The notes under the pieces were generated by a model. The model was not told where the DNA came from. It was given only the letters and a program-made list of their open reading frames with translations, and did not search any database. Below, in pieces: positions 1-64,000 of a DNA stretch of 64,000 bases (positions are counted from its first letter, which is position 1; every line of letters starts with the position of its first letter). The stretch spans positions 608,001 through 672,000 of the forward strand of contig CAVRVY010000004.1 of assembly GCA_963724765.1 (NCBI GenBank), read 5' to 3'. Source of the stretch: an uncultured delta proteobacterium. Lineage in GTDB: Bacteria > Desulfobacterota > Binatia > Binatales > Binataceae. A program made the position numbers and the translations under genes.

Positions 1-1545
1 TTGCGGACGGCGCTGCCAGGCTTTCATCCAATCGTCGTTGTGATCGTCATCGTCGGCGGGGGCCTTGCGCACCTCGCGATGGATCGGCTCGTCGGTGGAG
101 GCCGACATGTCGAGCAGGAAGAGCGTGGCGACGTCGCGCGACTCTTTTTTGCGCGCGCTGTAGACGCGCGGATCGGGGCTCTCGCCCATCAGGCGCGAGA
201 CGCGGGTCTCGACCAGGCGTTCGAGGTCGAGTTCCTCGCCGTCCTCGAGTCCGCGGACCATCCGATATGAAGCGGGCCGGATACGCTGAAAGTGGCGGCG
301 CACCTGCGGCAACATTTCGGAGTAGCGCGCCAGCGTCTGCGCGAAAAAATCGTTGTCGTCGCCGGCGAGCGGGACCTCGCGCAGCCGGCACCATCCGCGC
401 CGGTAATCCGCGGCCACGTAGTCCCATTCGTCGTAGGAGTAGTAGGAATCCTGGTTGCGCCCGTGCATCAGCACCAGCCGCCCATGGTTGGAGGCCGGAC
501 CGATCTCACCGAGCTGCTCGCGCAGCTCCTCGAGGTCCTGCGCCTGCTTGCCCGTGAGCTGGGTGAGATACATCCCTTCGCCCTCGGCGCCGCCCTCGCC
601 CTCGGCCGGTTTGATCTGCGCCCCCTGCTCGAGCAGCTTGCGAATCTCCTCGGGACTGAGCGGGCGGCCGCCGCGGCCCTTGGACTGCTTGCCCGAGACT
701 TCCATCCGCACGTTCTGATTGGTCTCGCCGTCGCTGTCGCCCTCGTCACCTTCGGGGCCTTCGCCTTCGCCGCCCTCGGCGCTGTCGAGGTTGCCGATAA
801 GATCGTTGCGCAGCGCGTTGCCGTCGTCATCGAGGCCTTCGGCGGCGCCGGCGCGGCGCGCGGCGGCCATCAACTCCTGCAACCACGTGTACATCGCCGA
901 GGCCTGGCGCGCGCTGGTCAACACGCCGGCGCCGGGCTTGCGCAGCGGCGCAAAGAATTCGGCGGCATGCCCGGTGAAAGTCTGCGCCGCCGCGTCATCG
1001 CCGGAGTCGATCTCGAGCGCGCCGCGCACCAGCATCGTGCTGAGCGCGCGCGGGTTCAGCTTCTCGACCAACGCGCGGTTGAGCTTAGCGATACGCGGAG
1101 CAAGGCCGCGGTAGCGCCGGGCCATCTCGCTGTCGACCCGCGCGCTCTCGCACAGCCGCATCAGGGCGCCGCCGAGCATCGGGTCGCTGAACGACGCGAC
1201 GAAACTTTCGATCGCTTCGACGCCGGTCTCGCCGCGTTGCTCGAAGCCAGGCAACTCGGCCAGGCAGAGCTTGAAAGTGCCGAACTCATGGCGGCCGGCG
1301 AGTTGCGCGGCGGTGACGAGATAGTAGTCGTAGGAGAGCGACGGTGAGCCGAGCGCGTCGATTTGCTCGGGCAGATGAATCATCTCGCCCGCCAGCAGCG
1401 GATAGTGAAAGGCCAGCATCGGGCCGCAATTGGCGATCGAATCCAGGCGAAATTCCTGCGGGTACAGCATCCGCATGAACTTCGTCAGCACGCCCTTGAT
1501 TTCGTGCAGTGCCTGCGGGCGATCCTCAGCCGAAGTGTGAGTCAT
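1..1545 (-). CDS. NorD/CbbO-like VWA-domain activation protein (3' end runs off the window)
   Basis: Not in the ORF track. Minus-strand frame read at both ends, from ATG at 1545 (MTHTSAEDRPQALHEIKG...); contains YDEWDY..ADYRRGWC, GEELDL and RDVATLFLLDMSAST (start of the VWA MIDAS motif). Confidence 0.85.
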   Translation of the reverse strand, partial: MTHTSAEDRPQALHEIKGVLTKFMRMLYPQEFRLDSIANCGPMLAFHYPLLAGEMIHLPEQIDALGSPSLSYDYYLVTAAQLAGRHEFGTFKLCLAELPGFEQRGETGVEAIESFVASFSDPMLGGALMRLCESARVDSEMARRYRGLAPRIAKLNRALVEKLNPRALSTMLVRGALEIDSGDDAAAQTFTGHAAEFFAPLRKPGAGVLTSARQASAMYTWLQELMAAARRAGAAEGLDDDGNALRNDLIGNLDSAEGGEGEGPEGDEGDSDGETNQNVRMEVSGKQSKGRGGRPLSPEEIRKLLEQGAQIKPAEGEGGAEGEGMYLTQLTGKQAQDLEELREQLGEIGPASNHGRLVLMHGRNQDSYYSYDEWDYVAADYRRGWCRLREVPLAGDDNDFFAQTLARYSEMLPQVRRHFQRIRPASYRMVRGLEDGEELDLERLVETRVSRLMGESPDPRVYSARKKESRDVATLFLLDMSASTDEPIHREVRKAPADDDDHNDDWMKAWQRRPQ

Positions 1546-1714
1546 CACTTTGATTGTGACAAATCGCATACCCGCTATGCAATTTAATTTTCAGCCGTCC
1601 CGGACGCCCGCCGGAACGAACGAGGGCGCGCCGGCGTTGCAGATTAATGCACGCGCGCAAGCCGGAGCGCTCGGCTTGACGGCGCGGCGAGCGAGGTCTT
1701 TAGTGCTAGGAGTC

Positions 1715-3217
1715 ATGTTTATTCGAAGCCATTGCCTATTGCGTCGTCTGGCCCTATTGCGTCGTCTGGCATTGACGTTCGCGCTTGCCGCGCTGATTTT
1801 CAACGGAGCGCCGGGTCGCGCATGCGCCGGGATCACCGACGCGGTCAAGACCGAAACCCTGCCCAACGGGCTCAAGGTCCTGGTGCTAGAGAATCACAAG
1901 GCTCCGGTGGCGACCTTCAACCTGTTCACCAAGGTCGGGTCGCGCAATGAGAGCTTCAGCAAGACCGGCATCTCGCACCTGGTCGAACACTTGAAGTTCC
2001 GCGGCACCAAAAAGTACGGCCCCGAGGAGTTCTCCAACATCATCCAGGAAAATGGCGGGATGGATAACGCTTTCACTGGCGCCGACTTCACCGACTACTT
2101 CGAAGTGATCAACCGCGATCACCTCGACGTGCCGATCGGCCTGGAGGCCGACCGGATGGCGAACTTCGATCCCAAGGGCTTCGACTCCGAACTTGCGGTG
2201 GTGGAAGAGGAGCGGCGGATGCGCACCGACGACAATCCGGAGGACGCGCTTTCGGAAGCCACCCAGGCGCAGGCCTTCGTCGAGCATCCGTACCACTGGC
2301 CGGTGATCGGCTGGATGCAGGACATCCAGCGCCTGACGCTGGCCGACGCGCTCAAATATCACAGTGTCTATTACTCGCCGCAGAACGCGATCGCAGTCGC
2401 GGTGGGCGACTTCAACGCCGACCAGGTGCTCAAAGAGATTTCGGATTCCTTCGGCCCGATTAAAAACGGCCCCAAGCCGCCGCCGGTGCTCGAGGTCGAA
2501 CCGCCTCAGCAGGGCGAGCGGAAAATCGTGCTGCGTCACGCCGCCAACCTGCCGGCCTTCAACGCGGTCTATCACGTGCCCAACTATCGCGTCGGCGGGG
2601 CTGACGCCTTCGCGCTGGAAATCGCCTCCGAGATTCTCTCCGACGGCAAGAGCTCGCGCCTGTACCGCGCGATGGTGCTCGATAAGCAGATGGTGGTCGA
2701 CGTGTCAGCCAGCTACGACATGACCTCGTTCGACCCCGGATTGTTCGCGGTCTCGGCGCAGATGCGCCCTGGCGTGAAAACCGACGACGCGATCGCGGAG
2801 GCTGACAAGGTGATCGATCAGCTCAAGGACCAGCCGGTCGGCGCCGACGAATTGCAAAAAGCCAAGAACCTCGAGCAGTCGTCATTCGTGTTCGCGCAGG
2901 ATTCGATTTTCGAGGAGGCGCTGCAGCTCGGCGTGTGGCAGATGCTGGGTGATTACCATCTGATGGACCGTTACCTGGCGGAAATCGGCAAAGTCACCGC
3001 AGCCGACGTGCAACGGGTGGCGAAGAAATATCTGGTCGAGAACAATTGCACGCTCGGCGTGCTGGTGCCGACCGGTATCCTGCCCCATGAGCAGGGCGGA
3101 GGCGCCGGCGGCATGGTGCATCACGCACCCCCACTCGGCAGCGCCGATTCGATGCTGGAGACGGCACCGATGCGCATTACGCGCGTGCCCTCCGCGATCG
3201 AAGAGGTGGCGCGATGA
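1715..3217 (+). CDS. M16 family zinc peptidase, catalytic subunit
   Basis: HLVEH (HxxEH) motif, LPNGLKV, signal peptide; AGGAG before ATG 1715. Confidence 0.92.
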   Translation: MFIRSHCLLRRLALLRRLALTFALAALIFNGAPGRACAGITDAVKTETLPNGLKVLVLENHKAPVATFNLFTKVGSRNESFSKTGISHLVEHLKFRGTKKYGPEEFSNIIQENGGMDNAFTGADFTDYFEVINRDHLDVPIGLEADRMANFDPKGFDSELAVVEEERRMRTDDNPEDALSEATQAQAFVEHPYHWPVIGWMQDIQRLTLADALKYHSVYYSPQNAIAVAVGDFNADQVLKEISDSFGPIKNGPKPPPVLEVEPPQQGERKIVLRHAANLPAFNAVYHVPNYRVGGADAFALEIASEILSDGKSSRLYRAMVLDKQMVVDVSASYDMTSFDPGLFAVSAQMRPGVKTDDAIAEADKVIDQLKDQPVGADELQKAKNLEQSSFVFAQDSIFEEALQLGVWQMLGDYHLMDRYLAEIGKVTAADVQRVAKKYLVENNCTLGVLVPTGILPHEQGGGAGGMVHHAPPLGSADSMLETAPMRITRVPSAIEEVAR

Positions 3218-4656
3218 GGCGGCGGCGCGATGCTTTGCGCGCGGTGCGGACCACCGTCCTTCTGATCGCGCTCATCGCGGCCTTTACGGCCCCGGCCGCG
3301 GCGCTCGAGATCAAACGCTCGGTGCTGCCCGACGGCGCGGTGCTGCTGGTCTCCGAGCAGCATCAACTCCCGATGGTGACGATGACGATCGCCTTTGACG
3401 CCGGCGCGCGGCGCGACCCCGCGGGCAAGGCCGGACTCGCCTCGCTCACCGCGGCCTCGCTGACGCTCGGCACCAAGGAGCTGAGCGCCGCGCAATTCAA
3501 CCAGAAAGTGGACTTCATGGGCAGCTCGATCGCGGTCGGCGCCGGCGCGGACTATGCGCAGGCAAGCTTCACCTCTCTCAAGAAATATGAGGACCAGACT
3601 CTGGGCCTGATGGCGGCGGCGCTCACCGAGCCCGCGCTCAGCGACGCCGAAATCACCCGCAAGCGCGACGAGCGCGTGGCCGACATCAAGGCCCAGGAAG
3701 AGCAGCCGGACTACGTCGCAGGGGTCACATTCCACAAGGCGCTCTACGGCAACACACCGTACGGTCATCCGAGCGAGGGCACGGCCGAGTCGGTGGCGAA
3801 GCTCACGCCGCAGGACGTGCGCGACTTCTACCACGCTCAATATAAAATCGGCAGCGCGGTGATTGCGGTGGTCGGCGACGTCAAGGCCGACGAGGTGAAG
3901 GCCAAGCTGGAGAAGGCGTTCGACGCGCTCAAGGGCACGGTAGCGCCGCAAGCGGAGCCGCCAGCGCCAAGCGTTGCGGCGGGAATTCATCCGACCCTGG
4001 TCGACCGCAGCGTCGTGCAGGCGACCATCATCCTGGGCTCCGGCGGTATCGCGCGCTCCAACCCTGACTACTATCGCTTGCAGGTGATGAACTACATCCT
4101 GGGCGGCGGCGGCTTCGCCTCGCGGCTGATGAAAACCGTGCGCAGCAAGAACGGGCTGGCCTACGGAATCTCGAGCGGATTCGATGCCGGGAAATTCGCC
4201 GGCTCGTTCACCGTCGATACGCAAACCAAGAACAAGAGTTCCAACGAGGCGCTGCAGCTCATCGTCGAACAACTGCGCGACATGCAGGAGCATCAGGTCT
4301 CCGACGGCGAACTGGCCTCGGCCAAGAAATATCTAATCGGCAGCTTTCCGCTGAAGCTCGATCGCCAGAGCTCGATCGCGAGCTTCATCCTGCAGGTCGA
4401 ACTGTACGGCCTCGGCCTCGACTACGCCGAGCGCTACCCGAAACTGATCGGAGCGGTGACCAAGGACGACATCCAGCACGTGGCGCAAAAATACCTGCAC
4501 CCCGACGCGCTCATCCTGGTCGCAGTGGCCAACCAGTCCGAGGCGGCAATCAACGTGACGAACCTCAAGCGCGTCGCCGAGGGAGCGCCCCCGAGCGCGC
4601 CTGCCTCCACCGCGCCCGGCGCGACACAAGCATCCCAGCCGGCTCCCGGCGGTTGA
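3214..4656 (+). CDS. M16 family peptidase, non-catalytic partner subunit
   Basis: No HxxEH; ILGGGGFASRL..VR...GLAY motif; 4-bp overlap with upstream gene. Confidence 0.9.
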   Translation: MRRRRDALRAVRTTVLLIALIAAFTAPAAALEIKRSVLPDGAVLLVSEQHQLPMVTMTIAFDAGARRDPAGKAGLASLTAASLTLGTKELSAAQFNQKVDFMGSSIAVGAGADYAQASFTSLKKYEDQTLGLMAAALTEPALSDAEITRKRDERVADIKAQEEQPDYVAGVTFHKALYGNTPYGHPSEGTAESVAKLTPQDVRDFYHAQYKIGSAVIAVVGDVKADEVKAKLEKAFDALKGTVAPQAEPPAPSVAAGIHPTLVDRSVVQATIILGSGGIARSNPDYYRLQVMNYILGGGGFASRLMKTVRSKNGLAYGISSGFDAGKFAGSFTVDTQTKNKSSNEALQLIVEQLRDMQEHQVSDGELASAKKYLIGSFPLKLDRQSSIASFILQVELYGLGLDYAERYPKLIGAVTKDDIQHVAQKYLHPDALILVAVANQSEAAINVTNLKRVAEGAPPSAPASTAPGATQASQPAPGG

Positions 4657-4858
4657 TCGGCTTCGCCGCGGCGCGCGGATTTTCGTATGCCGCGCTCTGC
4701 GCTCTTCACTGCCCGACTGCGCGGCTTTGATGTATATTCGCTTGACCGCGCGCAACCTTAGAATGCACGATACGCTTGAGTCGCGAGCGTGACTCGGCGA
4801 GCCTGCGCGTTTCATCGGCGAATTGGAGCGAACAACTGGAGCGATTCGGGAGTGATCA

Positions 4859-5473
4859 GTGATGGCGAACGAAAGCTGGAAAATCGAGGGCGAGTATTTC
4901 GAGTCCTGCAACTGCGAACTGCTCTGCCCCTGTCTGCTGAGCCAGGCCAAGGTCCGTCCAACCGAGGGCCATTGCGACGTGGTGCTGGCCTTCCACATCA
5001 ACCGCGGCAGCTATGGCAAAACCGATCTTGCGGGACTCAACGCGGTGCAGGCGTTCACCACGCCGGGCCCGATGGCGCAGGGCGGCGGCACCGGCGGGGT
5101 TTACGTCGACGGCCGCGCCAACGCCGAGCAGCGAGTCGCGCTTGAAGCCATCTTCGCCGGCCAGGCCGGCGGCCCGCCGAGCCTGCTGGCCCCGATGATC
5201 GCGCATCGGCTGCCAACCAGGACCGCGCAGATCGACTTCAGCGCCTCGGGCGACACGCGCAAGTTGAGCATCGCCGGCATCACCGAAGTGACAGTGCAGG
5301 GCGTAGCGGGACGCGACGGCACGACGGTGTGGCTCGACAACGTGACGCATCCTTATTCCGGGCGTCTGGCCGCGGCGCGCGGCACCTCGAGCCACTACAG
5401 GGATCATTCGCTCAGCTTCGATAACAGCGGGCGCAACGGCCACTTCTCAGCGATCAACTGGACCAACGCCTAG
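4859..5473 (+). CDS. DUF1326 domain protein
   Basis: WKIEGEYFESCNCELLCPC...PTEGHC signature. Confidence 0.85.
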   Translation: MMANESWKIEGEYFESCNCELLCPCLLSQAKVRPTEGHCDVVLAFHINRGSYGKTDLAGLNAVQAFTTPGPMAQGGGTGGVYVDGRANAEQRVALEAIFAGQAGGPPSLLAPMIAHRLPTRTAQIDFSASGDTRKLSIAGITEVTVQGVAGRDGTTVWLDNVTHPYSGRLAAARGTSSHYRDHSLSFDNSGRNGHFSAINWTNA

Positions 5474-5515
5474 CGCGCCGCGTCAGGCAAGGGTGTAGCG
5501 CTCTCAAAAGTTGCG

Positions 5516-6313
5516 ATGGCTTCCGCGGTCCCCACATCGGACTCGCGCAGGGTTGCGCGCGCGCTCAGGCTGCCCGACCAGCTCGCGATTTGGGGCGGTC
5601 TCGGCGCGCTCTCGGCGCTCGCCTGGCTGTACCTGTGGCGGATGCCTGCCAACACCGGCGCGATGGAGAGCATGGCCGGGATGCCGGGAATGTCGATCGC
5701 CTCACCGTGGTCGCCGGCGCAGTTGTGGCTGACATTCCTGATGTGGGCGGTGATGATGGTGGCGATGATGCTGCCGAGCGCGGCACCGATGGTCGCAATG
5801 TACGCGCGCGTGGCTGAGGGCCGCGGCGTCTCGCCACGGATGCGGGTGTGGCTTTTTGCCGGCGGCTACGTGGCGGCGTGGACTGCGTTCAGCGCCGTCG
5901 CCACTGTGCTGCAGGCTGCATTGGATTATGCGGCGCTGCTGACCGGAGCGATGCGGGTCGCGCCGCTGATGGGCGGAGTGATCCTGGCGCTCGCGGGCGC
6001 TTATCAACTCTCGCCGCTCAAGCGCAGATGCCTGCGGCATTGCCAGTCGCCGATCGGCTTCCTGATGACGCACTGGCGCGATGGCCGCGCCGGCGCAATA
6101 GCGATGGGTCTGCGTCATGGGGTCTTCTGCGTGGGATGCTGCTGGATGCTGATGGCGTTGCTGTTCGTAGCGGGTGTGATGAACCTTTTGTGGGTGGCGG
6201 TACTGACGGCTTTCGTGCTGATCGAACGGGCGACGCGATGGGGCGAAACGCTGGCGACCATTTCGGGCTTCGCGCTCATCGCCGGCGGCCTCGCGCTGGC
6301 CGCGGTCAGCTGA
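5516..6313 (+). CDS. DUF2182 predicted metal-binding membrane protein
   Basis: MWAVMMVAMMLPS, YQLSPLKRRCLRHCQSP, CVGCCWMLM motifs; usual partner of DUF1326. Confidence 0.88.
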   Translation: MASAVPTSDSRRVARALRLPDQLAIWGGLGALSALAWLYLWRMPANTGAMESMAGMPGMSIASPWSPAQLWLTFLMWAVMMVAMMLPSAAPMVAMYARVAEGRGVSPRMRVWLFAGGYVAAWTAFSAVATVLQAALDYAALLTGAMRVAPLMGGVILALAGAYQLSPLKRRCLRHCQSPIGFLMTHWRDGRAGAIAMGLRHGVFCVGCCWMLMALLFVAGVMNLLWVAVLTAFVLIERATRWGETLATISGFALIAGGLALAAVS

Positions 6314-6376
6314 TTCCTTTTCTGATTCTCTTTGTCGGGGCCGCTCGAGAGCGATCCTCCAATCGAACGCCGGCGG

Positions 6377-6949
6377 ATGCCGAACGCTGCGAAATCTCCG
6401 ATCACGCCGCCGCGCCCGGCGCTCTACACGGTCGGCCATTCGACCCATCCGATCGAACGATTCCTCGAACTCCTCGGCGAGCATCGAATCGCGATCCTCG
6501 CCGACGTCCGCTCCTATCCCAGCTCGCGCCGATGGCCCCAGTTCAACCAGGAGCCGCTGGCCGAGGCGCTCGGCCGCGCCGGTGTCGAGTATCGATGGCT
6601 CAAGCGCCTTGGCGGACGACGCCATAGCAAGCGCGCCGACTCGCCGCACGTGGCATGGACGGTCGCCGCGTTCCGCTCCTACGCGGACTATACTGAGAGC
6701 GCCGAATTCGCAGAGGGCCTCGACGAGCTACTCGCAGTCGCGGCCGCTGCGCGCACGGCGATCATGTGCTCGGAGGGACTGTGGTGGCGATGCCATCGGC
6801 GAATCGTCTCGGACCAGATGACCCTCGGCGGATGGGACGTTGAGCACATCATGCCCGACGGCAAACTGACGGCGCATCGCCTGCCTGACTTCGCCTCGGT
6901 CGTCGACGGGCGGATTGTATACGACGGCGGCCAGCCGCCGCTGCTCTAG
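6377..6949 (+). CDS. DUF488 domain protein
   Basis: YTVGHST, LADVRSYPSSR, MCSEGLWWRCHRR. Confidence 0.88.
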   Translation: MPNAAKSPITPPRPALYTVGHSTHPIERFLELLGEHRIAILADVRSYPSSRRWPQFNQEPLAEALGRAGVEYRWLKRLGGRRHSKRADSPHVAWTVAAFRSYADYTESAEFAEGLDELLAVAAAARTAIMCSEGLWWRCHRRIVSDQMTLGGWDVEHIMPDGKLTAHRLPDFASVVDGRIVYDGGQPPLL

Positions 6950-6976
6950 TAGTAGCGGCGGTCACGCCCCCCCGAC

Positions 6977-7870
6977 TCAATTGGCCGCGGCAGGGGTGGT
7001 TGACGCTGCGGCCGCAGTGCGTCCGCGTTCCCAGGCCGCCTTGACGGTCGCATATACGTCGAACGGATCGCAGCGCCAGGGCAAAACGTACGTCGCGCTC
7101 TTGTCGCTAAACGTGATTTTCACGTCGAGATGGCGCTCGGCTTTGCCGCCCACCACGAAAAGGCCCACGCCCGCAATGTCCGCGTAGTTGAGCACGCGCG
7201 GTTTCGCCCCTTTTGTCACAGTGAGGTCTTGCTTGCCGACCGTCAGCTGGCGCACCGAGCGAAGCCGCCACGCCGCAAAGGCCGCGACGATGAGCGCCGT
7301 CGCGACCGTGCACAGCAGTTGAATCACCGGGCGGCCGCGCATCCAGTAGATCACTCCGCCGAGTATCGCAATTAGCGCCGCTCCAGCCGTCAGCATCTGC
7401 TGTGGCAGATCCTGGACGAAGACGTGCGGCAGCGGCACCTCCGGCCATCGATCGGACAGCATGTCCGCCACGAACTGAACCACCTCGTGCGCGTCTTCGA
7501 GTTCGTAGGGCAGACTGACACGTACGCGCCCCTGCGCGTCGCGGAGATCGACGCGCTGATGCGTGGGCACCGGTTCAAGGCCGGTTATTTCGGCCCAGGT
7601 AATTTGACCGGGGCTGGCGTAATGGACGCCATGCTCATCGATGACGACTGGCCAGTTTTTGCGGGCGAGCATGGCCTGCATCTCGCGCACCAGCGTCCAC
7701 ACAAAGAACAGCAACGCGGCGGCGGCGATCACGCAGCCAAACGGGGTCCTGAACTGCGGCCGCGTCCATAGCGCGGCCGCGATCACGGCGAGAAAAAACA
7801 GGCTCGATCCGATCGCAATTAGTTGGTCGCGCCGGGATTCCTCCTGGACACGGAACTCCTGAGCTGCCAT
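6977..7870 (-). CDS. Hypothetical membrane protein (two TM-hairpin plus soluble-domain repeats)
   Basis: 297-aa ORF, GAGG RBS, four hydrophobic helices. Confidence 0.7.
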   Translation of the reverse strand: MAAQEFRVQEESRRDQLIAIGSSLFFLAVIAAALWTRPQFRTPFGCVIAAAALLFFVWTLVREMQAMLARKNWPVVIDEHGVHYASPGQITWAEITGLEPVPTHQRVDLRDAQGRVRVSLPYELEDAHEVVQFVADMLSDRWPEVPLPHVFVQDLPQQMLTAGAALIAILGGVIYWMRGRPVIQLLCTVATALIVAAFAAWRLRSVRQLTVGKQDLTVTKGAKPRVLNYADIAGVGLFVVGGKAERHLDVKITFSDKSATYVLPWRCDPFDVYATVKAAWERGRTAAAASTTPAAAN

Positions 7871-7908
7871 CTCCTCGGTCCCCCTCGGAGCTTCAATGTG
7901 GGCACGCG

Positions 7909-8223
7909 CTATTGCTTGCCGGCGTTGCTGCTCAGGTAACCCAGGATGGTCTTGCGCTCGGCCGGCGTGAGCGGCGCTAACCCCGTTTGCTTCATCCGCT
8001 CCTGCATCAAGTCAACCTGTGCCGCCCACATCGCCGCGGTCATCAGGCTCGGATTATAGGGCTGATGACATCCTCCGCACCTTTTAAGATATAGCTGCGC
8101 CGCATAACTGCCCTCGTCCGGTATCTTGCCGTTTTGACACGATGCAAGCAAAACCATAGCGGCCAGCAACGCAACATTTATCAACCGTCGATAAGTTGAA
8201 GTAATTGTTAAGCTTCGACTCAC
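7909..8223 (-). CDS. Small c-type cytochrome lipoprotein
   Basis: LLASC lipobox, CGGCH haem motif, W...V..M; start uncertain. Confidence 0.75.
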   Translation of the reverse strand: MSRSLTITSTYRRLINVALLAAMVLLASCQNGKIPDEGSYAAQLYLKRCGGCHQPYNPSLMTAAMWAAQVDLMQERMKQTGLAPLTPAERKTILGYLSSNAGKQ

Positions 8224-8314
8224 GCGCCCCGCCCTTCTCGTCACGTCCACTCCTTCGACGAGGGTAACTCGTCTCCTCAAGAGCGTAACCCGGCGGATTT
8301 GCGGCTTTATCGCT

Positions 8315-8821
8315 CTACCGTAACGCGCGTGCGCTCGGGATTTGGCGGCGCAATTCGGTGCCAAGGCTTTGAATTAGTGTCCGACGGTCGGAATCTTCAA
8401 GCGCCACTTTGCGTTCGCCCTCGGGCCGCATCCATACCGGCGCCGCGCGCATCGCGTCCGTCTCGAAGCGCGGGAAGACGTGCCAATGGACGTGCGGTTC
8501 GAGATTGCCGAGACACTCGTAATTGAGCTTGAGCGGCCGTGTCACCAGCGCGACCGCGCCTCCCACGGCGATCGTCTCGTCGAAAAGCGCGCGCGCCTCC
8601 TCGGGCGGCATCAGATGGATTTCGTCGACGTGGCGTCTGGCGAGCACCACGCAGTAGCCGCGATAGAACTGCGCGTCGCCCAGGATTACGAACGAGTGCG
8701 GCAGCTCCGCGACGAAATCGGCGAAGCTGCCGACGCGGCATCGCTCGATGAGCGCGCAGATTCCGCACGGCCGCGCCGTGGCCCCGCCGTCCACGCTCTC
8801 GCCGCGGTCACCCGGAGGCAT
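8315..8821 (-). CDS. HIT family hydrolase
   Basis: GNLEPHVHWHVFPR histidine triad. Confidence 0.9.
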   Translation of the reverse strand: MPPGDRGESVDGGATARPCGICALIERCRVGSFADFVAELPHSFVILGDAQFYRGYCVVLARRHVDEIHLMPPEEARALFDETIAVGGAVALVTRPLKLNYECLGNLEPHVHWHVFPRFETDAMRAAPVWMRPEGERKVALEDSDRRTLIQSLGTELRRQIPSARALR

Positions 8822-9290
8822 CGGCGCCCTCTGGCGCCACCTGCACCAGCTTTACCGCTGCATGCTTGAGCACTTCGCGCACGGTATGCAGTTTGTACTC
8901 ACGGCCGTAGTAGACGGTGCGGATGCCGGTGTTGATGAGCACCTTGAGGCAGTGGATGCAGGGCGTGTGAGTCACGTAGATGTCGGCGTCGCGAATCGCG
9001 GCGCCGTTCTTGGCCGCCTGCGTGATCGCGTTAATCTCGGCGTGGATGGTGCGCCAGCAGTTCTGCTCGATTTCGCCGTCGGGAGTGCGCGATTCGTAGA
9101 TGAGGCATCCGACCTCGGTGCAATGCGGCATCCCGGCCGGCGATCCGTTGTAGCCGGTGGCCAGGATGCTGCGGTCGCGCACGATCACCGCGCCCACCTT
9201 GGCCCGCAGACAGGTCGAGCGCTCGGCGACCTGTCGAGTGATCGTCATGAAGTACTGATCCCAGCTCGGCCGCTTCCCCCCGCCGCTCAT
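8808..9290 (-). CDS. dCMP deaminase / ComEB-family cytidine deaminase
   Basis: RPSWDQYFM, HAEINAI, PCIHC zinc motifs. Confidence 0.92.
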   Translation of the reverse strand: MSGGGKRPSWDQYFMTITRQVAERSTCLRAKVGAVIVRDRSILATGYNGSPAGMPHCTEVGCLIYESRTPDGEIEQNCWRTIHAEINAITQAAKNGAAIRDADIYVTHTPCIHCLKVLINTGIRTVYYGREYKLHTVREVLKHAAVKLVQVAPEGADASG

Positions 9291-9291
9291 C

Positions 9292-10386
9292 TCAGAGTCC
9301 CTTAAGCCGCACCGAGGCGGGCAGCGGCGGCAGCGCGGGCCGGTAAACGACGCTATAGGTATTGTCCTTCGGTTGCTCTTGCGGGTTCTGATTCCCGTCG
9401 GCGTACCACGCCGGCACCGGGCTGAAGGTCACGATGAACAGTACGATCGTCGCCCAGGCAAAAGCCCTGCGCCGCGGATCGAGCGGTGTATCCGCATCCA
9501 CCGTGGCCGGATGCCCCAGGCCGAGAAAGAACAGGAACACTACCCAGAAGATCCATCCGCCCCAGTATGCCGAGCCCATGAACAGCGGCACCACCACCAT
9601 CATCACGCACGCCACGATGAACAGGCGCGCGATCGTTCGATGCCAGCGGCCGAACAGCGCGTACACCACGTGGCCGCCGTCGAGCTGGCCGACCGGCAGC
9701 AGGTTGAGCGTCGTCACCAGCAGCCCGATCCATCCGGCGAACGCGATCGGATGAAGGTTGACGTTGACCGAGTTGGGATCGACACCCAGCGTCGCGTACG
9801 ACAGCGCCCAGAACAGGATTGAATTGCCGAGCTGAAGTCCGCCGCCGGAGGTGTCGAGCGGCGACACGTCGGAAAGCCTAAGCCCGATCGCCACCGCGAG
9901 CACCGCCAGCACCGCTCCGGCCCATGGCCCCGCCGCGCCGATATCGAACATCACGCGCCGCGTGCGCGCCGGCGATCGCATCCGGATGAATGCGCCGAAG
10001 GTCCCGATGAAAAAGATCGACGGCAACGGCGCGGGGATGAAATAGGGCGGGCTCACATCGACGTTGTTGCGCCGCGCCACCAGGTAGTGGCCCATCTCGT
10101 GCGCAAACAGGATCATCATCAGCGGGATCGAAAACGACAGTCCCGCGGCGAGGTTGCCCAAGGTCGCAAACGGATGCGCCAGCGACACGAACGCGCCAGC
10201 CATGTCGGCGCCGGCCATCGTGGTGGTCAGCAGCGTCAGCAGAAACAGTCCGACGTGCAGCCGCGTAACGCCGGAGGGCTGCGGGCGCGGCGACGCCATC
10301 ACTTCGGGCTCGTAAACCGGCGCGGGCGTGACGCGCGGGATGTCGGTTAAGACCTGCGATTCATCGTGTGCGGTGGAATCATCCAT
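9292..10386 (-). CDS. Site-2 protease (M50 family)
   Basis: HEMGH and NLLPVGQLDGG motifs, multiple TM helices. Confidence 0.92.
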   Translation of the reverse strand: MDDSTAHDESQVLTDIPRVTPAPVYEPEVMASPRPQPSGVTRLHVGLFLLTLLTTTMAGADMAGAFVSLAHPFATLGNLAAGLSFSIPLMMILFAHEMGHYLVARRNNVDVSPPYFIPAPLPSIFFIGTFGAFIRMRSPARTRRVMFDIGAAGPWAGAVLAVLAVAIGLRLSDVSPLDTSGGGLQLGNSILFWALSYATLGVDPNSVNVNLHPIAFAGWIGLLVTTLNLLPVGQLDGGHVVYALFGRWHRTIARLFIVACVMMVVVPLFMGSAYWGGWIFWVVFLFFLGLGHPATVDADTPLDPRRRAFAWATIVLFIVTFSPVPAWYADGNQNPQEQPKDNTYSVVYRPALPPLPASVRLKGL

Positions 10387-10424
10387 TATTTATTTCATGC
10401 CGGGTGTTTATTTCATGCCGGAGT

Positions 10425-11294
10425 TCATTGCCGATAGCTCATGACGGACTTACGCCGCAGCGGCCGGACGGTTACCATCGCACCCGGCCCAGCGGCGAAA
10501 CGCTGCGCGGCACTGCCGTCGCGCACGGCAATTTCCAGCAGCTCGAAACTTCCAAACGTAGCGAGAGGAACACCTTTGCGGGCGTCGCCATAAGCCTGAA
10601 GTATCTCGATCGGCGCGCCCGCTCCGATCCTAACGGAAAGCCGCATAGCGGGAAAGCGAGCCTCAAAACGCGCCAGCGCGTCGCGCTCGATGTTGCTCAC
10701 GAGATTGCCGAAGCCGTCGACGTAGAGCACCTCGCCGCGCAGCTCGTCAATCCCCTCGCGCGGCTCCGCCAGTTCCAGGTTCGTCAGACCGTCGCGCACC
10801 GGCGGTCCCAGCAATTCAAGTTTGACGCCGCTCCACAAATGCGCCGCGGCGGGCGCGAAGATGTCGCGGCCGTGAAAAGTCGTGCTCACGCGCGCGAGCC
10901 GGTAGCGCGGCGCGCGCAGCTCGACCGCGCGCGCTGGCCCTGCCTCCTCCAGCGCCAGCGCGAGCACGCCGTTGTCGGGGCCGACGAAGCGCGCTCCCGC
11001 GCGCGTCTGAACCGCCACCGGCAGGCGCGCCGTGCCGACGCCGGGGTCGACCACCACCAGGAAGACCGTCCGCGGCGGGAAAAGCCGCCAGCTCTGCGCG
11101 AGCGCGATCGCGCCCGCCACGATCGACTGCGCCGGCACGCCGTGCGTGATGTCGATTAGCGCCGCGCCAGGCGCGATCGACGCAATCACGCCCTTCATCG
11201 CGCCCACGAAATGGTCGCGGTAGCCAAAGTCGGTGAGAAGCGCAATCGGAGCGGCGCCGCTTGCGCGGCTCGTCACGCGAGCGGCCATCGTCAA
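10425..11294 (-). CDS. SAM hydrolase / SAM-dependent halogenase family (DUF62)
   Basis: LLTDFG, VVDPGVGT, GPDNG, TFHGRDIFAP, VDGFGNL. Confidence 0.92.
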   Translation of the reverse strand: MTMAARVTSRASGAAPIALLTDFGYRDHFVGAMKGVIASIAPGAALIDITHGVPAQSIVAGAIALAQSWRLFPPRTVFLVVVDPGVGTARLPVAVQTRAGARFVGPDNGVLALALEEAGPARAVELRAPRYRLARVSTTFHGRDIFAPAAAHLWSGVKLELLGPPVRDGLTNLELAEPREGIDELRGEVLYVDGFGNLVSNIERDALARFEARFPAMRLSVRIGAGAPIEILQAYGDARKGVPLATFGSFELLEIAVRDGSAAQRFAAGPGAMVTVRPLRRKSVMSYRQ

Positions 11295-12286
11295 CCTCGC
11301 CGCCGCGCCGGCCGCGCGAGTTCCTCGCGGACCGCGGTGGCGAGCAGCGGGAACATGATCTCATGATGGCCGGTGAGCGCGATTCCGCGCGCTCCCTTGC
11401 CGCCGGCGGTCGGCCGCTCGACCACGTTGATCCGCGGCCGGTACTGGCGGATGAAATCCATGTCGGCGGCACACAAGCCGTCGACCCGCCGGCCCAGGTT
11501 GCGCGCAAGGTTGAGCGCCTTAAGGAAAACCTCGGGCATCACCACCGCTGAACCCAGGTTCAGCACCACACCGCGCTTAAGCGTCGCAACCACCGCGACC
11601 AGGCGATGGAAGTCCGTCATCGTGGCCTTGCCGATTGCGCCGCCGTCGGCCGCCGGATGCATATGGATGATGTCGGCGCCCAGCGCGACGTGCACGGTCG
11701 CCGGAGCGCCCGCGCGGTGAGCGGCGGCGAAGATGCTGGCGTCGCGGTAGCGCAGGCGTGCGCGGACGATTTCGCGACCGACGACTTCGCCTAGTCCCCT
11801 GCCCTCCTCGGCGGCCAGGCGCGCCGCGCGATTGAGGAAAGCGCCGGTCTCCTCGGCCATCCCGAAGCTGCCGTCGCCGAGTCCGGCGCCGACGTCCTCC
11901 GAGGTACGCCCGGCAAAGGCGAGCTCGAAGTCGTGGATAATCGCCGCGCCGTTGGTCGCAATCGCGCTCAGCACGCCGTCGCGCAGCATCCCGCAGATGA
12001 GCGGGCTCAGGCCGACCTTCAGTGGATGCGCGCCGGTGAGCATCAGGAAGCTCCGCCCGGCGCGGCGCGCCGTCGCGATTCGCCGCGCCAGCTCGCGGAG
12101 ATCAGCCGCCGCCAGAGTTTCGGGCAACGCGGCGATAAACTCGCGCATCGTGGCGCCGGCCTGAAGCTCCCGCGCGAATTGGTCGCGATCAACCTTGCGT
12201 GACAGCGAGGCCAGCGGCCGGGTGCGCGCGCGGGCCGGATTTACTGGCTCGATTCGCGTTTTTGGCCGAATGGGGGGTGGTTTCAT
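11291..12286 (-). CDS. Deoxyhypusine-synthase-like NAD-binding fold protein
   Basis: GAHPLKVGL, IATNGAAIIHDFE, GSAVVMPEVFLKAL, GHHEIMFP. Confidence 0.7.
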   Translation of the reverse strand: MKPPPIRPKTRIEPVNPARARTRPLASLSRKVDRDQFARELQAGATMREFIAALPETLAAADLRELARRIATARRAGRSFLMLTGAHPLKVGLSPLICGMLRDGVLSAIATNGAAIIHDFELAFAGRTSEDVGAGLGDGSFGMAEETGAFLNRAARLAAEEGRGLGEVVGREIVRARLRYRDASIFAAAHRAGAPATVHVALGADIIHMHPAADGGAIGKATMTDFHRLVAVVATLKRGVVLNLGSAVVMPEVFLKALNLARNLGRRVDGLCAADMDFIRQYRPRINVVERPTAGGKGARGIALTGHHEIMFPLLATAVREELARPARRRG

Positions 12287-12440
12287 CGGTGCCGGAGAAG
12301 GCTCGATCGCTGTAGCGCCGTTTCCCTGGAGAGTGTAAAGTTACCGGATGCTTCGGCCGACTCCAACCGCGCGCCGCGCGGTGAACCGGAGTACGAAGCA
12401 GGCTGGCCGGGTGGGGACGAGCAGTACGGGGAGACGGGAA

Positions 12441-13115
12441 ATGGGAGAGACCAAGCCATCAACCGTTATTAGTGACGTGACTGACGGCGTCGTCCCAAGA
12501 ATCGAGCGTCCCGATTGCTTGATCGCGCCCGCTCCGCCGCAACCCACTCCAGAACGCACTATCGACCGCCGCCACTTCATCGGCCAATTCATCCGGACGA
12601 CCGGGATCGCCGCCGCGACCGCGGCCCTTGCGCCGGCATCGAGCGCACTCGCGATGCTGACCGCGCCGGCGACACCGCGCCGCCTGAAATTCTACAACCT
12701 GCACACCAGCGAGCAACTGAACATCGTCTATTACGAGAAGGGGCGGTACATCCCGCAGGCGCTGGCCGAAATCGATTATATCCTGCGCGACTATCGCCAG
12801 AACGTGGTCAAGCCGATGAGTCCGGCACTGCTCGACCTGGTGGTCGCGATCCGGCGCAGGCTCCATACTGACGTCGAGGTGGCGATTATCTCGGGCTATC
12901 GCACGCCGCAGACCAACGCGATGCTGGCGGCGCGCAGCGACGGCGTCGCGCATCACAGCCTGCACATGGACGGATTGGCGCTTGACTGGCGCGTCCCCGG
13001 ACGCACGCTCGAGCAATTGCATCAAGTGGCGCTCGCGATGCGTGGCGGCGGCGTCGGCTACTATCCGGCGTCCGATTTTGTGCACACCGACGTCGGCCGC
13101 GTCCGCTACTGGTAG
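12441..13115 (+). CDS. YcbK/DUF882 (peptidase M15-like) Tat-exported protein
   Basis: DRRHFI Tat motif, ISGYRTPQTN, SLHM..LALD, FVHTDVGRVRYW. Confidence 0.9.
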   Translation: MGETKPSTVISDVTDGVVPRIERPDCLIAPAPPQPTPERTIDRRHFIGQFIRTTGIAAATAALAPASSALAMLTAPATPRRLKFYNLHTSEQLNIVYYEKGRYIPQALAEIDYILRDYRQNVVKPMSPALLDLVVAIRRRLHTDVEVAIISGYRTPQTNAMLAARSDGVAHHSLHMDGLALDWRVPGRTLEQLHQVALAMRGGGVGYYPASDFVHTDVGRVRYW

Positions 13116-13216
13116 ACTTCCTCTTTCACCTTGCACTCTTCGCTTTAACTTGGCCCTCGCGCCGGCGCTCCGCCTTTGCGCCTCGCCATGCACGTTGCGC
13201 GCTCGCAGCCAAGGAT

Positions 13217-13245
13217 TTGACACGCCATCGCCGCGACCCTAGACT
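13217..13245 (+). promoter_or_regulatory. sigma70 promoter of tRNA-Gly
   Basis: TTGACA-N17-TAGACT ending 9 nt before the tRNA. Confidence 0.75.
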
Positions 13246-13254
13246 CCAGCACGG

Positions 13255-13329
<75 letters not shown>

Positions 13330-13397
13330 CACTTTCCCTCACGGAGAGAAGGACTTCAGCAATCGACACGGATCGGGCACCCGTCTTTCGGATAAGT

Positions 13398-13423
13398 TAG
13401 TCACGGTTTTAGTCACGGTTCGG
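13398..13423 (+). repeat. Integrase arm-type site, left (2x AGTCACGGTT)
   Basis: 24/26 identical to 22708-22733. Confidence 0.75.
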
Positions 13424-13437
13424 AGTAAAATCCGAGC

Positions 13438-14076
13438 ATGCAAAACGCGAACACATACCCGCATGGCGCCGACCTGAGTATCTATCCGACCGTTGACGTG
13501 ATGCGCGAGGCCTACCTGTTCGGCTTCTACCGCAGCTATCCGCATCAGGCGGGGATGCGGATCGGGCCATTGGCTCCTGAGGCTGCCGGCGGCGATGAAC
13601 GAACGCGCGCGACCCTGGCGGAGATGCGGCCGACCTGCCACGCGGTCATTGTGCTCCCGCGAAAGGTGCTCATACTGCGTTTCGCGCGGCGCGCCACGCG
13701 GCGAGACATTGAGCGGCTCGAGTACGAACAGGCGCTGCTCGCACAAACATCGGAGCTGGCAACCGTGCGCCACTGGCGCATCGAGGCCCGTCTTGTTCAC
13801 TGCGATATCGCCGATGGCGTCGCAGAGCTAGCGCGCGAACGCGGCATCAGGCTGGCGCTCTACCGGCCGCGCTGGCTCGCCACACATCGGCCGCGCAACA
13901 TGCCGGCGCCGCAACACAGCTTCGTGGCGCGGCGTTTCGACGCGGCGCGGCTCGCGGAGTTCGCAGCCGCGCATAGCGGCTCGCTCGAACGGATCGCCCA
14001 CCGTGCCCAACGCGCGCGCGCCAAGACGAGGCAGAGCGCCCGGCTCACGCCTGAGCAACCTCGTGAGCATCTCTAG
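13438..14076 (+). CDS. Hypothetical protein, possibly a degenerate PD-(D/E)xK fold
   Basis: 212-aa ORF with high-GC codon pattern; family inferred from motif pattern only. Confidence 0.6.
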   Translation: MQNANTYPHGADLSIYPTVDVMREAYLFGFYRSYPHQAGMRIGPLAPEAAGGDERTRATLAEMRPTCHAVIVLPRKVLILRFARRATRRDIERLEYEQALLAQTSELATVRHWRIEARLVHCDIADGVAELARERGIRLALYRPRWLATHRPRNMPAPQHSFVARRFDAARLAEFAAAHSGSLERIAHRAQRARAKTRQSARLTPEQPREHL

Positions 14077-15333
14077 AAAGCCAACCGAACACGCTGGGCG
14101 TGCATGGGGGCCGAAGCCCGGAGCACCGTCAATCGTGAGCGCGGCGCCGGGCTGTGCGGCGGCATGACCGCGAAGAAGAGAAGCGAGCTTGCAGGCTTTC
14201 CAAATGCTGCGCGCCGGTCGAAATGCGGCACCGCACAACCGGACACGCCGCGAACTCAACCGTCCCATCGACCATAATCAGCACCTGCATCGAGCACGCA
14301 CAGATAGAGAATAGTTAGCGAGCGCGGGAAGTTTCCAGCGCTGTGCGAGCGCACATCGAGAATCTTCCGACTTCGCTTCCAAACTCGCTTCCACTCGCGT
14401 ACCGCGTCGAAGTGCCATCGAATTTTTTGCCGTCTGAGGATACTCCCCCCGCCGACCAGCCCGGCTCGGGCAAAGGCCGTGTGACTGCTGAAAAAAGTAA
14501 TAGACGGGCCGAACGCACCCTTTCTTGGCTCATGGTTCTCGCTAGGGAAACTAAGGATAACCATGAGGGAATCATACTTCTGCGCCACGACTAGCTAATG
14601 CAAGACGGTGAGCGTGGCGGCTGGCAAGCGCGGATTCGTAGCCGGCCGCGGCGTGCAGCCTGGTCGATACTCAGTCCATAGTCGAGTCGGCGTTGACGGC
14701 ATTGACGTGGCGACCGCGGCGGCCATGGCCGGAGCCGAGAGAGTCGAGAACTGCGGGTCTCTAGGTGCGGGAGGCGGCGCGCGCGGGTTCCGCCGGTCTT
14801 GTGCTACCTGGCTGGTGACGCCGCGGGCGCGCCGGGCGACGCGAACCAACCGAACTTGGCAGGGGATGATTTAGCCGGCACGGCTTGAGCGATGGTCAGC
14901 GAGGCAAAATCGCCGCCGCACGCCCACGGAACCCGGCCTAGGAGCGGTTCGTCGCGCCGGGCTCGACTCACGGAACGGCCGGAAGCGCTGAGCGGCTCAT
15001 AAACGTTGCCCTGGTGATGTTGATAACTCCGTGCCCGCCGTGATGCTCTGTCGGCGATGAGTGGATAGCCTGAAAAGCGTGGAAGCTCGCGGCCCTAACC
15101 GCGAGTTTCGCTTCGAGACCGGAACTGTGAAGAGAGCACAGCACCGACCTCAACCACAGAGTACTGCGCCACACCCTCGTGGGTAACCTGGGCTGGAGCC
15201 GTTTCCCTGCTTTGAGGCTGACGCTGAATTTGTTTGGTCACCGCCGACTGCCCCATCGACGGACCGGCTCAAGGCCGTAACAGCCGCGCCGCGCGAGCAC
15301 CTGGATTCGCGCGTTGAAAGCGCGGGGCGCCGG

Positions 15334-15804
15334 ATGCGGGAATGGATCGACAACGCGCATTTCGCTCGCTGGCTCGCCGACGCAGTTGCTGAATATATAG
15401 GCCAGAGCGCCGCCTGGTGGTTTCCGCAAACACTCGACAGCTACGACCAGCATTCCATACTCACACCGGGCACGGACAAGTTTGAGAGGGTGAAGGCGCT
15501 CAACGTATGGATAACGGTGGGCAGCTGGTGGCTCGTCGCCGGAGGTCGCTGGACCGCTCCGGTATTCTATCTCCTGTACGAGTACATGCGTGCTTGTGGT
15601 GCGCCGCTTCCCCCGACTTGGAGCGCAGCGGAGCGGGCGCGAAAGCGAATCACGGCAGCCGTCCGAGACGCGCTGGAGCAGGACGTCGAGATGAGCTATA
15701 GGCGACGGCGCAGACTGCTCGGAGAGAATCCGCTTATCGCCATGACGTTGCGCGAACTAGGGCCGCTCGCGGTCCGCCGGGACCCACGGAACTGCCGAAG
15801 CTGA
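15334..15804 (+). CDS. Hypothetical protein
   Basis: 156-aa ORF; frame stays open upstream to about 15187. Confidence 0.55.
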   Translation: MREWIDNAHFARWLADAVAEYIGQSAAWWFPQTLDSYDQHSILTPGTDKFERVKALNVWITVGSWWLVAGGRWTAPVFYLLYEYMRACGAPLPPTWSAAERARKRITAAVRDALEQDVEMSYRRRRRLLGENPLIAMTLRELGPLAVRRDPRNCRS

Positions 15805-15906
15805 CGCCCGCAAATCCCAATTTAAAAACCTGTCACCCTACGCACTTTATTCACTGACCGCGTAACTTCCGTTGCAGCATGAAGCTGCACCAAAGGAGCG
15901 CGGCAA

Positions 15907-16188
15907 ATGGACGAGTTGCACAAGCTTTTCGACGTTGACCTGGACACGCCTGCGTTTCGGGGCCGCCCGGTCACGGAACAGCGCGAGCGACTGCTAGGGC
16001 TGAGAGAGATCGCTGCCTACCTGAATGTGGGCCGTTCCTTCCTCATCGAACACATCAAGAGCGGTGACCTAATCGCCTACCGTATCGGCGGAGTGTGGAA
16101 GGTCTCACGCCTGGAGATGCATCGCTTCCTGATGCGTAACCGCAGCGACCGGATCGCCCGAGGTCCGCAAGGCGCGGTGATGAAGTAA
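15907..16188 (+). CDS. Excisionase-type HTH (HTH_17) DNA-binding protein
   Basis: LLGLREIAAYLNVGRS....IKSGDLIAYRIGGVWKV; AAGGAG RBS. Confidence 0.85.
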   Translation: MDELHKLFDVDLDTPAFRGRPVTEQRERLLGLREIAAYLNVGRSFLIEHIKSGDLIAYRIGGVWKVSRLEMHRFLMRNRSDRIARGPQGAVMK

Positions 16189-16253
16189 CGCGGCAAGTAA
16201 AAACAGGAACGCCATGAAGAGGAGACACCCGACACAGCGTTGAGGGAAAAGAA

Positions 16254-16586
16254 ATGCCTACTCAAGATGCCTCATCACAGCACGGCACAGAAGTCGCCCG
16301 CGTGCACATCTCGAAGGCTTCGCCGCGGCGCCTTCAAGCCGAGGTCATCGGCTGCCCGGCGGCGTTACGCGTGGAAGCAGAACGGATCGCCAACCTAATC
16401 GGCACGCTGGCGCCCTGGCCGGGCAACGGAACCGTAAGCTTGTTTCTTGTGCGCGGTGGTGGACTGCGGTGGCTGCCGGAGCCCGGCCGACAGGGCTCGA
16501 AGACGTACATGACGGCTTGGCAAGCCGGTGCCGAGCGGGCCATCCGGGAAGACACGCGCGTTGGCTTCAATAAACGTCGCGACTAG
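16254..16586 (+). CDS. Hypothetical protein
   Basis: 110-aa co-oriented ORF between xis and DUF3987 genes. Confidence 0.45.
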   Translation: MPTQDASSQHGTEVARVHISKASPRRLQAEVIGCPAALRVEAERIANLIGTLAPWPGNGTVSLFLVRGGGLRWLPEPGRQGSKTYMTAWQAGAERAIREDTRVGFNKRRD

Positions 16587-16717
16587 GGCTGATATGAGCC
16601 ACGTTCTACACCGAGTTGGTACCACGACCTATGCCGATTCGACTGCTCAGTCGCACGGAGATGAATAATCAATGAGTAATTGGCGGAGGAGCTGGACGCG
16701 GTTGGATTCGAACCAAG

Positions 16718-18571
16718 ATGCGTGAAGAGAACAAGGGCTTCAAGCCGAGAGCGATCGTCTCATCCCCAGCAGAACAAGGAGCGGCGGGCGCAAGCAGCGA
16801 CGCCAAAGGCAACGGCCGCGACTTCGAGATGGCGCACTTCCAAAGCCGGCTGTACGACTTTGCGCGGAAGCTGCTGGCACAAGATTTCGGGTTCTACCTG
16901 TGCGGTGAGAACCTTGACCTATCGCTTGCGAAGAACTGTCGCGCTCGCGATTACGACAAGCACGTGTGGCTGGAGGGCGCGCCGCTCGATAATGCGATCC
17001 GCGAGGCGGCGAAGCGTGCTCGCGCGGACTTCAGCGGTGAATCGAGTACGCCGGCGAACGGCACGGGTCGCGCTGCGCACGTTGAAGATTGGCCTGAGCC
17101 TGAAGAGATCGGCGGCGAGCTTCTGCCCGTCAAGAGCCTCAAAGAGGCGCTGATACCCGACACCTTTCGGCCGTGGGTGCTTGACACAGCCGAACGCTTT
17201 CAGTGTCCGGCCGACTACTTCGCGGTGGCCGCCCTGGTGGAGACGGGGCAGCTTCTCGGGCGCCGCATAGCGATCCGGCCAAAGCAGTACGACCCCTGGT
17301 ACGAGCACGCCAACCTGTGGGGCGGCATCGTGGCGCCGCCCGGCTTCATGAAGTCGCCGGCAATAAAGGAAGGCTTTCATCCGCTCTTCCGGCTGGAACG
17401 CCAGGCACGCACAGACTTCGAGGACACTAAGCGAAGGGCTGAGGTCGATCGGGAGATCGCGGAGTCGAATCGCACTATCATCCGCAATCGAATGAGGGCG
17501 AAAGGCCTTAGTGAGAGCGAACAGGAGCGCCTGGCCCGCCAGTTTAGCGAGGTTACTTTCGACGAACCAATCTGCCGGCGCTACATCGTCAACGATGTCA
17601 CGGTAGAGAAGGTCGGCGAGCTGCTCAACCAGAACCCCGACGGGCTCTGTCTCCTATGCGATGAGCTTTCGGGTTGGATGGGACTCATGGAACAACCCGA
17701 GCATAAGAACGCGCGCGCATTCTATCTTTCCGCGTGGAGCGGCAAGCAGCCCTACACCTACGATCGCATCGGCCGCGGCTCGCTCTTCATCGAGGCGGCG
17801 TGCCTCTCAGTGTTCGGCGCCTTGGTGCCTGGAACGCTGGAGCGCTACCTACGCGCGACCTTCAGCGGCGAGCAAGCCGACGGCTTCATCCAACGCTTTC
17901 AGCTTCTCGTGTACCCGGACCTGCCTGGGAAGTGGAACTACGTGGATCGCCCGATTGACGAGGCCGCGCGCGCGCGCGCGTTTCACGCGCTGGAGCGGGT
18001 GGGCTCGCTAACGGTCGATGACTTCCACGCGATGAAGGTCGAAGACGAGGCGCCGTTCGTGCGCTTCACGCCGGCGGCTCAAAGCGTATGGATCGGGGCG
18101 CACGAATGGTGCATGGGGCTGGCGCGGTCGAACGATGAGCATCCGGTGCTGCGCTCGCACTTCTCGAAATATCCCAAGCTGCTCGCGGCGCTGGCGTTGA
18201 CTTTCCACGCGCTCCGCGTGGCTGAGGGAGCCGCCGGCGCCGCCGTGGAATTCGAATCGGTCAATCTCGCATGGGCGTGGGCTCAATACCTCGAAGAGCA
18301 CGCGCGGCGGATCTATCAGCTTGCGCTTAGTCCCGGCGAGACGGCGGCGCGGATGCTCGTGGCGAAGCTTCGCGAACAGCGGCTGCCGAATCCGTTCAGC
18401 GTGCGCGAGGTTCAACGCAAGGAATGGACGGGGCTTCGGGCAAGGGGCGACGTGCTGGCCGGTCTTGAAGTGCTCGAAGAGTGCAACTGGGTGCGGTCGG
18501 AACCGCCCGCATCTGGCAAGCCGGGACGCCCGAGTTCGCGCTTTTGGATCAATCCAAGGGTGTGGAAATGA
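16718..18571 (+). CDS. DUF3987/YfjI family P-loop (helicase-like replication) protein
   Basis: WPEP, NLWGGIVAPPGFMKSPA Walker A, NDVTVEK, DELSGW, DGFIQRF, C-terminal GRPS..F.INP. Confidence 0.88.
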   Translation: MREENKGFKPRAIVSSPAEQGAAGASSDAKGNGRDFEMAHFQSRLYDFARKLLAQDFGFYLCGENLDLSLAKNCRARDYDKHVWLEGAPLDNAIREAAKRARADFSGESSTPANGTGRAAHVEDWPEPEEIGGELLPVKSLKEALIPDTFRPWVLDTAERFQCPADYFAVAALVETGQLLGRRIAIRPKQYDPWYEHANLWGGIVAPPGFMKSPAIKEGFHPLFRLERQARTDFEDTKRRAEVDREIAESNRTIIRNRMRAKGLSESEQERLARQFSEVTFDEPICRRYIVNDVTVEKVGELLNQNPDGLCLLCDELSGWMGLMEQPEHKNARAFYLSAWSGKQPYTYDRIGRGSLFIEAACLSVFGALVPGTLERYLRATFSGEQADGFIQRFQLLVYPDLPGKWNYVDRPIDEAARARAFHALERVGSLTVDDFHAMKVEDEAPFVRFTPAAQSVWIGAHEWCMGLARSNDEHPVLRSHFSKYPKLLAALALTFHALRVAEGAAGAAVEFESVNLAWAWAQYLEEHARRIYQLALSPGETAARMLVAKLREQRLPNPFSVREVQRKEWTGLRARGDVLAGLEVLEECNWVRSEPPASGKPGRPSSRFWINPRVWK

Positions 18572-18587
18572 GGATCACACCCGGAAA

Positions 18588-18671
18588 GTTTTGTCAGTTT
18601 TGTCAGTGCCCACCCATACTCTTTTCCCATGGACAAGTGCCTTGGGTGGGTACTGACAAAACCGACGAAAC
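18588..18671. repeat. Ori-like inverted repeat with TTTTGTCAG iterons
   Basis: 28-bp arms 18589-18616 and 18643-18670, 25/28 complementary, immediately after the DUF3987 gene. Confidence 0.75.
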
Positions 18672-18726
18672 CCTAGCCGCCGGAGTGACATGGGTTGGCG
18701 CTTAGAGACGCTCAGGCAAGTAGGCG

Positions 18727-18993
18727 ATGGGTGCTCAGTCAGAGCTATTTTGGCGCGGCGATCCGGCGGCGGACGGTTTCCGCTTCACCTGGTGGAACAC
18801 GCGCGAAGGCACGGCGGTGTTCGTCCAGCGTCGCGGTTCGTGGCGACCGGGCCTGGTGGTCAGGTGCTATCGCAAGTCGGTGAGCGTGATGCTCACCGAC
18901 CGCGACGGCAAACCCGTGTACATCCGGCACGAGTACGGCGACTTACGCCGGCGGGTCATCAAGCCGCGGCTGACCGTTGTCGCGAAGGCATAG
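18727..18993 (+). CDS. Small hypothetical protein
   Basis: 88-aa co-oriented ORF. Confidence 0.55.
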   Translation: MGAQSELFWRGDPAADGFRFTWWNTREGTAVFVQRRGSWRPGLVVRCYRKSVSVMLTDRDGKPVYIRHEYGDLRRRVIKPRLTVVAKA

Positions 18994-19012
18994 GGCGGAG
19001 AGGCGAGGCGCG

Positions 19013-19297
19013 GTGAATCGGCGGCAACAGGCGGAGCGAGATGGCACAGTGGCACGACTCCGCGCGCTCGAAGCTGCCTTTCGATCTGCCGGCGGCGTGG
19101 CGGCGATCGATTACCTGCATCAGCAGCTCACCGTGGAAGAGGCGGCCGTATTCCTGGGCACGACCAAGGGCCAGCTTTATAACCTGCTCAACCGCCGCGA
19201 GATTCCGTATGTGCGCTGGGGCAAGCGCGGCAAGCGCTTCCGCCGCATCGACCTCATCGCGTGGCAGGAAGATCGGAAACGGCCGGCGCTCCTATGA
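19013..19297 (+). CDS. Excisionase-type HTH (HTH_17) protein
   Basis: LTVEEAAVFLGTTKGQLYNL....IPYVRWGKRGKRFRRIDL. Confidence 0.88.
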   Translation: MNRRQQAERDGTVARLRALEAAFRSAGGVAAIDYLHQQLTVEEAAVFLGTTKGQLYNLLNRREIPYVRWGKRGKRFRRIDLIAWQEDRKRPALL

Positions 19298-19478
19298 GAC
19301 GGATGAAAATAACTGACGCGAGCGCGGCGCGCTCCAAAACCGCGCAATCGAAAGTGAACGCGCTGTGCGGCCTTAAAAGCACAAGTTGCAACTTTGCGCC
19401 GTGACGTGCGGAAGCGCGCCGCCTGTGGTGCAGGCTAAGCTTCGCCGTTCGGAGCAATTGTCAACCAGCGACCGTTTC

Positions 19479-19841
19479 TCAGGGAAGCGAAGCGCGCAGT
19501 GTCATCAAGAGACCTATCTGCAACATGGGATTCGCGACTAAACGGCCATTTGCCTGCATGATGGTTCCGACCGTGGTAGCAGCGGGCACCGGCGCCTCGA
19601 TCTGGAGCGTGAATTGGTTTAACGGTCCGAATATCGAGCTACGATTCCCCGAGTGGTTGGAGACCTTTACATCCGCGGTGAGTTGCCTTCCATCAGGCGT
19701 CACATTGTATTTACCCAAATATATGTAGTCTTGATCGCCTCCGAAGATCCGTCCTGTTTCAAAGACTACGATGCCAGCGCCGCCGCTACCCAGATTGGAA
19801 ACAAACCGCACGGTCCACAGTGCTTCTAGGCTCATCCGCAT
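19479..19841 (-). CDS. GrlR-like beta-barrel protein
   Basis: LEALWTVRF...GAGIVVFETGRIFGGD..YIYLGKY pattern; AGGAGA RBS. Confidence 0.65.
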   Translation of the reverse strand: MRMSLEALWTVRFVSNLGSGGAGIVVFETGRIFGGDQDYIYLGKYNVTPDGRQLTADVKVSNHSGNRSSIFGPLNQFTLQIEAPVPAATTVGTIMQANGRLVANPMLQIGLLMTLRASLP

Positions 19842-19870
19842 CTCTCCTCTAGATAACTTCTACCGCCCAC

Positions 19871-20029
19871 CTAGGGCTTTTGTACGTTGCTTGTGTTGCG
19901 GGGCCGGTTCTTTCGTGGTTTCTTCCAGCGCGCGCGTGCAGCTTTCCGACCCTGCTTGGAACGTTCTTCGGCGGTCATGTTCGCCCATCTCGCGCGGGCA
20001 CCGCGTCTAGAGAATTCGCTGAGGTCCAT
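19871..20029 (-). CDS. Small basic protein with two ARARW repeats
   Basis: MDLSEFSRRGARARWANMTAEERSKQGRKAARARW... Confidence 0.75.
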   Translation of the reverse strand: MDLSEFSRRGARARWANMTAEERSKQGRKAARARWKKPRKNRPRNTSNVQKP

Positions 20030-20045
20030 CGTTCGATATTGCCAT

Positions 20046-20092
20046 ATGCCCACCGGTAGGTATAGCCTTTGATGATGCCTACCGGCTGGCAT
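20046..20092. promoter_or_regulatory. Pair of 18-bp palindromic operators
   Basis: ATGCCCACCGGTAGGTAT (20046-20063) and ATGCCTACCGGCTGGCAT (20075-20092) between divergent genes. Confidence 0.7.
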
Positions 20093-20156
20093 GTCGCCGG
20101 AATGATGCGCGGTATCGTCAGGACCTGGGCTCTGTAACACAGGAGAGGCTTTCCAC

Positions 20157-20816
20157 ATGAAATGCCCACATTGCTTGGACAGCTTTCATGACAGCTGGGT
20201 GTGGGTTTCAATCGGTGCTGACAAGGACGGTGGTCGGGCAGTCGGTCGCACGCTCTGCCCTAGCTGCAGTCAGCTCATAATCTACCTTGGACGCTCAAGG
20301 GGATCGTATGCGACTGGGCAACCACTCGGCGATCAGACGATTGTCTGGAAGCGGCCGGTACACCCATCTGGCACTGCACGGGCACCGCTACCCCAAGAAG
20401 TAACAGGCAACATCGCCGCAGACTATTTGGAATCGTGTAAAGTTCTACCCGAAAGTTCAAAGGCTAGTGCAGCCTTGAGTCGCCGGTGTTTACAGAACCT
20501 GCTTCGAGAGAAAGCGAACGTGAAGCCCTCAGACCTCTATGCGGAAATTGAAGAAGTAATAAAATCCGGGAAGCTGCCCTCCCATCTGTCCGAGATGCTT
20601 CACGCGGTCCGTGTGATTGGTAACTTTGCTGCGCATCCGTTGAAGAGCACAAATACTGGAGAAGTCATCGATGTAGAACCGAACGAAGCCGAATGGAACC
20701 TCGATACCTTGGAGGCGCTGTTCGACTTCTACTTCGTGCAGCCGGCTCGGGCCGCTGCCAAGAAGGCTGCGCTCAATCAAAAACTGGCGGACGCTGGCAA
20801 GCTACCTCTAAAGTAG
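20157..20816 (+). CDS. DUF4145 domain protein with N-terminal zinc ribbon
   Basis: CPHC/CPSC, SKASAALSRRCLQ, RVIGNFAAH. Confidence 0.88.
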   Translation: MKCPHCLDSFHDSWVWVSIGADKDGGRAVGRTLCPSCSQLIIYLGRSRGSYATGQPLGDQTIVWKRPVHPSGTARAPLPQEVTGNIAADYLESCKVLPESSKASAALSRRCLQNLLREKANVKPSDLYAEIEEVIKSGKLPSHLSEMLHAVRVIGNFAAHPLKSTNTGEVIDVEPNEAEWNLDTLEALFDFYFVQPARAAAKKAALNQKLADAGKLPLK

Positions 20817-20848
20817 AAGACCCCACAGAGACTAGCTGGGGCACGGGG

Positions 20849-21478
20849 ATGAAGCGCATAGCAGACCTCGATAGCGGTACCGGCTATAGCTCGCCGACAC
20901 CCGTCGTCTCTTTCGATGCCGTCGTGAAACACATGGCTACATCGAAGGGCAAGAGGCAGAGAGAAAACTGGGCGCTCCGCAGGTTCTTCGACATCTACAA
21001 TAGCGAAAGCCCCGAGCCATTCGAATGGGTGGAATACAGCGAGTCGCCGGACTACCGGGTGTTCAGACAACCTAATTCTTCACCGCTTCCAGTTGAGGTA
21101 ACGGAGTTGCTGGAACCCGAGCGTCAGCGTGATAGGGAATACAAGGATGCATATGCGCGAATGAAGTCCCGAGGTGTTGACTATGATGCGCGCTTGGCTT
21201 TGCCAGTGCCGCCGAACTTCGAGAACGACCTAGTTACGCGCGCGCGCAGCCAGCTCGCAGATAAGTTCCTGAAAGCATACCCGAGTGGCACCTGGCTGAT
21301 TGTTTATTTCAATCTCACTCTCTAGCTACCCTTTTGGAACGACGAACTTGCTTTTGGCATGAGTATCCTCCAGAGAGCATTAGGTTCATTACCCCCGCCC
21401 GAGATGGTCGAGAAACTATGGTTGCTCACGAATGACGCACGGATCGCGAGCCTCGATTTCAGGCAGTTCTGTGGCTGA
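20849..21478 (+). pseudogene. PD-(D/E)xK-like hypothetical protein interrupted by an in-frame TAG
   Basis: ESPDY...VEVTE motif; TAG at 21323-21325, then 50 more sense codons to TGA 21476-21478. Confidence 0.55.
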
Positions 21479-21551
21479 CGGCCGGTTCTGTTACGCATTG
21501 ATACTCGTGACCTTGGTCTGACTTAAGACCGCTCTCACGTAGGAGGCGACA

Positions 21552-22759
21552 ATGGCGCGCAAGGACCGTAAGGATCGGGGTCTGTTCGAACGGCCAGCGG
21601 GTTCAGGCATTTACTGGATTCGCTACGCAGGACCGGATGGACGCGAACACATGGAGCGCGGCGGGACGAAGAGCGAAGCGCGCACTTCGTACATGCGGCG
21701 CCGAACTGAAATCCATGACGGCACCTGGAAATCGCCACGCGAGCGTCGCGCCGCGCGCCGCGAGGCTCTTGAGCCCACGACGAACGGATCATCTCTTTCG
21801 CTCGGCAACTTCGCACGCGCGTGGCTCGAAGAGCGCACGCCGCATCTCACTGAGCCCGTGCGGTACGACTACAAGCTGCTGCTCAACAGCTTCGTGTATG
21901 GACACGCGCTCGCAAGCAAGCCGCTAGCCGAAGTGAATGACGGCGATATCTCGCGGCTCATCAAGGACATCAGCGAGCGCAAGGGCCGCGGCAGCAAGCC
22001 GCTTTCGCCGCGCCGCATCAACATGGTGATTGGCCGGCTCCGTACCATCTTCGCGACCGCACACCGGCGCAAACTGATAGCGGATGACCCGATGCAATAC
22101 GTCGCGAACCTGCGCGAGCCAAAGTCTGACGTTGACCCGTTCGATCTTGGCGAGGCGCTTCGAATCATCGAGGCCGCGCACGGCTGGGAGCGTGCCTTCC
22201 TTACGGTGCTGATATTCACCGGCATGCGACCTAACGAGGCGCTGGCGCTCGCCTGGAATTCCATCGACTTCGAGCACGGCCTGATTCGCATAGGCGCACG
22301 GTGCATCGACGCTTCGGCTTCGGACTGCCCAAGACGCGCGGCTCCGAGCGCGACATCGAGATGAGCGGCGTTGTGCGGGCGGAGCTTCAGGAGCAACGGG
22401 CGCGCTCGCAGCTTCGCGGGGAACTGGTGTTCCCCTCAGAGGCCGGCACGACGATCGATCTCGCCAACTTCCGCGCGCGCAACTGGCCGCGGATCCTGCG
22501 CCAAGCCAAGGTGAGGTCGCGAGTCGTCTACCAGTGCCGGCACACGTTCGCACGTCTCGCGCTCGAACAGGGCGACACGCCGCAGCACGTCGCGGCGATG
22601 CTCGGACACACGACACTCGAAATGCTCTTCCGCGTTTACAGCCGCTGGATGAGCCGGCCCGAGTCGAGCGCCCTCGCCCGCCTCGACGCTGCGATCCGCG
22701 CGCATTCTAGTCACGGTTCCAGTCACGGTTCGGGGCTGAAATCGGGTGAAAACCAGTGA
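21552..22759 (+). pseudogene. int: Tyrosine integrase, split by a 1-bp frameshift at about 22293
   Basis: TGMRPNE in one frame; PKT, YQCRHTFA, LGH and RVY in the next; adding one base restores LIRIRRTVH. Confidence 0.92.
22708..22733 (+). repeat. Integrase arm-type site, right (2x AGTCACGGTT)
   Basis: Matches 13398-13423. Confidence 0.75.
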
Positions 22760-22846
22760 AATCCAGTTTACCGGCGAAGTGCGCCAAGTCCTTCTCTGCC
22801 AAAGAAAATCCGCACACGGCAAGGCTTTTGCGTAGCGGCGCGAACT

Positions 22847-22894
22847 AGCTTCCCAAGCTGGACGTCGCCGGTTCGACCCCGGTCGCCCGCTCCA
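22847..22894 (+). repeat. Distal att copy: 3' 48 bp of tRNA-Gly
   Basis: Identical to 13282-13329. Confidence 0.95.
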
Positions 22895-23132
22895 GTAATT
22901 CTCTCATGCAGTGGACCAAGTGGTTTCCCAAGCGCCTCGCGCGTACAGAGCCTCAAGCACCCAGCCCGGAAGAGCGTCCAGCTGGGCATCCAGCGCCAGC
23001 GTTTGAGACGGCCCTATGCGCGAGATGCCGGCGCTCCTTGCGGCGTAACTCGCATCAAGTACGCGCGGGCCGCGCGCGCGAGCGTAACGCGCCTCGCGAT
23101 GAGTTAGGACGCTTTCTCGCCCGAGCTGCGAA

Positions 23133-23951
23133 ATGAGCTTCGCGTTGGTTTTGAGTTTCATCGCTTATGCGATTTTCGTGCTTGGAATGCTCGCTTCGGC
23201 ATTATGCGATCCTGAGCAAGACGCCACCCGTACCGGCGGTCAATCCGACAAACCAGAAGCTCCAGCCAAGCAACGCCTAGGTAAGACGATGTCGGATTAT
23301 GAACGCAGAATAGTCTATCTGACCGCGCTCATTGCCTCCGTAACTTGTGGTTATGCGCTCGTCGCTGCATTTCAATGGCGCGCCATGATCGTGAGCAACG
23401 ACACGACCAGGCAAGCTCTTGTAAGTGTTCAGCGCGCGTTCGTATTTCCAGATGTGGCGGGCCCGATTGAAGTGATGTTCGACCCTGGACCAAAAGGTAA
23501 GCTTACTCCTCTCGATTTTTTCCTGCATTGGAAAAACTCCGGTACGACTCCCGCGCGCCATTGCCTTTTAGATGTAAATTCGAAAAACACTGAGCAATTA
23601 CTGCCAGACGATTTTGCCTTTTCTGATTCCAGCGATGTTCCGAAGGCGATTACAATACCACCAATGACAGTAGTCACAGGTGGCGAAATACAGTTAACCC
23701 CTGATACCGTGATGTGGTACATGGCTAATCCCTCCCGCATTCTGTACATTTGGGGCTGGGTAAAATATCGGGACGTTTTTCCGGGCAGTCCGCCGCATTT
23801 AACTGAATATTGCGTTTACTCCTCGGATATTCCTCCAACTCCTGACCCGAAAAGCGGTCAGCTGCCCATAAAATTTAAAATGTGCAAAATTCACGATTGC
23901 AGCGACGACGACTGCCCCGATTATCGGGCTAAGATCGCGGACTACAAATGA
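23133..23951 (+). CDS. Membrane-anchored hypothetical protein
   Basis: 272 aa, lower GC, TM helix followed by QRAFV...KNSGTTPA...GWVKYRD. Confidence 0.7.
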   Translation: MSFALVLSFIAYAIFVLGMLASALCDPEQDATRTGGQSDKPEAPAKQRLGKTMSDYERRIVYLTALIASVTCGYALVAAFQWRAMIVSNDTTRQALVSVQRAFVFPDVAGPIEVMFDPGPKGKLTPLDFFLHWKNSGTTPARHCLLDVNSKNTEQLLPDDFAFSDSSDVPKAITIPPMTVVTGGEIQLTPDTVMWYMANPSRILYIWGWVKYRDVFPGSPPHLTEYCVYSSDIPPTPDPKSGQLPIKFKMCKIHDCSDDDCPDYRAKIADYK

Positions 23952-24125
23952 CCAAAGAAAGGTAACTATCCCTTCACTGTAGACTTTCGATCCGCTAAAA
24001 TTAGACCCGACAGGCCGGTTTCTAGTTCGGGTTCGTCGGACGGGGGCGACGACCCGCCATTAAAATGCCCGCGCCAAGCGGGATTCATCGCGTGGCCGCT
24101 AGCGGCGCTGTTTACAATCTTCGGT

Positions 24126-24821
24126 TCAATCGGCATTGGATCCAGCTTCAATCCATTCATCAATAAGGAGATCGGACACTGGAACATTTTCGTTCGGCAT
24201 GATCGCCAATGCGCCCAGATAGCCGGACTTTTCGACATGGAAAATTATCGGCGTTTGATGATGGCCTTCGGCGAATTCAAACCCATAATCGATACATCCA
24301 ACAAATGCACCATCAAAGATGTCGGCGCTATTCTTAGGTTTTACGAAGACATCCTGAATGAACGGTTTTTCTTGGCCGGGGAAAAGAGTAGTCCCCAGTG
24401 TGTGCGGGTTGCGTTTTCTTTTTCTCAATGGATCACAGGTCGCTCTCTGCGCAATCAAATAATCAATTTGCTTGCCCATGCCCGTAAAGTAAGGGTCTAT
24501 GTAAATCCAAGTCCCAGCGGCAGGCGAGTGCCCGACATTGGACAATATAAATCTAAAGCTATAACGCGCCCCCCTCTTGTCATGCGTAAGGTCGTCGTTT
24601 GGCAAAATGACCTTGATGTAAACCCAAGGTCTTTGCGACATCTCAAACTGCTTCTGCGATATTGCAACGCTTTGGCTAGTGAGATAGGCGAGCCACGCGG
24701 TGACGCTAGTATAGCCGATTACAACGCAGAGCCCGAACAAACCAAGTATAAAGGTGCCCACTTCAAGGGCGTTGTATTCACGACATTGGGATTTGTTCTT
24801 GGAGTTATTGGACTCTGGCAA
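24126..24821 (-). CDS. Membrane-anchored hypothetical protein (IS passenger)
   Basis: TM helix followed by QRPWV...SNVGHSPA...GCIDY; same pattern as 23133-23951. Confidence 0.7.
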   Translation of the reverse strand: MPESNNSKNKSQCREYNALEVGTFILGLFGLCVVIGYTSVTAWLAYLTSQSVAISQKQFEMSQRPWVYIKVILPNDDLTHDKRGARYSFRFILSNVGHSPAAGTWIYIDPYFTGMGKQIDYLIAQRATCDPLRKRKRNPHTLGTTLFPGQEKPFIQDVFVKPKNSADIFDGAFVGCIDYGFEFAEGHHQTPIIFHVEKSGYLGALAIMPNENVPVSDLLIDEWIEAGSNAD

Positions 24822-24979
24822 GGCATACTCCGTAGAAGAATCGCGATCGGATCTGCGCTAATCGTGGTTAGTACTCTTTTGTGTTTTGTTGGCCCTTTCG
24901 TATTTTTTGGATTGATTTAGTTTGCGGCGTCTAGATGTCAATTGATTGTAAATTTATGATTCACCACGACAGGCCGGAG

Positions 24980-25765
24980 TTAAAACCAGATGAGCCAGTG
25001 GGGGTTTGCAGAGAGAAGTCTCTCGAACTTCCATATCACGCTCTTGACTTCACTGATGATTTGTCGAAGGAGGCCGCGTACCGAGCGTGTGCTGATGTCC
25101 GTCTCAAAAGTTATGTCGAAGAGCAATTTCCCCTTCACTTTCACTTCGGACTGTGGAGTGTTGGCGGGGAACTCCACCTCGGCGACTATTGCGCCATCAT
25201 CAAGGCTGCCGTCATTGAACGTTATGATTCCACGCGTACCCTGAGTCTCGATACTGAACGCACCGCCGCGGTGCATTGTTTGAGTCACGGTGAGCAACTT
25301 ATGTTTGTCTCGGGCATCAAGTTCTTGAAGGAGCCAGAGCAAATTCTTTTTAGGGTCCGGTCCCATATACGGTTGCAACTTTCGGATTTCGACGATTGCG
25401 TCTTCATGGATGCGTTTCAAACGCCATCGTGTACTATCGAAGTCGGCGGCCTTCGCATAGATAGGAAAGGCGGTTCCTCGATCGGCGAGATCGCTACCGG
25501 CAAGCCGCCACGCGAGGTAGTCGAGAGTGGAACGCATATTGTGGACGCAATCACCAATGAGCAAGGCCAACTCAATTTGCGGAATAGATTTACTGATTTT
25601 CAACTTGAACAAATATTTGCTCTGTTCACTGTCGTATTCGTCGACAACGGCGTAGGGTTGCGTTTCGCGGAAGGCCGCTATTTTTGCTGTAAGCGTCTCC
25701 AGATGTATCTCGGCGCGCCCGATTTTATCCCAACATTCGGTTAAATATGATTTTCCAACAGTCAT
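24980..25765 (-). CDS. Hypothetical protein, possibly HEPN-like (IS passenger)
   Basis: IGDCVHNMRSTLDYLAW...FPI...LQELDARDKH. Confidence 0.65.
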   Translation of the reverse strand: MTVGKSYLTECWDKIGRAEIHLETLTAKIAAFRETQPYAVVDEYDSEQSKYLFKLKISKSIPQIELALLIGDCVHNMRSTLDYLAWRLAGSDLADRGTAFPIYAKAADFDSTRWRLKRIHEDAIVEIRKLQPYMGPDPKKNLLWLLQELDARDKHKLLTVTQTMHRGGAFSIETQGTRGIITFNDGSLDDGAIVAEVEFPANTPQSEVKVKGKLLFDITFETDISTRSVRGLLRQIISEVKSVIWKFERLLSANPHWLIWF

Positions 25766-25807
25766 GGGATGGTTAGGCCCGACATTCTTTTAAGGGCGTT
25801 CTTATTT

Positions 25808-25948
25808 ATGGCACAGAAAAAGAAACCGACAGTAAAAGATGGCGAGATAGCGATTCCCGTCCCTAAGCGTAGCGACCTAGCGCGCGTGTTGAAGACAGCG
25901 GCGCAACCACTAAGGCCGCGCCGCCCGAAGAAGAAGCGTCCGGAATGA
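25808..25948 (+). CDS. Small basic protein overlapping the transposase 3' end
   Basis: Below the ORF-track cutoff; MAQKKKPTVKDGEIAIPVPKRSDLARVLKTAA... (46 aa). Confidence 0.5.
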   Translation: MAQKKKPTVKDGEIAIPVPKRSDLARVLKTAAQPLRPRRPKKKRPE

Positions 25949-26771
25949 CGATTGACGGTCGTTGCGATGATTATAGCGCCACGCATACTCGCTCAGGTAC
26001 GACTGCAAATGCTTGCTGGAAACCGAATGATAGACGCCGCCGATCCCGCGCTTTACCAGCGACCAAAATCCTTCCAGCGAGTTAACGTGCACGTCGCCCT
26101 CAACATAAACTTTCGCCGCGTGATGGACGCGCTTGTGCTGAAAACCCAGCCCCTTGAGCGGATCGTAAATTCCGGCCTCATCGGTATAGACAGTCGAACG
26201 CGGCAATACCCGCTCGATGACGTGTGGCAGTACCGTTCGCTTGGTAGTATCGGGGACGACACGGGCAACTACCCGTCCGCCACGTTCCATCGCGCCCCAT
26301 ACTGGCTGCTTCCCTACCGCTCCACGACCGGAACCAAACCGCTTATTGGCGTGCTTGTTCTTTTCCTTTCCGCCCATGAAAGTTTCATCGGTTTCGACAG
26401 TTCCAACCAGATCGCGGATATTTTCCTCGAACATCGTGCGTATCTGCTTGAACATCCGCCACGCGGTTTTGTAGGTGACGCCAAGCTCTCGCTCAAGCTG
26501 TTTTGCGGAGATACCGCATCGGGTGCTCGTCATCAGATACATCGCATAGAACCACAGATTGCCGTTGCTGCTTGGTCGCGTATCGCTGGAACGGGCGGAT
26601 AGCAATGCACTTCGGGCAGCCCGCGTGGGTTCCGTCCGGCGAATAGCGGTCGCGCCACAATTGCTGCAAGCAGGCCTCGTCGTCGGGATACTCCGCGATA
26701 AACTCCATAAGGGAGCAGCGTGACTCCGAAGACGCACGGCGCGTAGGAGATTTACGGTCTTTCATCTGCAT
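25910..26771 (-). pseudogene. IS1595 DDE transposase with internal deletion and frameshift
   Basis: N-terminal CPKC frame joined out of frame at about 26557 to LWFYAM..GISAKQLERELGV, VETDETF, VYTDE, NSLEGFW, EYAWRYN. Confidence 0.9.
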
Positions 26772-27741
26772 GAATATAGACTATCAAAACCGCGCTCTAC
26801 AGTCAAGGGATAATTACCCAAAGAAAATAGTCGAAGGTTTGAATAGACCAAAAAAAGTGCGCTCGCTTCCCGCTCGCGAACATACTACGGCCCCTCGGTT
26901 CCCTCGGGGCGTGGCTTCGCCAGAGAGTTGGGGGATCCAACTTGGCGCCACGCTCACCCCAGAGAGTTGGCAGAGAAGGTGAGTGGGGATGCTGCCCGGA
27001 GCATCGCTCGCAATCGCGATGTACATTCCACGGGGTTTTTACTGCCCCACGGCCGTTTGCGGAGCCTGTCAGGCTCCTCATAACGCCACGGCCGTCACAG
27101 CGCCATCACGACCCGTTAGTGTCTAAGCAGTAACGGGATTTGATCCGCTCTCGGCTCTGGCCGGATACCGTTCCCCTTCGCGTGGGCTTGTACTTTTGCC
27201 ACCTTGGGGCTTCTCCCGACTGGCTTGTCGGGCGTTTGCGGAAATGACCGGCTCGCCGCAGTGCGGCTATGTCGAAAGTGCGCAGCATGCTTCTTGTGAG
27301 CGTCGCAATCGATCCAGCCGACGCGTACGTCGAAACCTCGCGCCCGAAGGTGCTCCGCGAGTCGGAGCAACGTCTCGCGCTGCTTGCAGGTCATGGCTCG
27401 CTCGCGCGCACGACTCGGCCGCGCAGCTCGGCCGTCGTCGCGCAACGCGCTTCGCTCGCGCTAAGCAAACAGTCGACCCTTCGCCTTCGAGCTCGGGTTA
27501 AGAAGGCGAAGGGCCGACTGTAGGTTGAAGCTGACGAGGCGAGCAGTGCGGGCGCTATCCGCCTGGCTCGGGGCGACCGAGCTCCAGACGCCCCGTCAAA
27601 CTTTCTGCCTTGGTTCTGCCGCAGCGAGCAGGGATCAGCGTGAAAGTGAGTGGAATTGCGGGAATGCGGGCTTGATGAAAACCCACCTTTCAGGCGCGTT
27701 TTCATCCTTCGGGTTCCTCGTCGTTCCCGCTATTCGATGGA

Positions 27742-27761
27742 TTCCGAAGCTGGACGTCGCC
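27742..27761 (+). repeat. Degenerate third att copy of tRNA-Gly
   Basis: TTCCGAAGCTGGACGTCGCC, 19/20 identical to the tRNA anticodon-loop/variable region. Confidence 0.7.
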
Positions 27762-27949
27762 AGCTCACCGACAAAGTGGTTGATGTCGCCGTCGTTGACC
27801 CTCGCCGATTCGTTCTGCGCGAGCGGATACGGCAGAAGCAACGAGCAACCTACCGTGATTGGTTTCAAGCCCGCCATTTGTCCCTCTCCTCGCCACAGCC
27901 GCCTCAAACGTGGGCCATCACGACCTTTCGTCCGACGTGACAGACGCTC

Positions 27950-28362
27950 TCGCGACAATTCACTCAGGACGTTGGACAACGCGGTTGAAATTGCACGTCA
28001 CTTCGGCGCGGCGGTGGCTTTGGTACATGCGGTCCCGCTCATGGTGCAATTCGGAGACGTTCCGATACCCATTGACCTCTATGAGGAACAGAAAAAAGCG
28101 GCCAAGGCCAAGTTGGGCGAGATCGCAGGACAGAAGCTTGGCGGCGTCGAGCACGAATCCGTCGTGTACACAGGCGACGCAGTCGGCAGCATCTTGCAGT
28201 CGAGAAATTTAAGCCCGACTTGCAGGTGATGGCACCCATGGTCGCAGTGGACTGGCGCACTTCTTTCTCGGCAGTGTGGCCGAGGGGATAGTGCGCAAGG
28301 CGAGCTGTCCAGTCCTCACCATTCGAAGCGAAGCGCCAGTGGGGCACGCTAACAGAAACTAG
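27950..28362 (+). pseudogene. Universal stress protein, 5'-truncated and frameshifted
   Basis: DNSLRTLDNAVEIARHFGA..LVHAV, then [30 protein letters not shown] in another frame. Confidence 0.85.
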
Positions 28363-28387
28363 TTATTTGTAGGGGAGGGGGCCGGCG

Positions 28388-29140
28388 CTACACAGCGGTG
28401 TAGCCGCCGTCGACGACGAACTCGGCGCCTGTCACGAAGGACGCTTCGTCGGAAGCGAGAAACAGTACAACCCACGCGACCTCCTCCGGGGTACCCGCGC
28501 GCTTCATCGGCGCGAGCGACGAGATCGAATCGATTTGATCCTGCGTAAGAATATCGATCATCGGCGTCTTGATGACGCCTGGATGGACCGAGTTGACGCG
28601 GATGCCGTCCGCCGCGTAGTGCACGGCGCCGACTTTACTTAGAATTCTCACCGCGCCCTTGGTGCCGTGATACGCGGCAGCACCGGCCGAGCCGATTATT
28701 CCGTAGATGGAAGAGATGTTCACGATCGAACCGGCGCGGCGCTTACGCATTGCGGGAACCGCGGTCTTCATCCCCAGCCATACTCCCTTCTGGTTCACCG
28801 CTACCACACTGTCCCATTCCTCTTCGCTGGTGTCTTCGATTCGCTTGAAATTCAGAATGCCCGCGTTGTTCACGAGGATATCGAGGCCGCCGAACTCCCG
28901 CTCGCAGGTGTCGACGGCGTTGCGCCAATCAGCAGCGCGGGTAACGTCGAGGTGGATTGCCAGCGCGAGGCGTGAACCGGACTTGCGGTTGATCTCTTCC
29001 GCCAGTGCGCGGGTTTCAGTATCGAGCACGTCGGCGATGACGACCTTCGCGCCTTCATTGGCGAAGAGTATCGACTCGGCTGCGCCCTGCCCCCGCGCAG
29101 CGCCGGAAATGATTGCAATCTTTCCCTTGAGTCGGTCCAT
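28388..29140 (-). CDS. SDR oxidoreductase (3-alpha,20-beta-HSD / glucose 1-dehydrogenase-like)
   Basis: SGAARGQG, LVNNAGI, YHGTK, VNSVHPG. Confidence 0.93.
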   Translation of the reverse strand: MDRLKGKIAIISGAARGQGAAESILFANEGAKVVIADVLDTETRALAEEINRKSGSRLALAIHLDVTRAADWRNAVDTCEREFGGLDILVNNAGILNFKRIEDTSEEEWDSVVAVNQKGVWLGMKTAVPAMRKRRAGSIVNISSIYGIIGSAGAAAYHGTKGAVRILSKVGAVHYAADGIRVNSVHPGVIKTPMIDILTQDQIDSISSLAPMKRAGTPEEVAWVVLFLASDEASFVTGAEFVVDGGYTAV

Positions 29141-29351
29141 AAAGTTTGCTGCCTCCTGTGTAACGGCTGCTGCGATCTGGTCCTCGATACAGGCGATCGG
29201 AAAAGAAATCCGGCGTGCGGTCAGGGTGCGCTTACGCAGCGCTTCGCGTTGCACATGATATCAGATGGGTTTTTAAATTCATGGGATTATGGCGCAAGAT
29301 CAGAAATAGCGTGAAGGGTCATCGGTTCGATGCTCCCAATCTCCTTTCATC

Positions 29352-29825
29352 CTAAGCAGCCGGGTGTAAGCGCACGCGTCCATGGTGAATCGCCAAGTGC
29401 ACCTCCAGCACCAGATTTCGCAGCTTGTCATTCACTCCACCGCGAAGCGTCCGAACGGCTTCGCAGGCTAGATCATCGAGCGAGAGCAGCCCGACCAGTG
29501 TTCCGCCTGAGCCGATTACAGGAAGCCGACGCGTGCGGTTCTGCTGCATCAGCTGCGCCGCGGAATCCAGATCATCCTCAGCTGTGCAGGACACGACCTT
29601 CCGGGCCATGGCTACCTCAACTCGCAACTCCTCCAGCGGCTTGCCTTGGGTATAGGCGGCCATACAGATGTCCCGGTCGGTCAGAAAGCCAACAGGTCTG
29701 CGCTGGTCATCCAGCACCGGAACAGCCCCGCAAGGCTCCTCCCACATTATTTGCGCTGCCTTATTAAGCGAATCTTGCGGACGGCAGGTTTTGACGTCAC
29801 GGTTCATGATCTGCCCAACTTTCAT
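29352..29825 (-). CDS. CBS domain protein
   Basis: AAQIMWEEPCGAVPV, LTDRDICMA, RRLPV; two CBS repeats. Confidence 0.9.
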   Translation of the reverse strand: MKVGQIMNRDVKTCRPQDSLNKAAQIMWEEPCGAVPVLDDQRRPVGFLTDRDICMAAYTQGKPLEELRVEVAMARKVVSCTAEDDLDSAAQLMQQNRTRRLPVIGSGGTLVGLLSLDDLACEAVRTLRGGVNDKLRNLVLEVHLAIHHGRVRLHPAA

Positions 29826-30068
29826 CGCCGTCTCTCCGTAAAAAGGCAAACTAACCCCGCACCGGCTTGAGTGTCTGTCTGACTCGAGCCGTACAGCAGA
29901 TCAGACGACGACGCGTTGACAATGACACCTGAGCGCCGCTCGCACCTGCTCTTTGTCCGTGGCTCACTTATGGCATTCAGGAGATCGGCGGTAAACCGAT
30001 CCAGAATCCAAAAATGTCGGCCGGTCTTCAGCTGACTCGAAAGTACAGAGGTCTATGGCCCCGGCATA

Positions 30069-30215
30069 TGTCTCCAATGGAACCAAAGACTGGTCCATCG
30101 GACGCACTTTATGAGGCGCAACGAGGCGCTTACCCGATATCAACCGCAATTCGGACACCCAAAACTTCGCGAAAAGCTCATTTCTCGGTCCGCTGACGAC
30201 GGCATGGTCGTTGCT
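30069..30215 (+). promoter_or_regulatory. sigma54 promoter with two upstream palindromic sites (Crp/Fnr gene)
   Basis: CGGCATGGTCGTTGCT at 30200-30215; TGTCTCCAATGGAACCA at 30069 and CTGGTCCATCGGACGCA at 30090. Confidence 0.75.
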
Positions 30216-30266
30216 GTATTCGCGACCAGAGACTTCCTCAAATCTTGGTAGAAAAAGTAAAAGAAA

Positions 30267-31151
30267 ATGGACAGACAGAATAACCTGAGTCGCACCGATT
30301 TCAATTTGTTGAATCGGTTGGAACCCTTGTCGTTTCTTTCAGCCGTCGGATTGCTCGAGCTTGCGAGCGGCCTCAATTCGGCAAACTTTAAAAGGCGCGA
30401 GGTTATCCTTCCTGAAGAGGCGCTGGCTGCGGGTGTCCATATCCTGCTAAGGGGCGTGGCGAAGATCACTTGCGTGAACCGGTTTGGTCGCCGGGTAACC
30501 GCAGCTTTACTTGCACCTGGTCCAATCCCCGAGTTTCTTTCGCTCCCAGTCAGCAGGTGGCATTTTCGCTGCGAGGCTCATAGCGATTGCAGAGTCGGAA
30601 GTCTGAGCTGGGACCAATTCGACGTCATTACCAGGGCGGCGCCCCGATCTGCTTTAAGAAAATTTCACGAAAACAATCTGATGCAATGGTATCGGTTCTT
30701 CGAAGGGGGCCTCAGTTTCCTCCTGGGCCTCGACGTTCGCGAGCGTCTCGTGCTTGCGCTTCTTCAACTATGTTCGAGCTTCGGAGCCATAGAGTCACGT
30801 GGCACCCTTTTGCGAGTCTCGCTCAGCCACCAGGACCTGGCCGATCTGGTGGGTGCCTCGCGACCCCGAGTCACCGAACATTTAGCTGAGTTAGAGCGCG
30901 AGCATCTGCTTATTCGTCAAGGTCGGCAATTGATTGTGCGCGTGGACAGGATCGAAAATTCAACAAGCGTTCCGCCCCCCAACACGAGTGACTCATTCGC
31001 AAAAGCTGGCGCACAACCGCAATTTCCGAAAGAAGGCCAACTCTGTGGTCCACGTTCGTTCGCAGCGATGGCCTCTGTGAAGGCGCTGATACGTGAACCA
31101 TCCGCCAGTCGAGTATCTCGTTATATAAATAACTCTATCGCTATGGCCTGA
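30267..31151 (+). CDS. Crp/Fnr family transcriptional regulator
   Basis: cNMP-like domain, DVRERL, LSHQDLADLVGASRPRVTEHL HTH. Confidence 0.88.
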   Translation: MDRQNNLSRTDFNLLNRLEPLSFLSAVGLLELASGLNSANFKRREVILPEEALAAGVHILLRGVAKITCVNRFGRRVTAALLAPGPIPEFLSLPVSRWHFRCEAHSDCRVGSLSWDQFDVITRAAPRSALRKFHENNLMQWYRFFEGGLSFLLGLDVRERLVLALLQLCSSFGAIESRGTLLRVSLSHQDLADLVGASRPRVTEHLAELEREHLLIRQGRQLIVRVDRIENSTSVPPPNTSDSFAKAGAQPQFPKEGQLCGPRSFAAMASVKALIREPSASRVSRYINNSIAMA

Positions 31152-31221
31152 GCTGATCTTTCATTTCTGGAACAGAATCCTGATTTACTACTGGTGAAAA
31201 TAACTGGTATGGAGGTGTCTT

Positions 31222-31398
31222 ATGTTGCTTTTGATTATTCTGCTGATCCTGCTTTTCGGTGGTGGCGGTGGCTATTACGGATATCGCAGCGGCTACTATG
31301 GCGGAGGTGGGATGAGCCTGCTGACTATCGTGCTGATCGTCTTGCTGATCTGGCTGGTGATGGGTGGCGGGTTCGGACATGGAGTTATTGTCCATTGA
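31222..31398 (+). CDS. DUF3309-like small membrane protein
   Basis: Below cutoff; GGAGG RBS; MLLLIILLILLFGGGGGYYGYRSGYYGGGGMSLLTIVLIVLLIWL. Confidence 0.85.
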   Translation: MLLLIILLILLFGGGGGYYGYRSGYYGGGGMSLLTIVLIVLLIWLVMGGGFGHGVIVH

Positions 31399-31424
31399 CC
31401 GCTTCGCGGTCATGGAGAACAATC

Positions 31425-32480
31425 ATGCACCGACCATCATGGATGTGGATTAGGTACATTGTCCTGGCTGTGGTACTGGGCGCTGCGCTGGCCGGGCCGG
31501 CCGGGGCGGCAGTCCCGGACGCCTGGATCACCACCAAAATTAAGCTGGCGCTGTTGACCACGGAAGGCGTGAGCGGGACGGCGATTAAGGTCGACACCCT
31601 CGTCGGCCGGGTCACTCTGTACGGCAAGGTGCACTCCGCTCAGGAGAAGGCGAAGGCCGAAACCATCGCTCGGAAAGTCGACGGCGTTCAAGGCGTACGC
31701 AACCTGCTGCAGGTGGTCGCCCCACAGCATGAGAAGGCGATGCAGGTGTCTGATGACGACCTCAAGCAGCGAATCGAACAGGCGTTAGAGGCCGATCCTT
31801 CACTCAAGAGCAGCAATATCGCGGTGGAGTCCGTGAATCAGGGCGTGGTGCTTTTAGGCGGCACGGCAAAGACCTTGAGCGCTCACCTGCGCGCCGTCGA
31901 GGTTGCGGCCGCTGTGCCGGGCGTCCGCCGGGTCGCCAGTGAGATCCAGAGTCCCGACACTCTGGCCGATGCGGAGATCTGGCGCGAACCCACGCCGCGC
32001 CAGCCCAGGGCAGGGTACGAAGTGTGGGACACGGCCAGCGACATATGGATCACGTCGGCCGTGAGAATACGCTTGCTGGCCGATACCGAGGTTCCGGGGC
32101 TGGAAATCGACTTGGACTCGTGGGACGGGGTGGTGACGTTATTCGGGATTGTGTCTTCGCAGGAGGCCAAGGCCGCTGCTGAGGCCGACGCCCTCAAGGT
32201 GAGCGGAGTAAAGCGCGTGGTGAACGAACTGCAGGTGGTGGCGAGCGCGAGACAAAAAGCCGTAAACGCGAGCGACGACGAGCTACAGCACGAGGTCAGG
32301 AAGGCTCTCGACGAGCATGAGTTCAGAGACGTCGGCTCGGAGGTGAGAAACGGTGTCGTGCGGCTGACTGGGACCGTCCCAACCGGGGCGCGGAACCTGG
32401 AGGCCGCAGTGGTGGCGCGCTCGATTCCGGGCGTGCGCGCGGTCGAGGACGATCTGCGCCTCCGGGCAGTCGAGGACTAA
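31425..32480 (+). CDS. OsmY-like protein with four BON domains
   Basis: DAWITTKIK, GRVTLYG.V, GV.GVRN.L repeats; signal peptide. Confidence 0.9.
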   Translation: MHRPSWMWIRYIVLAVVLGAALAGPAGAAVPDAWITTKIKLALLTTEGVSGTAIKVDTLVGRVTLYGKVHSAQEKAKAETIARKVDGVQGVRNLLQVVAPQHEKAMQVSDDDLKQRIEQALEADPSLKSSNIAVESVNQGVVLLGGTAKTLSAHLRAVEVAAAVPGVRRVASEIQSPDTLADAEIWREPTPRQPRAGYEVWDTASDIWITSAVRIRLLADTEVPGLEIDLDSWDGVVTLFGIVSSQEAKAAAEADALKVSGVKRVVNELQVVASARQKAVNASDDELQHEVRKALDEHEFRDVGSEVRNGVVRLTGTVPTGARNLEAAVVARSIPGVRAVEDDLRLRAVED

Positions 32481-32606
32481 CCCGATGCTGCAGCGCTCCG
32501 ACACCACACGCATCCACTTTGTTTGCACGCGTGAGGACTCGAGCAAGCAGTGCGTTAAAGTGTGATCCGGGAACTTCTGCAAATTGCAGGCTAAGAGGTA
32601 ACAACA

Positions 32607-32846
32607 ATGACACTTGAAGAGACCGCAAAATCGACGGTGCGCGACGCGATGGATCAGGGTCGCGAAACCGCGGAGAAGGCCACGCAGGCAGTAAAAGGCG
32701 GCTACAAGGCTGCGCAGCAGTACGCTGAGGACGGACGTTTCAATCTTGGCCTTGGCGATTTCGTTCGGCGCGAACCGTGGTTAGCTGTAGCAGCCGCTTT
32801 TGCGATCGGATACGTCGCTGCGCAGATCGTCAGGCGTGTTTCCTGA
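32607..32846 (+). CDS. ElaB/YqjD/DUF883-like tail-anchored protein
   Basis: FVRREPWLAVAAAFAIGYV C-terminus; GAGG RBS. Confidence 0.75.
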   Translation: MTLEETAKSTVRDAMDQGRETAEKATQAVKGGYKAAQQYAEDGRFNLGLGDFVRREPWLAVAAAFAIGYVAAQIVRRVS

Positions 32847-33161
32847 CGGAGTGTGTCCCATGGATATTTCAGCCGATACCGCTCCGCAGCGCCGCCGACG
32901 CCGTCGCGTGGATAGGTATGTTAGGGATGAGCCGCTCAGTTCTCTGGCGATTGCCGAGAGCTATCCCGTTGCCGCTTCCTTGGTGGCGGGCGCTTTGGGC
33001 CTTTTCATCGGCTCAGGGCGCTCAGGGCGGTTCGCGACTGAATGGTTGTGAGAGCGGGCGCTTATCCCCGAGGTGCAAGAGGCAACTGCGCAGCATGTGA
33101 GTTTGCCATAGCGGAACGGAAAAATAGTTTTGCGCCGCCCTGCGACAGTGCACAGACTCGC

Positions 33162-34472
33162 TTATCTCGCAGAACCGTTGCCGATAGTGAACGTCCGCGT
33201 GTCGTCATCGTACGTGAAAAGTTCGGCATATCGCGCCCAACCGATGACGGCGCGCAACGTCTTCTCCGTGTCGCTCGGATTCAGATGGTCTTCCAGTTCG
33301 GACTCAAATCTCACCCGAGGTGCGAGGTGACCCTCACGCTCATTGAGGACATGACGGATATGGGCGGCGAGAGGTACAAAGCGGAGCAGATGCTCGCTGA
33401 AGAGCCGCTTACGCTCTTCCGTCCCGCTCTGGGCGAATACGCGCCCGGCCGCGGTCAGCTTGATGGCGCCGTCCTTGAGCTCGGCGAATTCCAGGATGTG
33501 AAGAGCTTCGGCAATAGGGAAGAGGTCTCTGATATCCAGGGCGAGCGCGCCAGCAATCCTGGCCAGCTCGGCACACCCTTGGTAGGGGGTCGAAGCCAAT
33601 GCCTCGATGAATCCGGCGAGCCGATTGATCGGGACCGATGGCAGCGGCTGCACCAAACCCCCGTGGATTTGGCTTTGTGCTCCGATCGACTCCGTCGTGC
33701 GTGACGTAAGAATCGAATAAAACTCGTCAACAATATTGTGAAACTCGGCATCCAATCGGTTGCGCGGATGCGCCAAGGGAACCGGAATCTCAGCCGCGAT
33801 GCGCCCGGGACCCGAGGAAAGGACGAGGATTCGGTCACACATCATGACCGCTTCTTCGATGTTGTGCGTTACCAGCAGCACCGACTTGGTGGGAAGCTGA
33901 CGCTCGATCCAGAGATCGAGGAAGTCCGAACGCAAGGTCTCGGCCGTCAGAACATCGAGAGCGGAAAACGGCTCATCCATGAGAAGCAAAACCGGCTCGA
34001 TTACGATCGCCCGCGCAAAGCCGACCCGTTGGCGCATTCCGCCCGAGAGCTCGCGAGGATAAGCGGATTGGAACCCATCGAGACCGATCAAATCGATGGC
34101 TGACATTGCCCGGCGGCGAGCCTCGTCGTGAGCCAACCCGAGCGCATCGAGGCCGGCCTCGACGTTCTCGAGCACGGTAAGCCAGGGAAAGAGGGCAAAG
34201 CTCTGAAATACAACTGCGATACCTTCGGCCGGCTTAGACAACGGCTCTCCGCGATAGAGCACATCCCCGGAAGTTGGCGCAATAAGCCCTCCAGCGATGC
34301 GCAGTAGGGTCGACTTTCCTGAACCTGAACGGCCAAGGAGGCCGAGGATCTCGCCTTCTCGCAGTGCCAGGTTGATGTCGGCCAGGACTGGCAGCGGTTC
34401 GCCCGATGGCCTGGCGAAAGCTTTGCTGACCTTGCGCATTTCGATGATGGGGCTGTTCACCTGGCGGGCCAT
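33162..34472 (-). CDS. NitT/TauT-type ABC ATPase with C-terminal AAA-associated domain
   Basis: GRSGSGKS, LSGGMRQR, DEPFSALD, WARYAELFTY. Confidence 0.92.
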   Translation of the reverse strand: MARQVNSPIIEMRKVSKAFARPSGEPLPVLADINLALREGEILGLLGRSGSGKSTLLRIAGGLIAPTSGDVLYRGEPLSKPAEGIAVVFQSFALFPWLTVLENVEAGLDALGLAHDEARRRAMSAIDLIGLDGFQSAYPRELSGGMRQRVGFARAIVIEPVLLLMDEPFSALDVLTAETLRSDFLDLWIERQLPTKSVLLVTHNIEEAVMMCDRILVLSSGPGRIAAEIPVPLAHPRNRLDAEFHNIVDEFYSILTSRTTESIGAQSQIHGGLVQPLPSVPINRLAGFIEALASTPYQGCAELARIAGALALDIRDLFPIAEALHILEFAELKDGAIKLTAAGRVFAQSGTEERKRLFSEHLLRFVPLAAHIRHVLNEREGHLAPRVRFESELEDHLNPSDTEKTLRAVIGWARYAELFTYDDDTRTFTIGNGSAR

Positions 34473-34481
34473 TAGTTCCTT

Positions 34482-36218
34482 TCAATCGAGCCGCGTTCGC
34501 CGTTGGGCAAAGGCGTAGAGCGGCCGCCATAGCAGCCGGTTCATCGTGATGACGAACACTGACATAACCGCAACGCCGAGGGCGATCCGAGGGTAATCGC
34601 CCGCTTCGGTCATCCGCGCGATATAGGCGCCGAGCCCTGACCCGCTCAGCTTTGTCGGTCCCCAGCTGACCGCCTCAGAAACGATGCTTGCATTCCAGGC
34701 GCCGCCGGAAGCCGTAATCGCCCCCGTCACGTAATAAGGGAAGATTCCGGGCAGTATCACCTGCCGCCACCAGCGCCAACCGCGGATTCGAAAGCTCGCT
34801 GCGGCTTCTCTTAAGTCGGTCGGAAACGCACTTGCGCCGGCGATAACGTTGAAAAGGATGTACCACTGCGCTCCGAGAATCATCAGCGGGCTAAGCCAGA
34901 TCTTGGGAGCGAGGGCAAACTTCACGATTAGGAAGACCGCTACGGGGAAGAGCAGGTTGGCCGGAAAGGCGGCAAGAAACTGCGCGACCGGCTGGACCTT
35001 CTCCGCGAGCTTCGGCCGTAGCCCGACACCTACTCCAATCGGGACCCAGATCACTGTCGCCAGGGCGATCAGGATCACGACGCGAAGCAGGGTAAGGACG
35101 CCGTTGCTTACGGCTATGGTAACGTCGCCCCAAGACAACTCAGGTTCGGCAAATTGCACGAGATTCCATCCCACATATGCGAGGCTGGCAAGAAGAAAGC
35201 CGAACCAAGCGAGATCAGCTGCCCGGCGAGGTAGCGCGAAAACCCGCAGCCAACGAGGTTTTCGGGGCAGAGCAAGCCGGGCTCGCACGGTGGCCTGCAC
35301 GCCTTTGCCGATCGGCTCGCCCAGGAGTCTTAGCAAGCTTGCTCCCCGAAACAGGTCAAGCGCCCAGCTCCTCGGCACGACCAGCGCAGCCGTCTGCTCG
35401 AACCGGAATTTGTCCGCCCAGGCTACCAACGGACGGAAGAGCAGCTGATCGTAAATAAGGATCGTGATGGTCATCGCGACGATTGCCCACCCGACCCCCG
35501 CGAGGTCACGCTGCTGGATTGCAAGGGCGACGTAGGACCCGATTCCGGGAAGCGTGATGTGGATGTTGCCGACGGAGATAGCTTCGGAGGCGACGACAAA
35601 GAACCAGCCGCCAGACATCGACATCATCATGTTCCAGATCAGCCCAGGCATGGCGAACGGCACCTCGAGGCGCCAAAAGCGTTGCCAACCCGAGAACCGG
35701 AAACTGCGGCTCGCCTCGTCGAGATCGGTCGGAATTGTTATCAGTGACTGATAGAAACTGAACGCCATGTTCCAGGCCTGGGCCGTGAAGATCGCGAAGA
35801 TCGCGGCCAGCTCCGGTCCCAGCGAAGTGCCGGGAAAAAGCGAGACGAAGAACACGACCGTGAAGGAGAGATAGCCCAGCACCGGCACCGATTGGAGGAC
35901 GTCCAGCAGCGGTATCAGCACTGTTTCGGCCCGCCGGCTCTTAGCCGCCGGCGTGGCGTAGGTGAACGTGAAGATTAGAGAGGCGACGAGCGCGGCCAGC
36001 ATGCGCATCGTCGTACGGAGAGAGTAGACCGGCAGGGCAGCCGGTGAGAGGGAGATCCTTGGCTGTTGCGCGGTAATGAAAGGCGCCACCATCTGGTGGG
36101 CGCCGGATCCGATGAGAATCACAATCGCCAGCACCAGCAGCGTGGCAGCAGCGTCCCGCCAGGTCGGGACGCGTTGATACCACTGTCCGCCGATCAGTAT
36201 CTCGGCGTGCTGCTCCAC
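34482..36218 (-). CDS. NitT/TauT-type ABC permease (duplicated TM domain)
   Basis: LLDVLQSVPVLG, WNMMMSMSGGWFFVVASE, ITASGGAWNASIVSE. Confidence 0.92.
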   Translation of the reverse strand: MEQHAEILIGGQWYQRVPTWRDAAATLLVLAIVILIGSGAHQMVAPFITAQQPRISLSPAALPVYSLRTTMRMLAALVASLIFTFTYATPAAKSRRAETVLIPLLDVLQSVPVLGYLSFTVVFFVSLFPGTSLGPELAAIFAIFTAQAWNMAFSFYQSLITIPTDLDEASRSFRFSGWQRFWRLEVPFAMPGLIWNMMMSMSGGWFFVVASEAISVGNIHITLPGIGSYVALAIQQRDLAGVGWAIVAMTITILIYDQLLFRPLVAWADKFRFEQTAALVVPRSWALDLFRGASLLRLLGEPIGKGVQATVRARLALPRKPRWLRVFALPRRAADLAWFGFLLASLAYVGWNLVQFAEPELSWGDVTIAVSNGVLTLLRVVILIALATVIWVPIGVGVGLRPKLAEKVQPVAQFLAAFPANLLFPVAVFLIVKFALAPKIWLSPLMILGAQWYILFNVIAGASAFPTDLREAAASFRIRGWRWWRQVILPGIFPYYVTGAITASGGAWNASIVSEAVSWGPTKLSGSGLGAYIARMTEAGDYPRIALGVAVMSVFVITMNRLLWRPLYAFAQRRTRLD

Positions 36219-36485
36219 CCTGCCTCACCCTTCGGCATTCGCCGACAAATCCTTTGCTTGGTCTCCTAACCAAGCGGTTGACCTCTATCTATCTTGAACG
36301 GAAAAAATCGCCTGCCGTCGGGCCTGCCGAAGCGGAGCGCGGACGTGCCGGATGACAAGCGCCATCATCCCTGAACCTTGCGAAAGTGCATTATTCCTGT
36401 GCGCGGGGTGCGCGACGCTGTTGCTCGGTGTCAGCCAGTGGCACACGTTCTCGCGTATTCCTAAACGGTCCGCGGGCGCTTGCAC

Positions 36486-38039
36486 TCACCGGTTTTGTGG
36501 TTTGGATTGCGCACTCTTAGTATCAGCAGGATCTTGGATTGATGAACCGCGCAGAGCGTCTTCCGGTGTGTTCCACCAGCCTCCGCCGAGAGCAACCAAA
36601 AGCGCGGCGGTATCTTGAAGACGTTGTCCCATCACCTGGATATAGCCAAGTCTCGCCTGCTGGTACTGATAGTCAGCGATTAGCACCTGCAGATAGTTGA
36701 CGGTGCCGGCCTGATAGTTTGCCTGTATCAGGTGCAGCGCCTCAGCCGCCGCGTCGAGCGCCTGCGATTGAGCACTGAGAGTCTGGGCATCATGCTGCAG
36801 CGCGTCCAGCGCATCCGCGACCTGTGCAAGCGCTGCTAGAACGATCTGGCGATAGTTTGCCAAAGCCTGTTGATACGCGTCGATTGCCGCCTTTCGTTGG
36901 TACCAGAGTGTGGGTCCCTGGATCAGCGGGGTTGCAAGAGTAGCGCCCATGGTCCAGAAGGCGGCGCTACTGGCGAACAGAGTGGAAAGCGTGGTGCTGT
37001 TCAAACCGTAGTCGGCAGTCAGGTTGAAGTTCGGGAGCATATTCGCAGTTGCCACCCCTATCTGAGCGCTGGCGCTATGTAGCTGGGCTTCCGCGATTAG
37101 GATATCGGGACGTTGACGCACCAACTCGGACGGCAGGCTGACCGGCAGGTCGTCGGGAAGTTTGAGTTCGGCCAGCGTAACCCGTGGCGGCGCCCAATCG
37201 CTCGGGGCCTGGCCTGCTAAGGTCGCGAGCAAGTGACGGGTGTGGGCCAGTTGCTGCTGAAGAGGCGGCAGCGTGGCCTGCGTTGTGGCCAGTTGAGTTT
37301 GGATGCTGAGTAAGTTCGCATAGGGAACGACACCCGCGCGCGCCTGCGCGCCCGTGATGTTGGTCTGCTCCTCAAGAAACCCAACGATCTGTTGCGTCGC
37401 TTCGATCTCAGCGCTGTACGCCGCCTCCGCCACAACCGCGTTGACAAGGTTGCCCGACAACGCGAGGTAGGAACCCTGGACGTTGTAATATTGCACGTCT
37501 ACCTGCGCGCCCAGCCCCTCTACGGTGCGTCGCTCGCCGCCCCACACGTCGAGGACGTAGCCGACCGTTGCCTGAAGGGTATAAAGATTAAAGATACTAG
37601 GGCCGGAACTCTCGCCGAAGCGGGCCGGGGAGAATTGCTGGCGCGTGGGTTGGAAGCTAGCGCCGAGCTGTGGGTAGAAGATCCCATAGCCGGCACGAAG
37701 GTTATCCTCACTTTGCCGCAGACTTGCCTGCGCGGCCTGCAGCGTCGGATTATTGGCGATGGATTGCATGACCAGCGCGTCCAACTTCGAGCAGTTGAAT
37801 AGCCGCCACCAGTCTGCGGCAATCTTCGCCCCGTGCTCGAAATGCTGCGCGCCACCCACCGTGGCAATCGTTCCGCCGGGCTCTTCCTTGTAGGTGTAGC
37901 GTCGACTGGCAGGTCCTTCGGGGCGCACAAAGTCCGGCCCCACGGCACACGCGGCAATCCAACATGAAAGAAGGACGCAGAGCGCCTTCAATACGTAATC
38001 GCACCCACGGCAGCGGCTATTTCTCGGCAACGTAGACAT
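36486..38039 (-). CDS. NodT/TolC efflux outer-membrane lipoprotein
   Basis: IAACAVGPDF lipobox, PSELVRQRPDI, ALGGGW. Confidence 0.93.
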   Translation of the reverse strand: MSTLPRNSRCRGCDYVLKALCVLLSCWIAACAVGPDFVRPEGPASRRYTYKEEPGGTIATVGGAQHFEHGAKIAADWWRLFNCSKLDALVMQSIANNPTLQAAQASLRQSEDNLRAGYGIFYPQLGASFQPTRQQFSPARFGESSGPSIFNLYTLQATVGYVLDVWGGERRTVEGLGAQVDVQYYNVQGSYLALSGNLVNAVVAEAAYSAEIEATQQIVGFLEEQTNITGAQARAGVVPYANLLSIQTQLATTQATLPPLQQQLAHTRHLLATLAGQAPSDWAPPRVTLAELKLPDDLPVSLPSELVRQRPDILIAEAQLHSASAQIGVATANMLPNFNLTADYGLNSTTLSTLFASSAAFWTMGATLATPLIQGPTLWYQRKAAIDAYQQALANYRQIVLAALAQVADALDALQHDAQTLSAQSQALDAAAEALHLIQANYQAGTVNYLQVLIADYQYQQARLGYIQVMGQRLQDTAALLVALGGGWWNTPEDALRGSSIQDPADTKSAQSKPQNR

Positions 38040-39102
38040 CCACTAATTGGCCCGGGTACACGGCGAGATTTTTGGGCTTCGCGAACCGAAAGATGACCGG
38101 TAACACTCGAACATCGACCCTTTCGAGTCGCTGGTCGGACAATTCGATCTTTGGAGAGACGTACGGCTGTATTCTCACGTATTCAAGTGGAACGCTGACG
38201 TTCGTGCCTCGAATGAACATACGCGCCCGCATCTGAGGTCCTGGGGCCATCCTGTGTATCAGTATCTCGTCGATATAACAGCGAACGCTTATATATTCTT
38301 CTGAAGCTCCCATTACGATGATTGGGTCAGATCCCTGCGTATAGGTATCGTAAGTGCCCTGGGGGGCGACATAGCTGCCAACGGCCGCCTGAATCGCAAG
38401 GATTTTGCCATCGGCCGGCGCCCTGACCGTGTACCAGGCGAGCAGGGATTTGGATGACAGGTAAGCCTTTTCATCGGCTTCATAGGTTTTCTCCTGATTT
38501 CTAATATCGTAGATCCAGGCGCCGGCCTTGGTGAGGTCGTAATTCCTCTGTACTACTTTGAGGTTGGTCGCGGCGACCTTGACGGCGTTTTTCGCGTCGT
38601 CGAGCGTGTACTTGCTCACGGATTTGGGATCCAGCTGATAAGACGCCTCCTGCTTCTGGAGTTCGTCCTGCGCGTTCTTGAGTTGTGCTCGTGCGTACAC
38701 AACCTGGGCCTTGGAGACATCGAAGGTTTCTTTGCGAGGTTCGGCCTGGAGTTCTTCGAGCATGGCGTGCGCGGCTTCGGCTTGCGACCGCAGTTGCTCG
38801 GCGGTCGCCCTCTGGACCGAGTCGTCCATCCGCAGGAGTACCGTTCTTCCCCGGACAGACTGCCCCTCGTGGACCGGGATTTCTACAATCGTGCCGGCTA
38901 CGTTGGGATAGATGTTGATGTCCTCGCCGTTGTTCTGGTAGCTCTCGACGATACCCTCTGCATAGATACCCTTTGCATATGGGTTTGCCGCTGGGTTAAA
39001 TGCCGGCCCAAGTGGCGCGCCATGCAGCCCGTATAGGTATGCGCCAATCAAGCCGGCTGTTAGTCCAAGAAACGCCAGCAGGAGCTCGATCCTGGGCCTC
39101 AT
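38017..39102 (-). CDS. HlyD-type membrane fusion protein
   Basis: Lipoyl-like halves, coiled coil, RVDVRVLPVIF, YPGQLVDV. Confidence 0.9.
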   Translation of the reverse strand: MRPRIELLLAFLGLTAGLIGAYLYGLHGAPLGPAFNPAANPYAKGIYAEGIVESYQNNGEDINIYPNVAGTIVEIPVHEGQSVRGRTVLLRMDDSVQRATAEQLRSQAEAAHAMLEELQAEPRKETFDVSKAQVVYARAQLKNAQDELQKQEASYQLDPKSVSKYTLDDAKNAVKVAATNLKVVQRNYDLTKAGAWIYDIRNQEKTYEADEKAYLSSKSLLAWYTVRAPADGKILAIQAAVGSYVAPQGTYDTYTQGSDPIIVMGASEEYISVRCYIDEILIHRMAPGPQMRARMFIRGTNVSVPLEYVRIQPYVSPKIELSDQRLERVDVRVLPVIFRFAKPKNLAVYPGQLVDVYVAEK

Positions 39103-39797
39103 ACAATGCCCCCCTCCCGGAAGCCGGTTATCCGCCCGTCCTCCATCTCCATAATCCTGTTGCTGTACTCAAAGATTCTGCTGTCATGCGTGACGATGAG
39201 AATGCAGCGCTTTGCCGTCAGGATTTCGGTTTTGACGAAGGACACGATCCTGCGTCCGGTCTCGCCATCAAGCGAGGCGGTGGGCTCGTCGAATACAAGG
39301 ATCTCGGGTTGATGAACGATGGCGCGCGCGATTGCCACGCGCTGCTGCTCCCCACCGCTTAGCTTGGTCGGCGGAAGTTGCGCCTTGTCGGCCAAGCCCA
39401 CGACGTCGAGATACCGGGCTGCCTCTCGAAGCGCCTCGTCCCAGCTTCGCCTCTGCAGAATCAGCGGGATCGCTACATTCTCTGCGGTCGTGAGGCGGGG
39501 GAAGAGATGATAGTCCTGAAACACGAAACCGATCGTGTTCAGCCGGAAATCGGCAATTTCGTTGTCCGAGAGACTCCAGAGATCGCGATTGTCTATTTTC
39601 ACCGAACCGGAGTTCGGTCGTAGAATTCCTGAAATCATGCTCAACAAAGTTGTCTTGCCGCTGCCCGACGGTCCCACTATGTAAAGCATCTGGCCCCAAT
39701 TCGCCTCGAAGCTCACTTCTTTTACCGCGTGGGTTCTGGCTTCACCTTGTCCGAACCATTTCGAGATCTTGTCAGCCACGATTGCGGCCCCGAGCAT
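39099..39797 (-). CDS. ABC efflux ATPase (DevA/LolD-like)
   Basis: GPSGSGKT, LSGGEQQR, DEPTASLD. Confidence 0.93.
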   Translation of the reverse strand: MLGAAIVADKISKWFGQGEARTHAVKEVSFEANWGQMLYIVGPSGSGKTTLLSMISGILRPNSGSVKIDNRDLWSLSDNEIADFRLNTIGFVFQDYHLFPRLTTAENVAIPLILQRRSWDEALREAARYLDVVGLADKAQLPPTKLSGGEQQRVAIARAIVHQPEILVFDEPTASLDGETGRRIVSFVKTEILTAKRCILIVTHDSRIFEYSNRIMEMEDGRITGFREGGIV

Positions 39798-39798
39798 A

Positions 39799-40962
39799 TC
39801 AACCTCGGAAGATCTCGAACGGTTCGATCTTCAGCACACGGCGTACTCCCGCGTAACCGGAGACGCCTGCGATTATTAGGACCATCACTAAAGCCAGACC
39901 GAGGTTGGTGTAAGTTACACGGGACGCGTATTCCGGAAGCCTGAGCTGCGCGCCAGCTATGATGAGTGTCGACAGGCCAACTCCGAGCCCGTAGCCGACG
40001 AGCGCGGTAAAGCCGGCCTGGAAGATAATCACATATACCAACTCGCGCCCTTTGGCCCCCATGGCCTTAAGAGCGCCAAAGTGTTCGAGGTTTTCTATAA
40101 TGAAGGTGTAAAAGGTCTGACCGGAGATGGAAAGGCCTACGATGAAAGCGATCACTGTCATCAGCAGCGTATTGGTGCCGATGCCCGTTTTATATTTCAG
40201 GTAACTCGAAATCGCATTCTGGTACTCGGCGTTTGTCAGCGCGAGGTAGCCGAGTTGCGCAACCTGTTGTTTGATGTACGGGACATCGGAGGCGGTCTTT
40301 GGCTCGACCAAAATGTATGAAATAGTAAAGCGCATCGACGGAATGTACTGAATCGCTCTGTAGTAGGTGGTATAGAGCGTCGGGTTGCCAAATAAGGCCC
40401 CGGTCGGGACCCTGGCGATGCCAACGATGACGCCACGATAGTCATTCAGCTCGAATTCTGTTCCGATCTGTGGACTTTCAAGCTTGGGATACTCCTCATC
40501 CTTGACCACGACGAAGCCATTTTCCGCAAAGATATCATTGATATTCCCCGCCAGCAGTTTTGGCCTGCCAACTAAACTGGTGTCGTCAAGCCCGATCACG
40601 GTGACTGGCTGGTAAGTTCCGTCGTGCAGCCTCACCAGCGCCGCACCGGAGTAGAGAGGAACCGCGTATTTGACACCAGTAATGCTGCGCACCGCATCCA
40701 AAACGTAATCCGGCATCGGAACGTTGCTGAGAATGCCATTCGGCGCCGCGGGATCCATGACCCAGATGCTGGCGCCGATGTTAATGACGGTAGCGGACGC
40801 CTTGGTCAGGATACCCGCGAAAGACGAGGTCATCTGTACTATGAGAAAAACCGAGAATGTGGTTCCCACCAAGAGCGCGGTGTATTTGCCTTTGTCGGCG
40901 ACCAGAAGCTTATAGGCCAGGATCAAAATTTCTTTCACTGTTGCTTTCCTCGCGTTTGCCAA
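39799..40962 (-). CDS. ABC efflux permease (DevC/FtsX-like)
   Basis: N-terminal TM, periplasmic domain, FGALKAMGA, three C-terminal TMs. Confidence 0.88.
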   Translation of the reverse strand: MANARKATVKEILILAYKLLVADKGKYTALLVGTTFSVFLIVQMTSSFAGILTKASATVINIGASIWVMDPAAPNGILSNVPMPDYVLDAVRSITGVKYAVPLYSGAALVRLHDGTYQPVTVIGLDDTSLVGRPKLLAGNINDIFAENGFVVVKDEEYPKLESPQIGTEFELNDYRGVIVGIARVPTGALFGNPTLYTTYYRAIQYIPSMRFTISYILVEPKTASDVPYIKQQVAQLGYLALTNAEYQNAISSYLKYKTGIGTNTLLMTVIAFIVGLSISGQTFYTFIIENLEHFGALKAMGAKGRELVYVIIFQAGFTALVGYGLGVGLSTLIIAGAQLRLPEYASRVTYTNLGLALVMVLIIAGVSGYAGVRRVLKIEPFEIFRG

Positions 40963-41010
40963 CGTATGCCCAGGACACGAGCCGTGGTGGATGCAGCGTG
41001 AACAGGAGCG

Positions 41011-41163
41011 TCATTCGCCCATCCTCGGATAAAGATGCGACGCGATCGCAACCAGGCCGGCAAAGGTCGTGATCAGAAGCAGGAAATCGAGAGCGATTCC
41101 AATAGTGCTGACGCCGTTGCGGAGCATGAAAGGCGCGCGCAATCCGCAACTTTCGTAGATCAG
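41011..41163 (-). pseudogene. 3' remnant of an ABC-2 permease
   Basis: Reads LIYESCGLRAPFML...LVAIASHLYPRMGE*; compare LTYEVDALRGLML...LVAIAARLYPRMGE* in 45704-46483. Confidence 0.8.
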
Positions 41164-41211
41164 ACGAGCCGAGTTCTTCCTATAATTTTCCTCCGACTAA
41201 GAGGAGAACTG

Positions 41212-41314
41212 AGCAATATCAATGCCGCAATTTCGGCCCGTTCTAAGACCAGAAATGCCTTTTCGGGATCGGCTGACTCCATTGGAGGCATTCAAAATGG
41301 CTCCAACGGAGTCA
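41212..41314 (-). promoter_or_regulatory. sigma54 promoter with tandem palindromic sites (efflux operon)
   Basis: CGGCATTGATATTGCT (minus strand, 41212-41227); TGACTCCATTGGAGGCA at 41274 and TGGCTCCAACGGAGTCA at 41298. Confidence 0.75.
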
Positions 41315-41476
41315 GCCAAAGAATGATGCCACGGCCGGTCCCATCCACCGTACCCGCCTGAGTATCGGCGCTGAACGGTCGGGGCGGCGCCAACGAAACG
41401 CAGTCCCGACGAGTCTCGCAGAGCCGACCGCGAGACGCGCCCGAAAATGCAAGCCTCCTGCCGTTCGACTTCGCGC

Positions 41477-41492
41477 TGGCATGACAATCGCT
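41477..41492 (+). promoter_or_regulatory. sigma54 promoter
   Basis: TGGCATGACAATCGCT just before AGGAGG and ATG 41516. Confidence 0.6.
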
Positions 41493-41515
41493 AGAAGATT
41501 AGGAGGCCTCAGCGA

Positions 41516-41698
41516 ATGCCGGTAAGCGTGGTCAGAACGCCCGAGGATGAAATCGCATGGGAGCGCGCGAAGGCTCGCGCCCGGGAAGAATATCCCGACG
41601 TTACCGGCGAGCGCTTCTACAGAATTGTGATGGCCATTTATAAGAAGATGATTCACTATCAGCCGCGGACGAGCCGCCCGCGCCGCGATCGAGGATAG
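41516..41698 (+). CDS. Small hypothetical protein
   Basis: Perfect AGGAGG RBS; 60 aa, DEIAWERAK...FYRIVMAIYKKM. Confidence 0.75.
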   Translation: MPVSVVRTPEDEIAWERAKARAREEYPDVTGERFYRIVMAIYKKMIHYQPRTSRPRRDRG

Positions 41699-41950
41699 CT
41701 CGATGCACGACCTTGATAAGCAACGGATGCGGATGGTCGAGAGGCACGTCACGAGCAGCTCGCCAAACTGGCCAGAAGACGCTTCGCCGAACTGGGCTAT
41801 AGCAACATCAACGTTCTCCACTGCGACAGCACTCTGGGATGGCCCGAGCATGCACCTTACGATCTGATAGTGGTGACCGAAACTTTTCCGTTCGGAGTAT
41901 AGGACGCTGTCGGCCGGAATTTATTTCCGTTGCCGCGATGAAGACGGGAC

Positions 41951-42856
41951 GTGGCTGCGAATATCAAGCGGGTTTTGGCGAAGCTTGGCTGGATGCGCGA
42001 ACAGGGCATTTGGCCCAATGGCCTTCGCTATCTGTGGACGGATGCTTTCGGCGTCGTCCTCCTCGTTTCGCTTTACCACGAATTGGGCCGGCCGGAGTTC
42101 GTCGAACAAGCTGAGCGGGTAGTCGCCGACGTGGAGCATGTCCTGGGACGGGGACGCGGTCTGCGCATTGGCGAGGCTGCCGATCGCGATGGCCAGTACT
42201 TCCACTATCTCGCGATGTGGATGTACGCGCTGGGGTGCCTCGGCAACGTGATTCCGGAATACCGCGAAAGGGCGATTAGGCTGGTCGAGGACGTTCATTC
42301 CGCCTTCGTCATTCCCGGCCAGGGCGTCGTCTGGAAAATGCAGGAGGATCTGAGCGCACCCTATCCTGGCTTCGGACTCGGCTCGCTCGATCCGTTCCAC
42401 GGATACGTTGTTTACCGGCTACTCGATGAACGAGCGCTCGCCGAAGAGATCCGGCAAATGAAAACCATAGTTGACCGCAGTTATCGGGATCTGGTGATCA
42501 ATCAAGACCTTGGTCTTGGGATGATGCTTTGGATGACGCACTTCTTTCCCGAAGAACGTTGGGCACGCGTCCAGCGCGAGAGGAGTCTAGCGATACTTGA
42601 CCGGATGTGGATCGATCCGCCGGGCTATTTCTGTCGGGAGCCAGATGCACCGAAAGTCAAGTTTGCTTTTACCAACTACGGTGTGTCGCTTGGCCTGCAA
42701 TCGCGGGGTTGCTGGCCGGAGCGCGTCGCGCGCCTGAATTCGTTTTTCGAGGGATACCGTTCCGGAGATGACTACGACAAGGATGCGATTACGCACGTGA
42801 TGGCGTGCGTGTCGTACTTTCCAGGCCAATTTATTGTGCGACCAAGTCCGCAGTGA
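41951..42856 (+). CDS. Conserved hypothetical protein, probable alpha/alpha-toroid (glycosidase-like) fold
   Basis: RYLWTDAFGV, GLRIGE, DGQYFHYLAMWMYAL, AFTNYG. Confidence 0.75.
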   Translation: MAANIKRVLAKLGWMREQGIWPNGLRYLWTDAFGVVLLVSLYHELGRPEFVEQAERVVADVEHVLGRGRGLRIGEAADRDGQYFHYLAMWMYALGCLGNVIPEYRERAIRLVEDVHSAFVIPGQGVVWKMQEDLSAPYPGFGLGSLDPFHGYVVYRLLDERALAEEIRQMKTIVDRSYRDLVINQDLGLGMMLWMTHFFPEERWARVQRERSLAILDRMWIDPPGYFCREPDAPKVKFAFTNYGVSLGLQSRGCWPERVARLNSFFEGYRSGDDYDKDAITHVMACVSYFPGQFIVRPSPQ

Positions 42857-42933
42857 ACACGCCAGCTGGTTTGGAGCGGACGGACCCTAGTTGAGGTGGA
42901 TGGCTGGGTCCAGTATGCGAGCCGGGAACGAGC

Positions 42934-43037
42934 TGCATCCAACGGACGCACAAATCCAGGGATAACTGTCGCTGTCGGCCGCGCACTTCGCTGATTCCGC
43001 GCTACCGTTGGACTATTGTTCGGGCATAGCCTTTGCG
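42934..43037 (+). promoter_or_regulatory. sigma54 promoter and upstream palindrome of rtcB
   Basis: GGGCATAGCCTTTGCG at 43022-43037; TGCATCCAACGGACGCA at 42934-42950. Confidence 0.72.
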
Positions 43038-43052
43038 CAGTTTCTTGTTTGG

Positions 43053-44489
43053 ATGAACCTGGTCAAGATAAACGATTTTCTCTGGGAGATTCCCAGGCAG
43101 GGGGCGATGTTGGTCCCGGGGCGGCTCTACGTAAGCGCCTCAATGCTGGAAGATCTCCGCGACGATCCCGCTTTGACCCAGGTCGCCAATGTCGCTTGCC
43201 TTCCTGGAATCGTGGGCTACTCGCTCGCTATGCCCGATGTTCACTGGGGTTATGGTTTTCCGATTGGTGGTGTCGCGGCGATCGATGCGCGCACTGGCGT
43301 GATCTCTCCGGGCGGAGTGGGCTATGACATCAATTGCGGCGTCCGCCTTGCCCGCACCAACCTTCGTTACAAGGAGGTGGCGCCAAAGGTCGACCGGCTC
43401 GCCGACGCACTTTTCAACGCCATCCCGGCCGGAGTGGGCTCCGAGGAGGCCATACCGAGCCTCGGTATCGAAGAACTGCGGCAGCTCGTTCGGGAAGGCG
43501 CCGAATGGACGCTCCGCCACGGTTACGCGACCCAGGAAGACCTCGACCAAACAGAAGAAGGCGGCCGTCTGCCGATGGCTCAACCGGAGAAGGTCAGCGA
43601 GCACGCCTACCAGCGTGGCCGTAAGCAACTCGGAACGTTGGGTTCAGGCAATCATTTTCTGGAGGTCAGCCGGGTCGACCAGATCTACCAGCCTCGCGTT
43701 GCCGAAGCGCTGGGGCTCGAACTTGGGCAGGTTACCCTCCTGATTCATTCCGGCTCCCGCGGGCTCGGCCATCAAACCTGCGAGGATTACCTGAAGATAA
43801 TCGGCTCTGCGATGGCAGAGTACGAGATTGTCCTTCCCGACCGCCAGCTTGCGGCCGTGCCTATCGCCTCGCAAGAGGGACAGGACTACCTGGGCGCGAT
43901 GGCAGCGGCGGCCAACTTCGCATGGTGCAACCGCCAGGTCATGATGCACCTGGCGACGAACGCCTTCATGGAGGCGCTCGGGATTAGTCGGCGCGAGCTG
44001 GGGCTCACGCTCATCTATGATGTTTGCCACAACATCGCAAAGTTCGAGGACCATGTCGTCGACGGGGTGAAGCGGGTCCTGTGCGTCCATCGCAAAGGAG
44101 CGACTCGTGCGTTCGGCCCGGGCCATCCGGAGCTCCCCAAGGCGTACCGGCACCTCGGCCAACCCGTTCTGATCCCGGGTGACATGGGACGTTATTCATT
44201 CGTGCTCATCGGGCTGGAGGGAGCGATGCGCGAAACGTTCGGCTCGTCATGCCACGGCGCGGGACGCTTGATGAGCCGCACCCAGGCAAAGCGCAAGGCG
44301 CGCGGCCGCGATCTCTTTGCGGAACTTGGAGCCATGGGCGTGACGGTCCGCGCACAGAGTCGGGCGGGCGTGGCCGAAGAGATGCCGGAATCCTACAAGG
44401 ATGTCGCTGAGGTAGTTGAGGTGCTCGAGGCCGCGCGGGTTACGCAGAGAGTTGCCAGACTCAAACCCTTCGCGGTAATCAAGGGTTGA
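43053..44489 (+). CDS. rtcB: RtcB RNA 3'-phosphate/5'-OH ligase
   Basis: MPDVHWGYGFPIGG, GYDINCG, GSGNHF, HSGSRG, HRKGAT, SCHGAGR. Confidence 0.96.
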   Translation: MNLVKINDFLWEIPRQGAMLVPGRLYVSASMLEDLRDDPALTQVANVACLPGIVGYSLAMPDVHWGYGFPIGGVAAIDARTGVISPGGVGYDINCGVRLARTNLRYKEVAPKVDRLADALFNAIPAGVGSEEAIPSLGIEELRQLVREGAEWTLRHGYATQEDLDQTEEGGRLPMAQPEKVSEHAYQRGRKQLGTLGSGNHFLEVSRVDQIYQPRVAEALGLELGQVTLLIHSGSRGLGHQTCEDYLKIIGSAMAEYEIVLPDRQLAAVPIASQEGQDYLGAMAAAANFAWCNRQVMMHLATNAFMEALGISRRELGLTLIYDVCHNIAKFEDHVVDGVKRVLCVHRKGATRAFGPGHPELPKAYRHLGQPVLIPGDMGRYSFVLIGLEGAMRETFGSSCHGAGRLMSRTQAKRKARGRDLFAELGAMGVTVRAQSRAGVAEEMPESYKDVAEVVEVLEAARVTQRVARLKPFAVIKG

Positions 44490-44507
44490 AACGTCGGCGA
44501 ATGTGCC

Positions 44508-44738
44508 GTGAGGCCCGCGCAACACAACGCTGCCCGCGACCTCGTTGACCGCCATGATGCCGGTGCGGCAGTCGAACGTATCGCCGAAATTTACACCGCC
44601 GGCGCGCGCGTCATCCGCAACGCCTTCGCCGCATTTACTGAGGGCAGGTTCGCACCGCCTACCTTGCGATCGGCGCCCATCTGCACGTGGACGTGCCTAT
44701 CCTACAGCGTGCTGCTCGAACCAGCCGCTTACGAATGA
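44508..44738 (+). pseudogene. Possible AMP nucleosidase N-terminal remnant
   Basis: DAGAAVERIAEIY......IRNAF resembles the Amn N-terminus; truncated. Confidence 0.4.
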
Positions 44739-44805
44739 CGCTAAATGCACCTTGATTTCTGCGGACGCTATTACGCGGGAGGAAACGGACGGGCCACAAG
44801 CTGAT

Positions 44806-45693
44806 ATGGTAGTCACTCGGCTAGCCGGCAGAGGAGAGGCCGCTCTGAACGCAGTGTTTAATCGCAATAGCGGAACCACCACTTTGGAGCCGAATGCCGA
44901 GCCGGCAATCGTCACTGAAGCGCTCACGCGTTGCTTTCGTGATCTCGTCGCCGTGGCTGATGTCTCGATGACCGTGCTGCATGGCGAGATCTTTGGCCTC
45001 ATCGGCCCAAACGGCGCCGGCAAGAGCACGCTAATCAAGATGTTGACCACCCTCCTGCCGCCTTCATCCGGAACCGCGCGGGTCGCCGGCTTTGACATCG
45101 TCGCACGGGCTGCCGAAGTGCGCCGGCGCATCGGATATGTTCCACAGTTCCTGTCCGCGGACCGATCGCTCACGGGCTACGAGAACATGCTCCTCTCTGC
45201 CCGCCTGTATGCGATTCCGCGGCGCGAGCGCGCGCAACGCATCGCCGACGCGCTTGCCGCGATGAATCTGACGGAGGTCGCCGACCGCCTGGTGCATCAC
45301 TACTCGGGCGGTATGATACGAGCGCTCGAAATCGCCCAGAGCATGCTGCATCGTCCGAAGGTCCTAATGATGGACGAACCCACCATCGGGCTTGATCCGA
45401 TGGCCCGGCGGGTGGTGCGGGATCGTGTCCGCGCCTTGCGCGAGACTCTCGGGATGACGATGCTTGTAACCACGCATGACATGGTAGAAGCGAACGAGCT
45501 CTGCGACCGTATCGCGCTGATGCACAACGGACGGATCGAGGTGGTTGGTTCACCGGCCGAGCTCAAGGCGCAAGTAGAGCCCGGGGCGACGCTCGACGAT
45601 GTCTTTGCGCACTTTATCGGCGTCGAGATCCAACCCGGCGGCGGATATACACAAGCGCAGCGCGCGCGGCAGAGCATCCGCGAGCATCGCTAA
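44806..45693 (+). CDS. ABC-2/DrrA-type ATPase (start uncertain)
   Basis: GPNGAGKS, YSGGM, MDEPTIGLD. Confidence 0.9.
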   Translation: MVVTRLAGRGEAALNAVFNRNSGTTTLEPNAEPAIVTEALTRCFRDLVAVADVSMTVLHGEIFGLIGPNGAGKSTLIKMLTTLLPPSSGTARVAGFDIVARAAEVRRRIGYVPQFLSADRSLTGYENMLLSARLYAIPRRERAQRIADALAAMNLTEVADRLVHHYSGGMIRALEIAQSMLHRPKVLMMDEPTIGLDPMARRVVRDRVRALRETLGMTMLVTTHDMVEANELCDRIALMHNGRIEVVGSPAELKAQVEPGATLDDVFAHFIGVEIQPGGGYTQAQRARQSIREHR

Positions 45694-45703
45694 AAAGGCT
45701 CCG

Positions 45704-46483
45704 ATGTCCGCAATCTCTGACTACGGCTGGCAAATCTTCGCCGTCTCTGATGCCGAAGTGCGCAAGCTGCGCCACGACTCCCTGGAGCTCGCGACCCGGG
45801 CGGTGCAGCCTGCACTATGGCTTCTCCTGTTTGGCCAGGTCATGGCCCAAGTCCGGGGAATCACCAGCGGAGGAACGCGCTACCTCGACTTTCTGGTGCC
45901 CGGCATCCTTGGGCAGAGCGTGCTGTTCGTGGCGATTTTTTACGGTATCAACACCATCTGGGAGCGGGATTTGGGCGTTCTGCACCGCTACCTGGTGAGC
46001 CCGGCGCCGCGCAGCGCGCTCGTGCTCGGCAAGGCCTTGTCGTCGACCGTTCGAGGGCTGTCGCAGGCGATCGTCGTTTACGTGCTGGCGCTGATTCTAG
46101 GCATCCAGGTGAGCTTTCAAGTTCGACACGTCCTCGGCGTGATCGTCTTCATCGCGCTCGGCGCAGCTCTCTTCTCTACCTTTTCGGTGATTGTGGCTTG
46201 CATCGTACGAACCCGGGAGCGGTTCCTAGGCATCGGGCAAGTGCTGACGATGCCCATCTTTTTCGCCAGCAACGCTATCTATCCCATCCGCCTGATGCCC
46301 CGCTGGCTGCAGGTTATCTCTCGCCTCAATCCGCTAACCTACGAAGTCGATGCACTGCGTGGGCTGATGCTTCCCACCACGACAAGCCGGATCGGACTCT
46401 CGACGGATAGCGCAGTGCTGGTGGCCACATTCGTTGTTCTCGTCGCGATTGCGGCGCGCCTTTACCCCAGAATGGGTGAATGA
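45704..46483 (+). CDS. ABC-2/DrrB-type permease
   Basis: YLDFLVPGI, IWERDLG, NPLTYEVDALR. Confidence 0.92.
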   Translation: MSAISDYGWQIFAVSDAEVRKLRHDSLELATRAVQPALWLLLFGQVMAQVRGITSGGTRYLDFLVPGILGQSVLFVAIFYGINTIWERDLGVLHRYLVSPAPRSALVLGKALSSTVRGLSQAIVVYVLALILGIQVSFQVRHVLGVIVFIALGAALFSTFSVIVACIVRTRERFLGIGQVLTMPIFFASNAIYPIRLMPRWLQVISRLNPLTYEVDALRGLMLPTTTSRIGLSTDSAVLVATFVVLVAIAARLYPRMGE

Positions 46484-46858
46484 GTGCAGAGATAGCTGGA
46501 ATCGGTGGGGTCACTTCATAGGGGATACAGTGCGCAACAAGGGGGTCGCTCAGTACGAGGAGGCAAATCTTCCTTCACAACAAACTCTTAATCAGCCCGA
46601 GTTCGTCGCGTGTGAGACGCGGCAGAAGGAAGTGGCGCCGCACCGTGTTCGCGTCCGGCGCGTCCAAGTCGGCCACGTTCGCCGTAATGCCGCAAGCGCC
46701 TGCTCCTTCCCATCCGCAATTCATGCCGCTCCGAGCGGCGTTAGAAGCCCCTCGGCGCGGCCCCACGCGTCCAGACCCATGGTCCTTTCCTTCCGCCCGC
46801 TTTGGCGCTGTCCGCTTCGCGAATGGCCGCAAAGCGTGTAATGGAAACTGTTATCTGA

Positions 46859-47287
46859 CTAAGACCGAATAGTTAGTACCGGGCAAGTGGCGCTACGCAC
46901 CACCGCTTCCGCGACGCTGCCAAGCAACAGATGAGGGAGCCCGGATCGTCCGTGCGTGGCCATTACGATAAGATCGGCGCCAACCTCGTGAGCCGTGGCC
47001 AAGATGTTCTTTGGAATATGCGCGGCGAACGCAAGCTTGGTGTGGAGCTGATTTTTGATTCCGACTAACTCGGCGTCCGCTATCCTCTGAAGGCGCTGAC
47101 GAGCCGACAGGTCACGTTGGGGCTCAAGACTTTGAACGATTTCGGGCGCCGTTGGGATGATGGTGATGACATGCAACAGATGCAGCGTCGCATCCATCTG
47201 TGCCGCAAGCTGCGCCGCATGCTTCACGGCCGCGAGGGAATTCTCGTCAAAGTCGACCGGGCAAAGAACAGTCTGATAGCGGTGCAT
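46859..47287 (-). CDS. Universal stress protein
   Basis: LCPVDFDENS, MATHGRSG..HLLLGSVAEAVVRSATCPVL. Confidence 0.93.
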   Translation of the reverse strand: MHRYQTVLCPVDFDENSLAAVKHAAQLAAQMDATLHLLHVITIIPTAPEIVQSLEPQRDLSARQRLQRIADAELVGIKNQLHTKLAFAAHIPKNILATAHEVGADLIVMATHGRSGLPHLLLGSVAEAVVRSATCPVLTIRS

Positions 47288-47352
47288 TAAGCGTTCGCTT
47301 TCTCGGTTCTGCTGGTTCTGGATGATGATGTTGTGCCATCGGCGCGGCTCGT

Positions 47353-48969
47353 TTACATCGGAGCGACGGACTGCTTCAGCTCTTTTGGTTCGGGTAGCTC
47401 GGTCAGCGTCGCCTCGCTGAGCAAAAGCAGGCTCGCCACCGAAACCGCGTTCTCCAGTGCGACACGCACGACTTTGGTCGGATCGATTATTCCCTTCTCG
47501 ACCAGGTTCACGTATTCCTTGCGCGCCGCATCGAATCCCAGATCGCCCTTGCCGGTCCGCATCTGGTGCACTACCACGCCCCCATCGACCCCGGAGTTTT
47601 CAGCCAACTGACGGGTAGGGATCTCCAGCGCCCGCTTGAGTATCTGGAGCCCGGTACGTTCGTCGCCCTCGCATTTGCTTTCCTCGTTTTCCAGAGCATC
47701 GATCGCGCGCAGCAGAGCGAGCCCGCCGCCCGGGATGATTCCCTCGGCCACGGCGGCTTTGGTCGCGCTGATCGCATCGTCGAAAGCCTCCTTGCGGCTC
47801 TTCATTTCGGCCTCCGACGGCGCACCGACGCGAATAACCGCGACTCCGCCGGAGAGCTTGGCCAGTCGTTCCTGGAGTTTCTCTCTGTCGTAGTCGCTGG
47901 TCGTCTTGTCGATCAGCTGGCGGAGCTGCAGCTTGCGCCCTTCGATGGCGCGCTTGTCGCCAAGACCGCCGATTATCTTGGTCGTATCGTGGTCGACCAC
48001 CACACGCTTTGCCCTCCCAAGTTGCGCGAGGTCCAATGCTTCGAGCCGGGCACCGATCTCTTCCGAAGCGACGCGGCCACCAGTCAGGATGGCGATATCC
48101 TCAAGTATCTCCTTGCGCCGGTCGCCGAAGCCCGGCGCCTTGACGGCTACACAGCGCAACGCGCCGCGAAGCTTGTTCACCAGCAACGTCGCCAGGGCTT
48201 CACCTTCGATATCCTCGGCGATGAGGAGCAGCGCCTGTCCGGCCTGGACAATCTGCTCGAGCACATGGACCAGATCCTTCATCACGGTTATCTTGTGGTC
48301 CGTAAGCAGAATGACTGCATCTTCGAGCACCGCCTCCATTTTGTCGGGGTCGGTCACGAAGTATGGTGACACGTAACCACGGTCGAACTGCAAACCCTCG
48401 ACGACCTCGAGGTTGGTCTCGGTGGTTTTCGATTCCTCCACCGAAATGACACCATCGCCGCCGACCTTCTCCATCGCGTCGGCCACCAGCTCGCCCATCG
48501 CGGGCTCGTTATGCGCCGAAATCGTCGCGATCTGCATCTTCTCCAGCCGGCTCTTGACCGGGCGGGAAAGCGCACGCAGGCTCTCGACAGCAATTCGAAC
48601 ACTACGGTCGAGCCCACGCTTTATGTCGATTGCGCTCGCGCCCGCAGCGACGTTGCGCACTCCATCGGCGAAGATTGCTTCGGCCAGCATGGCGGAGGTG
48701 CTGGTACCGTCGCCCACGCTGTCTCCCGTACGCTCTGCGGCCTGACGAATCATCTGGGCCCCAAGGTTCTCTATCGCATCCTTGAGGTTGATCTCCTTGG
48801 CGATCGTCACGCCGTCGTTGCAAACCAGCGGCGGGCCGAACGAGCGCTGGATAAGCACACACTTCGATTTGGGCCCGAGCGTGATCCGAACCGCGTCGGC
48901 CAGTGCCTTTGCCCCGCGGAGCAGCTTCTCCCGCGCCTCCGAACTGAAAAAGAGCTGGGTGTGTTCCAT
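47353..48969 (-). CDS. groEL: Chaperonin GroEL (divergent paralog, no adjacent groES)
   Basis: TLGPK, NDGVTIAKEI, GDGTST, KAPGFGDRRK, KLQERLAKL; no GGM tail. Confidence 0.95.
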   Translation of the reverse strand: MEHTQLFFSSEAREKLLRGAKALADAVRITLGPKSKCVLIQRSFGPPLVCNDGVTIAKEINLKDAIENLGAQMIRQAAERTGDSVGDGTSTSAMLAEAIFADGVRNVAAGASAIDIKRGLDRSVRIAVESLRALSRPVKSRLEKMQIATISAHNEPAMGELVADAMEKVGGDGVISVEESKTTETNLEVVEGLQFDRGYVSPYFVTDPDKMEAVLEDAVILLTDHKITVMKDLVHVLEQIVQAGQALLLIAEDIEGEALATLLVNKLRGALRCVAVKAPGFGDRRKEILEDIAILTGGRVASEEIGARLEALDLAQLGRAKRVVVDHDTTKIIGGLGDKRAIEGRKLQLRQLIDKTTSDYDREKLQERLAKLSGGVAVIRVGAPSEAEMKSRKEAFDDAISATKAAVAEGIIPGGGLALLRAIDALENEESKCEGDERTGLQILKRALEIPTRQLAENSGVDGGVVVHQMRTGKGDLGFDAARKEYVNLVEKGIIDPTKVVRVALENAVSVASLLLLSEATLTELPEPKELKQSVAPM

Positions 48970-49048
48970 AAGAAGTTAACTCTCGAGAAATTGAGACTTC
49001 GCGATCAAACCAAGGGCCTCAACTGTTCAACAGCGCGCAGGCCGCGTG

Positions 49049-49312
49049 CTAGGGAGTCGCGCTATCCTCGATAAATTCTGCATAACAAGCCTCGCACAGC
49101 GGCGTTATTTCGCCGGCCTCGTCCAAAATGGCGATCACCTCACTCGCAGGCTCCTCACTTGCCTTCGTATGCGCCCGCGCGACCGCGCATGGCCCGCAAC
49201 CGAATGCCCTGCCGGTTTTGCTTTCGTATTTGCGAGCGATCGCGGCCTGTTCGAGATCACTAAGACCATCGAGCAGGACAGCTTTTGCGGCGTATTTTGT
49301 GGACATTCCCAT
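49049..49312 (-). CDS. Small putative zinc-binding protein
   Basis: GGAGG RBS; CGPC and CEAC. Confidence 0.65.
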   Translation of the reverse strand: MGMSTKYAAKAVLLDGLSDLEQAAIARKYESKTGRAFGCGPCAVARAHTKASEEPASEVIAILDEAGEITPLCEACYAEFIEDSATP

Positions 49313-49417
49313 TCCTCCGAGGCCGGCGGCTACGCGGATTATGCCGCTGAAAGTAGTGAGCACTCCAGAGTGACTAAACGCTTTGGAGTGCCCTTCAATG
49401 GTTTGTCGCCGGTCAGC

Positions 49418-49855
49418 TCAATGCGCTGCTTCGAGCGGAATCTTCTTGGCCCCCACCTCCTTGGCGATAGGCATCGTGACCTCGACGACTCCGTTCTTGA
49501 ACGTGGCCTTGATCTTATCGGTCTGGGCTCCCTCGGGCAGAGTCGTGTGGCGCTCGAACGCGCCGTACGAAACCTCACGTCGGAAGTAGTTTTCCTTTTT
49601 CACTTCCTGTTTGTCTTTGCGCTCGCCCTTGATCATCAGGACGTTTCCAAGCACACTCACGTCGATATCCTTAGGATCGAGCCCCGGCACGTCCGCGCGA
49701 ACGACCACGTTCCCGTCCTTGACGTAGCTCTCGATGGGCAGCTTAAGTTCGCCCTCTTCCTCGAAGTCCTCGAAGAACCGTGGGAACCGAGTCTCGAAGC
49801 GCCGCGCCCAGCGCTCGAGGTCCGAAAACGGCCGCCATGGTTGTAGTTCTCGCAT
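49418..49855 (-). CDS. Hsp20/alpha-crystallin small heat-shock protein
   Basis: ADVPG, L.IKGER, REVSYGAFER, ATFKNGV. Confidence 0.95.
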   Translation of the reverse strand: MRELQPWRPFSDLERWARRFETRFPRFFEDFEEEGELKLPIESYVKDGNVVVRADVPGLDPKDIDVSVLGNVLMIKGERKDKQEVKKENYFRREVSYGAFERHTTLPEGAQTDKIKATFKNGVVEVTMPIAKEVGAKKIPLEAAH

Positions 49856-49908
49856 CGTCGTCTCTCCATTTCTCTTTTTTTTTGAGTAGGGCCTGCGCCC
49901 AACTGCGG

Positions 49909-50089
49909 AGCAATCATCGGGCCAATGAATCAACCGCATAGCCATCACATCTACTAGTTAAAAGTCGCACACTCCGGGGCGCGTGCTTCCGATCGACGCA
50001 CAGCCGAACAAGCCGGCTGTGTCCGATCGCACCACGGGAAATTCTGATTTCGGCCGATTGCAAGGCAATTGTATGGCGCGTCTCTTGCG
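49909..50089. promoter_or_regulatory. Divergent sigma54 promoters sharing central palindromic sites
   Basis: TGGCCCGATGATTGCT (minus, 49909-49924); TGGCGCGTCTCTTGCG (plus, 50074-50089); TGCTTCCGATCGACGCA at 49984 and TGTGTCCGATCGCACCA at 50018. Confidence 0.75.
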
Positions 50090-50150
50090 TCATAGTGGCG
50101 CGTCAAAGCCTTTGCAGGCGGCTCGGATCGATTCCTGAGAGGGCGACTCG

Positions 50151-50375
50151 ATGGCAAACCAGAACCCGATAACGTGTTCGCACTGCGGAAGCAGGAACAT
50201 GCATCTCGGCGAACGCGCAGAGGGCGGCATAAACGCCTACTGCGCCCGTTGCGGTATGCTTGCAAAGGAGTGCGCGCCTACTTTCTGCGGGCGCTGCGGC
50301 AAAAAAGTCGCCGAAGAGTTACTCGATCGTCACTATTTTTGCGCGCAGTGCCACGATCTTCCGTCCGCCGCCTAG
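50151..50375 (+). CDS. Small protein with four CxxC motifs
   Basis: CSHC, CARC, CGRC, CAQC in 74 aa; GAGGG RBS. Confidence 0.7.
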   Translation: MANQNPITCSHCGSRNMHLGERAEGGINAYCARCGMLAKECAPTFCGRCGKKVAEELLDRHYFCAQCHDLPSAA

Positions 50376-50494
50376 GCGGTGCGCTTTTTCTTAATCCGTG
50401 GGTTTGAAGAATGCACCGTCGGGGTCATCGCCGCTTCTGATGATTACGTTTCGTCTTCCTAGGCAGCCTGGTTCTTCGACGCCTCTAAGGCATA

Positions 50495-50965
50495 TCAAGC
50501 AGAGCCGGTCCGACGATGCGGCCGACAAATCCCCGCCAGCGTGCGCCCAACCTCGGCGTCGCAAACCTCGGGCTGCCATCCGCCGCGCGTGCGCTGAGCT
50601 TCGCGCGCGATGTCGTTGATGGAAATGATACCGACGAGGACGCCCTGATCATTTACGACTGGCAGACGCCTGACCTGGTTGTCATGCATCAATGCCTCTG
50701 CCGTCCTCAGGTCATCGCTCGCCCTACACGAGACAACATTGTGTGCCATCACGCTGGCAACGGCGATTTCAAAAAGCGGCCTTCGCTGTGTATATGCCGC
50801 CATACAAATATCGCGATCGGTCAACATCCCGACCGCGTGGCCGTCATCGCCGGCCACCGGCACGCATCCGCAATTGTTCTCCCACATAATCTGTGCGGCG
50901 GCGCTGAGTGCATCGTCATGCCCACAGACCTTGACGTCGGGGGTCATAACTCTTCGGACTTCCAT
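50495..50965 (-). CDS. CBS domain protein (paralog of 29352-29825)
   Basis: AAQIMWENNCGCVPV, LTDRDICMAAYTQ, VRRLPV. Confidence 0.9.
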   Translation of the reverse strand: MEVRRVMTPDVKVCGHDDALSAAAQIMWENNCGCVPVAGDDGHAVGMLTDRDICMAAYTQRRPLFEIAVASVMAHNVVSCRASDDLRTAEALMHDNQVRRLPVVNDQGVLVGIISINDIAREAQRTRGGWQPEVCDAEVGRTLAGICRPHRRTGSA

Positions 50966-51069
50966 GATTTTCCTCTTGCGACCCATGGGCAACATGGTGA
51001 ATCCTGCCGGATCTCACCGAAGAAAAGGTGCGAGCCCGGGGGCTCCCGTCCCGCGTGCGGCTATTTCGC

Positions 51070-51684
51070 CTATGGATGGACCGTGAGCACAGTAAAATTC
51101 TTGTCGGTCAGCATCCGAGCCACTCGATCTGCGTCAGCCGCGCGCAAACGCAGGTAAACCACCCTGCCTCTGCCTTCCGTTTGCTCGCCCCGATAGGTGC
51201 CCATTCCGAGAATCTCCCCATTCTCCTGGGCTACCAGCTGAGCGATTGTCGCAAGCTCAGAGGAGTCTCCCTCGAGCGACAGGTCGATTCTCGCAACGCC
51301 TTCTTCCGTGGTGCCGAGCACTTCGGCGAAGGCCCGCAGCAAGTCTGTCGCAGTGATGATTCCGACCAGCTTGTCGCGGTCGACGACAGGCAGCGCGCCG
51401 ATCTTGTGTTTGACCAGCAGGTTGGCCGCCTCCTCAAGCACGGTTGTGGGAGTCACGCTCACCACCGAGGTAGTCATTGCGCCATTGACCTTGACTCGCG
51501 ACAGAGCGCCCGTGTGTTGGCGCAGGTCGCGGTCACTCACGATGCCGACAAGTTTGCCGCCGTCGACCACGGGCACGCGATGAAAGTTTCGCTTGTCCAT
51601 CATCTGCCGGACCGTCGCGAGCGTGTCTTTTGATTCTACGACGACAGGATCTTTAGTCATCCAACGAGCTACGTTCATTAGCAT
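51070..51684 (-). CDS. AcuB-like CBS pair plus ACT domain protein
   Basis: VARWMTKDP, IVSDRDL, KIGALPV, C-terminal ACT-like domain. Confidence 0.88.
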   Translation of the reverse strand: MLMNVARWMTKDPVVVESKDTLATVRQMMDKRNFHRVPVVDGGKLVGIVSDRDLRQHTGALSRVKVNGAMTTSVVSVTPTTVLEEAANLLVKHKIGALPVVDRDKLVGIITATDLLRAFAEVLGTTEEGVARIDLSLEGDSSELATIAQLVAQENGEILGMGTYRGEQTEGRGRVVYLRLRAADADRVARMLTDKNFTVLTVHP

Positions 51685-51744
51685 TCCCCTTATGGCTTCG
51701 TGTTTCTTATCGTCATCACACCGGCTGCGGGTTGGCAGGAACCA

Positions 51745-52914
51745 TCAGCGGTTGCCGCCCATTTCCTGTGACCACACAAGATCCGAATGGTTACTTAGGG
51801 GAATCATTTTTTGCGCGGCATTGTGTATGCTGAGCCCGTAGCGGTCGATCCTCGCATAGAGCTTCTTGCGAGATATTTTCAGAAGGCGCGCCGCTTGCAC
51901 CTTGTTTCCCCCAGTGCGCTCGAGCGCTTTGGTGATAACCTTGCGTTCGAATTCGGCATAGCTGCCGGAGCTCTCGATGGTCGTGGGCTCGTCATTGGGG
52001 TCTTCTTCGCTCGCCACTATTGTCGAGGAGATTGCGTGCGGCGCGGCTCGCCAGGCGTTCACGATCCTGGAGGGCAGATCATCCAGCGTAATGGTGGCGG
52101 AGGTACCGAATGTAAAGGCCGATTCGATCGTGTTGGCAAGCTCGCGGACGTTGCCGGGCCAATCGTACACTTGCAACGCCGCCATCGCTTCGGCGGCGAC
52201 GCCTACCAGAAACTTCCCGCCCTCGTTGCGCTCGTTGAGCAGCTTCAGGAAATGCTGAGCAAGCGTCGCAATATCGTCTGAACGCCCGCGCAGCGGCGCG
52301 ATTTCCAACACGTTCACTTGCAAACGATAATAGAGGTCGGCGCGCAACTGGCCCGTGCGGGCGGCCTCGGCCGGATCGCGATTGGTCGACGCAATGAGTC
52401 TGATGTCGACGGGGGTCTCGTGTGTCGAGCCGACAGGCCTCACGGCTCGTTCCTGGATCGCACGCAGCAGCTTCGCCTGCAGGTCCGGGCTCATCTCAGT
52501 AATCTCGTCCAGGAAGACCGTGCCGCCGTGTGCGGCGCGCAGGAGTCCCGGATGATCGGCGTTTGCGCCGCTGAAAGCTCCGCGCCGATGGCCGAACAGT
52601 TCGCTTTCGATTAGGTCTCTCGGAATCGCGGCGCAGTTAAAGGGAACGAATGATCCTCGCTGCGCGCCGCATTCATGGACGGCGCGCGCCACCAGCTCCT
52701 TACCGGTTCCGCTCTCGCCAACGATAAGGACGGTCGAGCGGGTGGCGGCGACCGCTTCAATCCGGCGAAACAGCCGCCGCATCGCAGCATTCGACCCGAG
52801 CAGACCGTGAAATGGCGTTGCTGCTTCCGCCTCGATGCCCGCGAAGCCCGCGGAAAGGTTCCCGTCAAACTGAGGTTGTCGGTCTTCTTCAGCCGAAGTT
52901 GCATTGATAGGCAT
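51745..52914 (-). CDS. sigma54 enhancer-binding protein (AAA+ and Fis HTH) without a sensor domain; start uncertain
   Basis: GESGTGKE, ESELFGH..GAFSGA, FLDEI, DLYYRL, WPGNVREL, GNKVQAARLLKISRKKLY. Confidence 0.92.
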   Translation of the reverse strand: MPINATSAEEDRQPQFDGNLSAGFAGIEAEAATPFHGLLGSNAAMRRLFRRIEAVAATRSTVLIVGESGTGKELVARAVHECGAQRGSFVPFNCAAIPRDLIESELFGHRRGAFSGANADHPGLLRAAHGGTVFLDEITEMSPDLQAKLLRAIQERAVRPVGSTHETPVDIRLIASTNRDPAEAARTGQLRADLYYRLQVNVLEIAPLRGRSDDIATLAQHFLKLLNERNEGGKFLVGVAAEAMAALQVYDWPGNVRELANTIESAFTFGTSATITLDDLPSRIVNAWRAAPHAISSTIVASEEDPNDEPTTIESSGSYAEFERKVITKALERTGGNKVQAARLLKISRKKLYARIDRYGLSIHNAAQKMIPLSNHSDLVWSQEMGGNR

Positions 52915-52926
52915 GTGCCGCAAGGG

Positions 52927-52961
52927 AGCATACGACGTGCCATGTGTTTCCTTTCGATGCA
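52927..52961 (-). promoter_or_regulatory. sigma54 promoter of the activator gene with an abutting palindrome
   Basis: TGGCACGTCGTATGCT (minus, 52927-52942); TGTTTCCTTTCGATGCA at 52945-52961. Confidence 0.72.
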
Positions 52962-53092
52962 AGCTCAGGATTTCCATCCGAGCATCGGAAACATGCGACA
53001 TCGATGCCTCACCTTGGGGAATGGAGTCCGCACCATCGCCTCGGGCTCGAACCCCTCAAGCGCCGCTTCGCCGCGCCGCAATGCGTCGCGCC

Positions 53093-53425
53093 TCACTCAG
53101 AGACCAGGATGCGGGGCTCGAGCCGAACGAATGCTGAAAGCGATGCGGAGAGGAAGCAGGCCTTGGCGCTCTTCTCCAGCACGCGCGCGGCCGCGCCGGG
53201 ATCGGAGCCAGCCGGCAAGCTAAGCACCGGTCTCAGCACGACCTCCGTGATGCGAACTACGCCCTCTTTACGTTCGAGCATTCCCTCGCCCAGGATGTCG
53301 ATCGACGTGTATCGACCTTGGAAGTAGCCGCCACCGCGCGCAGCGTGAACAGAAAGCAGCTTTCGACTGCTGCCACCAGGAGCTGTTCAGGGCTCCAGGC
53401 ATCTCCGGGGCCAGGGAGCGGCCTC
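53093..53425 (-). pseudogene. OsmC/Ohr family protein, 5'-truncated and frameshifted
   Basis: WSPEQLLVAAVESCF in one frame; RITEVVLRP...AKACFLSASL in another. Confidence 0.8.
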
Positions 53426-53431
53426 AAGGGA

Positions 53432-53447
53432 TGGCTTATGTTTTGCT
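53432..53447 (+). promoter_or_regulatory. sigma54 promoter of polX
   Basis: TGGCTTATGTTTTGCT about 47 nt before the start. Confidence 0.65.
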
Positions 53448-53493
53448 CACGCGAAAGTAGTGCGTAACCCTTTGGTGTAGGACCGGCCGTCGA

Positions 53494-55206
53494 GTGACCG
53501 CGATGATGCAAAACGAGGAAGTGGCAAAAGTTCTCGACGAGATCGGCGACATGCTCGAGGTCGAAGGGGAGAACTTTTTTCGGGTGCGCGCGTATCGGAA
53601 TGCCGCCCGCTCGGTGCGCGACCAGCCCGTTGCAGTTGCCGAGCTCTCTCCTCAACAGCTCGACGAAATTCCCGGAATCGGAGCGGACCTGGCCGGCAAG
53701 ATAAGTACGTTGATCAAGACCGGCGAACTGCCGCTGCATCGAGAGCTTGCTGAGAAATTTCCGCCTGCGCTCCTTGAATTGAGAGACATTTCCGGCCTCG
53801 GCCCCAAACGGCTCAAGCTGTTGATCGACCGCCTAGATATTCACGGCAAAGATGACCTCGAACGCGAAGCCAAGGCCGGGACGTTGCGCAAGCTCCGGGG
53901 CTTCGGGGCCAAAATGGAGGAAAGGATTCTCGAATCGCTGGCCCGTCGGGAACACGCAGCGGACAAACGGATTTCGTATGCGGAGGCGACGCGGATCGCC
54001 GACCGTCTCGTCGCGCATCTGCGCAAATGCCGCGCGGTCGAGCAACTTGAGGTCGCGGGCAGCTTTCGTCGCAGGCGCGAGACAGTGGGCGATCTCGATT
54101 TGCTGGCGGCTGCCGCGCGTCCCGACCCTGTCATGAAGCAGTTCGCAAGTTTCCCGGACGTGACAAAAGTTACCGGCTCCGGCGAGACCAAGGCCAGCAT
54201 GGTACTCAGGGGCGGCCTGCAAGTTGACCTTCGCGTAGTGCCGCAAGATAGTTTCGGCGCCGCGCTCATGTACTTCACCGGCTCGAAGTCCCACAACGTT
54301 CACCTTCGCCGCATCGCGCAGGCGCGCGGGCTTCTGCTCAACGAGTACGGGCTCTTTCGGGGCCGCTCGACGATCGCGGGAAAGACCGAGGAGCAGGTCT
54401 ATAAGACGCTCGGCCTTCCGTGGATGCCGCCGGAACTTCGCGAGGACCGCGGAGAGATCGAAGCGGCGCAATCAGGCCGCTTACCCAGCCTTCTAAGCCG
54501 AAGCGATCTTCGCGGAGATCTCCACACGCATTCGACTTACACGGACGGGCGAAGCTCGATTGAAGAGATGGCGCGCAAGGCAGGCGAGATGGGGCTTGAG
54601 TATTTCGCCGTCACCGACCATTCGCGGCGCATCGCGATGGCGCATGGGCTGGACCCCAAGCGGCTGCGCGAGCAGGGACGCGAGATCGAACGGATCGGAG
54701 GAAGCCTGCGCGGTATAAAACTGCTTCGCGGCATCGAGGTAGATATTCTCGACGATGGAAGCCTCGACCTGCCGGATCACGTGTTGGCCGAGCTCGATTG
54801 GGTGGTCGCCTCCGTCCACTATAAGCTGGAACAGAATCCGCGCGAGATGACGCGGCGGTTGATCAAGGCGATTCGCAATCCAAACGTCGACGTGATCGGC
54901 CATCCGAGCGGCCGTCTAATCGGACATCGGGAACCAAGTGAATTCGACCTGGGAGAGGTATTGCGCGTGGCGCGCGAGGAGAGGTGCGCGCTCGAGGTAA
55001 ATTCGCAACCCGAGCGGCTCGATCTCACCGACACCGCGTGCATCGCCGCCAAGCATGCCGGCGTGAAGCTCGTGGTATCGAGTGACGCGCATTCGCCGCG
55101 AGATTTCGAGCTGCTGGAGTACGGCGTGAACCAGGCGCGGCGCGGATGGATCGAGGCTGACGACGTCCTGAACACGCGAACTCTCAAGTCACTGCGGCAG
55201 CGCTAG
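53494..55206 (+). CDS. polX: DNA polymerase X / PHP 3'-5' exonuclease
   Basis: GSFRR..ETVGDLD, QVDLR, YFTGSKSHN; PHP motifs DLHTHS, TDHS, SDAH. Confidence 0.96.
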   Translation: MTAMMQNEEVAKVLDEIGDMLEVEGENFFRVRAYRNAARSVRDQPVAVAELSPQQLDEIPGIGADLAGKISTLIKTGELPLHRELAEKFPPALLELRDISGLGPKRLKLLIDRLDIHGKDDLEREAKAGTLRKLRGFGAKMEERILESLARREHAADKRISYAEATRIADRLVAHLRKCRAVEQLEVAGSFRRRRETVGDLDLLAAAARPDPVMKQFASFPDVTKVTGSGETKASMVLRGGLQVDLRVVPQDSFGAALMYFTGSKSHNVHLRRIAQARGLLLNEYGLFRGRSTIAGKTEEQVYKTLGLPWMPPELREDRGEIEAAQSGRLPSLLSRSDLRGDLHTHSTYTDGRSSIEEMARKAGEMGLEYFAVTDHSRRIAMAHGLDPKRLREQGREIERIGGSLRGIKLLRGIEVDILDDGSLDLPDHVLAELDWVVASVHYKLEQNPREMTRRLIKAIRNPNVDVIGHPSGRLIGHREPSEFDLGEVLRVAREERCALEVNSQPERLDLTDTACIAAKHAGVKLVVSSDAHSPRDFELLEYGVNQARRGWIEADDVLNTRTLKSLRQR

Positions 55207-55273
55207 GATGACGCGTCGCCGCGTCTCGCGCTACCACGAGCGTGAGACGGGCGCGGAGAAGAGGCAGGTCGCT

Positions 55274-55732
55274 TCAGGCGTGTGCGACCTTCTCGATGTG
55301 CTCACGCAGTTTCATCGTCCGGTCCGAAAGGCGCCTGTGGGCCTCCTCGCCGACCTCGAGTTCGGCTTTGATCGCGTTGAGGGGCTCGCCAAGTGCGCGG
55401 ACCCGTACCCTTAGTGCTCCGACCTGCAGATTGGCCTCGCGCTGCATGCCATCCAAATCCTTCAGCTCGTCCTCGAGGGTCGATATGAGAGCGGAATCGG
55501 CGCGGCCACGAACGAGGTCACTTATGTGATCTCGCAGCGCCTTTGCTTCCGTGGCAATGCGCTCGTGTTTCTGGATGGCAGCCGACTCCTGCGCCATGAC
55601 TACGTCGATCGCCAGTTGTGCCTGCTCCGCCTTTTCCCGAAGTTTCGCCATGCTGGCCGTATAAGTGATGCCGCTTTCGGTCAGCTTTCTCATTCCTTCC
55701 TGAAGGGCCCTAAGTAGTGTCTCGTTTTCCAT
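55274..55732 (-). CDS. Coiled-coil hypothetical protein
   Basis: GAGGGG RBS; 152 aa, all-helical heptad pattern. Confidence 0.7.
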   Translation of the reverse strand: MENETLLRALQEGMRKLTESGITYTASMAKLREKAEQAQLAIDVVMAQESAAIQKHERIATEAKALRDHISDLVRGRADSALISTLEDELKDLDGMQREANLQVGALRVRVRALGEPLNAIKAELEVGEEAHRRLSDRTMKLREHIEKVAHA

Positions 55733-55757
55733 GGTCTTCCCCTCGTGGTTCCTGATG

Positions 55758-57098
55758 CTACGCGTGAAGGCGCCATTCCGCGGCGCGCCTGGCGGCAAGA
55801 ATCCGCTTGACCTCGTCGTCACCGACCTGGTGGAAATCCCGGTAGAATTGCCCTACGGCAAAGAAGTCCTCCGGGGTCTCAAGGCAAACGATCTCGTCGG
55901 TATCGCCGCGCAGCGCTTCTAGAGTTTCCGCAGGCGCGACCGGAATCGCCAGTATGAGCTTCTTCGGTTTCGCCCGGCGAACTCCCCGAAGCGCGGCTCG
56001 CACCGATGATCCTGTAGCGATTCCGTCGTCGACGACGATCACCGTTTTGCCCGCGAGCGCAACTGACGGCTCCCCGCCGCGATACGCAATCTCACGGCGT
56101 TTTATCTCTTTGAGCTGTCGCTCGATTTCGCGCGTGATATATTCGTCCTCGACGCCCAGCGATTCGATCACTCCCTGGTTGAAAATCGCGCGTGGATGAT
56201 CGCCGTCGACAACTGCGCCAATTCCGAGTTCTGGTTGGCCGGGCGCGCCGAGCTTTCGCACCACCACGATATCGAGGGGCGCTTGCAGAGCATCCGCGAC
56301 CTCGCGCGCCACGGGCAGCCCGCCCCGCGGAATGCCGAGCACGACCACATCCTTGCCCTTATAGGAGGAAAGCGCGGCTGCCAGCATCCGCCCCGCTTCA
56401 ACGCGGCTTGAAAACACAATCGGATCTCCGGCTGAGACGTGGGCTAGTGGCGCGCCTTTCATGTGGAGGACAAACCAATCGCTTGCGAGTTCTGCCACTT
56501 GCTCCAGCGTCCCTGATTCCTCGAACAAGTGGGTGGCGCCGGGCACGATCTTGAACGATTTGTGGCAGCGCAGCAGATTGTACGCCCTCTCGTTGAGCTC
56601 GATCACACCATAGTCCCGGCCACCCACGATAAGCAGGGTCGGCGCTCTGACCTCGGCGAGATGCCGAAGGGCAAGGTCGGGACGGCCTCCGCGCGAAACG
56701 ACAGCGCAGACCATAGGATCCTGGGCTGCCGCCGCCAGCGCAGCTGCGGCACCGGTGCTGGCACCGAAATATCCTACTGCATAGCCTCTCGCGTCCCGCC
56801 TTGCTCTCAGCCACCTCGTCGCGTCGCCAAGCCGATGCGCGAGGAAATCGATGTCGAAAACGTTCTCACGGTCAGCCGCCTCCTCGTCCGTGAGAAGATC
56901 CAGTAGCAGCGTGCCGATTCCGGCATTCTGAAGCGTCTGCGCGACGAGTTGGTTACGAGGGCTCAGGCGGCTGCTGCCACTGCCATGGGCGAACAAGACC
57001 ACCCCCATGGCGCCCTCAGGAATCGCCAGTTCACCCTCCAGGCGCACTGAATCCGAAGGTATGAGCTCCTGACTTCGGGCTATATGTTGCTTGGTCAT
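55758..57098 (-). CDS. Dienelactone-hydrolase-like / phosphoribosyltransferase fusion
   Basis: FAHGSGSSR, GYFGASTG, VSRGGRPDL; GIPRGG, VVDDGIATG, AVGQFY. Confidence 0.92.
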   Translation of the reverse strand: MTKQHIARSQELIPSDSVRLEGELAIPEGAMGVVLFAHGSGSSRLSPRNQLVAQTLQNAGIGTLLLDLLTDEEAADRENVFDIDFLAHRLGDATRWLRARRDARGYAVGYFGASTGAAAALAAAAQDPMVCAVVSRGGRPDLALRHLAEVRAPTLLIVGGRDYGVIELNERAYNLLRCHKSFKIVPGATHLFEESGTLEQVAELASDWFVLHMKGAPLAHVSAGDPIVFSSRVEAGRMLAAALSSYKGKDVVVLGIPRGGLPVAREVADALQAPLDIVVVRKLGAPGQPELGIGAVVDGDHPRAIFNQGVIESLGVEDEYITREIERQLKEIKRREIAYRGGEPSVALAGKTVIVVDDGIATGSSVRAALRGVRRAKPKKLILAIPVAPAETLEALRGDTDEIVCLETPEDFFAVGQFYRDFHQVGDDEVKRILAARRAAEWRLHA

Positions 57099-57121
57099 GG
57101 CAAATACTCAATAGGCCTCTG

Positions 57122-57223
57122 AGCATCAGACGTGCCACCGGAGGCGACGTTCGATTCGGCCGTTCCGAACCATTCGCAGATCCGCCCTGCCGAAAGGAGA
57201 CACCGCTGGTGCCATAGGAGTCA
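57122..57223 (-). promoter_or_regulatory. sigma54 promoter with upstream palindromic sites
   Basis: TGGCACGTCTGATGCT (minus, 57122-57137); TGGTGCCATAGGAGTCA at 57207 and a half-site at 57186. Confidence 0.75.
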
Positions 57224-57261
57224 TCATTCTGAACCGAAAGTGCCGGGTCATTGCCTCGATC

Positions 57262-57567
57262 TCACGACTCTCCTTCAAGGCCCTCCGGGTTCTCTACTTC
57301 GGTGATAACGACAGCCTCAACGTCGGAGCCCGGCTCTTCGCTCTCGCCCATCAGGTCCCGTAGATCGTTCGCGATCTCGCGTAGTTCGCCCGTAATCGCC
57401 GCCAAATCAGCAATCGCAACGGCAAGGAAATCCCGCTCGGCGGGCTCCCGGGCCGCAATAGCCTTTCGTGCAGGGGCCCTCTCTCGCGCCATCTTCGCGA
57501 CCCGTTTCGCAGCCTTGGCCGGTTTCTTGGTCGCCGCAGGCTTCGTCCTTACTTTTAACTTTTTCAT
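57262..57567 (-). CDS. Hypothetical protein, K/A-rich N-terminus and acidic C-terminus
   Basis: GGGAG RBS; 101 aa. Confidence 0.65.
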   Translation of the reverse strand: MKKLKVRTKPAATKKPAKAAKRVAKMARERAPARKAIAAREPAERDFLAVAIADLAAITGELREIANDLRDLMGESEEPGSDVEAVVITEVENPEGLEGES

Positions 57568-57797
57568 GGTTTTCTCTCCCGCACTTCTCCAACAAGCAAG
57601 AACCGCATCCACGAAGTCGCGGCTCACGCGGACGGCGAGCCGATCCGATGTCCTACGTCAAAGGCCGATAAATTTGCGAGCACATGCGAGCAGCCTCGGT
57701 CACGGAGTGGCCGGCGCATTTGCCGACGCGGGATCCAGTTCGGCTCCTGCGACGTGTCCGGTGCGGAAGACGGTCTGCTACTTCTGCGGTGGCTCTG

Positions 57798-58253
57798 TTA
57801 CTTTTCCTGGATAGACTTGATGTAGTACACAAGAAGCTTGATTCTTGTGTCGACTTCATACTGGCTGCGCTTCGTGCTATTACCGAGACCGCCCTTGGCA
57901 AACGCCAGGCCCCAAATGGGCATCTCGCTGGTCCCATGCGCGGCAACCATCTCGCTGCCGTCGATATATTTCCGGACCCACTCCTCCGGAAATGTTCCGG
58001 CGTGGCCTTTTGTAATCTGCGTCAAGTCGGCTGGTTTCTTCGTCAGTACGGCGGCCACGGGGCCGTCGCCCTTCCCGTTCGGTCCGTGGCATTGAGCGCA
58101 ATAGCGGCGGTATTCGAGCTTGCCAGTAGTCACTTTTCCCGGAGGCACCATCTCAGGTTGTTCACCTTCCTGGGCCCATCCCGCGGCGGTAATCCCAAGT
58201 GCCATGCAGAGGACGAGAGAAGCAACCGGGAATAGCCATTTGATTCGGCACAT
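57798..58253 (-). CDS. Monohaem cytochrome c
   Basis: CAQCH, PADLT, HGTSEMPIWG; signal peptide. Confidence 0.9.
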   Translation of the reverse strand: MCRIKWLFPVASLVLCMALGITAAGWAQEGEQPEMVPPGKVTTGKLEYRRYCAQCHGPNGKGDGPVAAVLTKKPADLTQITKGHAGTFPEEWVRKYIDGSEMVAAHGTSEMPIWGLAFAKGGLGNSTKRSQYEVDTRIKLLVYYIKSIQEK

Positions 58254-58379
58254 GTCTCGTAACTCCGTTAGTCTTTGTACCAGGCGCTCGGCGCACACCC
58301 GATGACGCCAATCGCAGAGGCGCGGAAAGACCTTCCCGCGCAGAGCAGCCTGTTCAAGGCGACAGGTCACCACCGAAAA

Positions 58380-58802
58380 TTACTTTGCCTGGATAGACTG
58401 AATGTATTGAACAATCTCTTGGGCGCTCCCTCGCACCGCCGTTTCGCGAGTATGGACGGCCGGGCTCTCGGCCTTAAAGCGCTCTCCCCAAACCGGCATG
58501 TCGCTGGTACCGTGAGCTCTCACCTCATCGCGCCCATCAATTGCACGCATGACCTTCACGCCAGGGAAGGTTCCTCCGTTTTGCTTGGCGATCTGCGTGA
58601 GGTCGGCAGGCTTCTTGGTGAGCAAATTGGCAAGCGGCCCATCACCCTTTGCATCAGTGCCGTGGCAGCTTGAGCAATACTGCTCGAACCTCGCCTTTCC
58701 AGTTGCGGCTTGTTGCGCCGACGAGGCACCCGGTAACACGCAGACGAACGTCACTACTGCCCAGGTGAGTGAAAAGCGGGACATAGGATTCCTGTCAGCC
58801 AT
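58380..58802 (-). CDS. Monohaem cytochrome c (tandem paralog)
   Basis: CSSCH, PADLT, HGTSDMPVWG; AGGAGG RBS. Confidence 0.9.
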   Translation of the reverse strand: MADRNPMSRFSLTWAVVTFVCVLPGASSAQQAATGKARFEQYCSSCHGTDAKGDGPLANLLTKKPADLTQIAKQNGGTFPGVKVMRAIDGRDEVRAHGTSDMPVWGERFKAESPAVHTRETAVRGSAQEIVQYIQSIQAK

Positions 58803-58878
58803 TTCCAAAACCCTCCTGTTAAAGATCGCTGCGAAACGACAACTCTAACGAAAACGAACAGAATCATCGCGCATGGAA

Positions 58879-59243
58879 AGCAATCTTTAGGCCAGTTCCC
58901 TGTGGAGCGAGCATTACAATAGATTTGTCGTGCGCAGAGCGGGGCCTGACGCATGAATGCTCGGGTGCGGCGCGGGCGAATTGCACCATCCAAACCTTCC
59001 TCTGTATCCAAAGGGAACAACCCGCACAGCGTGCGGTGGTGTTTTATTGTTTTCGTGCGCGCTCACGCATCGAAGCGGCAAGGGTGCTGAAGCCGAGAGC
59101 TCAAAGTCTTCAACCGAGTTATCGTTCATGGACTAGCGGATTGTGGCTCTCCAGGTAGCACGCCGGCATTTCAGCGGCGCCGGCCTTTGGCCTTCCGTGG
59201 GTCTCTTCTATCGAAAGATCCTGCCCATGGCACAGGGAATGCT
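58879..59243. promoter_or_regulatory. Divergent sigma54 promoters with a central palindrome
   Basis: TGGCCTAAAGATTGCT (minus, 58879-58894); TGGCACAGGGAATGCT (plus, 59228-59243); TGTATCCAAAGGGAACA at 59003-59019. Confidence 0.75.
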
Positions 59244-59276
59244 CTTTTGTGCCAGAGCGCATCGAAGGGGCCAACA

Positions 59277-59768
59277 ATGGGGAACAAACAAATACCGGAA
59301 GCTGCAACCAAAGAGTCGCAGATGAAGTTCACGCTGGCCAAGCTGGCAGAGGAGGACATCAAGCTGAGGCGCCCGATTCTGGAGGCAGCCTCAGCGGCGG
59401 CGAGGCTTACGCTCGATCCCGGCAACAAGGAACTTCGTGAGAAGGCCGCCAAGGCATGGGTGCGGATCGACTCCGTCATCGCCAGACACCTCGGCAAGGA
59501 GGAATATACGCTGCTGCCCTGGGCCGAGTCGCTTGCACACTTTCCTCATCACCTTGTCGACCGGGCGCGCAAAAAGCACGAACAAATTCTGGCGCTTCAC
59601 GACATCATCGCCACGCATTCCTTCGAAAAAGGGAGCAATGAGGCTGTCGCCGCGGAGGCGAGGAATCTTTGCGTCTACGCGACCACTCTGGACGACCTCA
59701 TAGCTGGCGAGGAGCGCGAACTATTCCCCGTGATGCGCCGTGTCCTGTTCCATCGGCCGCAACCCTGA
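59277..59768 (+). CDS. Hemerythrin/HHE-like domain protein (degenerate ligands)
   Basis: RHLGKEE..LLP, KHEQI, LIAGEERELFP. Confidence 0.75.
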   Translation: MGNKQIPEAATKESQMKFTLAKLAEEDIKLRRPILEAASAAARLTLDPGNKELREKAAKAWVRIDSVIARHLGKEEYTLLPWAESLAHFPHHLVDRARKKHEQILALHDIIATHSFEKGSNEAVAAEARNLCVYATTLDDLIAGEERELFPVMRRVLFHRPQP

Positions 59769-60160
59769 GCCACGACAGACGGCGCTCGTAACCACACCTG
59801 GAAAACGATCGAGAATCCCAGCGGGACTGACCCGTTGTTCCCAACCTGAGCAAAGAACGCTTCTCGATTTCTTCCGCTGCTTCGCCGACTCTCCGGCTGA
59901 GTTCGTCGTATACGACGACGGCTACCGGCGGTGAAGATACTTCTAGCGGCAGATCGCGACAGCCGTGTCGACCGCGTGCTGCATCGCCGCTCCAGGATGA
60001 TTCATCCGGGTACTGTCGAAGTGGTGTTTGGATTGCCGATGGAGCTCGAAGGCGACGACTACGTCGCGCTGGCACGTAAGGTCGAGACAGCTGTATGCGC
60101 ATAGTGAGGTTTCGCAAATACCAAGGGTCATCACTGAGGTCGCTCTCTCAGCACGATTTA

Positions 60161-60176
60161 AGGCATGCTTCATGCT
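60161..60176 (+). promoter_or_regulatory. sigma54 promoter
   Basis: AGGCATGCTTCATGCT before AAGGA RBS and GTG 60204. Confidence 0.6.
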
Positions 60177-60203
60177 TGATTGTCCGTTCGTAAGGATTCT
60201 GCA

Positions 60204-60776
60204 GTGGAAACTCACCCGGTAAATAGCCCCCGCATCCTTCGCAATCGACCCAGATCGGCAGCGGTGTTTGCAGGAGTATTGCTGGCGCTCGCGACGGCCA
60301 ACCTTCTCATGGCGCTGGCTGGGGGTCTTGGCCTTTGGACATTCGGAATCTTCAATCTCGAGGGTATGCGCAATATAAGCTTGGGTCTCGGCGTCTGGAC
60401 AATTGCCGCATGGACAATCGCCGGGTTTGTCGGCGGACTCGTCGCGGTGACAGTATCTAGCTCATTCATCCGGCACGACGCCTATGTCTATGGTTTGGTG
60501 ACTTGGGCTGCCACGTGCATAACGGCTCTTGTTCTCATGTGGACCTGGCTGATGGTTTGCGTGGCGTCCGGCATGGCATCAAGAGACATGGTCAGCGGTA
60601 TAGGCAGCAGGATCATGTTGGGTTTCTTCATCGCAAACCTCACGTCTTTCGCTGGCACACTTTTAGGCGCGGCTTTTGGCGCCCGGCGGCAGGGAGCGCT
60701 ATTGGACTCCGAGATTAAGGCTCACGGCTTTTCTGCAAAGGCTGGACGTGCGTTTAGGCCCAGAGAAAAAACGTAG
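60204..60776 (+). CDS. Four-TM membrane protein
   Basis: SAAVFAGV...GVW...AGFVGG...YGLVTWA...GAAFG. Confidence 0.75.
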   Translation: METHPVNSPRILRNRPRSAAVFAGVLLALATANLLMALAGGLGLWTFGIFNLEGMRNISLGLGVWTIAAWTIAGFVGGLVAVTVSSSFIRHDAYVYGLVTWAATCITALVLMWTWLMVCVASGMASRDMVSGIGSRIMLGFFIANLTSFAGTLLGAAFGARRQGALLDSEIKAHGFSAKAGRAFRPREKT

Positions 60777-60976
60777 AGAAGCTTCCCGGTGTTCTCGTGG
60801 GGAGCGGGTAACTGGTGCCCTATTCGCATCAGCCTCTTCAAGAGTCTGCCTCCATTGGCGCCACGGCGGATAAACGCCGCGCGCTGGGGTGTCTGACGAA
60901 GGTGTATTTCGATTCGCCGTCGGCGGCATGATCGGTGGATTCTGAAAACTTGGACAGATGAGGCTCGGAGCCACAC

Positions 60977-62749
60977 GTGACCTGGAAAACGATCGAGAAG
61001 CCGCGACGGGGCTGGGCTGTTATCCCCAACCTGTTGGATTATGAGCAGAGCCGGGCGGCCTTTTCCTGGGAAGACGCCCGGCGGGAATTAGACGGTCTTC
61101 CTGGCGGCGGGCTCAACATCGCCTACGAAGCGGTCGACCGGCACTGCCTAGGGCCGCGCGGTGATCGCCTGGCGCTGCGCTGGCTCGGCAAACGGGGCGA
61201 AGTGCGCGACTTCAGCTACGGGGATTTGCGCACGCTCACCAACCGCTTCGCCAACGTGCTCGGACGGCTTGGCATCGCCAGGGGCGAGCGAGTGTTCCTG
61301 TTGGCGGGGCGTATTCCCGAACTGTATATCAGCGCGCTTGGCACCCTGAAAATTGGCGGCGTCCTCTGTCCCCTGTTCTCGGCATTTGGCCCCGAACCGA
61401 TCCGTCAAAGGATTGGAATCGGCGATGGTCGGGTGCTCGTGACCACGGCCTCCTTTTACAAACGAAAGGTCGCAGACCTGCGCGCATCTCTCCCCGGTCT
61501 ACGGCACGTGCTCCTGATCGGCGCCCCGGAGGAGATTCGAGCGATTCCGGAGACGCTCGACTTCCATCAGCTGCTGACAGAAGCCGACGATCACTTCGAC
61601 ATCCCGCATACCGACCCAGAGGATCTGGCGCTGCTCCACTTCACCAGCGGCACCACCGGCAAACCCAAGGGAGCGATGCACGTGCACGAGGCGGTTGTCG
61701 CTCACCACATGACGGGCCGGTTTGCTCTCGACTTTCATCCAGAGGACATTTTCTGGTGCACGGCCGACCCCGGCTGGGTAACCGGAACCTCCTACGGCAT
61801 CATCGCTCCTCTCACCCATGGCATTACCAGCATAATCGATGAAGCAGAGTTCGATGCCGAGCGTTGGTATGCGATTCTCCAGAGCCAGCGAGTGACTATT
61901 TGGTATACCGCGCCGACCGCCGTGCGCATGATGATGAAGATCGGCACCGAAGTGATTCGTAAGTATGATCTTTCCCGGCTGCGCTTCGTGGCCAGCGTCG
62001 GCGAGCCGCTCAACCCCGAGGCGGTGGTTTGGGGGCAGGAAGCGTTCGGCCTCCCTATTCACGACAACTGGTGGCAAACGGAGACCGGCGGTATCATGAT
62101 CGCCAATTACCCCGCGATGGATATTCGTCCGGGTTCGATGGGCCGTCCGCTGCCCGGCATCGACGCGGCCATCGTCCGCCGTCACCAGGATGGAACCATA
62201 GAAGAATTGCCCGAAGCTGGAATCGAGGGTGAGCTGGCGTTGCGGCCGGGCTGGCCGTCGATGTTTCGCGGCTACCTGCATGAGGAAGAACGCTATCGAA
62301 AATGTTTCGCCGCAAGTTGGTATCTCACCGGCGACCTGGCGAAGCGCGATAGCGACGGCTACTTCTGGTTCGTCGGCCGGGCCGATGATGTGATCAAGTC
62401 ATCGGGCCATTTGATCGGTCCCTTCGAAGTGGAAAGCGCGCTGATGGAGCATCCTGCCGTCGCCGAGGCCGGCGTTATCGGCAAGCCCGACCCGATGGCT
62501 GGAGAAGTGGTCAAGGCATTTGTCTCGCTTAAGCCAACTTATTCTTCTAGCGAGGCGCTGCGGCGCGACTTGCTCGGGTTCGCACGCAAACGCCTGGGTG
62601 CTGTGGTGGCGCCCAAAGAGATCGACTTTGTCACCAACGTGCCGAAAACCCGCAGCGGCAAAATCATGCGCCGCTTGCTGAAGGCGCGTGAGCTTGGGCT
62701 GCCGGAAGGCGACACCTCCACGTTGGAGGGCGAGCCCGGCTCTACCTGA
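60977..62749 (+). CDS. acsA: Acetate--CoA ligase
   Basis: [39 protein letters not shown]. Confidence 0.93.
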
Positions 62750-62769
62750 AGGTCCGGAGTGAGCGCAGC

Positions 62770-63771
62770 GTGCCTCTACAAGTAAACTTGCCGCAACCGG
62801 CCCTGGAACGCGAACACGCGCTCTTCCTTCTACGCGAAATGCTTCGCATCCGCCGTTTCGAAGAGAAATGCGCGGAACTTTACAGCGCCGCCAAGATCCG
62901 CGGCTTCCTCCATCTGTATATCGGTGAAGAAGCGGTTGCCGTCGGCGCCATGCAAGCCCTGGAAGCCGGCGATGCAATCGTGGCGACTTACCGCGAGCAT
63001 GGACATGCGCTAGTTCGTGGCGTCTCGGCCGCATCGATCATGGCCGAGTTGTACGGCAAACACGAGGGATGCAGTCGCGGCCGGGGCGGTTCGATGCATC
63101 TGTTCGATGCGGCCACGCGCTTCTATGGCGGCAACGCGATCGTCGGTGGCGGACTACCGGTGGCTATCGGATTAGCGCTCGCGGACAAGATGCAGGGCCG
63201 CACGCGCGTCACGGCATGCTTCTTTGGTGAAGGTGCGGTGGCGGAGGGCGAATTCCATGAATGCATGAATCTCGCCGCGTTATGGAGATTGCCCGTCCTC
63301 TTCTTGTGCGAGAACAATCTTTATGCGATGGGGACGGCGCTTGCGCGCTCCGAATCCGAAATCGATCTGAGCCTCAAAGCGAGCAGTTACGAAATACCGG
63401 CGTGGCCCGTCGATGGCATGGACGTCGTCGCATGCGAGGAAGCGGCGCGCAAGGCGGTCGAGGCCGTGCGTTCCGGTGGCGGGCCGCACTTCCTCGAATT
63501 TCGCACCTACCGGTTCCGCGCGCACTCGATGTTCGATCCGCAGCTATACCGTACCAAGCAAGAAGTCGAACAGTGGAAGACGCGCGATCCCGTCGTCTCG
63601 TTTAAGGCGCGTCTGCGGCAAGAAGGACTGCTGAATGACGAGGATCTCAAGCCAATGGAGGAAGATGTTGCGGCGGAGATCGCCAAGGCGGTCGAATTTG
63701 CGGAGGCGGGGACCCTGGAGCCGGTCGAAGAGCTGACCAGGTTCGTTTACTCCGAAAGGACGACACCATGA
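62770..63771 (+). CDS. pdhA: Pyruvate/acetoin dehydrogenase E1 alpha subunit
   Basis: [26 protein letters not shown]...CENN TPP motif. Confidence 0.93.
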
Positions 63772-64000
63772 CGGCGGATACGAAGGCCAGCCGCACGACC
63801 TACCGGGAGGCGACGCGACAGGCGATCAGGGATGCGCTCCAGCGCGACCCGCGCGTGTTCCTGATGGGCGAGGATGTAGGCCGTTATGGCGGTTGCTACG
63901 CGGTGAGCAAGGGATTGCTGGAAGAGTTCGGCCCCGAGCGCATCCGCGACACACCGCTGTCCGAGTCGGCCTTCGTCGGCGCCGGAATCGGTGCGGCACT
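63768..64000 (+). CDS. pdhB: Dehydrogenase E1 beta subunit (partial)
   Basis: [15 protein letters not shown]...MGEDVG.YGG...IRDTPLSES. Confidence 0.92.

Follow-up and report, generated by a model that had tools for sequence, protein, structure and literature searches.

Enhancers (UAS) of the NtrC type, such as the glnAp2 sites, are dyad-symmetric 17-bp sites that lie singly or in pairs upstream of -24/-12 promoters and are read by activators that combine an AAA+ domain with a Fis-type HTH at the C-terminus; the outer bases of the NtrC consensus are TG...CA. In the parts of PMC7057263 cited here, bEBPs bind enhancers about 100–150 bp upstream and act at a distance by looping, and PspF and HrpR/HrpS are described as sensor-less bEBPs. 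For NtrC-like proteins, the cited sections of PMC11841059 and PMC4641369 give dyad-symmetric sites, often paired and mostly no farther than about 100 bp from the promoter. NmpR of Myxococcus xanthus, as portrayed in the cited part of PMC11841059, is a sigma-54-dependent activator on tandem intergenic dyads (GCGCA-N5-TGCGC, 15 bp, with 14–15 bp between sites), with a receiver domain supplied by a phosphorelay that starts with a globin-bearing kinase; its own operon is autoregulated.

In the window, a stretch of 64,000 nucleotides, the 17-bp dyad TGnnTCC-N3-GGAnnCA recurs upstream of sigma-54-type promoters. We consider it probable (roughly 0.75), on the evidence of sequence, that this dyad serves as UAS (enhancer) for sigma-54 activators (bEBPs) of one lineage-specific subfamily, which has four paralogs here. 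Length, symmetry, outer bases, and single or paired placement resemble NtrC-type sites, and so does the AAA+ plus Fis-type HTH architecture of the putative activator. However, the inner bases of the half-sites are TCC/GGA, unlike those of NtrC sites, the recognition helix reads ISRKKLY, and the window activator lacks a receiver domain. At about 80 bp from the GG (about -105 from the start), the modal distance stands at the short end of the 100–150 bp quoted in the cited part of PMC7057263. The features are as follows, with the strand given where a feature has one and sigma-54-type elements scored out of 11 consensus positions.

30069–30085: exact dyad, 124 bp to the GG of the crp/fnr-BON promoter
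30090–30106: weak partner, 21 bp from 30069 and 103 bp to the GG
30200–30215, + strand: sigma-54-type -24/-12 element, 9 of 11
30267–31151: Crp/Fnr-type gene after the 30200–30215 element, cNMP-binding and HTH_Crp_2 domains
31194–32480: BON-domain gene after the 30200–30215 element
36486–38039 (OEP), 38017–39102 (HlyD-like), 39099–39797 (ABC ATPase) and 39799–40962 (FtsX permease): MacB-type operon
41212–41227, - strand: sigma-54-type element of the MacB-type efflux operon, 9 of 11
41274–41290: exact dyad, 56 bp to the GG of the efflux-operon promoter
41298–41314: exact dyad, 80 bp to the same GG, forming a 24-bp tandem pair with 41274
42934–42950: exact dyad, 81 bp to the GG of the rtcB promoter
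43022–43037, + strand: weaker sigma-54-type element before rtcB, 8 of 11
43008–44489: rtcB ORF, followed by ABC-2 transporter genes (44545–46483)
46859–47287 (usp) and 47353–48969 (groEL): same strand as hsp20 and downstream of it
49909–49924, - strand: sigma-54-type element before hsp20 (ORF to 49418), 10 of 11
49984–50000: one-mismatch dyad between divergent promoters, 69 bp on the hsp20 side and 83 bp on the Zn-ribbon side
50018–50034: two-mismatch partner, 34 bp from 49984, 49 and 103 bp to the GGs
50074–50089, + strand: sigma-54-type element before a 74-aa Cys-rich ORF (50151–50375), 9 of 11
50495–51684, - strand: two CBS-pair genes (51070–51684 and 50495–50995) directly after the bEBP gene
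51745–52914, - strand: bEBP of 389 aa (P0001), candidate dyad binder
52927–52942, - strand: sigma-54-type element of the bEBP gene, 10 of 11
52945–52961: one-mismatch dyad at the bEBP gene's own promoter
57122–57137, - strand: sigma-54-type element before a phosphoribosyltransferase-domain gene (55758–57098), 10 of 11
57186–57202: right half-site, 21 bp from 57207 and 58 bp to the GG
57207–57223: one-mismatch dyad, 79 bp to the GG of the phosphoribosyltransferase promoter
58879–58894, - strand: sigma-54-type element before cytochrome c genes (58380–58808 and 57798–58373), 9 of 11
59003–59019: one-mismatch dyad, 118 bp from the cytochrome c promoter and 218 bp from the hemerythrin promoter
59228–59243, + strand: sigma-54-type element before a hemerythrin-domain ORF (maximal 59187–59768), 10 of 11
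60847–60863: one-mismatch dyad, no sigma-54-type element within 300 bp

All four exact copies listed in the initial annotation (30069, 41274, 41298 and 42934) are confirmed; shuffled sequence averaged 0.04 copies, and none of 100 shuffles reached four. With at most one mismatch the window holds nine dyads (shuffle mean 2.06, maximum 6), including those previously reported at 49984, 52945, 57207 and 59003. A fifth one-mismatch dyad, at 60847, was absent from the earlier list and may be a chance occurrence or be linked to another promoter type. The proposed partner sites at 30090, 50018 and 57186 are present but weaker than described: 30090 has two mismatches, both within the outer TG, 50018 has two (PWM score 12.3, from a matrix that carries little independent information since it derives from pattern-restricted matches), and 57186 has four, leaving the right half-site only. 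Flanks of the nine sites are unrelated, their mean identity of 0.29 being that of random pairs. The description of all sites as intergenic was essentially right, except that 41298–41314 overlaps the stop of ORF 41312–41851, for which there was no Pfam match, and that 52945 lies inside the maximal ORF 51745–53001, yet 31 bp upstream of an ATG at 52914 that is kept in 5/5 orthologs.

The motif was defined post hoc, and its recurrences could be chance or a compositional artefact. By base composition the exact dyad is expected at 1.16e-6 per position, matching the earlier estimate of about one per 10^6 bp, or 6.3 times per genome (about 3.4 when scaled from the window shuffles). The 11 exact copies genome-wide are only about 2–3 times expectation, and coding-sequence copies with one mismatch are common (77/111), as such an artefact would have it. 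However, 9 of the 11 exact copies are intergenic in a genome that is about 20% intergenic; the excess is local, intergenic and promoter-linked, and not large genome-wide. Together with the shuffles, the de novo recovery of the motif, its replicated promoter association and its family-restricted excess (all below), this leaves the chance reading strongly disfavoured and, in our estimate, extremely improbable.

Each distance runs from the middle of the site to the GG of the closest GG-N10-GC element that faces outward and has at least 8 of 11 consensus positions, a simple consensus count and not a calibrated model. Such a promoter lies 49–124 bp downstream of 10/12 listed sites, which fit the suggested placement 45–130 bp upstream of a -24 element; 52945 (12 bp, promoter-adjacent) and 60847 do not. 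Tandem spacings, given earlier as 21–34 bp, measured 21, 24, 34 and 21 bp. Sites 49984/50018 and 59003 clearly sit centrally between divergent promoters; for 41274/41298 this is doubtful, since the second of the two 'promoters' falls within an ORF. An unbiased dyad enumeration (palindromes with 5 of 7 half-site positions fixed and spacers of 0–7, -25 to -175 of 10 window promoters) ranked the motif joint first, with 3/10 window promoter regions against 1/305 other such promoters.

Across the whole genome, a GG-N10-GC element that faces outward (9 or more of 11 positions, 30–260 bp from the dyad) accompanied 19/43 intergenic dyads with at most one mismatch and 9/79 coding-sequence dyads. Random intergenic points had such a promoter in 6.0% of cases (n = 5000; binomial 1e-12 for 19/43, a value that overstates, as related genomes and duplicated islands are non-independent samples). 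Nearest dyad–promoter distances fell at 54–90 bp in 23/37 cases, in groups at 54–61, 69–71 and 77–84 bp, and the preferred spacing is about 80 bp.

Related sequences that had not been used to define the motif comprised 14 other genomes of the family and 13 loci from named Binataceae or unclassified MAGs. In the 14 genomes, 26/67 exact sites had such a promoter, 17 of these at 50–95 bp, and by the consensus count 41/67 did not; in the 13 loci, 5/5 exact sites had one, at 60–139 bp. The excess is restricted to the family, which is also the one that carries this bEBP subfamily, with 126 motif matches against 27 reversed-pattern controls in 25 family genomes, compared with 32 against 31 in 16 genomes of other families, and the 1.13 Mb surrounding more distant bEBP homologs contained no exact dyad. 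Among the 11 orthologs and paralogs of the phosphoribosyltransferase gene, 9 keep a sigma-54-type promoter upstream, 7 have dyad-like sites 53–151 bp upstream of that promoter, and three have tandem dyad-like pairs 21–24 bp apart. One genome of the genus (G014) has a subfamily bEBP and no exact motif. Neighbourhoods of the closest short-form orthologs hold 0–1 exact and 0–2 one-mismatch sites per 24–40 kb (5 genomes); the site density of the window is therefore not conserved there.

The genome has one rpoN and 27 bEBP-like ORFs, four of which form a distinct group (855, 608, 368 and 360 bits; next 268). The helix ISRK(K/M)LY is exclusive to these four among the genome's bEBPs, and [IV]SRK[KRA]LY occurs in 12/13 of the close homolog loci and 0/11 more distant homologs. 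The window member has a sigma-54 interaction AAA+ domain with a GAFSGA loop and a Fis-type HTH (HTH_8), with about 38 residues before the AAA+ domain and no N-terminal sensory domain; two of the four paralogs are longer and begin with a globin-fold domain at the N-terminus. Each of the four genes has motif clusters nearby: 13/28 promoter-linked dyads (7/22 outside the window) are within 30 kb of one of them, surroundings that make up 4.4% of the genome. The sensor-less bEBP and its three paralogs are accordingly placed as best candidate binders, and up to four activators, not one, could read the dyad. The initial annotation's proposal of a UAS for the regulon's sigma-54 activator gains support from the de novo ranking, promoter linkage, lineage restriction, paralog clusters and shared helix.

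Another regulator, for example a repressor or a nucleoid-type protein, might instead read the dyad at the regulon's sigma-54 promoters while the bEBPs bind elsewhere. What points to the bEBPs as binders is co-location and the shared recognition helix, and this alternative would suit both the 41/67 exact sites of related genomes that stand without a canonical element and genome G017, where a canonical -24/-12 lies near only 1 of 12 good exact sites. We regard it as unlikely, given that the bEBP subfamily is the sole regulator type seen near all four clusters, whereas others vary by island (TetR near C1:243 kb, an EIIA-HTH protein near C4:1.71 Mb). The same palindrome enumeration over the 10 regions upstream of island promoters brought up no other enriched dyad, and the geometry, with 17 bp of dyad some 80 bp ahead of -24, is that of NtrC-type enhancers.

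Crp/Fnr proteins bind palindromes as dimers, so the dyad could also suit the Crp/Fnr-type regulator encoded within the island, or a paralog, as an operator for co-activating or repressing these promoters; an isolated site at C2:53304 has one such paralog (C2:36964, 38% identity) 16 kb away. However, 0/14 Crp/Fnr paralogous places fall within 30 kb of the clusters at C1:245–254 kb, C1:346 kb and C4:1.689–1.711 Mb. Class I/II activation by Crp/Fnr places sites at -41.5/-61.5, unlike these dyads about 80–125 bp upstream of starts at sigma-54-type promoters. Crp/Fnr boxes have even spacers (TTGAT-N4-ATCAA, TGTGA-N6-TCACA), whereas the axis of this dyad passes through a base pair, and FNR-type boxes show no enrichment across the window (21 versus 15.06 expected; 8/100 shuffles reach 21). 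The Crp/Fnr gene itself stands behind a dyad and a sigma-54-type promoter and therefore looks like a target. We consider its product very unlikely as the binder and set it aside in that role.

Returning to the bEBP, the 52945 dyad lies 3 bp upstream of the gene's own -24 element, a position conserved in 5/5 short-form orthologs. The -12 GC stands only 13 nt before the ATG, an offset identical in 5/5 orthologs, so the mRNA would be nearly leaderless. This site is probably an autoregulatory operator rather than one at enhancer distance.

From sequence, positions, statistics, conservation and protein domains, we infer binding, looping, activation and a signal. A Fis-type HTH dimer would dock on each dyad, the two half-sites of which are separated by one helical turn; the AAA+ ring would be nucleated by single or tandem dyads whose centres lie about 55–125 bp upstream of the -24 GG, mostly about 80 bp. 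The ring would contact the closed Esigma54 complex via DNA looping and then open it, switching on stress, low-oxygen and dormancy-type genes as a dispersed regulon, with the copy touching the activator's own -24 element probably serving autoregulation.

The predicted regulon in the window includes hsp20/groEL/usp, CBS proteins, the phosphoribosyltransferase, rtcB, the MacB-type efflux pump, cytochrome c, hemerythrin and the Crp/Fnr-type regulator. Dyad-linked targets outside the window are functionally coherent with this set: an hsp20-hsp20-dnaJ-hsp20 cluster, usp-CBS, hemerythrin-usp, a second phosphoribosyltransferase, cox genes (cytochrome oxidase), an S30AE-CSD hibernation-factor-like protein and a P-type ATPase. 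Mycobacterial DosR governs a hypoxia/dormancy regulon through another type of regulator, and shares usp, hsp20, CBS, phosphoribosyltransferase, P-type ATPase and respiratory components with the genes here. The same classes occur at the Burkholderia cenocepacia lxa locus, as far as the cited part of PMC3721108 describes it; regulator class and promoter type differ from both, being here a putative pairing of sigma-54 and a bEBP.

The closest functional analogue appears to be the Myxococcus NmpR regulon, which, in the cited part of PMC11841059, likewise has a CBS-domain protein in the activator's operon, usp, a P-type ATPase with cytochrome oxidase, and hemerythrin. Its tandem intergenic dyads and autoregulation resemble those proposed here, although its site sequence is unlike this dyad. 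A globin-type sensor belongs to both systems, but here two of the activators carry the globin-fold domain themselves, as a direct fusion, and the window activator is sensor-less. In this it is like PspF and HrpR/HrpS, although a PspA- or HrpV-like partner was not identified here, the neighbours are two CBS-pair proteins, and the regulon differs. The dyad would be a new example of a well-known type of control element, the NtrC-type UAS.

The 17-bp palindrome TGNNTCCNNNGGANNCA (hereafter the dyad; sites are named by their start position in the window) was present in four exact copies, at 30069, 41274, 41298 and 42934; the window was shuffled 100 times with dinucleotides preserved, which gave 0.04 copies on average and in no case four. 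With at most one mismatch, nine dyads were found (shuffle mean 2.06, maximum 6). All four exact copies had been listed in the initial annotation, as had the one-mismatch copies at 49984, 52945, 57207 and 59003, each of which was recovered; a further one-mismatch dyad, at 60847, had been missing from its list. The partner sites that it had placed at 30090, 50018 and 57186 are present but weaker than claimed, with 2, 2 and 4 mismatches, respectively, and only the right half-site at 57186. Given the base composition, ten fixed bases have a probability of 1.16e-6 per position, in line with the rate of about one per 10^6 bp proposed initially, which predicts 0.07 copies for the window and 6.3 for the 5.4-Mb genome. 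As the whole genome holds 11 exact dyads, there is no large genome-wide excess; the signal is one of concentration in the window, in intergenic DNA and beside one kind of promoter. In form, a palindrome of 17 bp with ten fixed bases fits an upstream activating sequence (UAS), which is dyad-symmetric over ~15–18 bp.

To recover the motif de novo, we enumerated all perfect palindromes with five of seven half-site positions fixed and spacers of 0–7 in the regions from -25 to -175 of ten sigma-54-type promoters of the window, picked by promoter score alone. The dyad ranked joint first (3 of 10 regions), equalled only by same-register variants that overlap it, and occurred in 1 of 305 equivalent regions of the genome's other sigma-54-type promoters; motif discovery in promoter regions had been suggested as a check, and this search of them was unbiased. 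This enumeration supersedes an earlier count of short dyads (3–5-nt half-sites) in all island intergenic DNA versus the genome, which had little power and ranked TCC-N3-GGA fourth (p = 6e-3). A weight matrix (PWM) for the dyad was trained on pattern-restricted matches. The 30-bp flanks of the nine sites were no more alike than random pairs (likeness 0.29 vs 0.29), so we rejected an origin of the dyad as a repeat or mobile-element product. An RNA hairpin or terminator was also rejected: the sites lie upstream of promoters and only 3 + 2 bases pair.

Pfam scans delineated the 28–60-kb region of the window as an island of stress-type genes, whose units are preceded by GG-N10-GC (-24/-12) elements matching at least 8 of 11 consensus positions.

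Gene content of the island
CBS-pair proteins
30267–31151: Crp/Fnr-type regulator, with a four-BON-domain protein
MacB/HlyD/OEP efflux operon
rtcB and an ABC-2 transporter
usp, groEL and hsp20
50151–50375 (+): 74-aa Cys-rich ORF
51745–52914 (-): sigma-54 activator (bEBP), with two CBS-pair genes directly behind it
PolX/PHP polymerase
Phosphoribosyltransferase-domain protein
Two cytochromes c and a hemerythrin-domain protein

The GC3-based gene caller missed several island genes with clear Pfam domains (30267–31151, 44545–45693 and others), and G+C was 60.5% in the window versus 62.3% in its contig; both hint at an atypical composition of the island. The 74-aa ORF has several CxxC pairs and only weak zinc-ribbon matches. 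The ORF is preceded by a sigma-54-type promoter of its own, which diverges from that of hsp20, and sites 49984 and 50018 are common to both.

Distances from dyad centre to the GG of the -24 element (promoters are consensus matches, not mapped starts)
30069 / 30090: 124 / 103 bp, crp-BON
41274 / 41298: 56 / 80 bp, efflux operon
42934: 81 bp, rtcB
49984: 69 and 83 bp, hsp20 and the divergent small ORF
50018: 103 and 49 bp, hsp20 and the divergent small ORF
57186 / 57207: 58 / 79 bp, phosphoribosyltransferase
59003: 118 and 218 bp, cytochrome c and hemerythrin

The claim that most sites lie about 45–130 bp upstream of a -24 element fits 10 of 12 sites (49–124 bp); the exceptions are 52945, at 12 bp, and 60847, which has no such element within 300 bp. 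Only 41274/41298 is a tandem pair of two exact dyads; the other pairs include a weak or half partner, and a single site serves three window promoters, those of rtcB and of cytochrome c and hemerythrin, the latter two with 59003 in common. The one-mismatch dyad at 60847–60863 lies 114 bp upstream of an AMP-binding enzyme ORF (60977–62749), with no sigma-54-type element nearby.

Genome-wide, genes were called crudely from GC3, with ~20% of the genome remaining as non-coding DNA; 9 of the 11 exact copies and 34 of the 111 with one mismatch were intergenic on this basis. Counting a dyad as promoter-linked when an outward-facing sigma-54-type element (at least 9/11) lay 30–260 bp away, and with promoter and gene calls that are simple heuristics, we found linkage for 19 of 43 intergenic dyads versus 9 of 79 in coding sequence and 6.0% of 5000 random intergenic points. 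The nearest distances (37 in all, from 28 sites of this genome and 9 in loci of related metagenome-assembled genomes (MAGs)) fell at 54–90 bp in 23 cases, in groups at 54–61, 69–71 and 77–84 bp, and dyad centres lie at about -80 to -115 if the GG is taken as -24/-25. Helical phasing of these distances, with an apparent period of 10.5–11.6 bp, is only suggestive (Rayleigh p = 0.004–0.04 at 10.5 bp, uncorrected for the scanning of periods). Outside the window, promoter-linked dyads stand ahead of genes of the types found inside it.

Promoter-linked targets outside the window
hsp20-hsp20-dnaJ-hsp20 cluster
usp-CBS (C2:297480)
hemerythrin-usp
A second phosphoribosyltransferase (83% identical), facing an M50-CBS protease
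Two cox operons
S30AE-CSD hibernation-factor-like gene
DUF2267
P-type cation ATPase, facing a CBS protein

Similar islands were seen in this genome (G000) at C1:238–258 kb, C1:330–350 kb, C4:1684–1724 kb and C4:672–692 kb (loci L041–L045), with hsp20, usp, CBS, S30AE-CSD, cox, pyruvate:ferredoxin oxidoreductase, PEP carboxykinase, nitroreductase and P-type ATPase genes. Three of these four stretches hold another bEBP paralog; the fourth, C4:672–692 kb, continues the island of the window. Two of the similar islands have transposase and integrase genes beside them.

As to what binds the dyad, the genome encodes one rpoN and 27 bEBP-like ORFs, of which four are set apart by score (855, 608, 368 and 360 bits; next 268).

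Members of the bEBP subfamily
51745–52914 (-): the window's gene
C1:339.5–340.9 kb: paralog, 78% identical to the window's
C4:1718391–1719920 (+), equal to L044:14392–15921: long paralog
C1:243091–244593 (-), to 244.7 kb in another listing, equal to L041:5092–6594: long paralog

The window's protein (389 aa from the ATG at 52914) has Pfam matches to Sigma54_activat and HTH_8; its AAA+ domain begins after ~38 residues (residue 68 of the maximal ORF), and there is no N-terminal regulatory domain. In an alignment of 24 of the bEBP-like ORFs, only these four carried ISRK(K/M)LY in the second HTH helix, and the corresponding [IV]SRK[KRA]LY helix occurred at 12 of 13 close homolog loci of related MAGs and in none of 11 more distant homologs examined. 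Of 28 promoter-linked dyads, 13 had a gene of this subfamily no more than 30 kb away (7 of 22 outside the window); such zones make up 4.4% of the genome, with the caveat that clustered sites are not independent of each other. No regulator type other than this subfamily was seen in common to all motif clusters.

The Crp/Fnr-type protein encoded in the island was weighed as an alternative binder; its gene itself sits behind a dyad and a sigma-54-type element. Crp/Fnr operators are inverted repeats with an even spacer (TTGAT-N4-ATCAA or TGTGA-N6-TCACA) centred near -41.5 or -61.5 of sigma-70 promoters. The dyad differs in form, with an odd spacer (N3, 17 bp overall), and in position, with centres 49–124 bp upstream of the -24 GG of sigma-54-type elements. 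FNR-type boxes were not enriched in the window (21 vs 15.06 expected), and 14 paralogous places of the Crp/Fnr gene lie away from the other motif clusters, with one exception 16 kb from an isolated site. Because the four bEBP genes lie near dyad clusters and have a common recognition-region helix, because no other regulator recurs and because the Crp/Fnr features are unlike, we infer that the dyad belongs to the bEBP subfamily as its candidate binder, and we put the probability that it is an enhancer of this subfamily at roughly three in four. The initial reading of the dyad as the UAS of the regulon activator thus gains support from promoter linkage, de novo recovery and subfamily co-location, and needs correction at 52945 and 60847.

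Site 52945 lies at the activator's own promoter. An alignment was made of five genes of the short form, namely that of the window, its paralog on C1 (L042) and orthologs in relatives G001, G010 and G011 (L002, L003 and L004). The offset of the -24/-12 element is the same in all five, with its GC 13 nt before the conserved ATG, and this spacing implies a nearly leaderless mRNA with a predicted 5' leader of 2–3 nt. An imperfect dyad (PWM 11.9–18.1) ends 2–3 bp upstream of the -24 element in 5/5 genes, and three of them have another dyad-like sequence overlapping the -12 element. The centre of 52945 is 12 bp from the GG; as a centre near -37 precludes looping and should compete with holoenzyme, the site is probably an autoregulatory operator, and probably a negative one. 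A divergent gene starts ~140 bp upstream in four of the five loci and is absent from the window. At the C1 paralog (L042:10847–12680) a divergent PAS histidine kinase is followed by a stand-alone receiver; the window's copy is without such neighbours. All five loci also have a conserved block ~60–110 bp upstream of the activator promoter (window ~52990–53060) that contains one half-site-like stretch.

Across the family, 25 Binataceae genomes held 126 motif matches versus 27 for a reversed control pattern, and 16 genomes from the class's other families held 32 versus 31; related genomes and duplicated islands inflate these statistics. Thirteen loci around close bEBP homologs (220,842 bp; Binataceae or unclassified) contained five exact dyads and no controls, all five with a sigma-54-type element at 60–139 bp, and no exact dyads were found near more distant homologs (67 loci, 1,125,797 bp). 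Under the linkage rule, 26 of 67 exact sites in 14 family genomes were promoter-linked (18/34 in the same genus, 8/33 in other genera), 17 of the 26 at 50–95 bp with a mode at 79–84, and the other 41 had no canonical promoter. In G017, a relative represented by loci L166–L176, 1 of 12 well-formed exact dyads had a canonical -24/-12 element within 260 bp, and a looser threshold found none more; promoters of that genus may deviate, or the dyad may be used differently there. Few sites were found in the neighbourhoods of the closest short-form bEBP orthologs, and another relative, G014, has a subfamily regulator and no exact motif. The site–promoter unit of usp-CBS at C2:297480 recurs in at least six other genomes at a fixed spacing of 80–84 bp. 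A sigma-54-type promoter is kept upstream of 9 of 11 phosphoribosyltransferase orthologs and paralogs, with dyad-like sites 53–151 bp upstream of it in seven (tandem pairs 21–24 bp apart in three); two of the 11 genes belong to this genome and had been used for training.

The two long paralogs (~500–509 aa) carry a 182-aa N-terminal domain without a Pfam match, and neither they nor the window's bEBP match Response_reg. An AlphaFold (AF2) model of this domain, built on 11 homologs (pLDDT 86.8), matched globin-fold proteins only, with Foldseek probability 1.00 but E values of 8e-3 or weaker. VIA-align gave Z of 13.5–15.3 (rmsd 2.1–3.0 Å over 126–141 residues), where by the tool's own warning helical models can reach Z ~13 by arrangement alone; the matches include the sensor globins BpeGReg, DosC, AfGcHK and HemAT, RsbR-N and cytoglobin. 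The top matches are globins without exception, which speaks for a genuine globin fold in the modelled domain, and in view of this result we took weak S100/EF-hand matches (E = 0.006, profile search of PDB sequences) as non-specific helical similarity. The ESM Atlas gave no usable match for the domain. Conservation is complete at Tyr54 and His145 and almost complete at His57 and His118; RsbR-type globins are heme-free. On the model, only the long paralogs would have the globin fold fused to an output domain that defines globin-coupled sensors; the window's activator is without it. Among proteins of 279–891 residues searched, 43/43 database clusters with this domain carry a sigma-54-activator AAA+ domain and 41/43 also HTH_8; the named clusters are from Binataceae and one MAG labelled Deltaproteobacteria.

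By gene content, the set of targets resembles the mycobacterial DosR regulon. It also resembles the Burkholderia lxa locus (PMC3721108). The closest functional analogue that we found is Myxococcus xanthus NmpR, which acts through tandem GCGCA-N5-TGCGC sites with sigma-54 dependence; its regulon includes a CBS protein encoded by the first gene of the nmpR operon, a USP, a cbb3 oxidase together with a P-type ATPase, and hemN-hemerythrin, and a globin-bearing kinase stands at the top of the system (PMC11841059). NmpR is a response regulator of NtrC-like type and has a receiver domain, whereas the window's bEBP and the two long paralogs gave no Response_reg match; its site differs from TGnnTCC-N3-GGAnnCA, and the globin-fold domain is here fused directly to the long paralogs. 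Because of these differences in site, receiver and globin fusion, we did not file the system as an NmpR regulon. Among the matches listed, only the first NmpR paper (globin on a kinase) joined a globin-coupled sensor with sigma-54, and none joined Binatota with sigma-54. Among the papers found, none dealt with a sigma-54/bEBP regulon of universal stress protein and Hsp20 type; the motif tables of PMC4641369 and PMC6615313 might list a similar site.

In how it would work, the dyad is, by analogy, an NtrC-type enhancer: the site form, the upstream position facing a -24/-12 element, rpoN and an HTH-bearing bEBP are all found here. The UAS bound by bEBPs lie roughly 100–150 bp upstream, and looping brings the bound proteins to the closed complex; some bEBPs, such as PspF and HrpR/S, have no sensory domain and are controlled in trans (PMC7057263); the window's bEBP is like these in the absence of an N-terminal regulatory domain. 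Most Desulfovibrio sigma-54 promoters lie within ~100 nt of the nearest predicted EBP site (PMC4641369). Judged from sequence, the dyad would be a new enhancer sequence, of a kind of element already known, for a lineage-restricted bEBP subfamily; as a conventional enhancer, its mechanism would not surprise a specialist.

A wider reading, which we regard as tentative and somewhat improbable as a whole, is that Candidatus Binataceae run a hypoxia/dormancy-type survival regulon through sigma-54 and undescribed one-component activators, in which a sensor globin is fused to AAA+ and HTH domains. The sensor-less paralogs would read the same 17-bp dyad and, because of their own sigma-54 promoter, promoter-adjacent operator and nearly leaderless mRNA, might serve as amplifiers. 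If true, this would be a third, independent regulatory solution to a gene set that is under DosR in mycobacteria and Fnr-type proteins in Burkholderia, and, if heme binding were confirmed, globin-fold sigma-54 activators would form a new output class of globin-coupled sensors. The dyad and the bEBP subfamily provide a concrete, predicted pair of cis-element and regulator for a lineage known only from metagenome-assembled genomes, and the motif could be used to map the regulon across Binataceae. They define, from sequence alone, a dispersed regulon in which chaperones and universal stress and CBS proteins are joined by enzymes of RNA and DNA repair, respiratory proteins and an efflux pump, and point to how such organisms may enter a low-energy state.

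Follow-up and report, generated by a model that had tools for sequence, protein, structure and literature searches.

A minimal sigma-54 activator gene of Binataceae without a sensor domain, its conserved sigma-54 promoter and its predicted leaderless mRNA

The window, as the whole stretch of 64,000 nucleotides analysed here is called, carries on its minus strand a gene for a sigma-54 activator (bEBP) made up of an AAA+ core and a DNA-binding domain. Genes for a CBS-ACT protein and a CBS-pair protein lie directly downstream on the same strand, where the first-pass annotation had placed them (Table 1). Seven homologous loci were compared, namely that of the window and six others, including a paralogous locus on contig C1 of the source genome (G000), and the six genomes that bear the activator were set beside 11 genomes without it.

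Table 1. Features of the activator locus, in window coordinates.
Feature	Position	Strand	Basis or remark
CBS-pair protein, 166-aa ORF	50495-50995	-	Pfam; Rv2626c-type chains (1xkf 3.3e-15)
AcuB-like CBS-CBS-ACT protein, 204 aa	51070-51684	-	Pfam CBS twice; AcuB chain matches
Activator CDS, 389 aa	51745-52914	-	Pfam, orthologue alignment, AlphaFold2 model
Activator layout: residues 1-36 disordered tail; ~39-290 AAA+ core and lid; 319-369 Fis-type HTH			
ORF-track version of the activator ORF, 418 aa	51745-53001	-	
GAFSGA sigma-54 contact loop codons	52564-52581	-	Sequence
Predicted transcription start, ~52916	52915-52917	-	Standard -24/-12 geometry; 0-4 nt before ATG 52914
29-codon ORF-track extension, non-coding, holds promoter	52915-53001	-	Orthologue starts
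Sigma-54 promoter TGGCACGTCGTATGCT (-24 GG, -12 GC)	52927-52942	-	Pattern match and conservation in 7 loci
Locus-specific imperfect inverted repeat ("regulon palindrome")	52945-52993	.	Begins 2 bp from TGGCAC
ATCGAAAG block	52951-52958	-	8 nt upstream of TGGCAC
Putative enhancer dyad 2, TGAGGCATCGATGTCGCA	52994-53011	.	Degenerate here, 3 mismatches (0-1 in other six loci)
Putative enhancer dyad 1, TGCGGACTCCATTCCCCA (minus-strand reading)	53015-53032	.	One mismatch to TGGGG-N8-CCCCA
Extra dyad-like site TGAGGGGTTCGAGCCCGA	53041-53058	.	2 mismatches; this locus only

In the 418-residue version of the frame, the Sigma54_activat family (PF00158) occupies residues 68-231 (E 1.7e-63; 213.7 bits against a cut-off of 20.2), accompanied by AAA_lid_14 (79 bits) and HTH_8 (51.2 bits against a cut-off of 22). 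No REC, GAF or PAS family was reported in this frame by Pfam at E<=0.01, nor was any Response_reg match, and a fused N-terminal receiver domain of the NtrC type is thus absent. The tail ahead of the AAA+ core was modelled by AlphaFold2 with pLDDT<50 and without secondary structure. These results confirm the earlier description of an AAA+ core that follows a short N-terminus free of known sensor domains, and the same organization is shared by the family. The orthologue search, which covered proteins of 229-732 aa, returned 28 database orthologues (57-93% identity; 332-427 aa), all 28 with the short N-terminus, without a sensor domain and without any extra Pfam domain. None of them carries a receiver; it is a globin-like domain that is found in the nearest longer relatives.

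The sigma-54 contact loop indeed reads GAFSGA rather than GAFTGA. Its presentation as a special feature is not sustained, since the motif is unvaried in 50 of 50 longer relatives and is named, in the available text of PMC4641369 and PMC6615313, as a tolerated GAFTGA variant that keeps activity. Among the orthologues, 24 of the 28 share it, three have GAFTGA and one has GSYSGA. The Walker motifs GESGTGKE and VFLDE are invariant across the orthologue alignment, and the closest solved structure for the AAA+ and HTH parts is ZraR (1ojl, 1.4e-75). The same genome encodes sigma-54 itself (rpoN; PF04552, 203.8 bits, C3:568723-569199, in an open frame of 527 aa) and yields 28 strong bEBP matches in total. 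Domain content, contact loop, Walker motifs, HTH and a genomic rpoN together identify the protein as a bEBP, with a predicted activation function. The gene for this minimal, sensor-less sigma-54 activator is real and conserved.

The ORF track opens this gene too far upstream. In 16 of the 28 database orthologues, the first residue is the Met that aligns with M30 of the track, at position 52914; the remaining starts are shorter calls or truncated proteins (10/28) and longer calls (2/28). The promoter that lies in the extension is one mismatch from TGGCAC-N5-TTGCW. In all seven homologous loci, the first T of TGGCA[CT]-N6-TGCT stands exactly 28 nt ahead of an in-frame ATG; TGGCA and TGCT are invariant and the spacer is variable in the six aligned loci, and the seventh (L117, genome G121) has TGGCACGTACTGTGCT at the identical offset. 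The first-pass annotation had proposed both the near-consensus promoter and the displaced start, and both stand. As for frequency in the window, TGGCAC-N5-TTGCW has four matches against 2.0 expected, which is not above chance (13 of 100 shuffles reach four), and TGGC-N7-WTGCW has seven against 2.28 expected, a count reached in none of 100 shuffles. No sigma-70-like site was found upstream of the gene on its strand, and its only recognisable promoter is of the sigma-54-dependent type.

Given that the T of TGGCA always falls 28 nt before the ATG, a leaderless mRNA is predicted, with a transcription start that we infer from promoter geometry. A survey of leader lengths over 57 promoter candidates, noisy on account of ORF-track extensions, returned only two further ATG starts, at +31. 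In the literature found to combine both topics, including the available part of PMC3616915, no leaderless case with a sigma-54 promoter is described, which is not proof of absence.

Upstream of the promoter, at 53-90 nt, stand two tandem 18-bp dyads of the form TGnGG-N8-CCCCA, whose centres, at about -88 and -108, are at the classical enhancer distance. Counted from the T of TGGCA, dyad 1 is conserved at -89 to -91 in six of the seven loci, and the tandem pair at -90/-70 is present in 6/7 loci vs 44 of 5000 shuffled regions. Half-sites are conserved and spacers vary across loci; in the window's locus, the two dyads are spaced by 21 nt rather than 20. Genome-wide, the dyad has 76 matches with at most one mismatch, only three of which have a sigma-54-like promoter within 260 nt; these three belong to the promoters of the activator and its paralogue. 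At the window's five other sigma-54-like promoters, TGGGG-N8-CCCCA has only matches with three mismatches, and comparison of the sequences upstream of the window's five sigma-54 promoters revealed no common dyad, with the single exception of a site that the two divergent promoters of one intergenic region share.

The dyads are probable binding sites of the activator's own HTH. Autoregulation through its own sigma-54 promoter, which had been proposed before, appears very probable from the conserved promoter and the dyads. The conservation of the latter at enhancer distance predicts a positive rather than a negative sign, and supports a gene that would activate itself. In two genomes (G063 and G085), the activator and a receiver gene diverge, each from a sigma-54 promoter, and the dyads occupy the space between the two promoters; in four loci they also lie 28-45 nt before a divergent kinase gene, which they could serve instead of, or besides, the activator.

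The first-pass annotation had attributed autoregulation to another element, the inverted repeat that abuts the -24 region, and had regarded the feedback as probably self-limiting for that reason. The repeat is there, with arms at 52945-52951/52987-52993 (7 nt, perfect) and 52952-52960/52982-52990 (9 nt, 89%). Its status as a regulon element is unsupported: the same search recovers no equivalent in the six related loci, matches to its core word GCATCGAAAG are as frequent in the window as expected by chance (eight against 7.71), and the window's other sigma-54 promoter regions have no dyad in common. The repeat does not resemble the conserved dyads, and GCATCGAAAG was rejected as a regulon word for lack of enrichment. 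The self-limiting loop is likewise unsupported, because the repeat is specific to this locus and the conserved dyads predict a positive loop.

Downstream, a gap of 60 nt without any terminator-like or promoter-like site separates the activator from the CBS-ACT gene, which is probably co-transcribed with it; the CBS-pair gene is probably the last of the same operon. Over residues 5-187 of 204, the CBS-ACT protein matches solved AcuB chains (5awe, 5.4e-26; 9s4w, 9.9e-21), and Pfam reports its CBS pair at 116.9 bits and no ACT family at E<=0.01. Both CBS proteins match the N-terminal part of the NCBIfam model NF041552 for PrdR, a family of sigma-54 activators in which CBS pairs are cis sensor modules. 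The CBS-ACT gene is directly downstream of the activator in the window, in G046 and in G121, and stands under its own sigma-54 promoter at the paralogous locus; co-transcription in three loci and a sigma-54 promoter in a fourth would make it a member of the same regulon. At E<=1e-40 it was not found in G085 and G093 (94-95% complete), both of which carry the activator, and it is present in G026, a genome without the activator. In two loci the gene after it encodes an acetyl-CoA hydrolase/transferase, a neighbour that points to a metabolic partner.

A more constant companion is a stand-alone receiver, a separate protein of 122-128 aa. In all six other loci its gene adjoins the activator and has a sigma-54 promoter of its own, and a PAS histidine kinase usually accompanies it; the window's locus is the sole exception without kinase and receiver, and the only kinase/receiver module of its genome is found beside the paralogue on contig C1. 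The receiver occurs in 6/6 genomes with the activator and in only 1/11 without, and in this single case it lies beside a long-form relative of the activator. With scores below the family cut-offs throughout, the accompanying kinase comes closest to AtoS and the receiver to those of NtrX and NtrC. As the receiver is constant with the activator and CBS-ACT is missing from two of the six genomes, the receiver is the better supported candidate for a trans regulator. The earlier proposal of control in trans hence retains its general part, a trans regulator being plausible, and loses CBS-ACT as the favoured candidate. The data fit equally well a receiver that is produced under control of the regulon and does not itself regulate the activator. 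Complex prediction with activator residues 1-300 and the receiver gave 0.00 and 0.00, which is no answer and evidence neither way.

The activator clade was seen in only one Binataceae genus. G000 has two paralogues of 78% identity, which agree in their HTH helix and resemble each other in their N-terminal tails, and the five other activator genomes have a single copy each. The relatives nearest to the window's protein are P0001 (93%) and P0002 (83%). A scan of metagenome loci returned no close orthologue, the best being L091 at 69% and the rest 60% or lower. The closest relatives of the clade are longer activators (about 500-550 aa, e.g., P0040) that combine a globin-type sensor domain with AAA+ and HTH domains. 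Their N-terminal domain of about 150 residues, all-helical and confidently modelled, matches sensor globins (4uiq, Z 14.9; RsbR N-domain, 2bnl, Z 14.6; DosC, 4zva, Z 14.1); a look-up of this part in the ESM Atlas gave no usable match. Homology to P0040 starts at FHGL (residue 35 of the activator, residue 192 of P0040) and extends to the C-terminus at 61% identity, and all that precedes it in the window's protein is an unrelated tail of 34 residues. The HTH is nearly identical in the two forms, down to a common ISRKKLY helix. In G105, TGGGGA...TCCCCA dyads precede the sigma-54 promoter of a long-form gene; G000 encodes two long forms, at whose genes pattern search found no sigma-54-like promoter. 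The tree, midpoint rooted, with bootstrap not settled and 11 forks open, leaves the monophyly of short vs long forms unsettled.

Several known systems share part of this design. PspF is likewise a bEBP of AAA+ core and HTH only, without a sensor domain; its gene has a sigma-70 promoter, unlike the sigma-54 promoter of the activator gene. PspA, the trans regulator of the Psp system, itself belongs to the sigma-54 regulon. The activator reaches neither the PspF equivalog TIGR02974 (240 bits against a cut-off of 443.55) nor NF008622 (208.3 bits against 529), and no PspA-family protein was found by Pfam among the 30 window and locus ORFs scanned, including a 182-aa coiled-coil protein; the candidate partners here are the receiver and the AcuB-like protein, not PspA. 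HrpR and HrpS are sensor-less bEBPs controlled in trans (with HrpV) and, as here, form a pair of paralogues in one genome; here the paralogues are on different contigs rather than in tandem, and five of the six genomes are single-copy. Activators of the NtrC/AtoC type (AtoS-AtoC, ZraS-ZraR) include the one closest in solved structure for AAA+ and HTH, ZraR, and differ by their fused N-terminal receiver, the candidate receiver here being separate and under its own sigma-54 promoter.

In Desulfovibrio vulgaris, the accessible part of PMC4641369 counts four EBPs without N-terminal domains among 37, and proposes that a partner or a regulatory cascade controls them. DVU2894, DVU2956 and DVU2989 lack an N-terminal domain like the activator, a likeness of architecture; DVU2827 and DVU3305 carry GAFSGA as a variant keeping activity (PMC4641369). 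That part of the source does not describe a leaderless sigma-54 promoter or an association with a receiver for these EBPs; it also cites the negative regulation of PspF by PspA. Closer to hand, the Binataceae long forms have the GAFSGA loop and the near-identical HTH in common with the activator, and the globin-type domain is theirs only. Sensor-less sigma-54 activators and the GAFSGA loop are thus already known, and the headline feature of the locus is ordinary; what is less ordinary is the predicted leaderless layout, the constant companion receiver and the apparent origin of the clade among globin-domain activators.

An activator without a sensor must have its activity set by its amount or by a partner. 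Our preferred reading, held with somewhat better than even confidence, is that of a minimal, sensor-less bEBP with a self-activated leaderless operon: the protein would bind the two upstream dyads through its own HTH and activate its own sigma-54 promoter, thereby forming a positive autoregulatory loop together with the co-transcribed AcuB-like CBS-ACT and CBS genes. A stand-alone receiver, usually with its PAS histidine kinase, might gate the activator in trans, an addition that we hold only tentatively. The next most credible option, at about one chance in four, dispenses with a dedicated partner, the amount of activator alone setting its activity and the latch being ignited by read-through from the OsmC-like gene or by sensor-bearing relatives. 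It would account for a locus devoid of kinase and receiver, in which the upstream OsmC-like gene is co-directional when the upstream gene is divergent in the other loci; the long forms, with their common HTH helix, the dyads and sigma-54 promoter of the G105 gene and two copies in G000, could provide the ignition. Retention of the receiver in 6/6 activator genomes argues that the receiver matters to the system, and the G000 long-form genes show no sigma-54-like promoter in the pattern search.

The model of the first-pass annotation, in which a constitutively active activator limits itself through the abutting palindrome and is inhibited by the CBS-ACT and CBS proteins as adenylate sensors, now appears improbable. 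In its favour, CBS-ACT would belong to the activator's regulon as PspA does to that of PspF, both CBS proteins match a model in which CBS pairs act as sensors in cis, and the repeat exists; moreover, AcuB binds adenine nucleotides and inhibits a partner protein, according to the available text of PMC13121692. The distribution of CBS-ACT, absent from two activator genomes and present in G026, speaks against it, as do the restriction of the repeat to one locus, unlike the dyads, and the metabolic partner suggested by the acetyl-CoA hydrolase/transferase gene. Still less probable is an activator that works only as a hetero-oligomer with its C1 paralogue, in the manner of HrpR/HrpS, and inherits kinase/receiver control from it. 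The likeness of the two proteins and the single kinase/receiver module of the genome are compatible with such an assembly, and interacting paralogous bEBPs are described in the accessible parts of PMC10084136 and PMC9542535. The two genes are not adjacent, however, and the single copy of the other five genomes argues that the family works as a homo-oligomer. Finally, it is very unlikely that the window's copy is a decaying duplicate, deprived of its kinase/receiver module and of part of its enhancer. The missing divergent kinase and receiver, the degenerate dyad 2 and an OsmC-like neighbour gene split over two frames would suit decay, but the reading frame and promoter are intact, all invariant family residues are kept, and the terminal branch (0.069) is shorter than the median (0.13). 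In addition, a 93%-identical protein (P0001) exists in another metagenome cluster, and short, low-depth DNA contigs from other runs, scanned over 52700-53800, carry the promoter and enhancer region in identical or near-identical form.

A wider scheme, which we consider unlikely as a whole though less so than the inhibition model of the first-pass annotation, would join these elements into a three-part switch. The activator would be a latch. Globin-coupled paralogues with the same HTH and dyad specificity would set it in response to O2, NO or redox state, and the receiver, once phosphorylated by the PAS kinase, would reset or tune it. With a receiver that is sigma-54-induced and acts in trans as a member of the regulon, the arrangement would amount to a split NtrC-type response regulator, and the switch would drive a dormancy-like stress gene set (Hsp20, USP, Rv2626c-like CBS and AcuB-like sensor).

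With the distance between promoter and ATG strictly conserved, the activator's own mRNA is expected to be leaderless. Should the receiver act in trans on the AAA+ core, the arrangement would be a split NtrC design and a tractable system for the study of receiver control of AAA+ rings. The clade also appears to derive from a family of sigma-54 activators with globin domains that had gone unremarked; through this family, gas or redox sensing would be connected to sigma-54 in the Binataceae, a soil and peat lineage that is uncultured.

A further element upstream of the promoter is the ATCGAAAG block. An IHF-like reading of it, judged by eye, was unsupported. The block is exact in three of the seven loci and has one mismatch in a fourth, and two of the window's other sigma-54 promoters are preceded by a similar word at a distance of 10 nt. 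Such words occur at 4 of the 57 promoter candidates against 0.65 expected, a post hoc comparison (P=0.004).

The activator is a real, conserved, sensor-less bEBP. Pfam recognizes Sigma54_activat (ORF-track residues 68-231, E 1.7e-63), AAA_lid_14 (238-317) and HTH_8 (349-388) and, at E<=0.01, no other family on the ORF, in agreement with the absence of a sensor domain proposed by the first-pass annotation. The nearest solved core is that of ZraR (1ojl, 1.4e-75), and no NCBIfam equivalog cut-off is attained (PspF model, 240 bits vs a cut-off of 443.55). An orthologue search restricted to proteins of 229-732 aa returned 33 clusters (57-93% identity), all of 332-427 aa, followed from hit 34 onward by proteins of at most 63% identity reaching ~500-550 aa, hereafter long forms. 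The short N-terminus is thus kept across orthologues, none of which carries the receiver domain named beforehand as evidence against a sensor-less protein. In the alignment, which took in 28 of the 33 clusters, 16 sequences start at the Met corresponding to M30 of the ORF track, 10 are shorter or truncated and 2 are longer, so the true protein begins at the proposed internal start and has 389 aa, with the AAA+ core starting 38 residues in. Residues 1-36 have pLDDT <50 and lack secondary structure in an AlphaFold2 model (29-sequence alignment); no cryptic domain is present. The GAFSGA loop is present as annotated, but is a clade signature rather than an anomaly: it occurs in 24/28 orthologues (GAFTGA in 3/28, GSYSGA in 1/28) and 50/50 long forms, and two regulon papers list it among activity-keeping variants (PMC4641369, PMC6615313). 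Both sensor-less architecture and loop are ordinary. The host genome, a 5.4-Mb assembly of 4 contigs placed in the Binataceae from the source names attached to related proteins, carries an intact rpoN, and the sigma-54 AAA+ domain has 28 strong matches in it.

Coordinates of features in the window
Feature	Position	Strand	Remark
Activator ORF track	51745-53001	minus	418 aa
True start	52914	minus	M30 of ORF track, MPINATS
GAFSGA sigma-54 contact loop (codons)	52564-52581	minus	read from the sequence
Activator sigma-54 promoter TGGCACGTCGTATGCT	52927-52942	minus	conserved in 7 loci
Imperfect inverted repeat	52945-52993		starts 2 bp from TGGCAC
Dyad 2	52994-53011		degenerate in window
Dyad 1	53015-53032		good match in window
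Third dyad-like site	53041-53058		unique to window locus
Sigma-54-like promoters	49909-49924, 57122-57137, 58879-58894	minus
Sigma-54-like promoters	59228-59243, 53432-53447	plus

The promoter pattern alone does not exceed chance (4 window matches vs 2.0 expected); the looser TGGC-N7-WTGCW gives 7 matches vs 2.28 expected (0/100 shuffles), 6 of which fall within 49.9-59.3 kb. The decisive evidence is conservation across seven loci, namely the window, a paralogue (78% identity) on this genome's contig C1, and orthologues in G046, G093, G063, G085 and G121. All seven have TGGCA[CT]-N6-TGCT, with a varying spacer, and an in-frame ATG exactly 28 nt after the T of TGGCA, which bears out both the promoter inside the ORF-track extension and the shifted start. 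Given standard -24/-12 geometry and this conserved spacing, transcription is predicted to start ~2 nt before the ATG, probably yielding a leaderless mRNA. No sigma-70-like site was found upstream on the same strand, and no terminator-like site between the activator and the two CBS genes. Elsewhere in the genome, two strong sigma-54 promoter candidates, C1:199652(+) and C3:459094(-), are each followed by an ATG that opens a long ORF, 31 nt downstream of the T of TGGCA; among sigma-54 genes of this organism, leaders of very short length may be commoner.

Alignment of the upstream regions revealed two tandem 18-bp dyads, TGnGGA-N6-TCCCCA and TGrGGC-N6-GCCCCA, 53-90 nt upstream of TGGCA (centres ~-88 and ~-108) and spaced by 20 bp, or 21 in the window. 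Half-sites are kept while spacers vary, and the pair occurs in 6/7 loci vs 44/5000 shuffled regions. Genome-wide, only 3 of 76 sites matching TGGGG-N8-CCCCA with <=1 mismatch lie <=260 nt from a sigma-54-like promoter, all 3 at the two paralogue promoters; none occurs at the five other sigma-54-like promoters of the window. In both G063 and G085, the activator and a receiver gene are divergent, and the dyads fall between their sigma-54 promoters. Such an arrangement is classical for autoregulated bEBPs and predicts positive feedback; a self-activating promoter is well supported. The self-limiting mode proposed in the first-pass annotation fares otherwise. The palindrome abutting the -24 element exists as an imperfect repeat, but its reading as a regulon element is not supported: the repeat search that detects it gave no equivalent in the 6 other loci, its core word shows no enrichment in the window, and no dyad is shared among the window's other sigma-54 promoter regions. 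These results therefore give no support to a conserved self-limiting operator. The right arm of the repeat reaches into ATCGAAAG, a partly conserved block that is exact in 3/7 loci; a similar word also stands upstream of two further promoters in the window and, post hoc, of 4/57 genome-wide promoter candidates vs 0.65 expected (P=0.004).

At the C1 locus (L032, ~8802-8850), and at the same place in the related loci L033, L034 and L117, only 28-45 nt separate dyad 1 from the start codon of a divergent PAS kinase gene downstream of it. A protein bound at this site may in addition repress the kinase promoter, or control it in some other way, much as PspF acts on its own promoter. At L032 10171-10248, 5.3 tandem copies of a 15-nt unit, CCATGTTTCTGATAC, directly precede the receiver gene's sigma-54 promoter; CCATGTT is common to this unit and the right edge of dyad 2.

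Neighbouring genes supply candidate partners of the activator. A stand-alone receiver (122-128 aa) behind its own sigma-54 promoter adjoins the activator in 6/6 other loci, with an orthologous PAS kinase (72-77% identity) adjacent in 4 of them; in a fifth the neighbour is a hybrid kinase. The activator occurs in 6/17 genomes of the genus and the receiver in the same 6 plus G105, there beside a long-form relative, although these genomes are kin and such counts overstate independence; the unpublished G044, G059, G087, G017 and G042 were counted in the family tally only, and nothing concluded here depends on them. The receiver could act as gate of the activator, or it could be no more than an output of it. 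The window locus has lost the module, the only one in the genome lying beside the C1 paralogue. The window copy, on a short terminal branch (0.069), groups with that of G121 (support 94/85), whose locus has the full layout.

The CBS proteins had been put forward for this role. The 204-aa downstream product is AcuB-like, with a CBS pair and a C-terminal part matching AcuB chains (5awe, 5.4e-26), and AcuB is described as an adenine-nucleotide sensor inhibiting a partner enzyme (PMC13121692). In the window, as in G046 and in G121, this CBS-ACT gene comes directly after the activator; at C1 it has its own sigma-54 promoter, and in G121 and C1 it precedes an acetyl-CoA hydrolase/transferase gene and Hsp20. 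At E<=1e-40 it was not found in the activator carriers G085 and G093, and G026 has it despite having no activator. As candidate gate, the receiver/kinase module is placed ahead of the CBS proteins.

The nearest long forms align from FHGL to the C-terminus (61% identity, near-identical HTH). Their extra ~150 N-terminal residues are confidently modelled as all-helical and match sensor globins along the entire domain (4uiq, Z 14.9, 140 aligned; 2bnl, 14.6; 4zva, 14.1; 1or4, 13.2), consistent hits although such Z values are near caution level for helical folds. The short clade is therefore either derived from globin-type activators, without their globin domain, or sister to them. Novelty lies in the promoter placement, the receiver association and the globin ancestry. 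In the Binataceae, sigma-54 activators of ~510 aa form a large family (P0034-P0120; C4:1718937 and C1:243091 in this genome; L118 in G105) whose N-terminal domain is recognized by no Pfam model; it has invariant His, Trp and Tyr residues and is modelled as a globin fold matching globin-coupled sensors and the RsbR N-domain. Among the top 10 literature matches, no work joins globin-coupled sensors with sigma-54.

The other sigma-54-like promoters of the window form a cluster and precede stress-type genes: an Hsp20, 104-aa ORF, GroEL paralogue and USP group, whose Hsp20 promoter recurs unchanged in G121 (L117 11455); a dienelactone-hydrolase/phosphoribosyltransferase fusion with a coiled-coil protein; two small c-type cytochromes; a hemerythrin-like protein; and possibly PolX. 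Positions 46859-51684 and 55758-57098 recall the mycobacterial DosR dormancy regulon, with USP, alpha-crystallin-type Hsp20, an Rv2626c-like CBS pair (1xkf, 3.3e-15) and the fusion, presumably like Rv0571c. This gene set, the globin-type relatives and the FixL/AtoS-like PAS kinase hint at a sigma-54-controlled response to hypoxia or redox state. The palindrome CCGCAC-AGC-GTGCGG (~59022-59036), in the intergenic region that separates the divergent promoters of the cytochrome c and hemerythrin genes, is a candidate enhancer of another activator. Directly upstream of the activator, an OsmC-like gene (53093-53281 and 53257-53739, minus) is split over two frames near 53281; contigs X2 and X4, from two other sequencing runs, cross the split without indel, so it is not a one-off assembly error.
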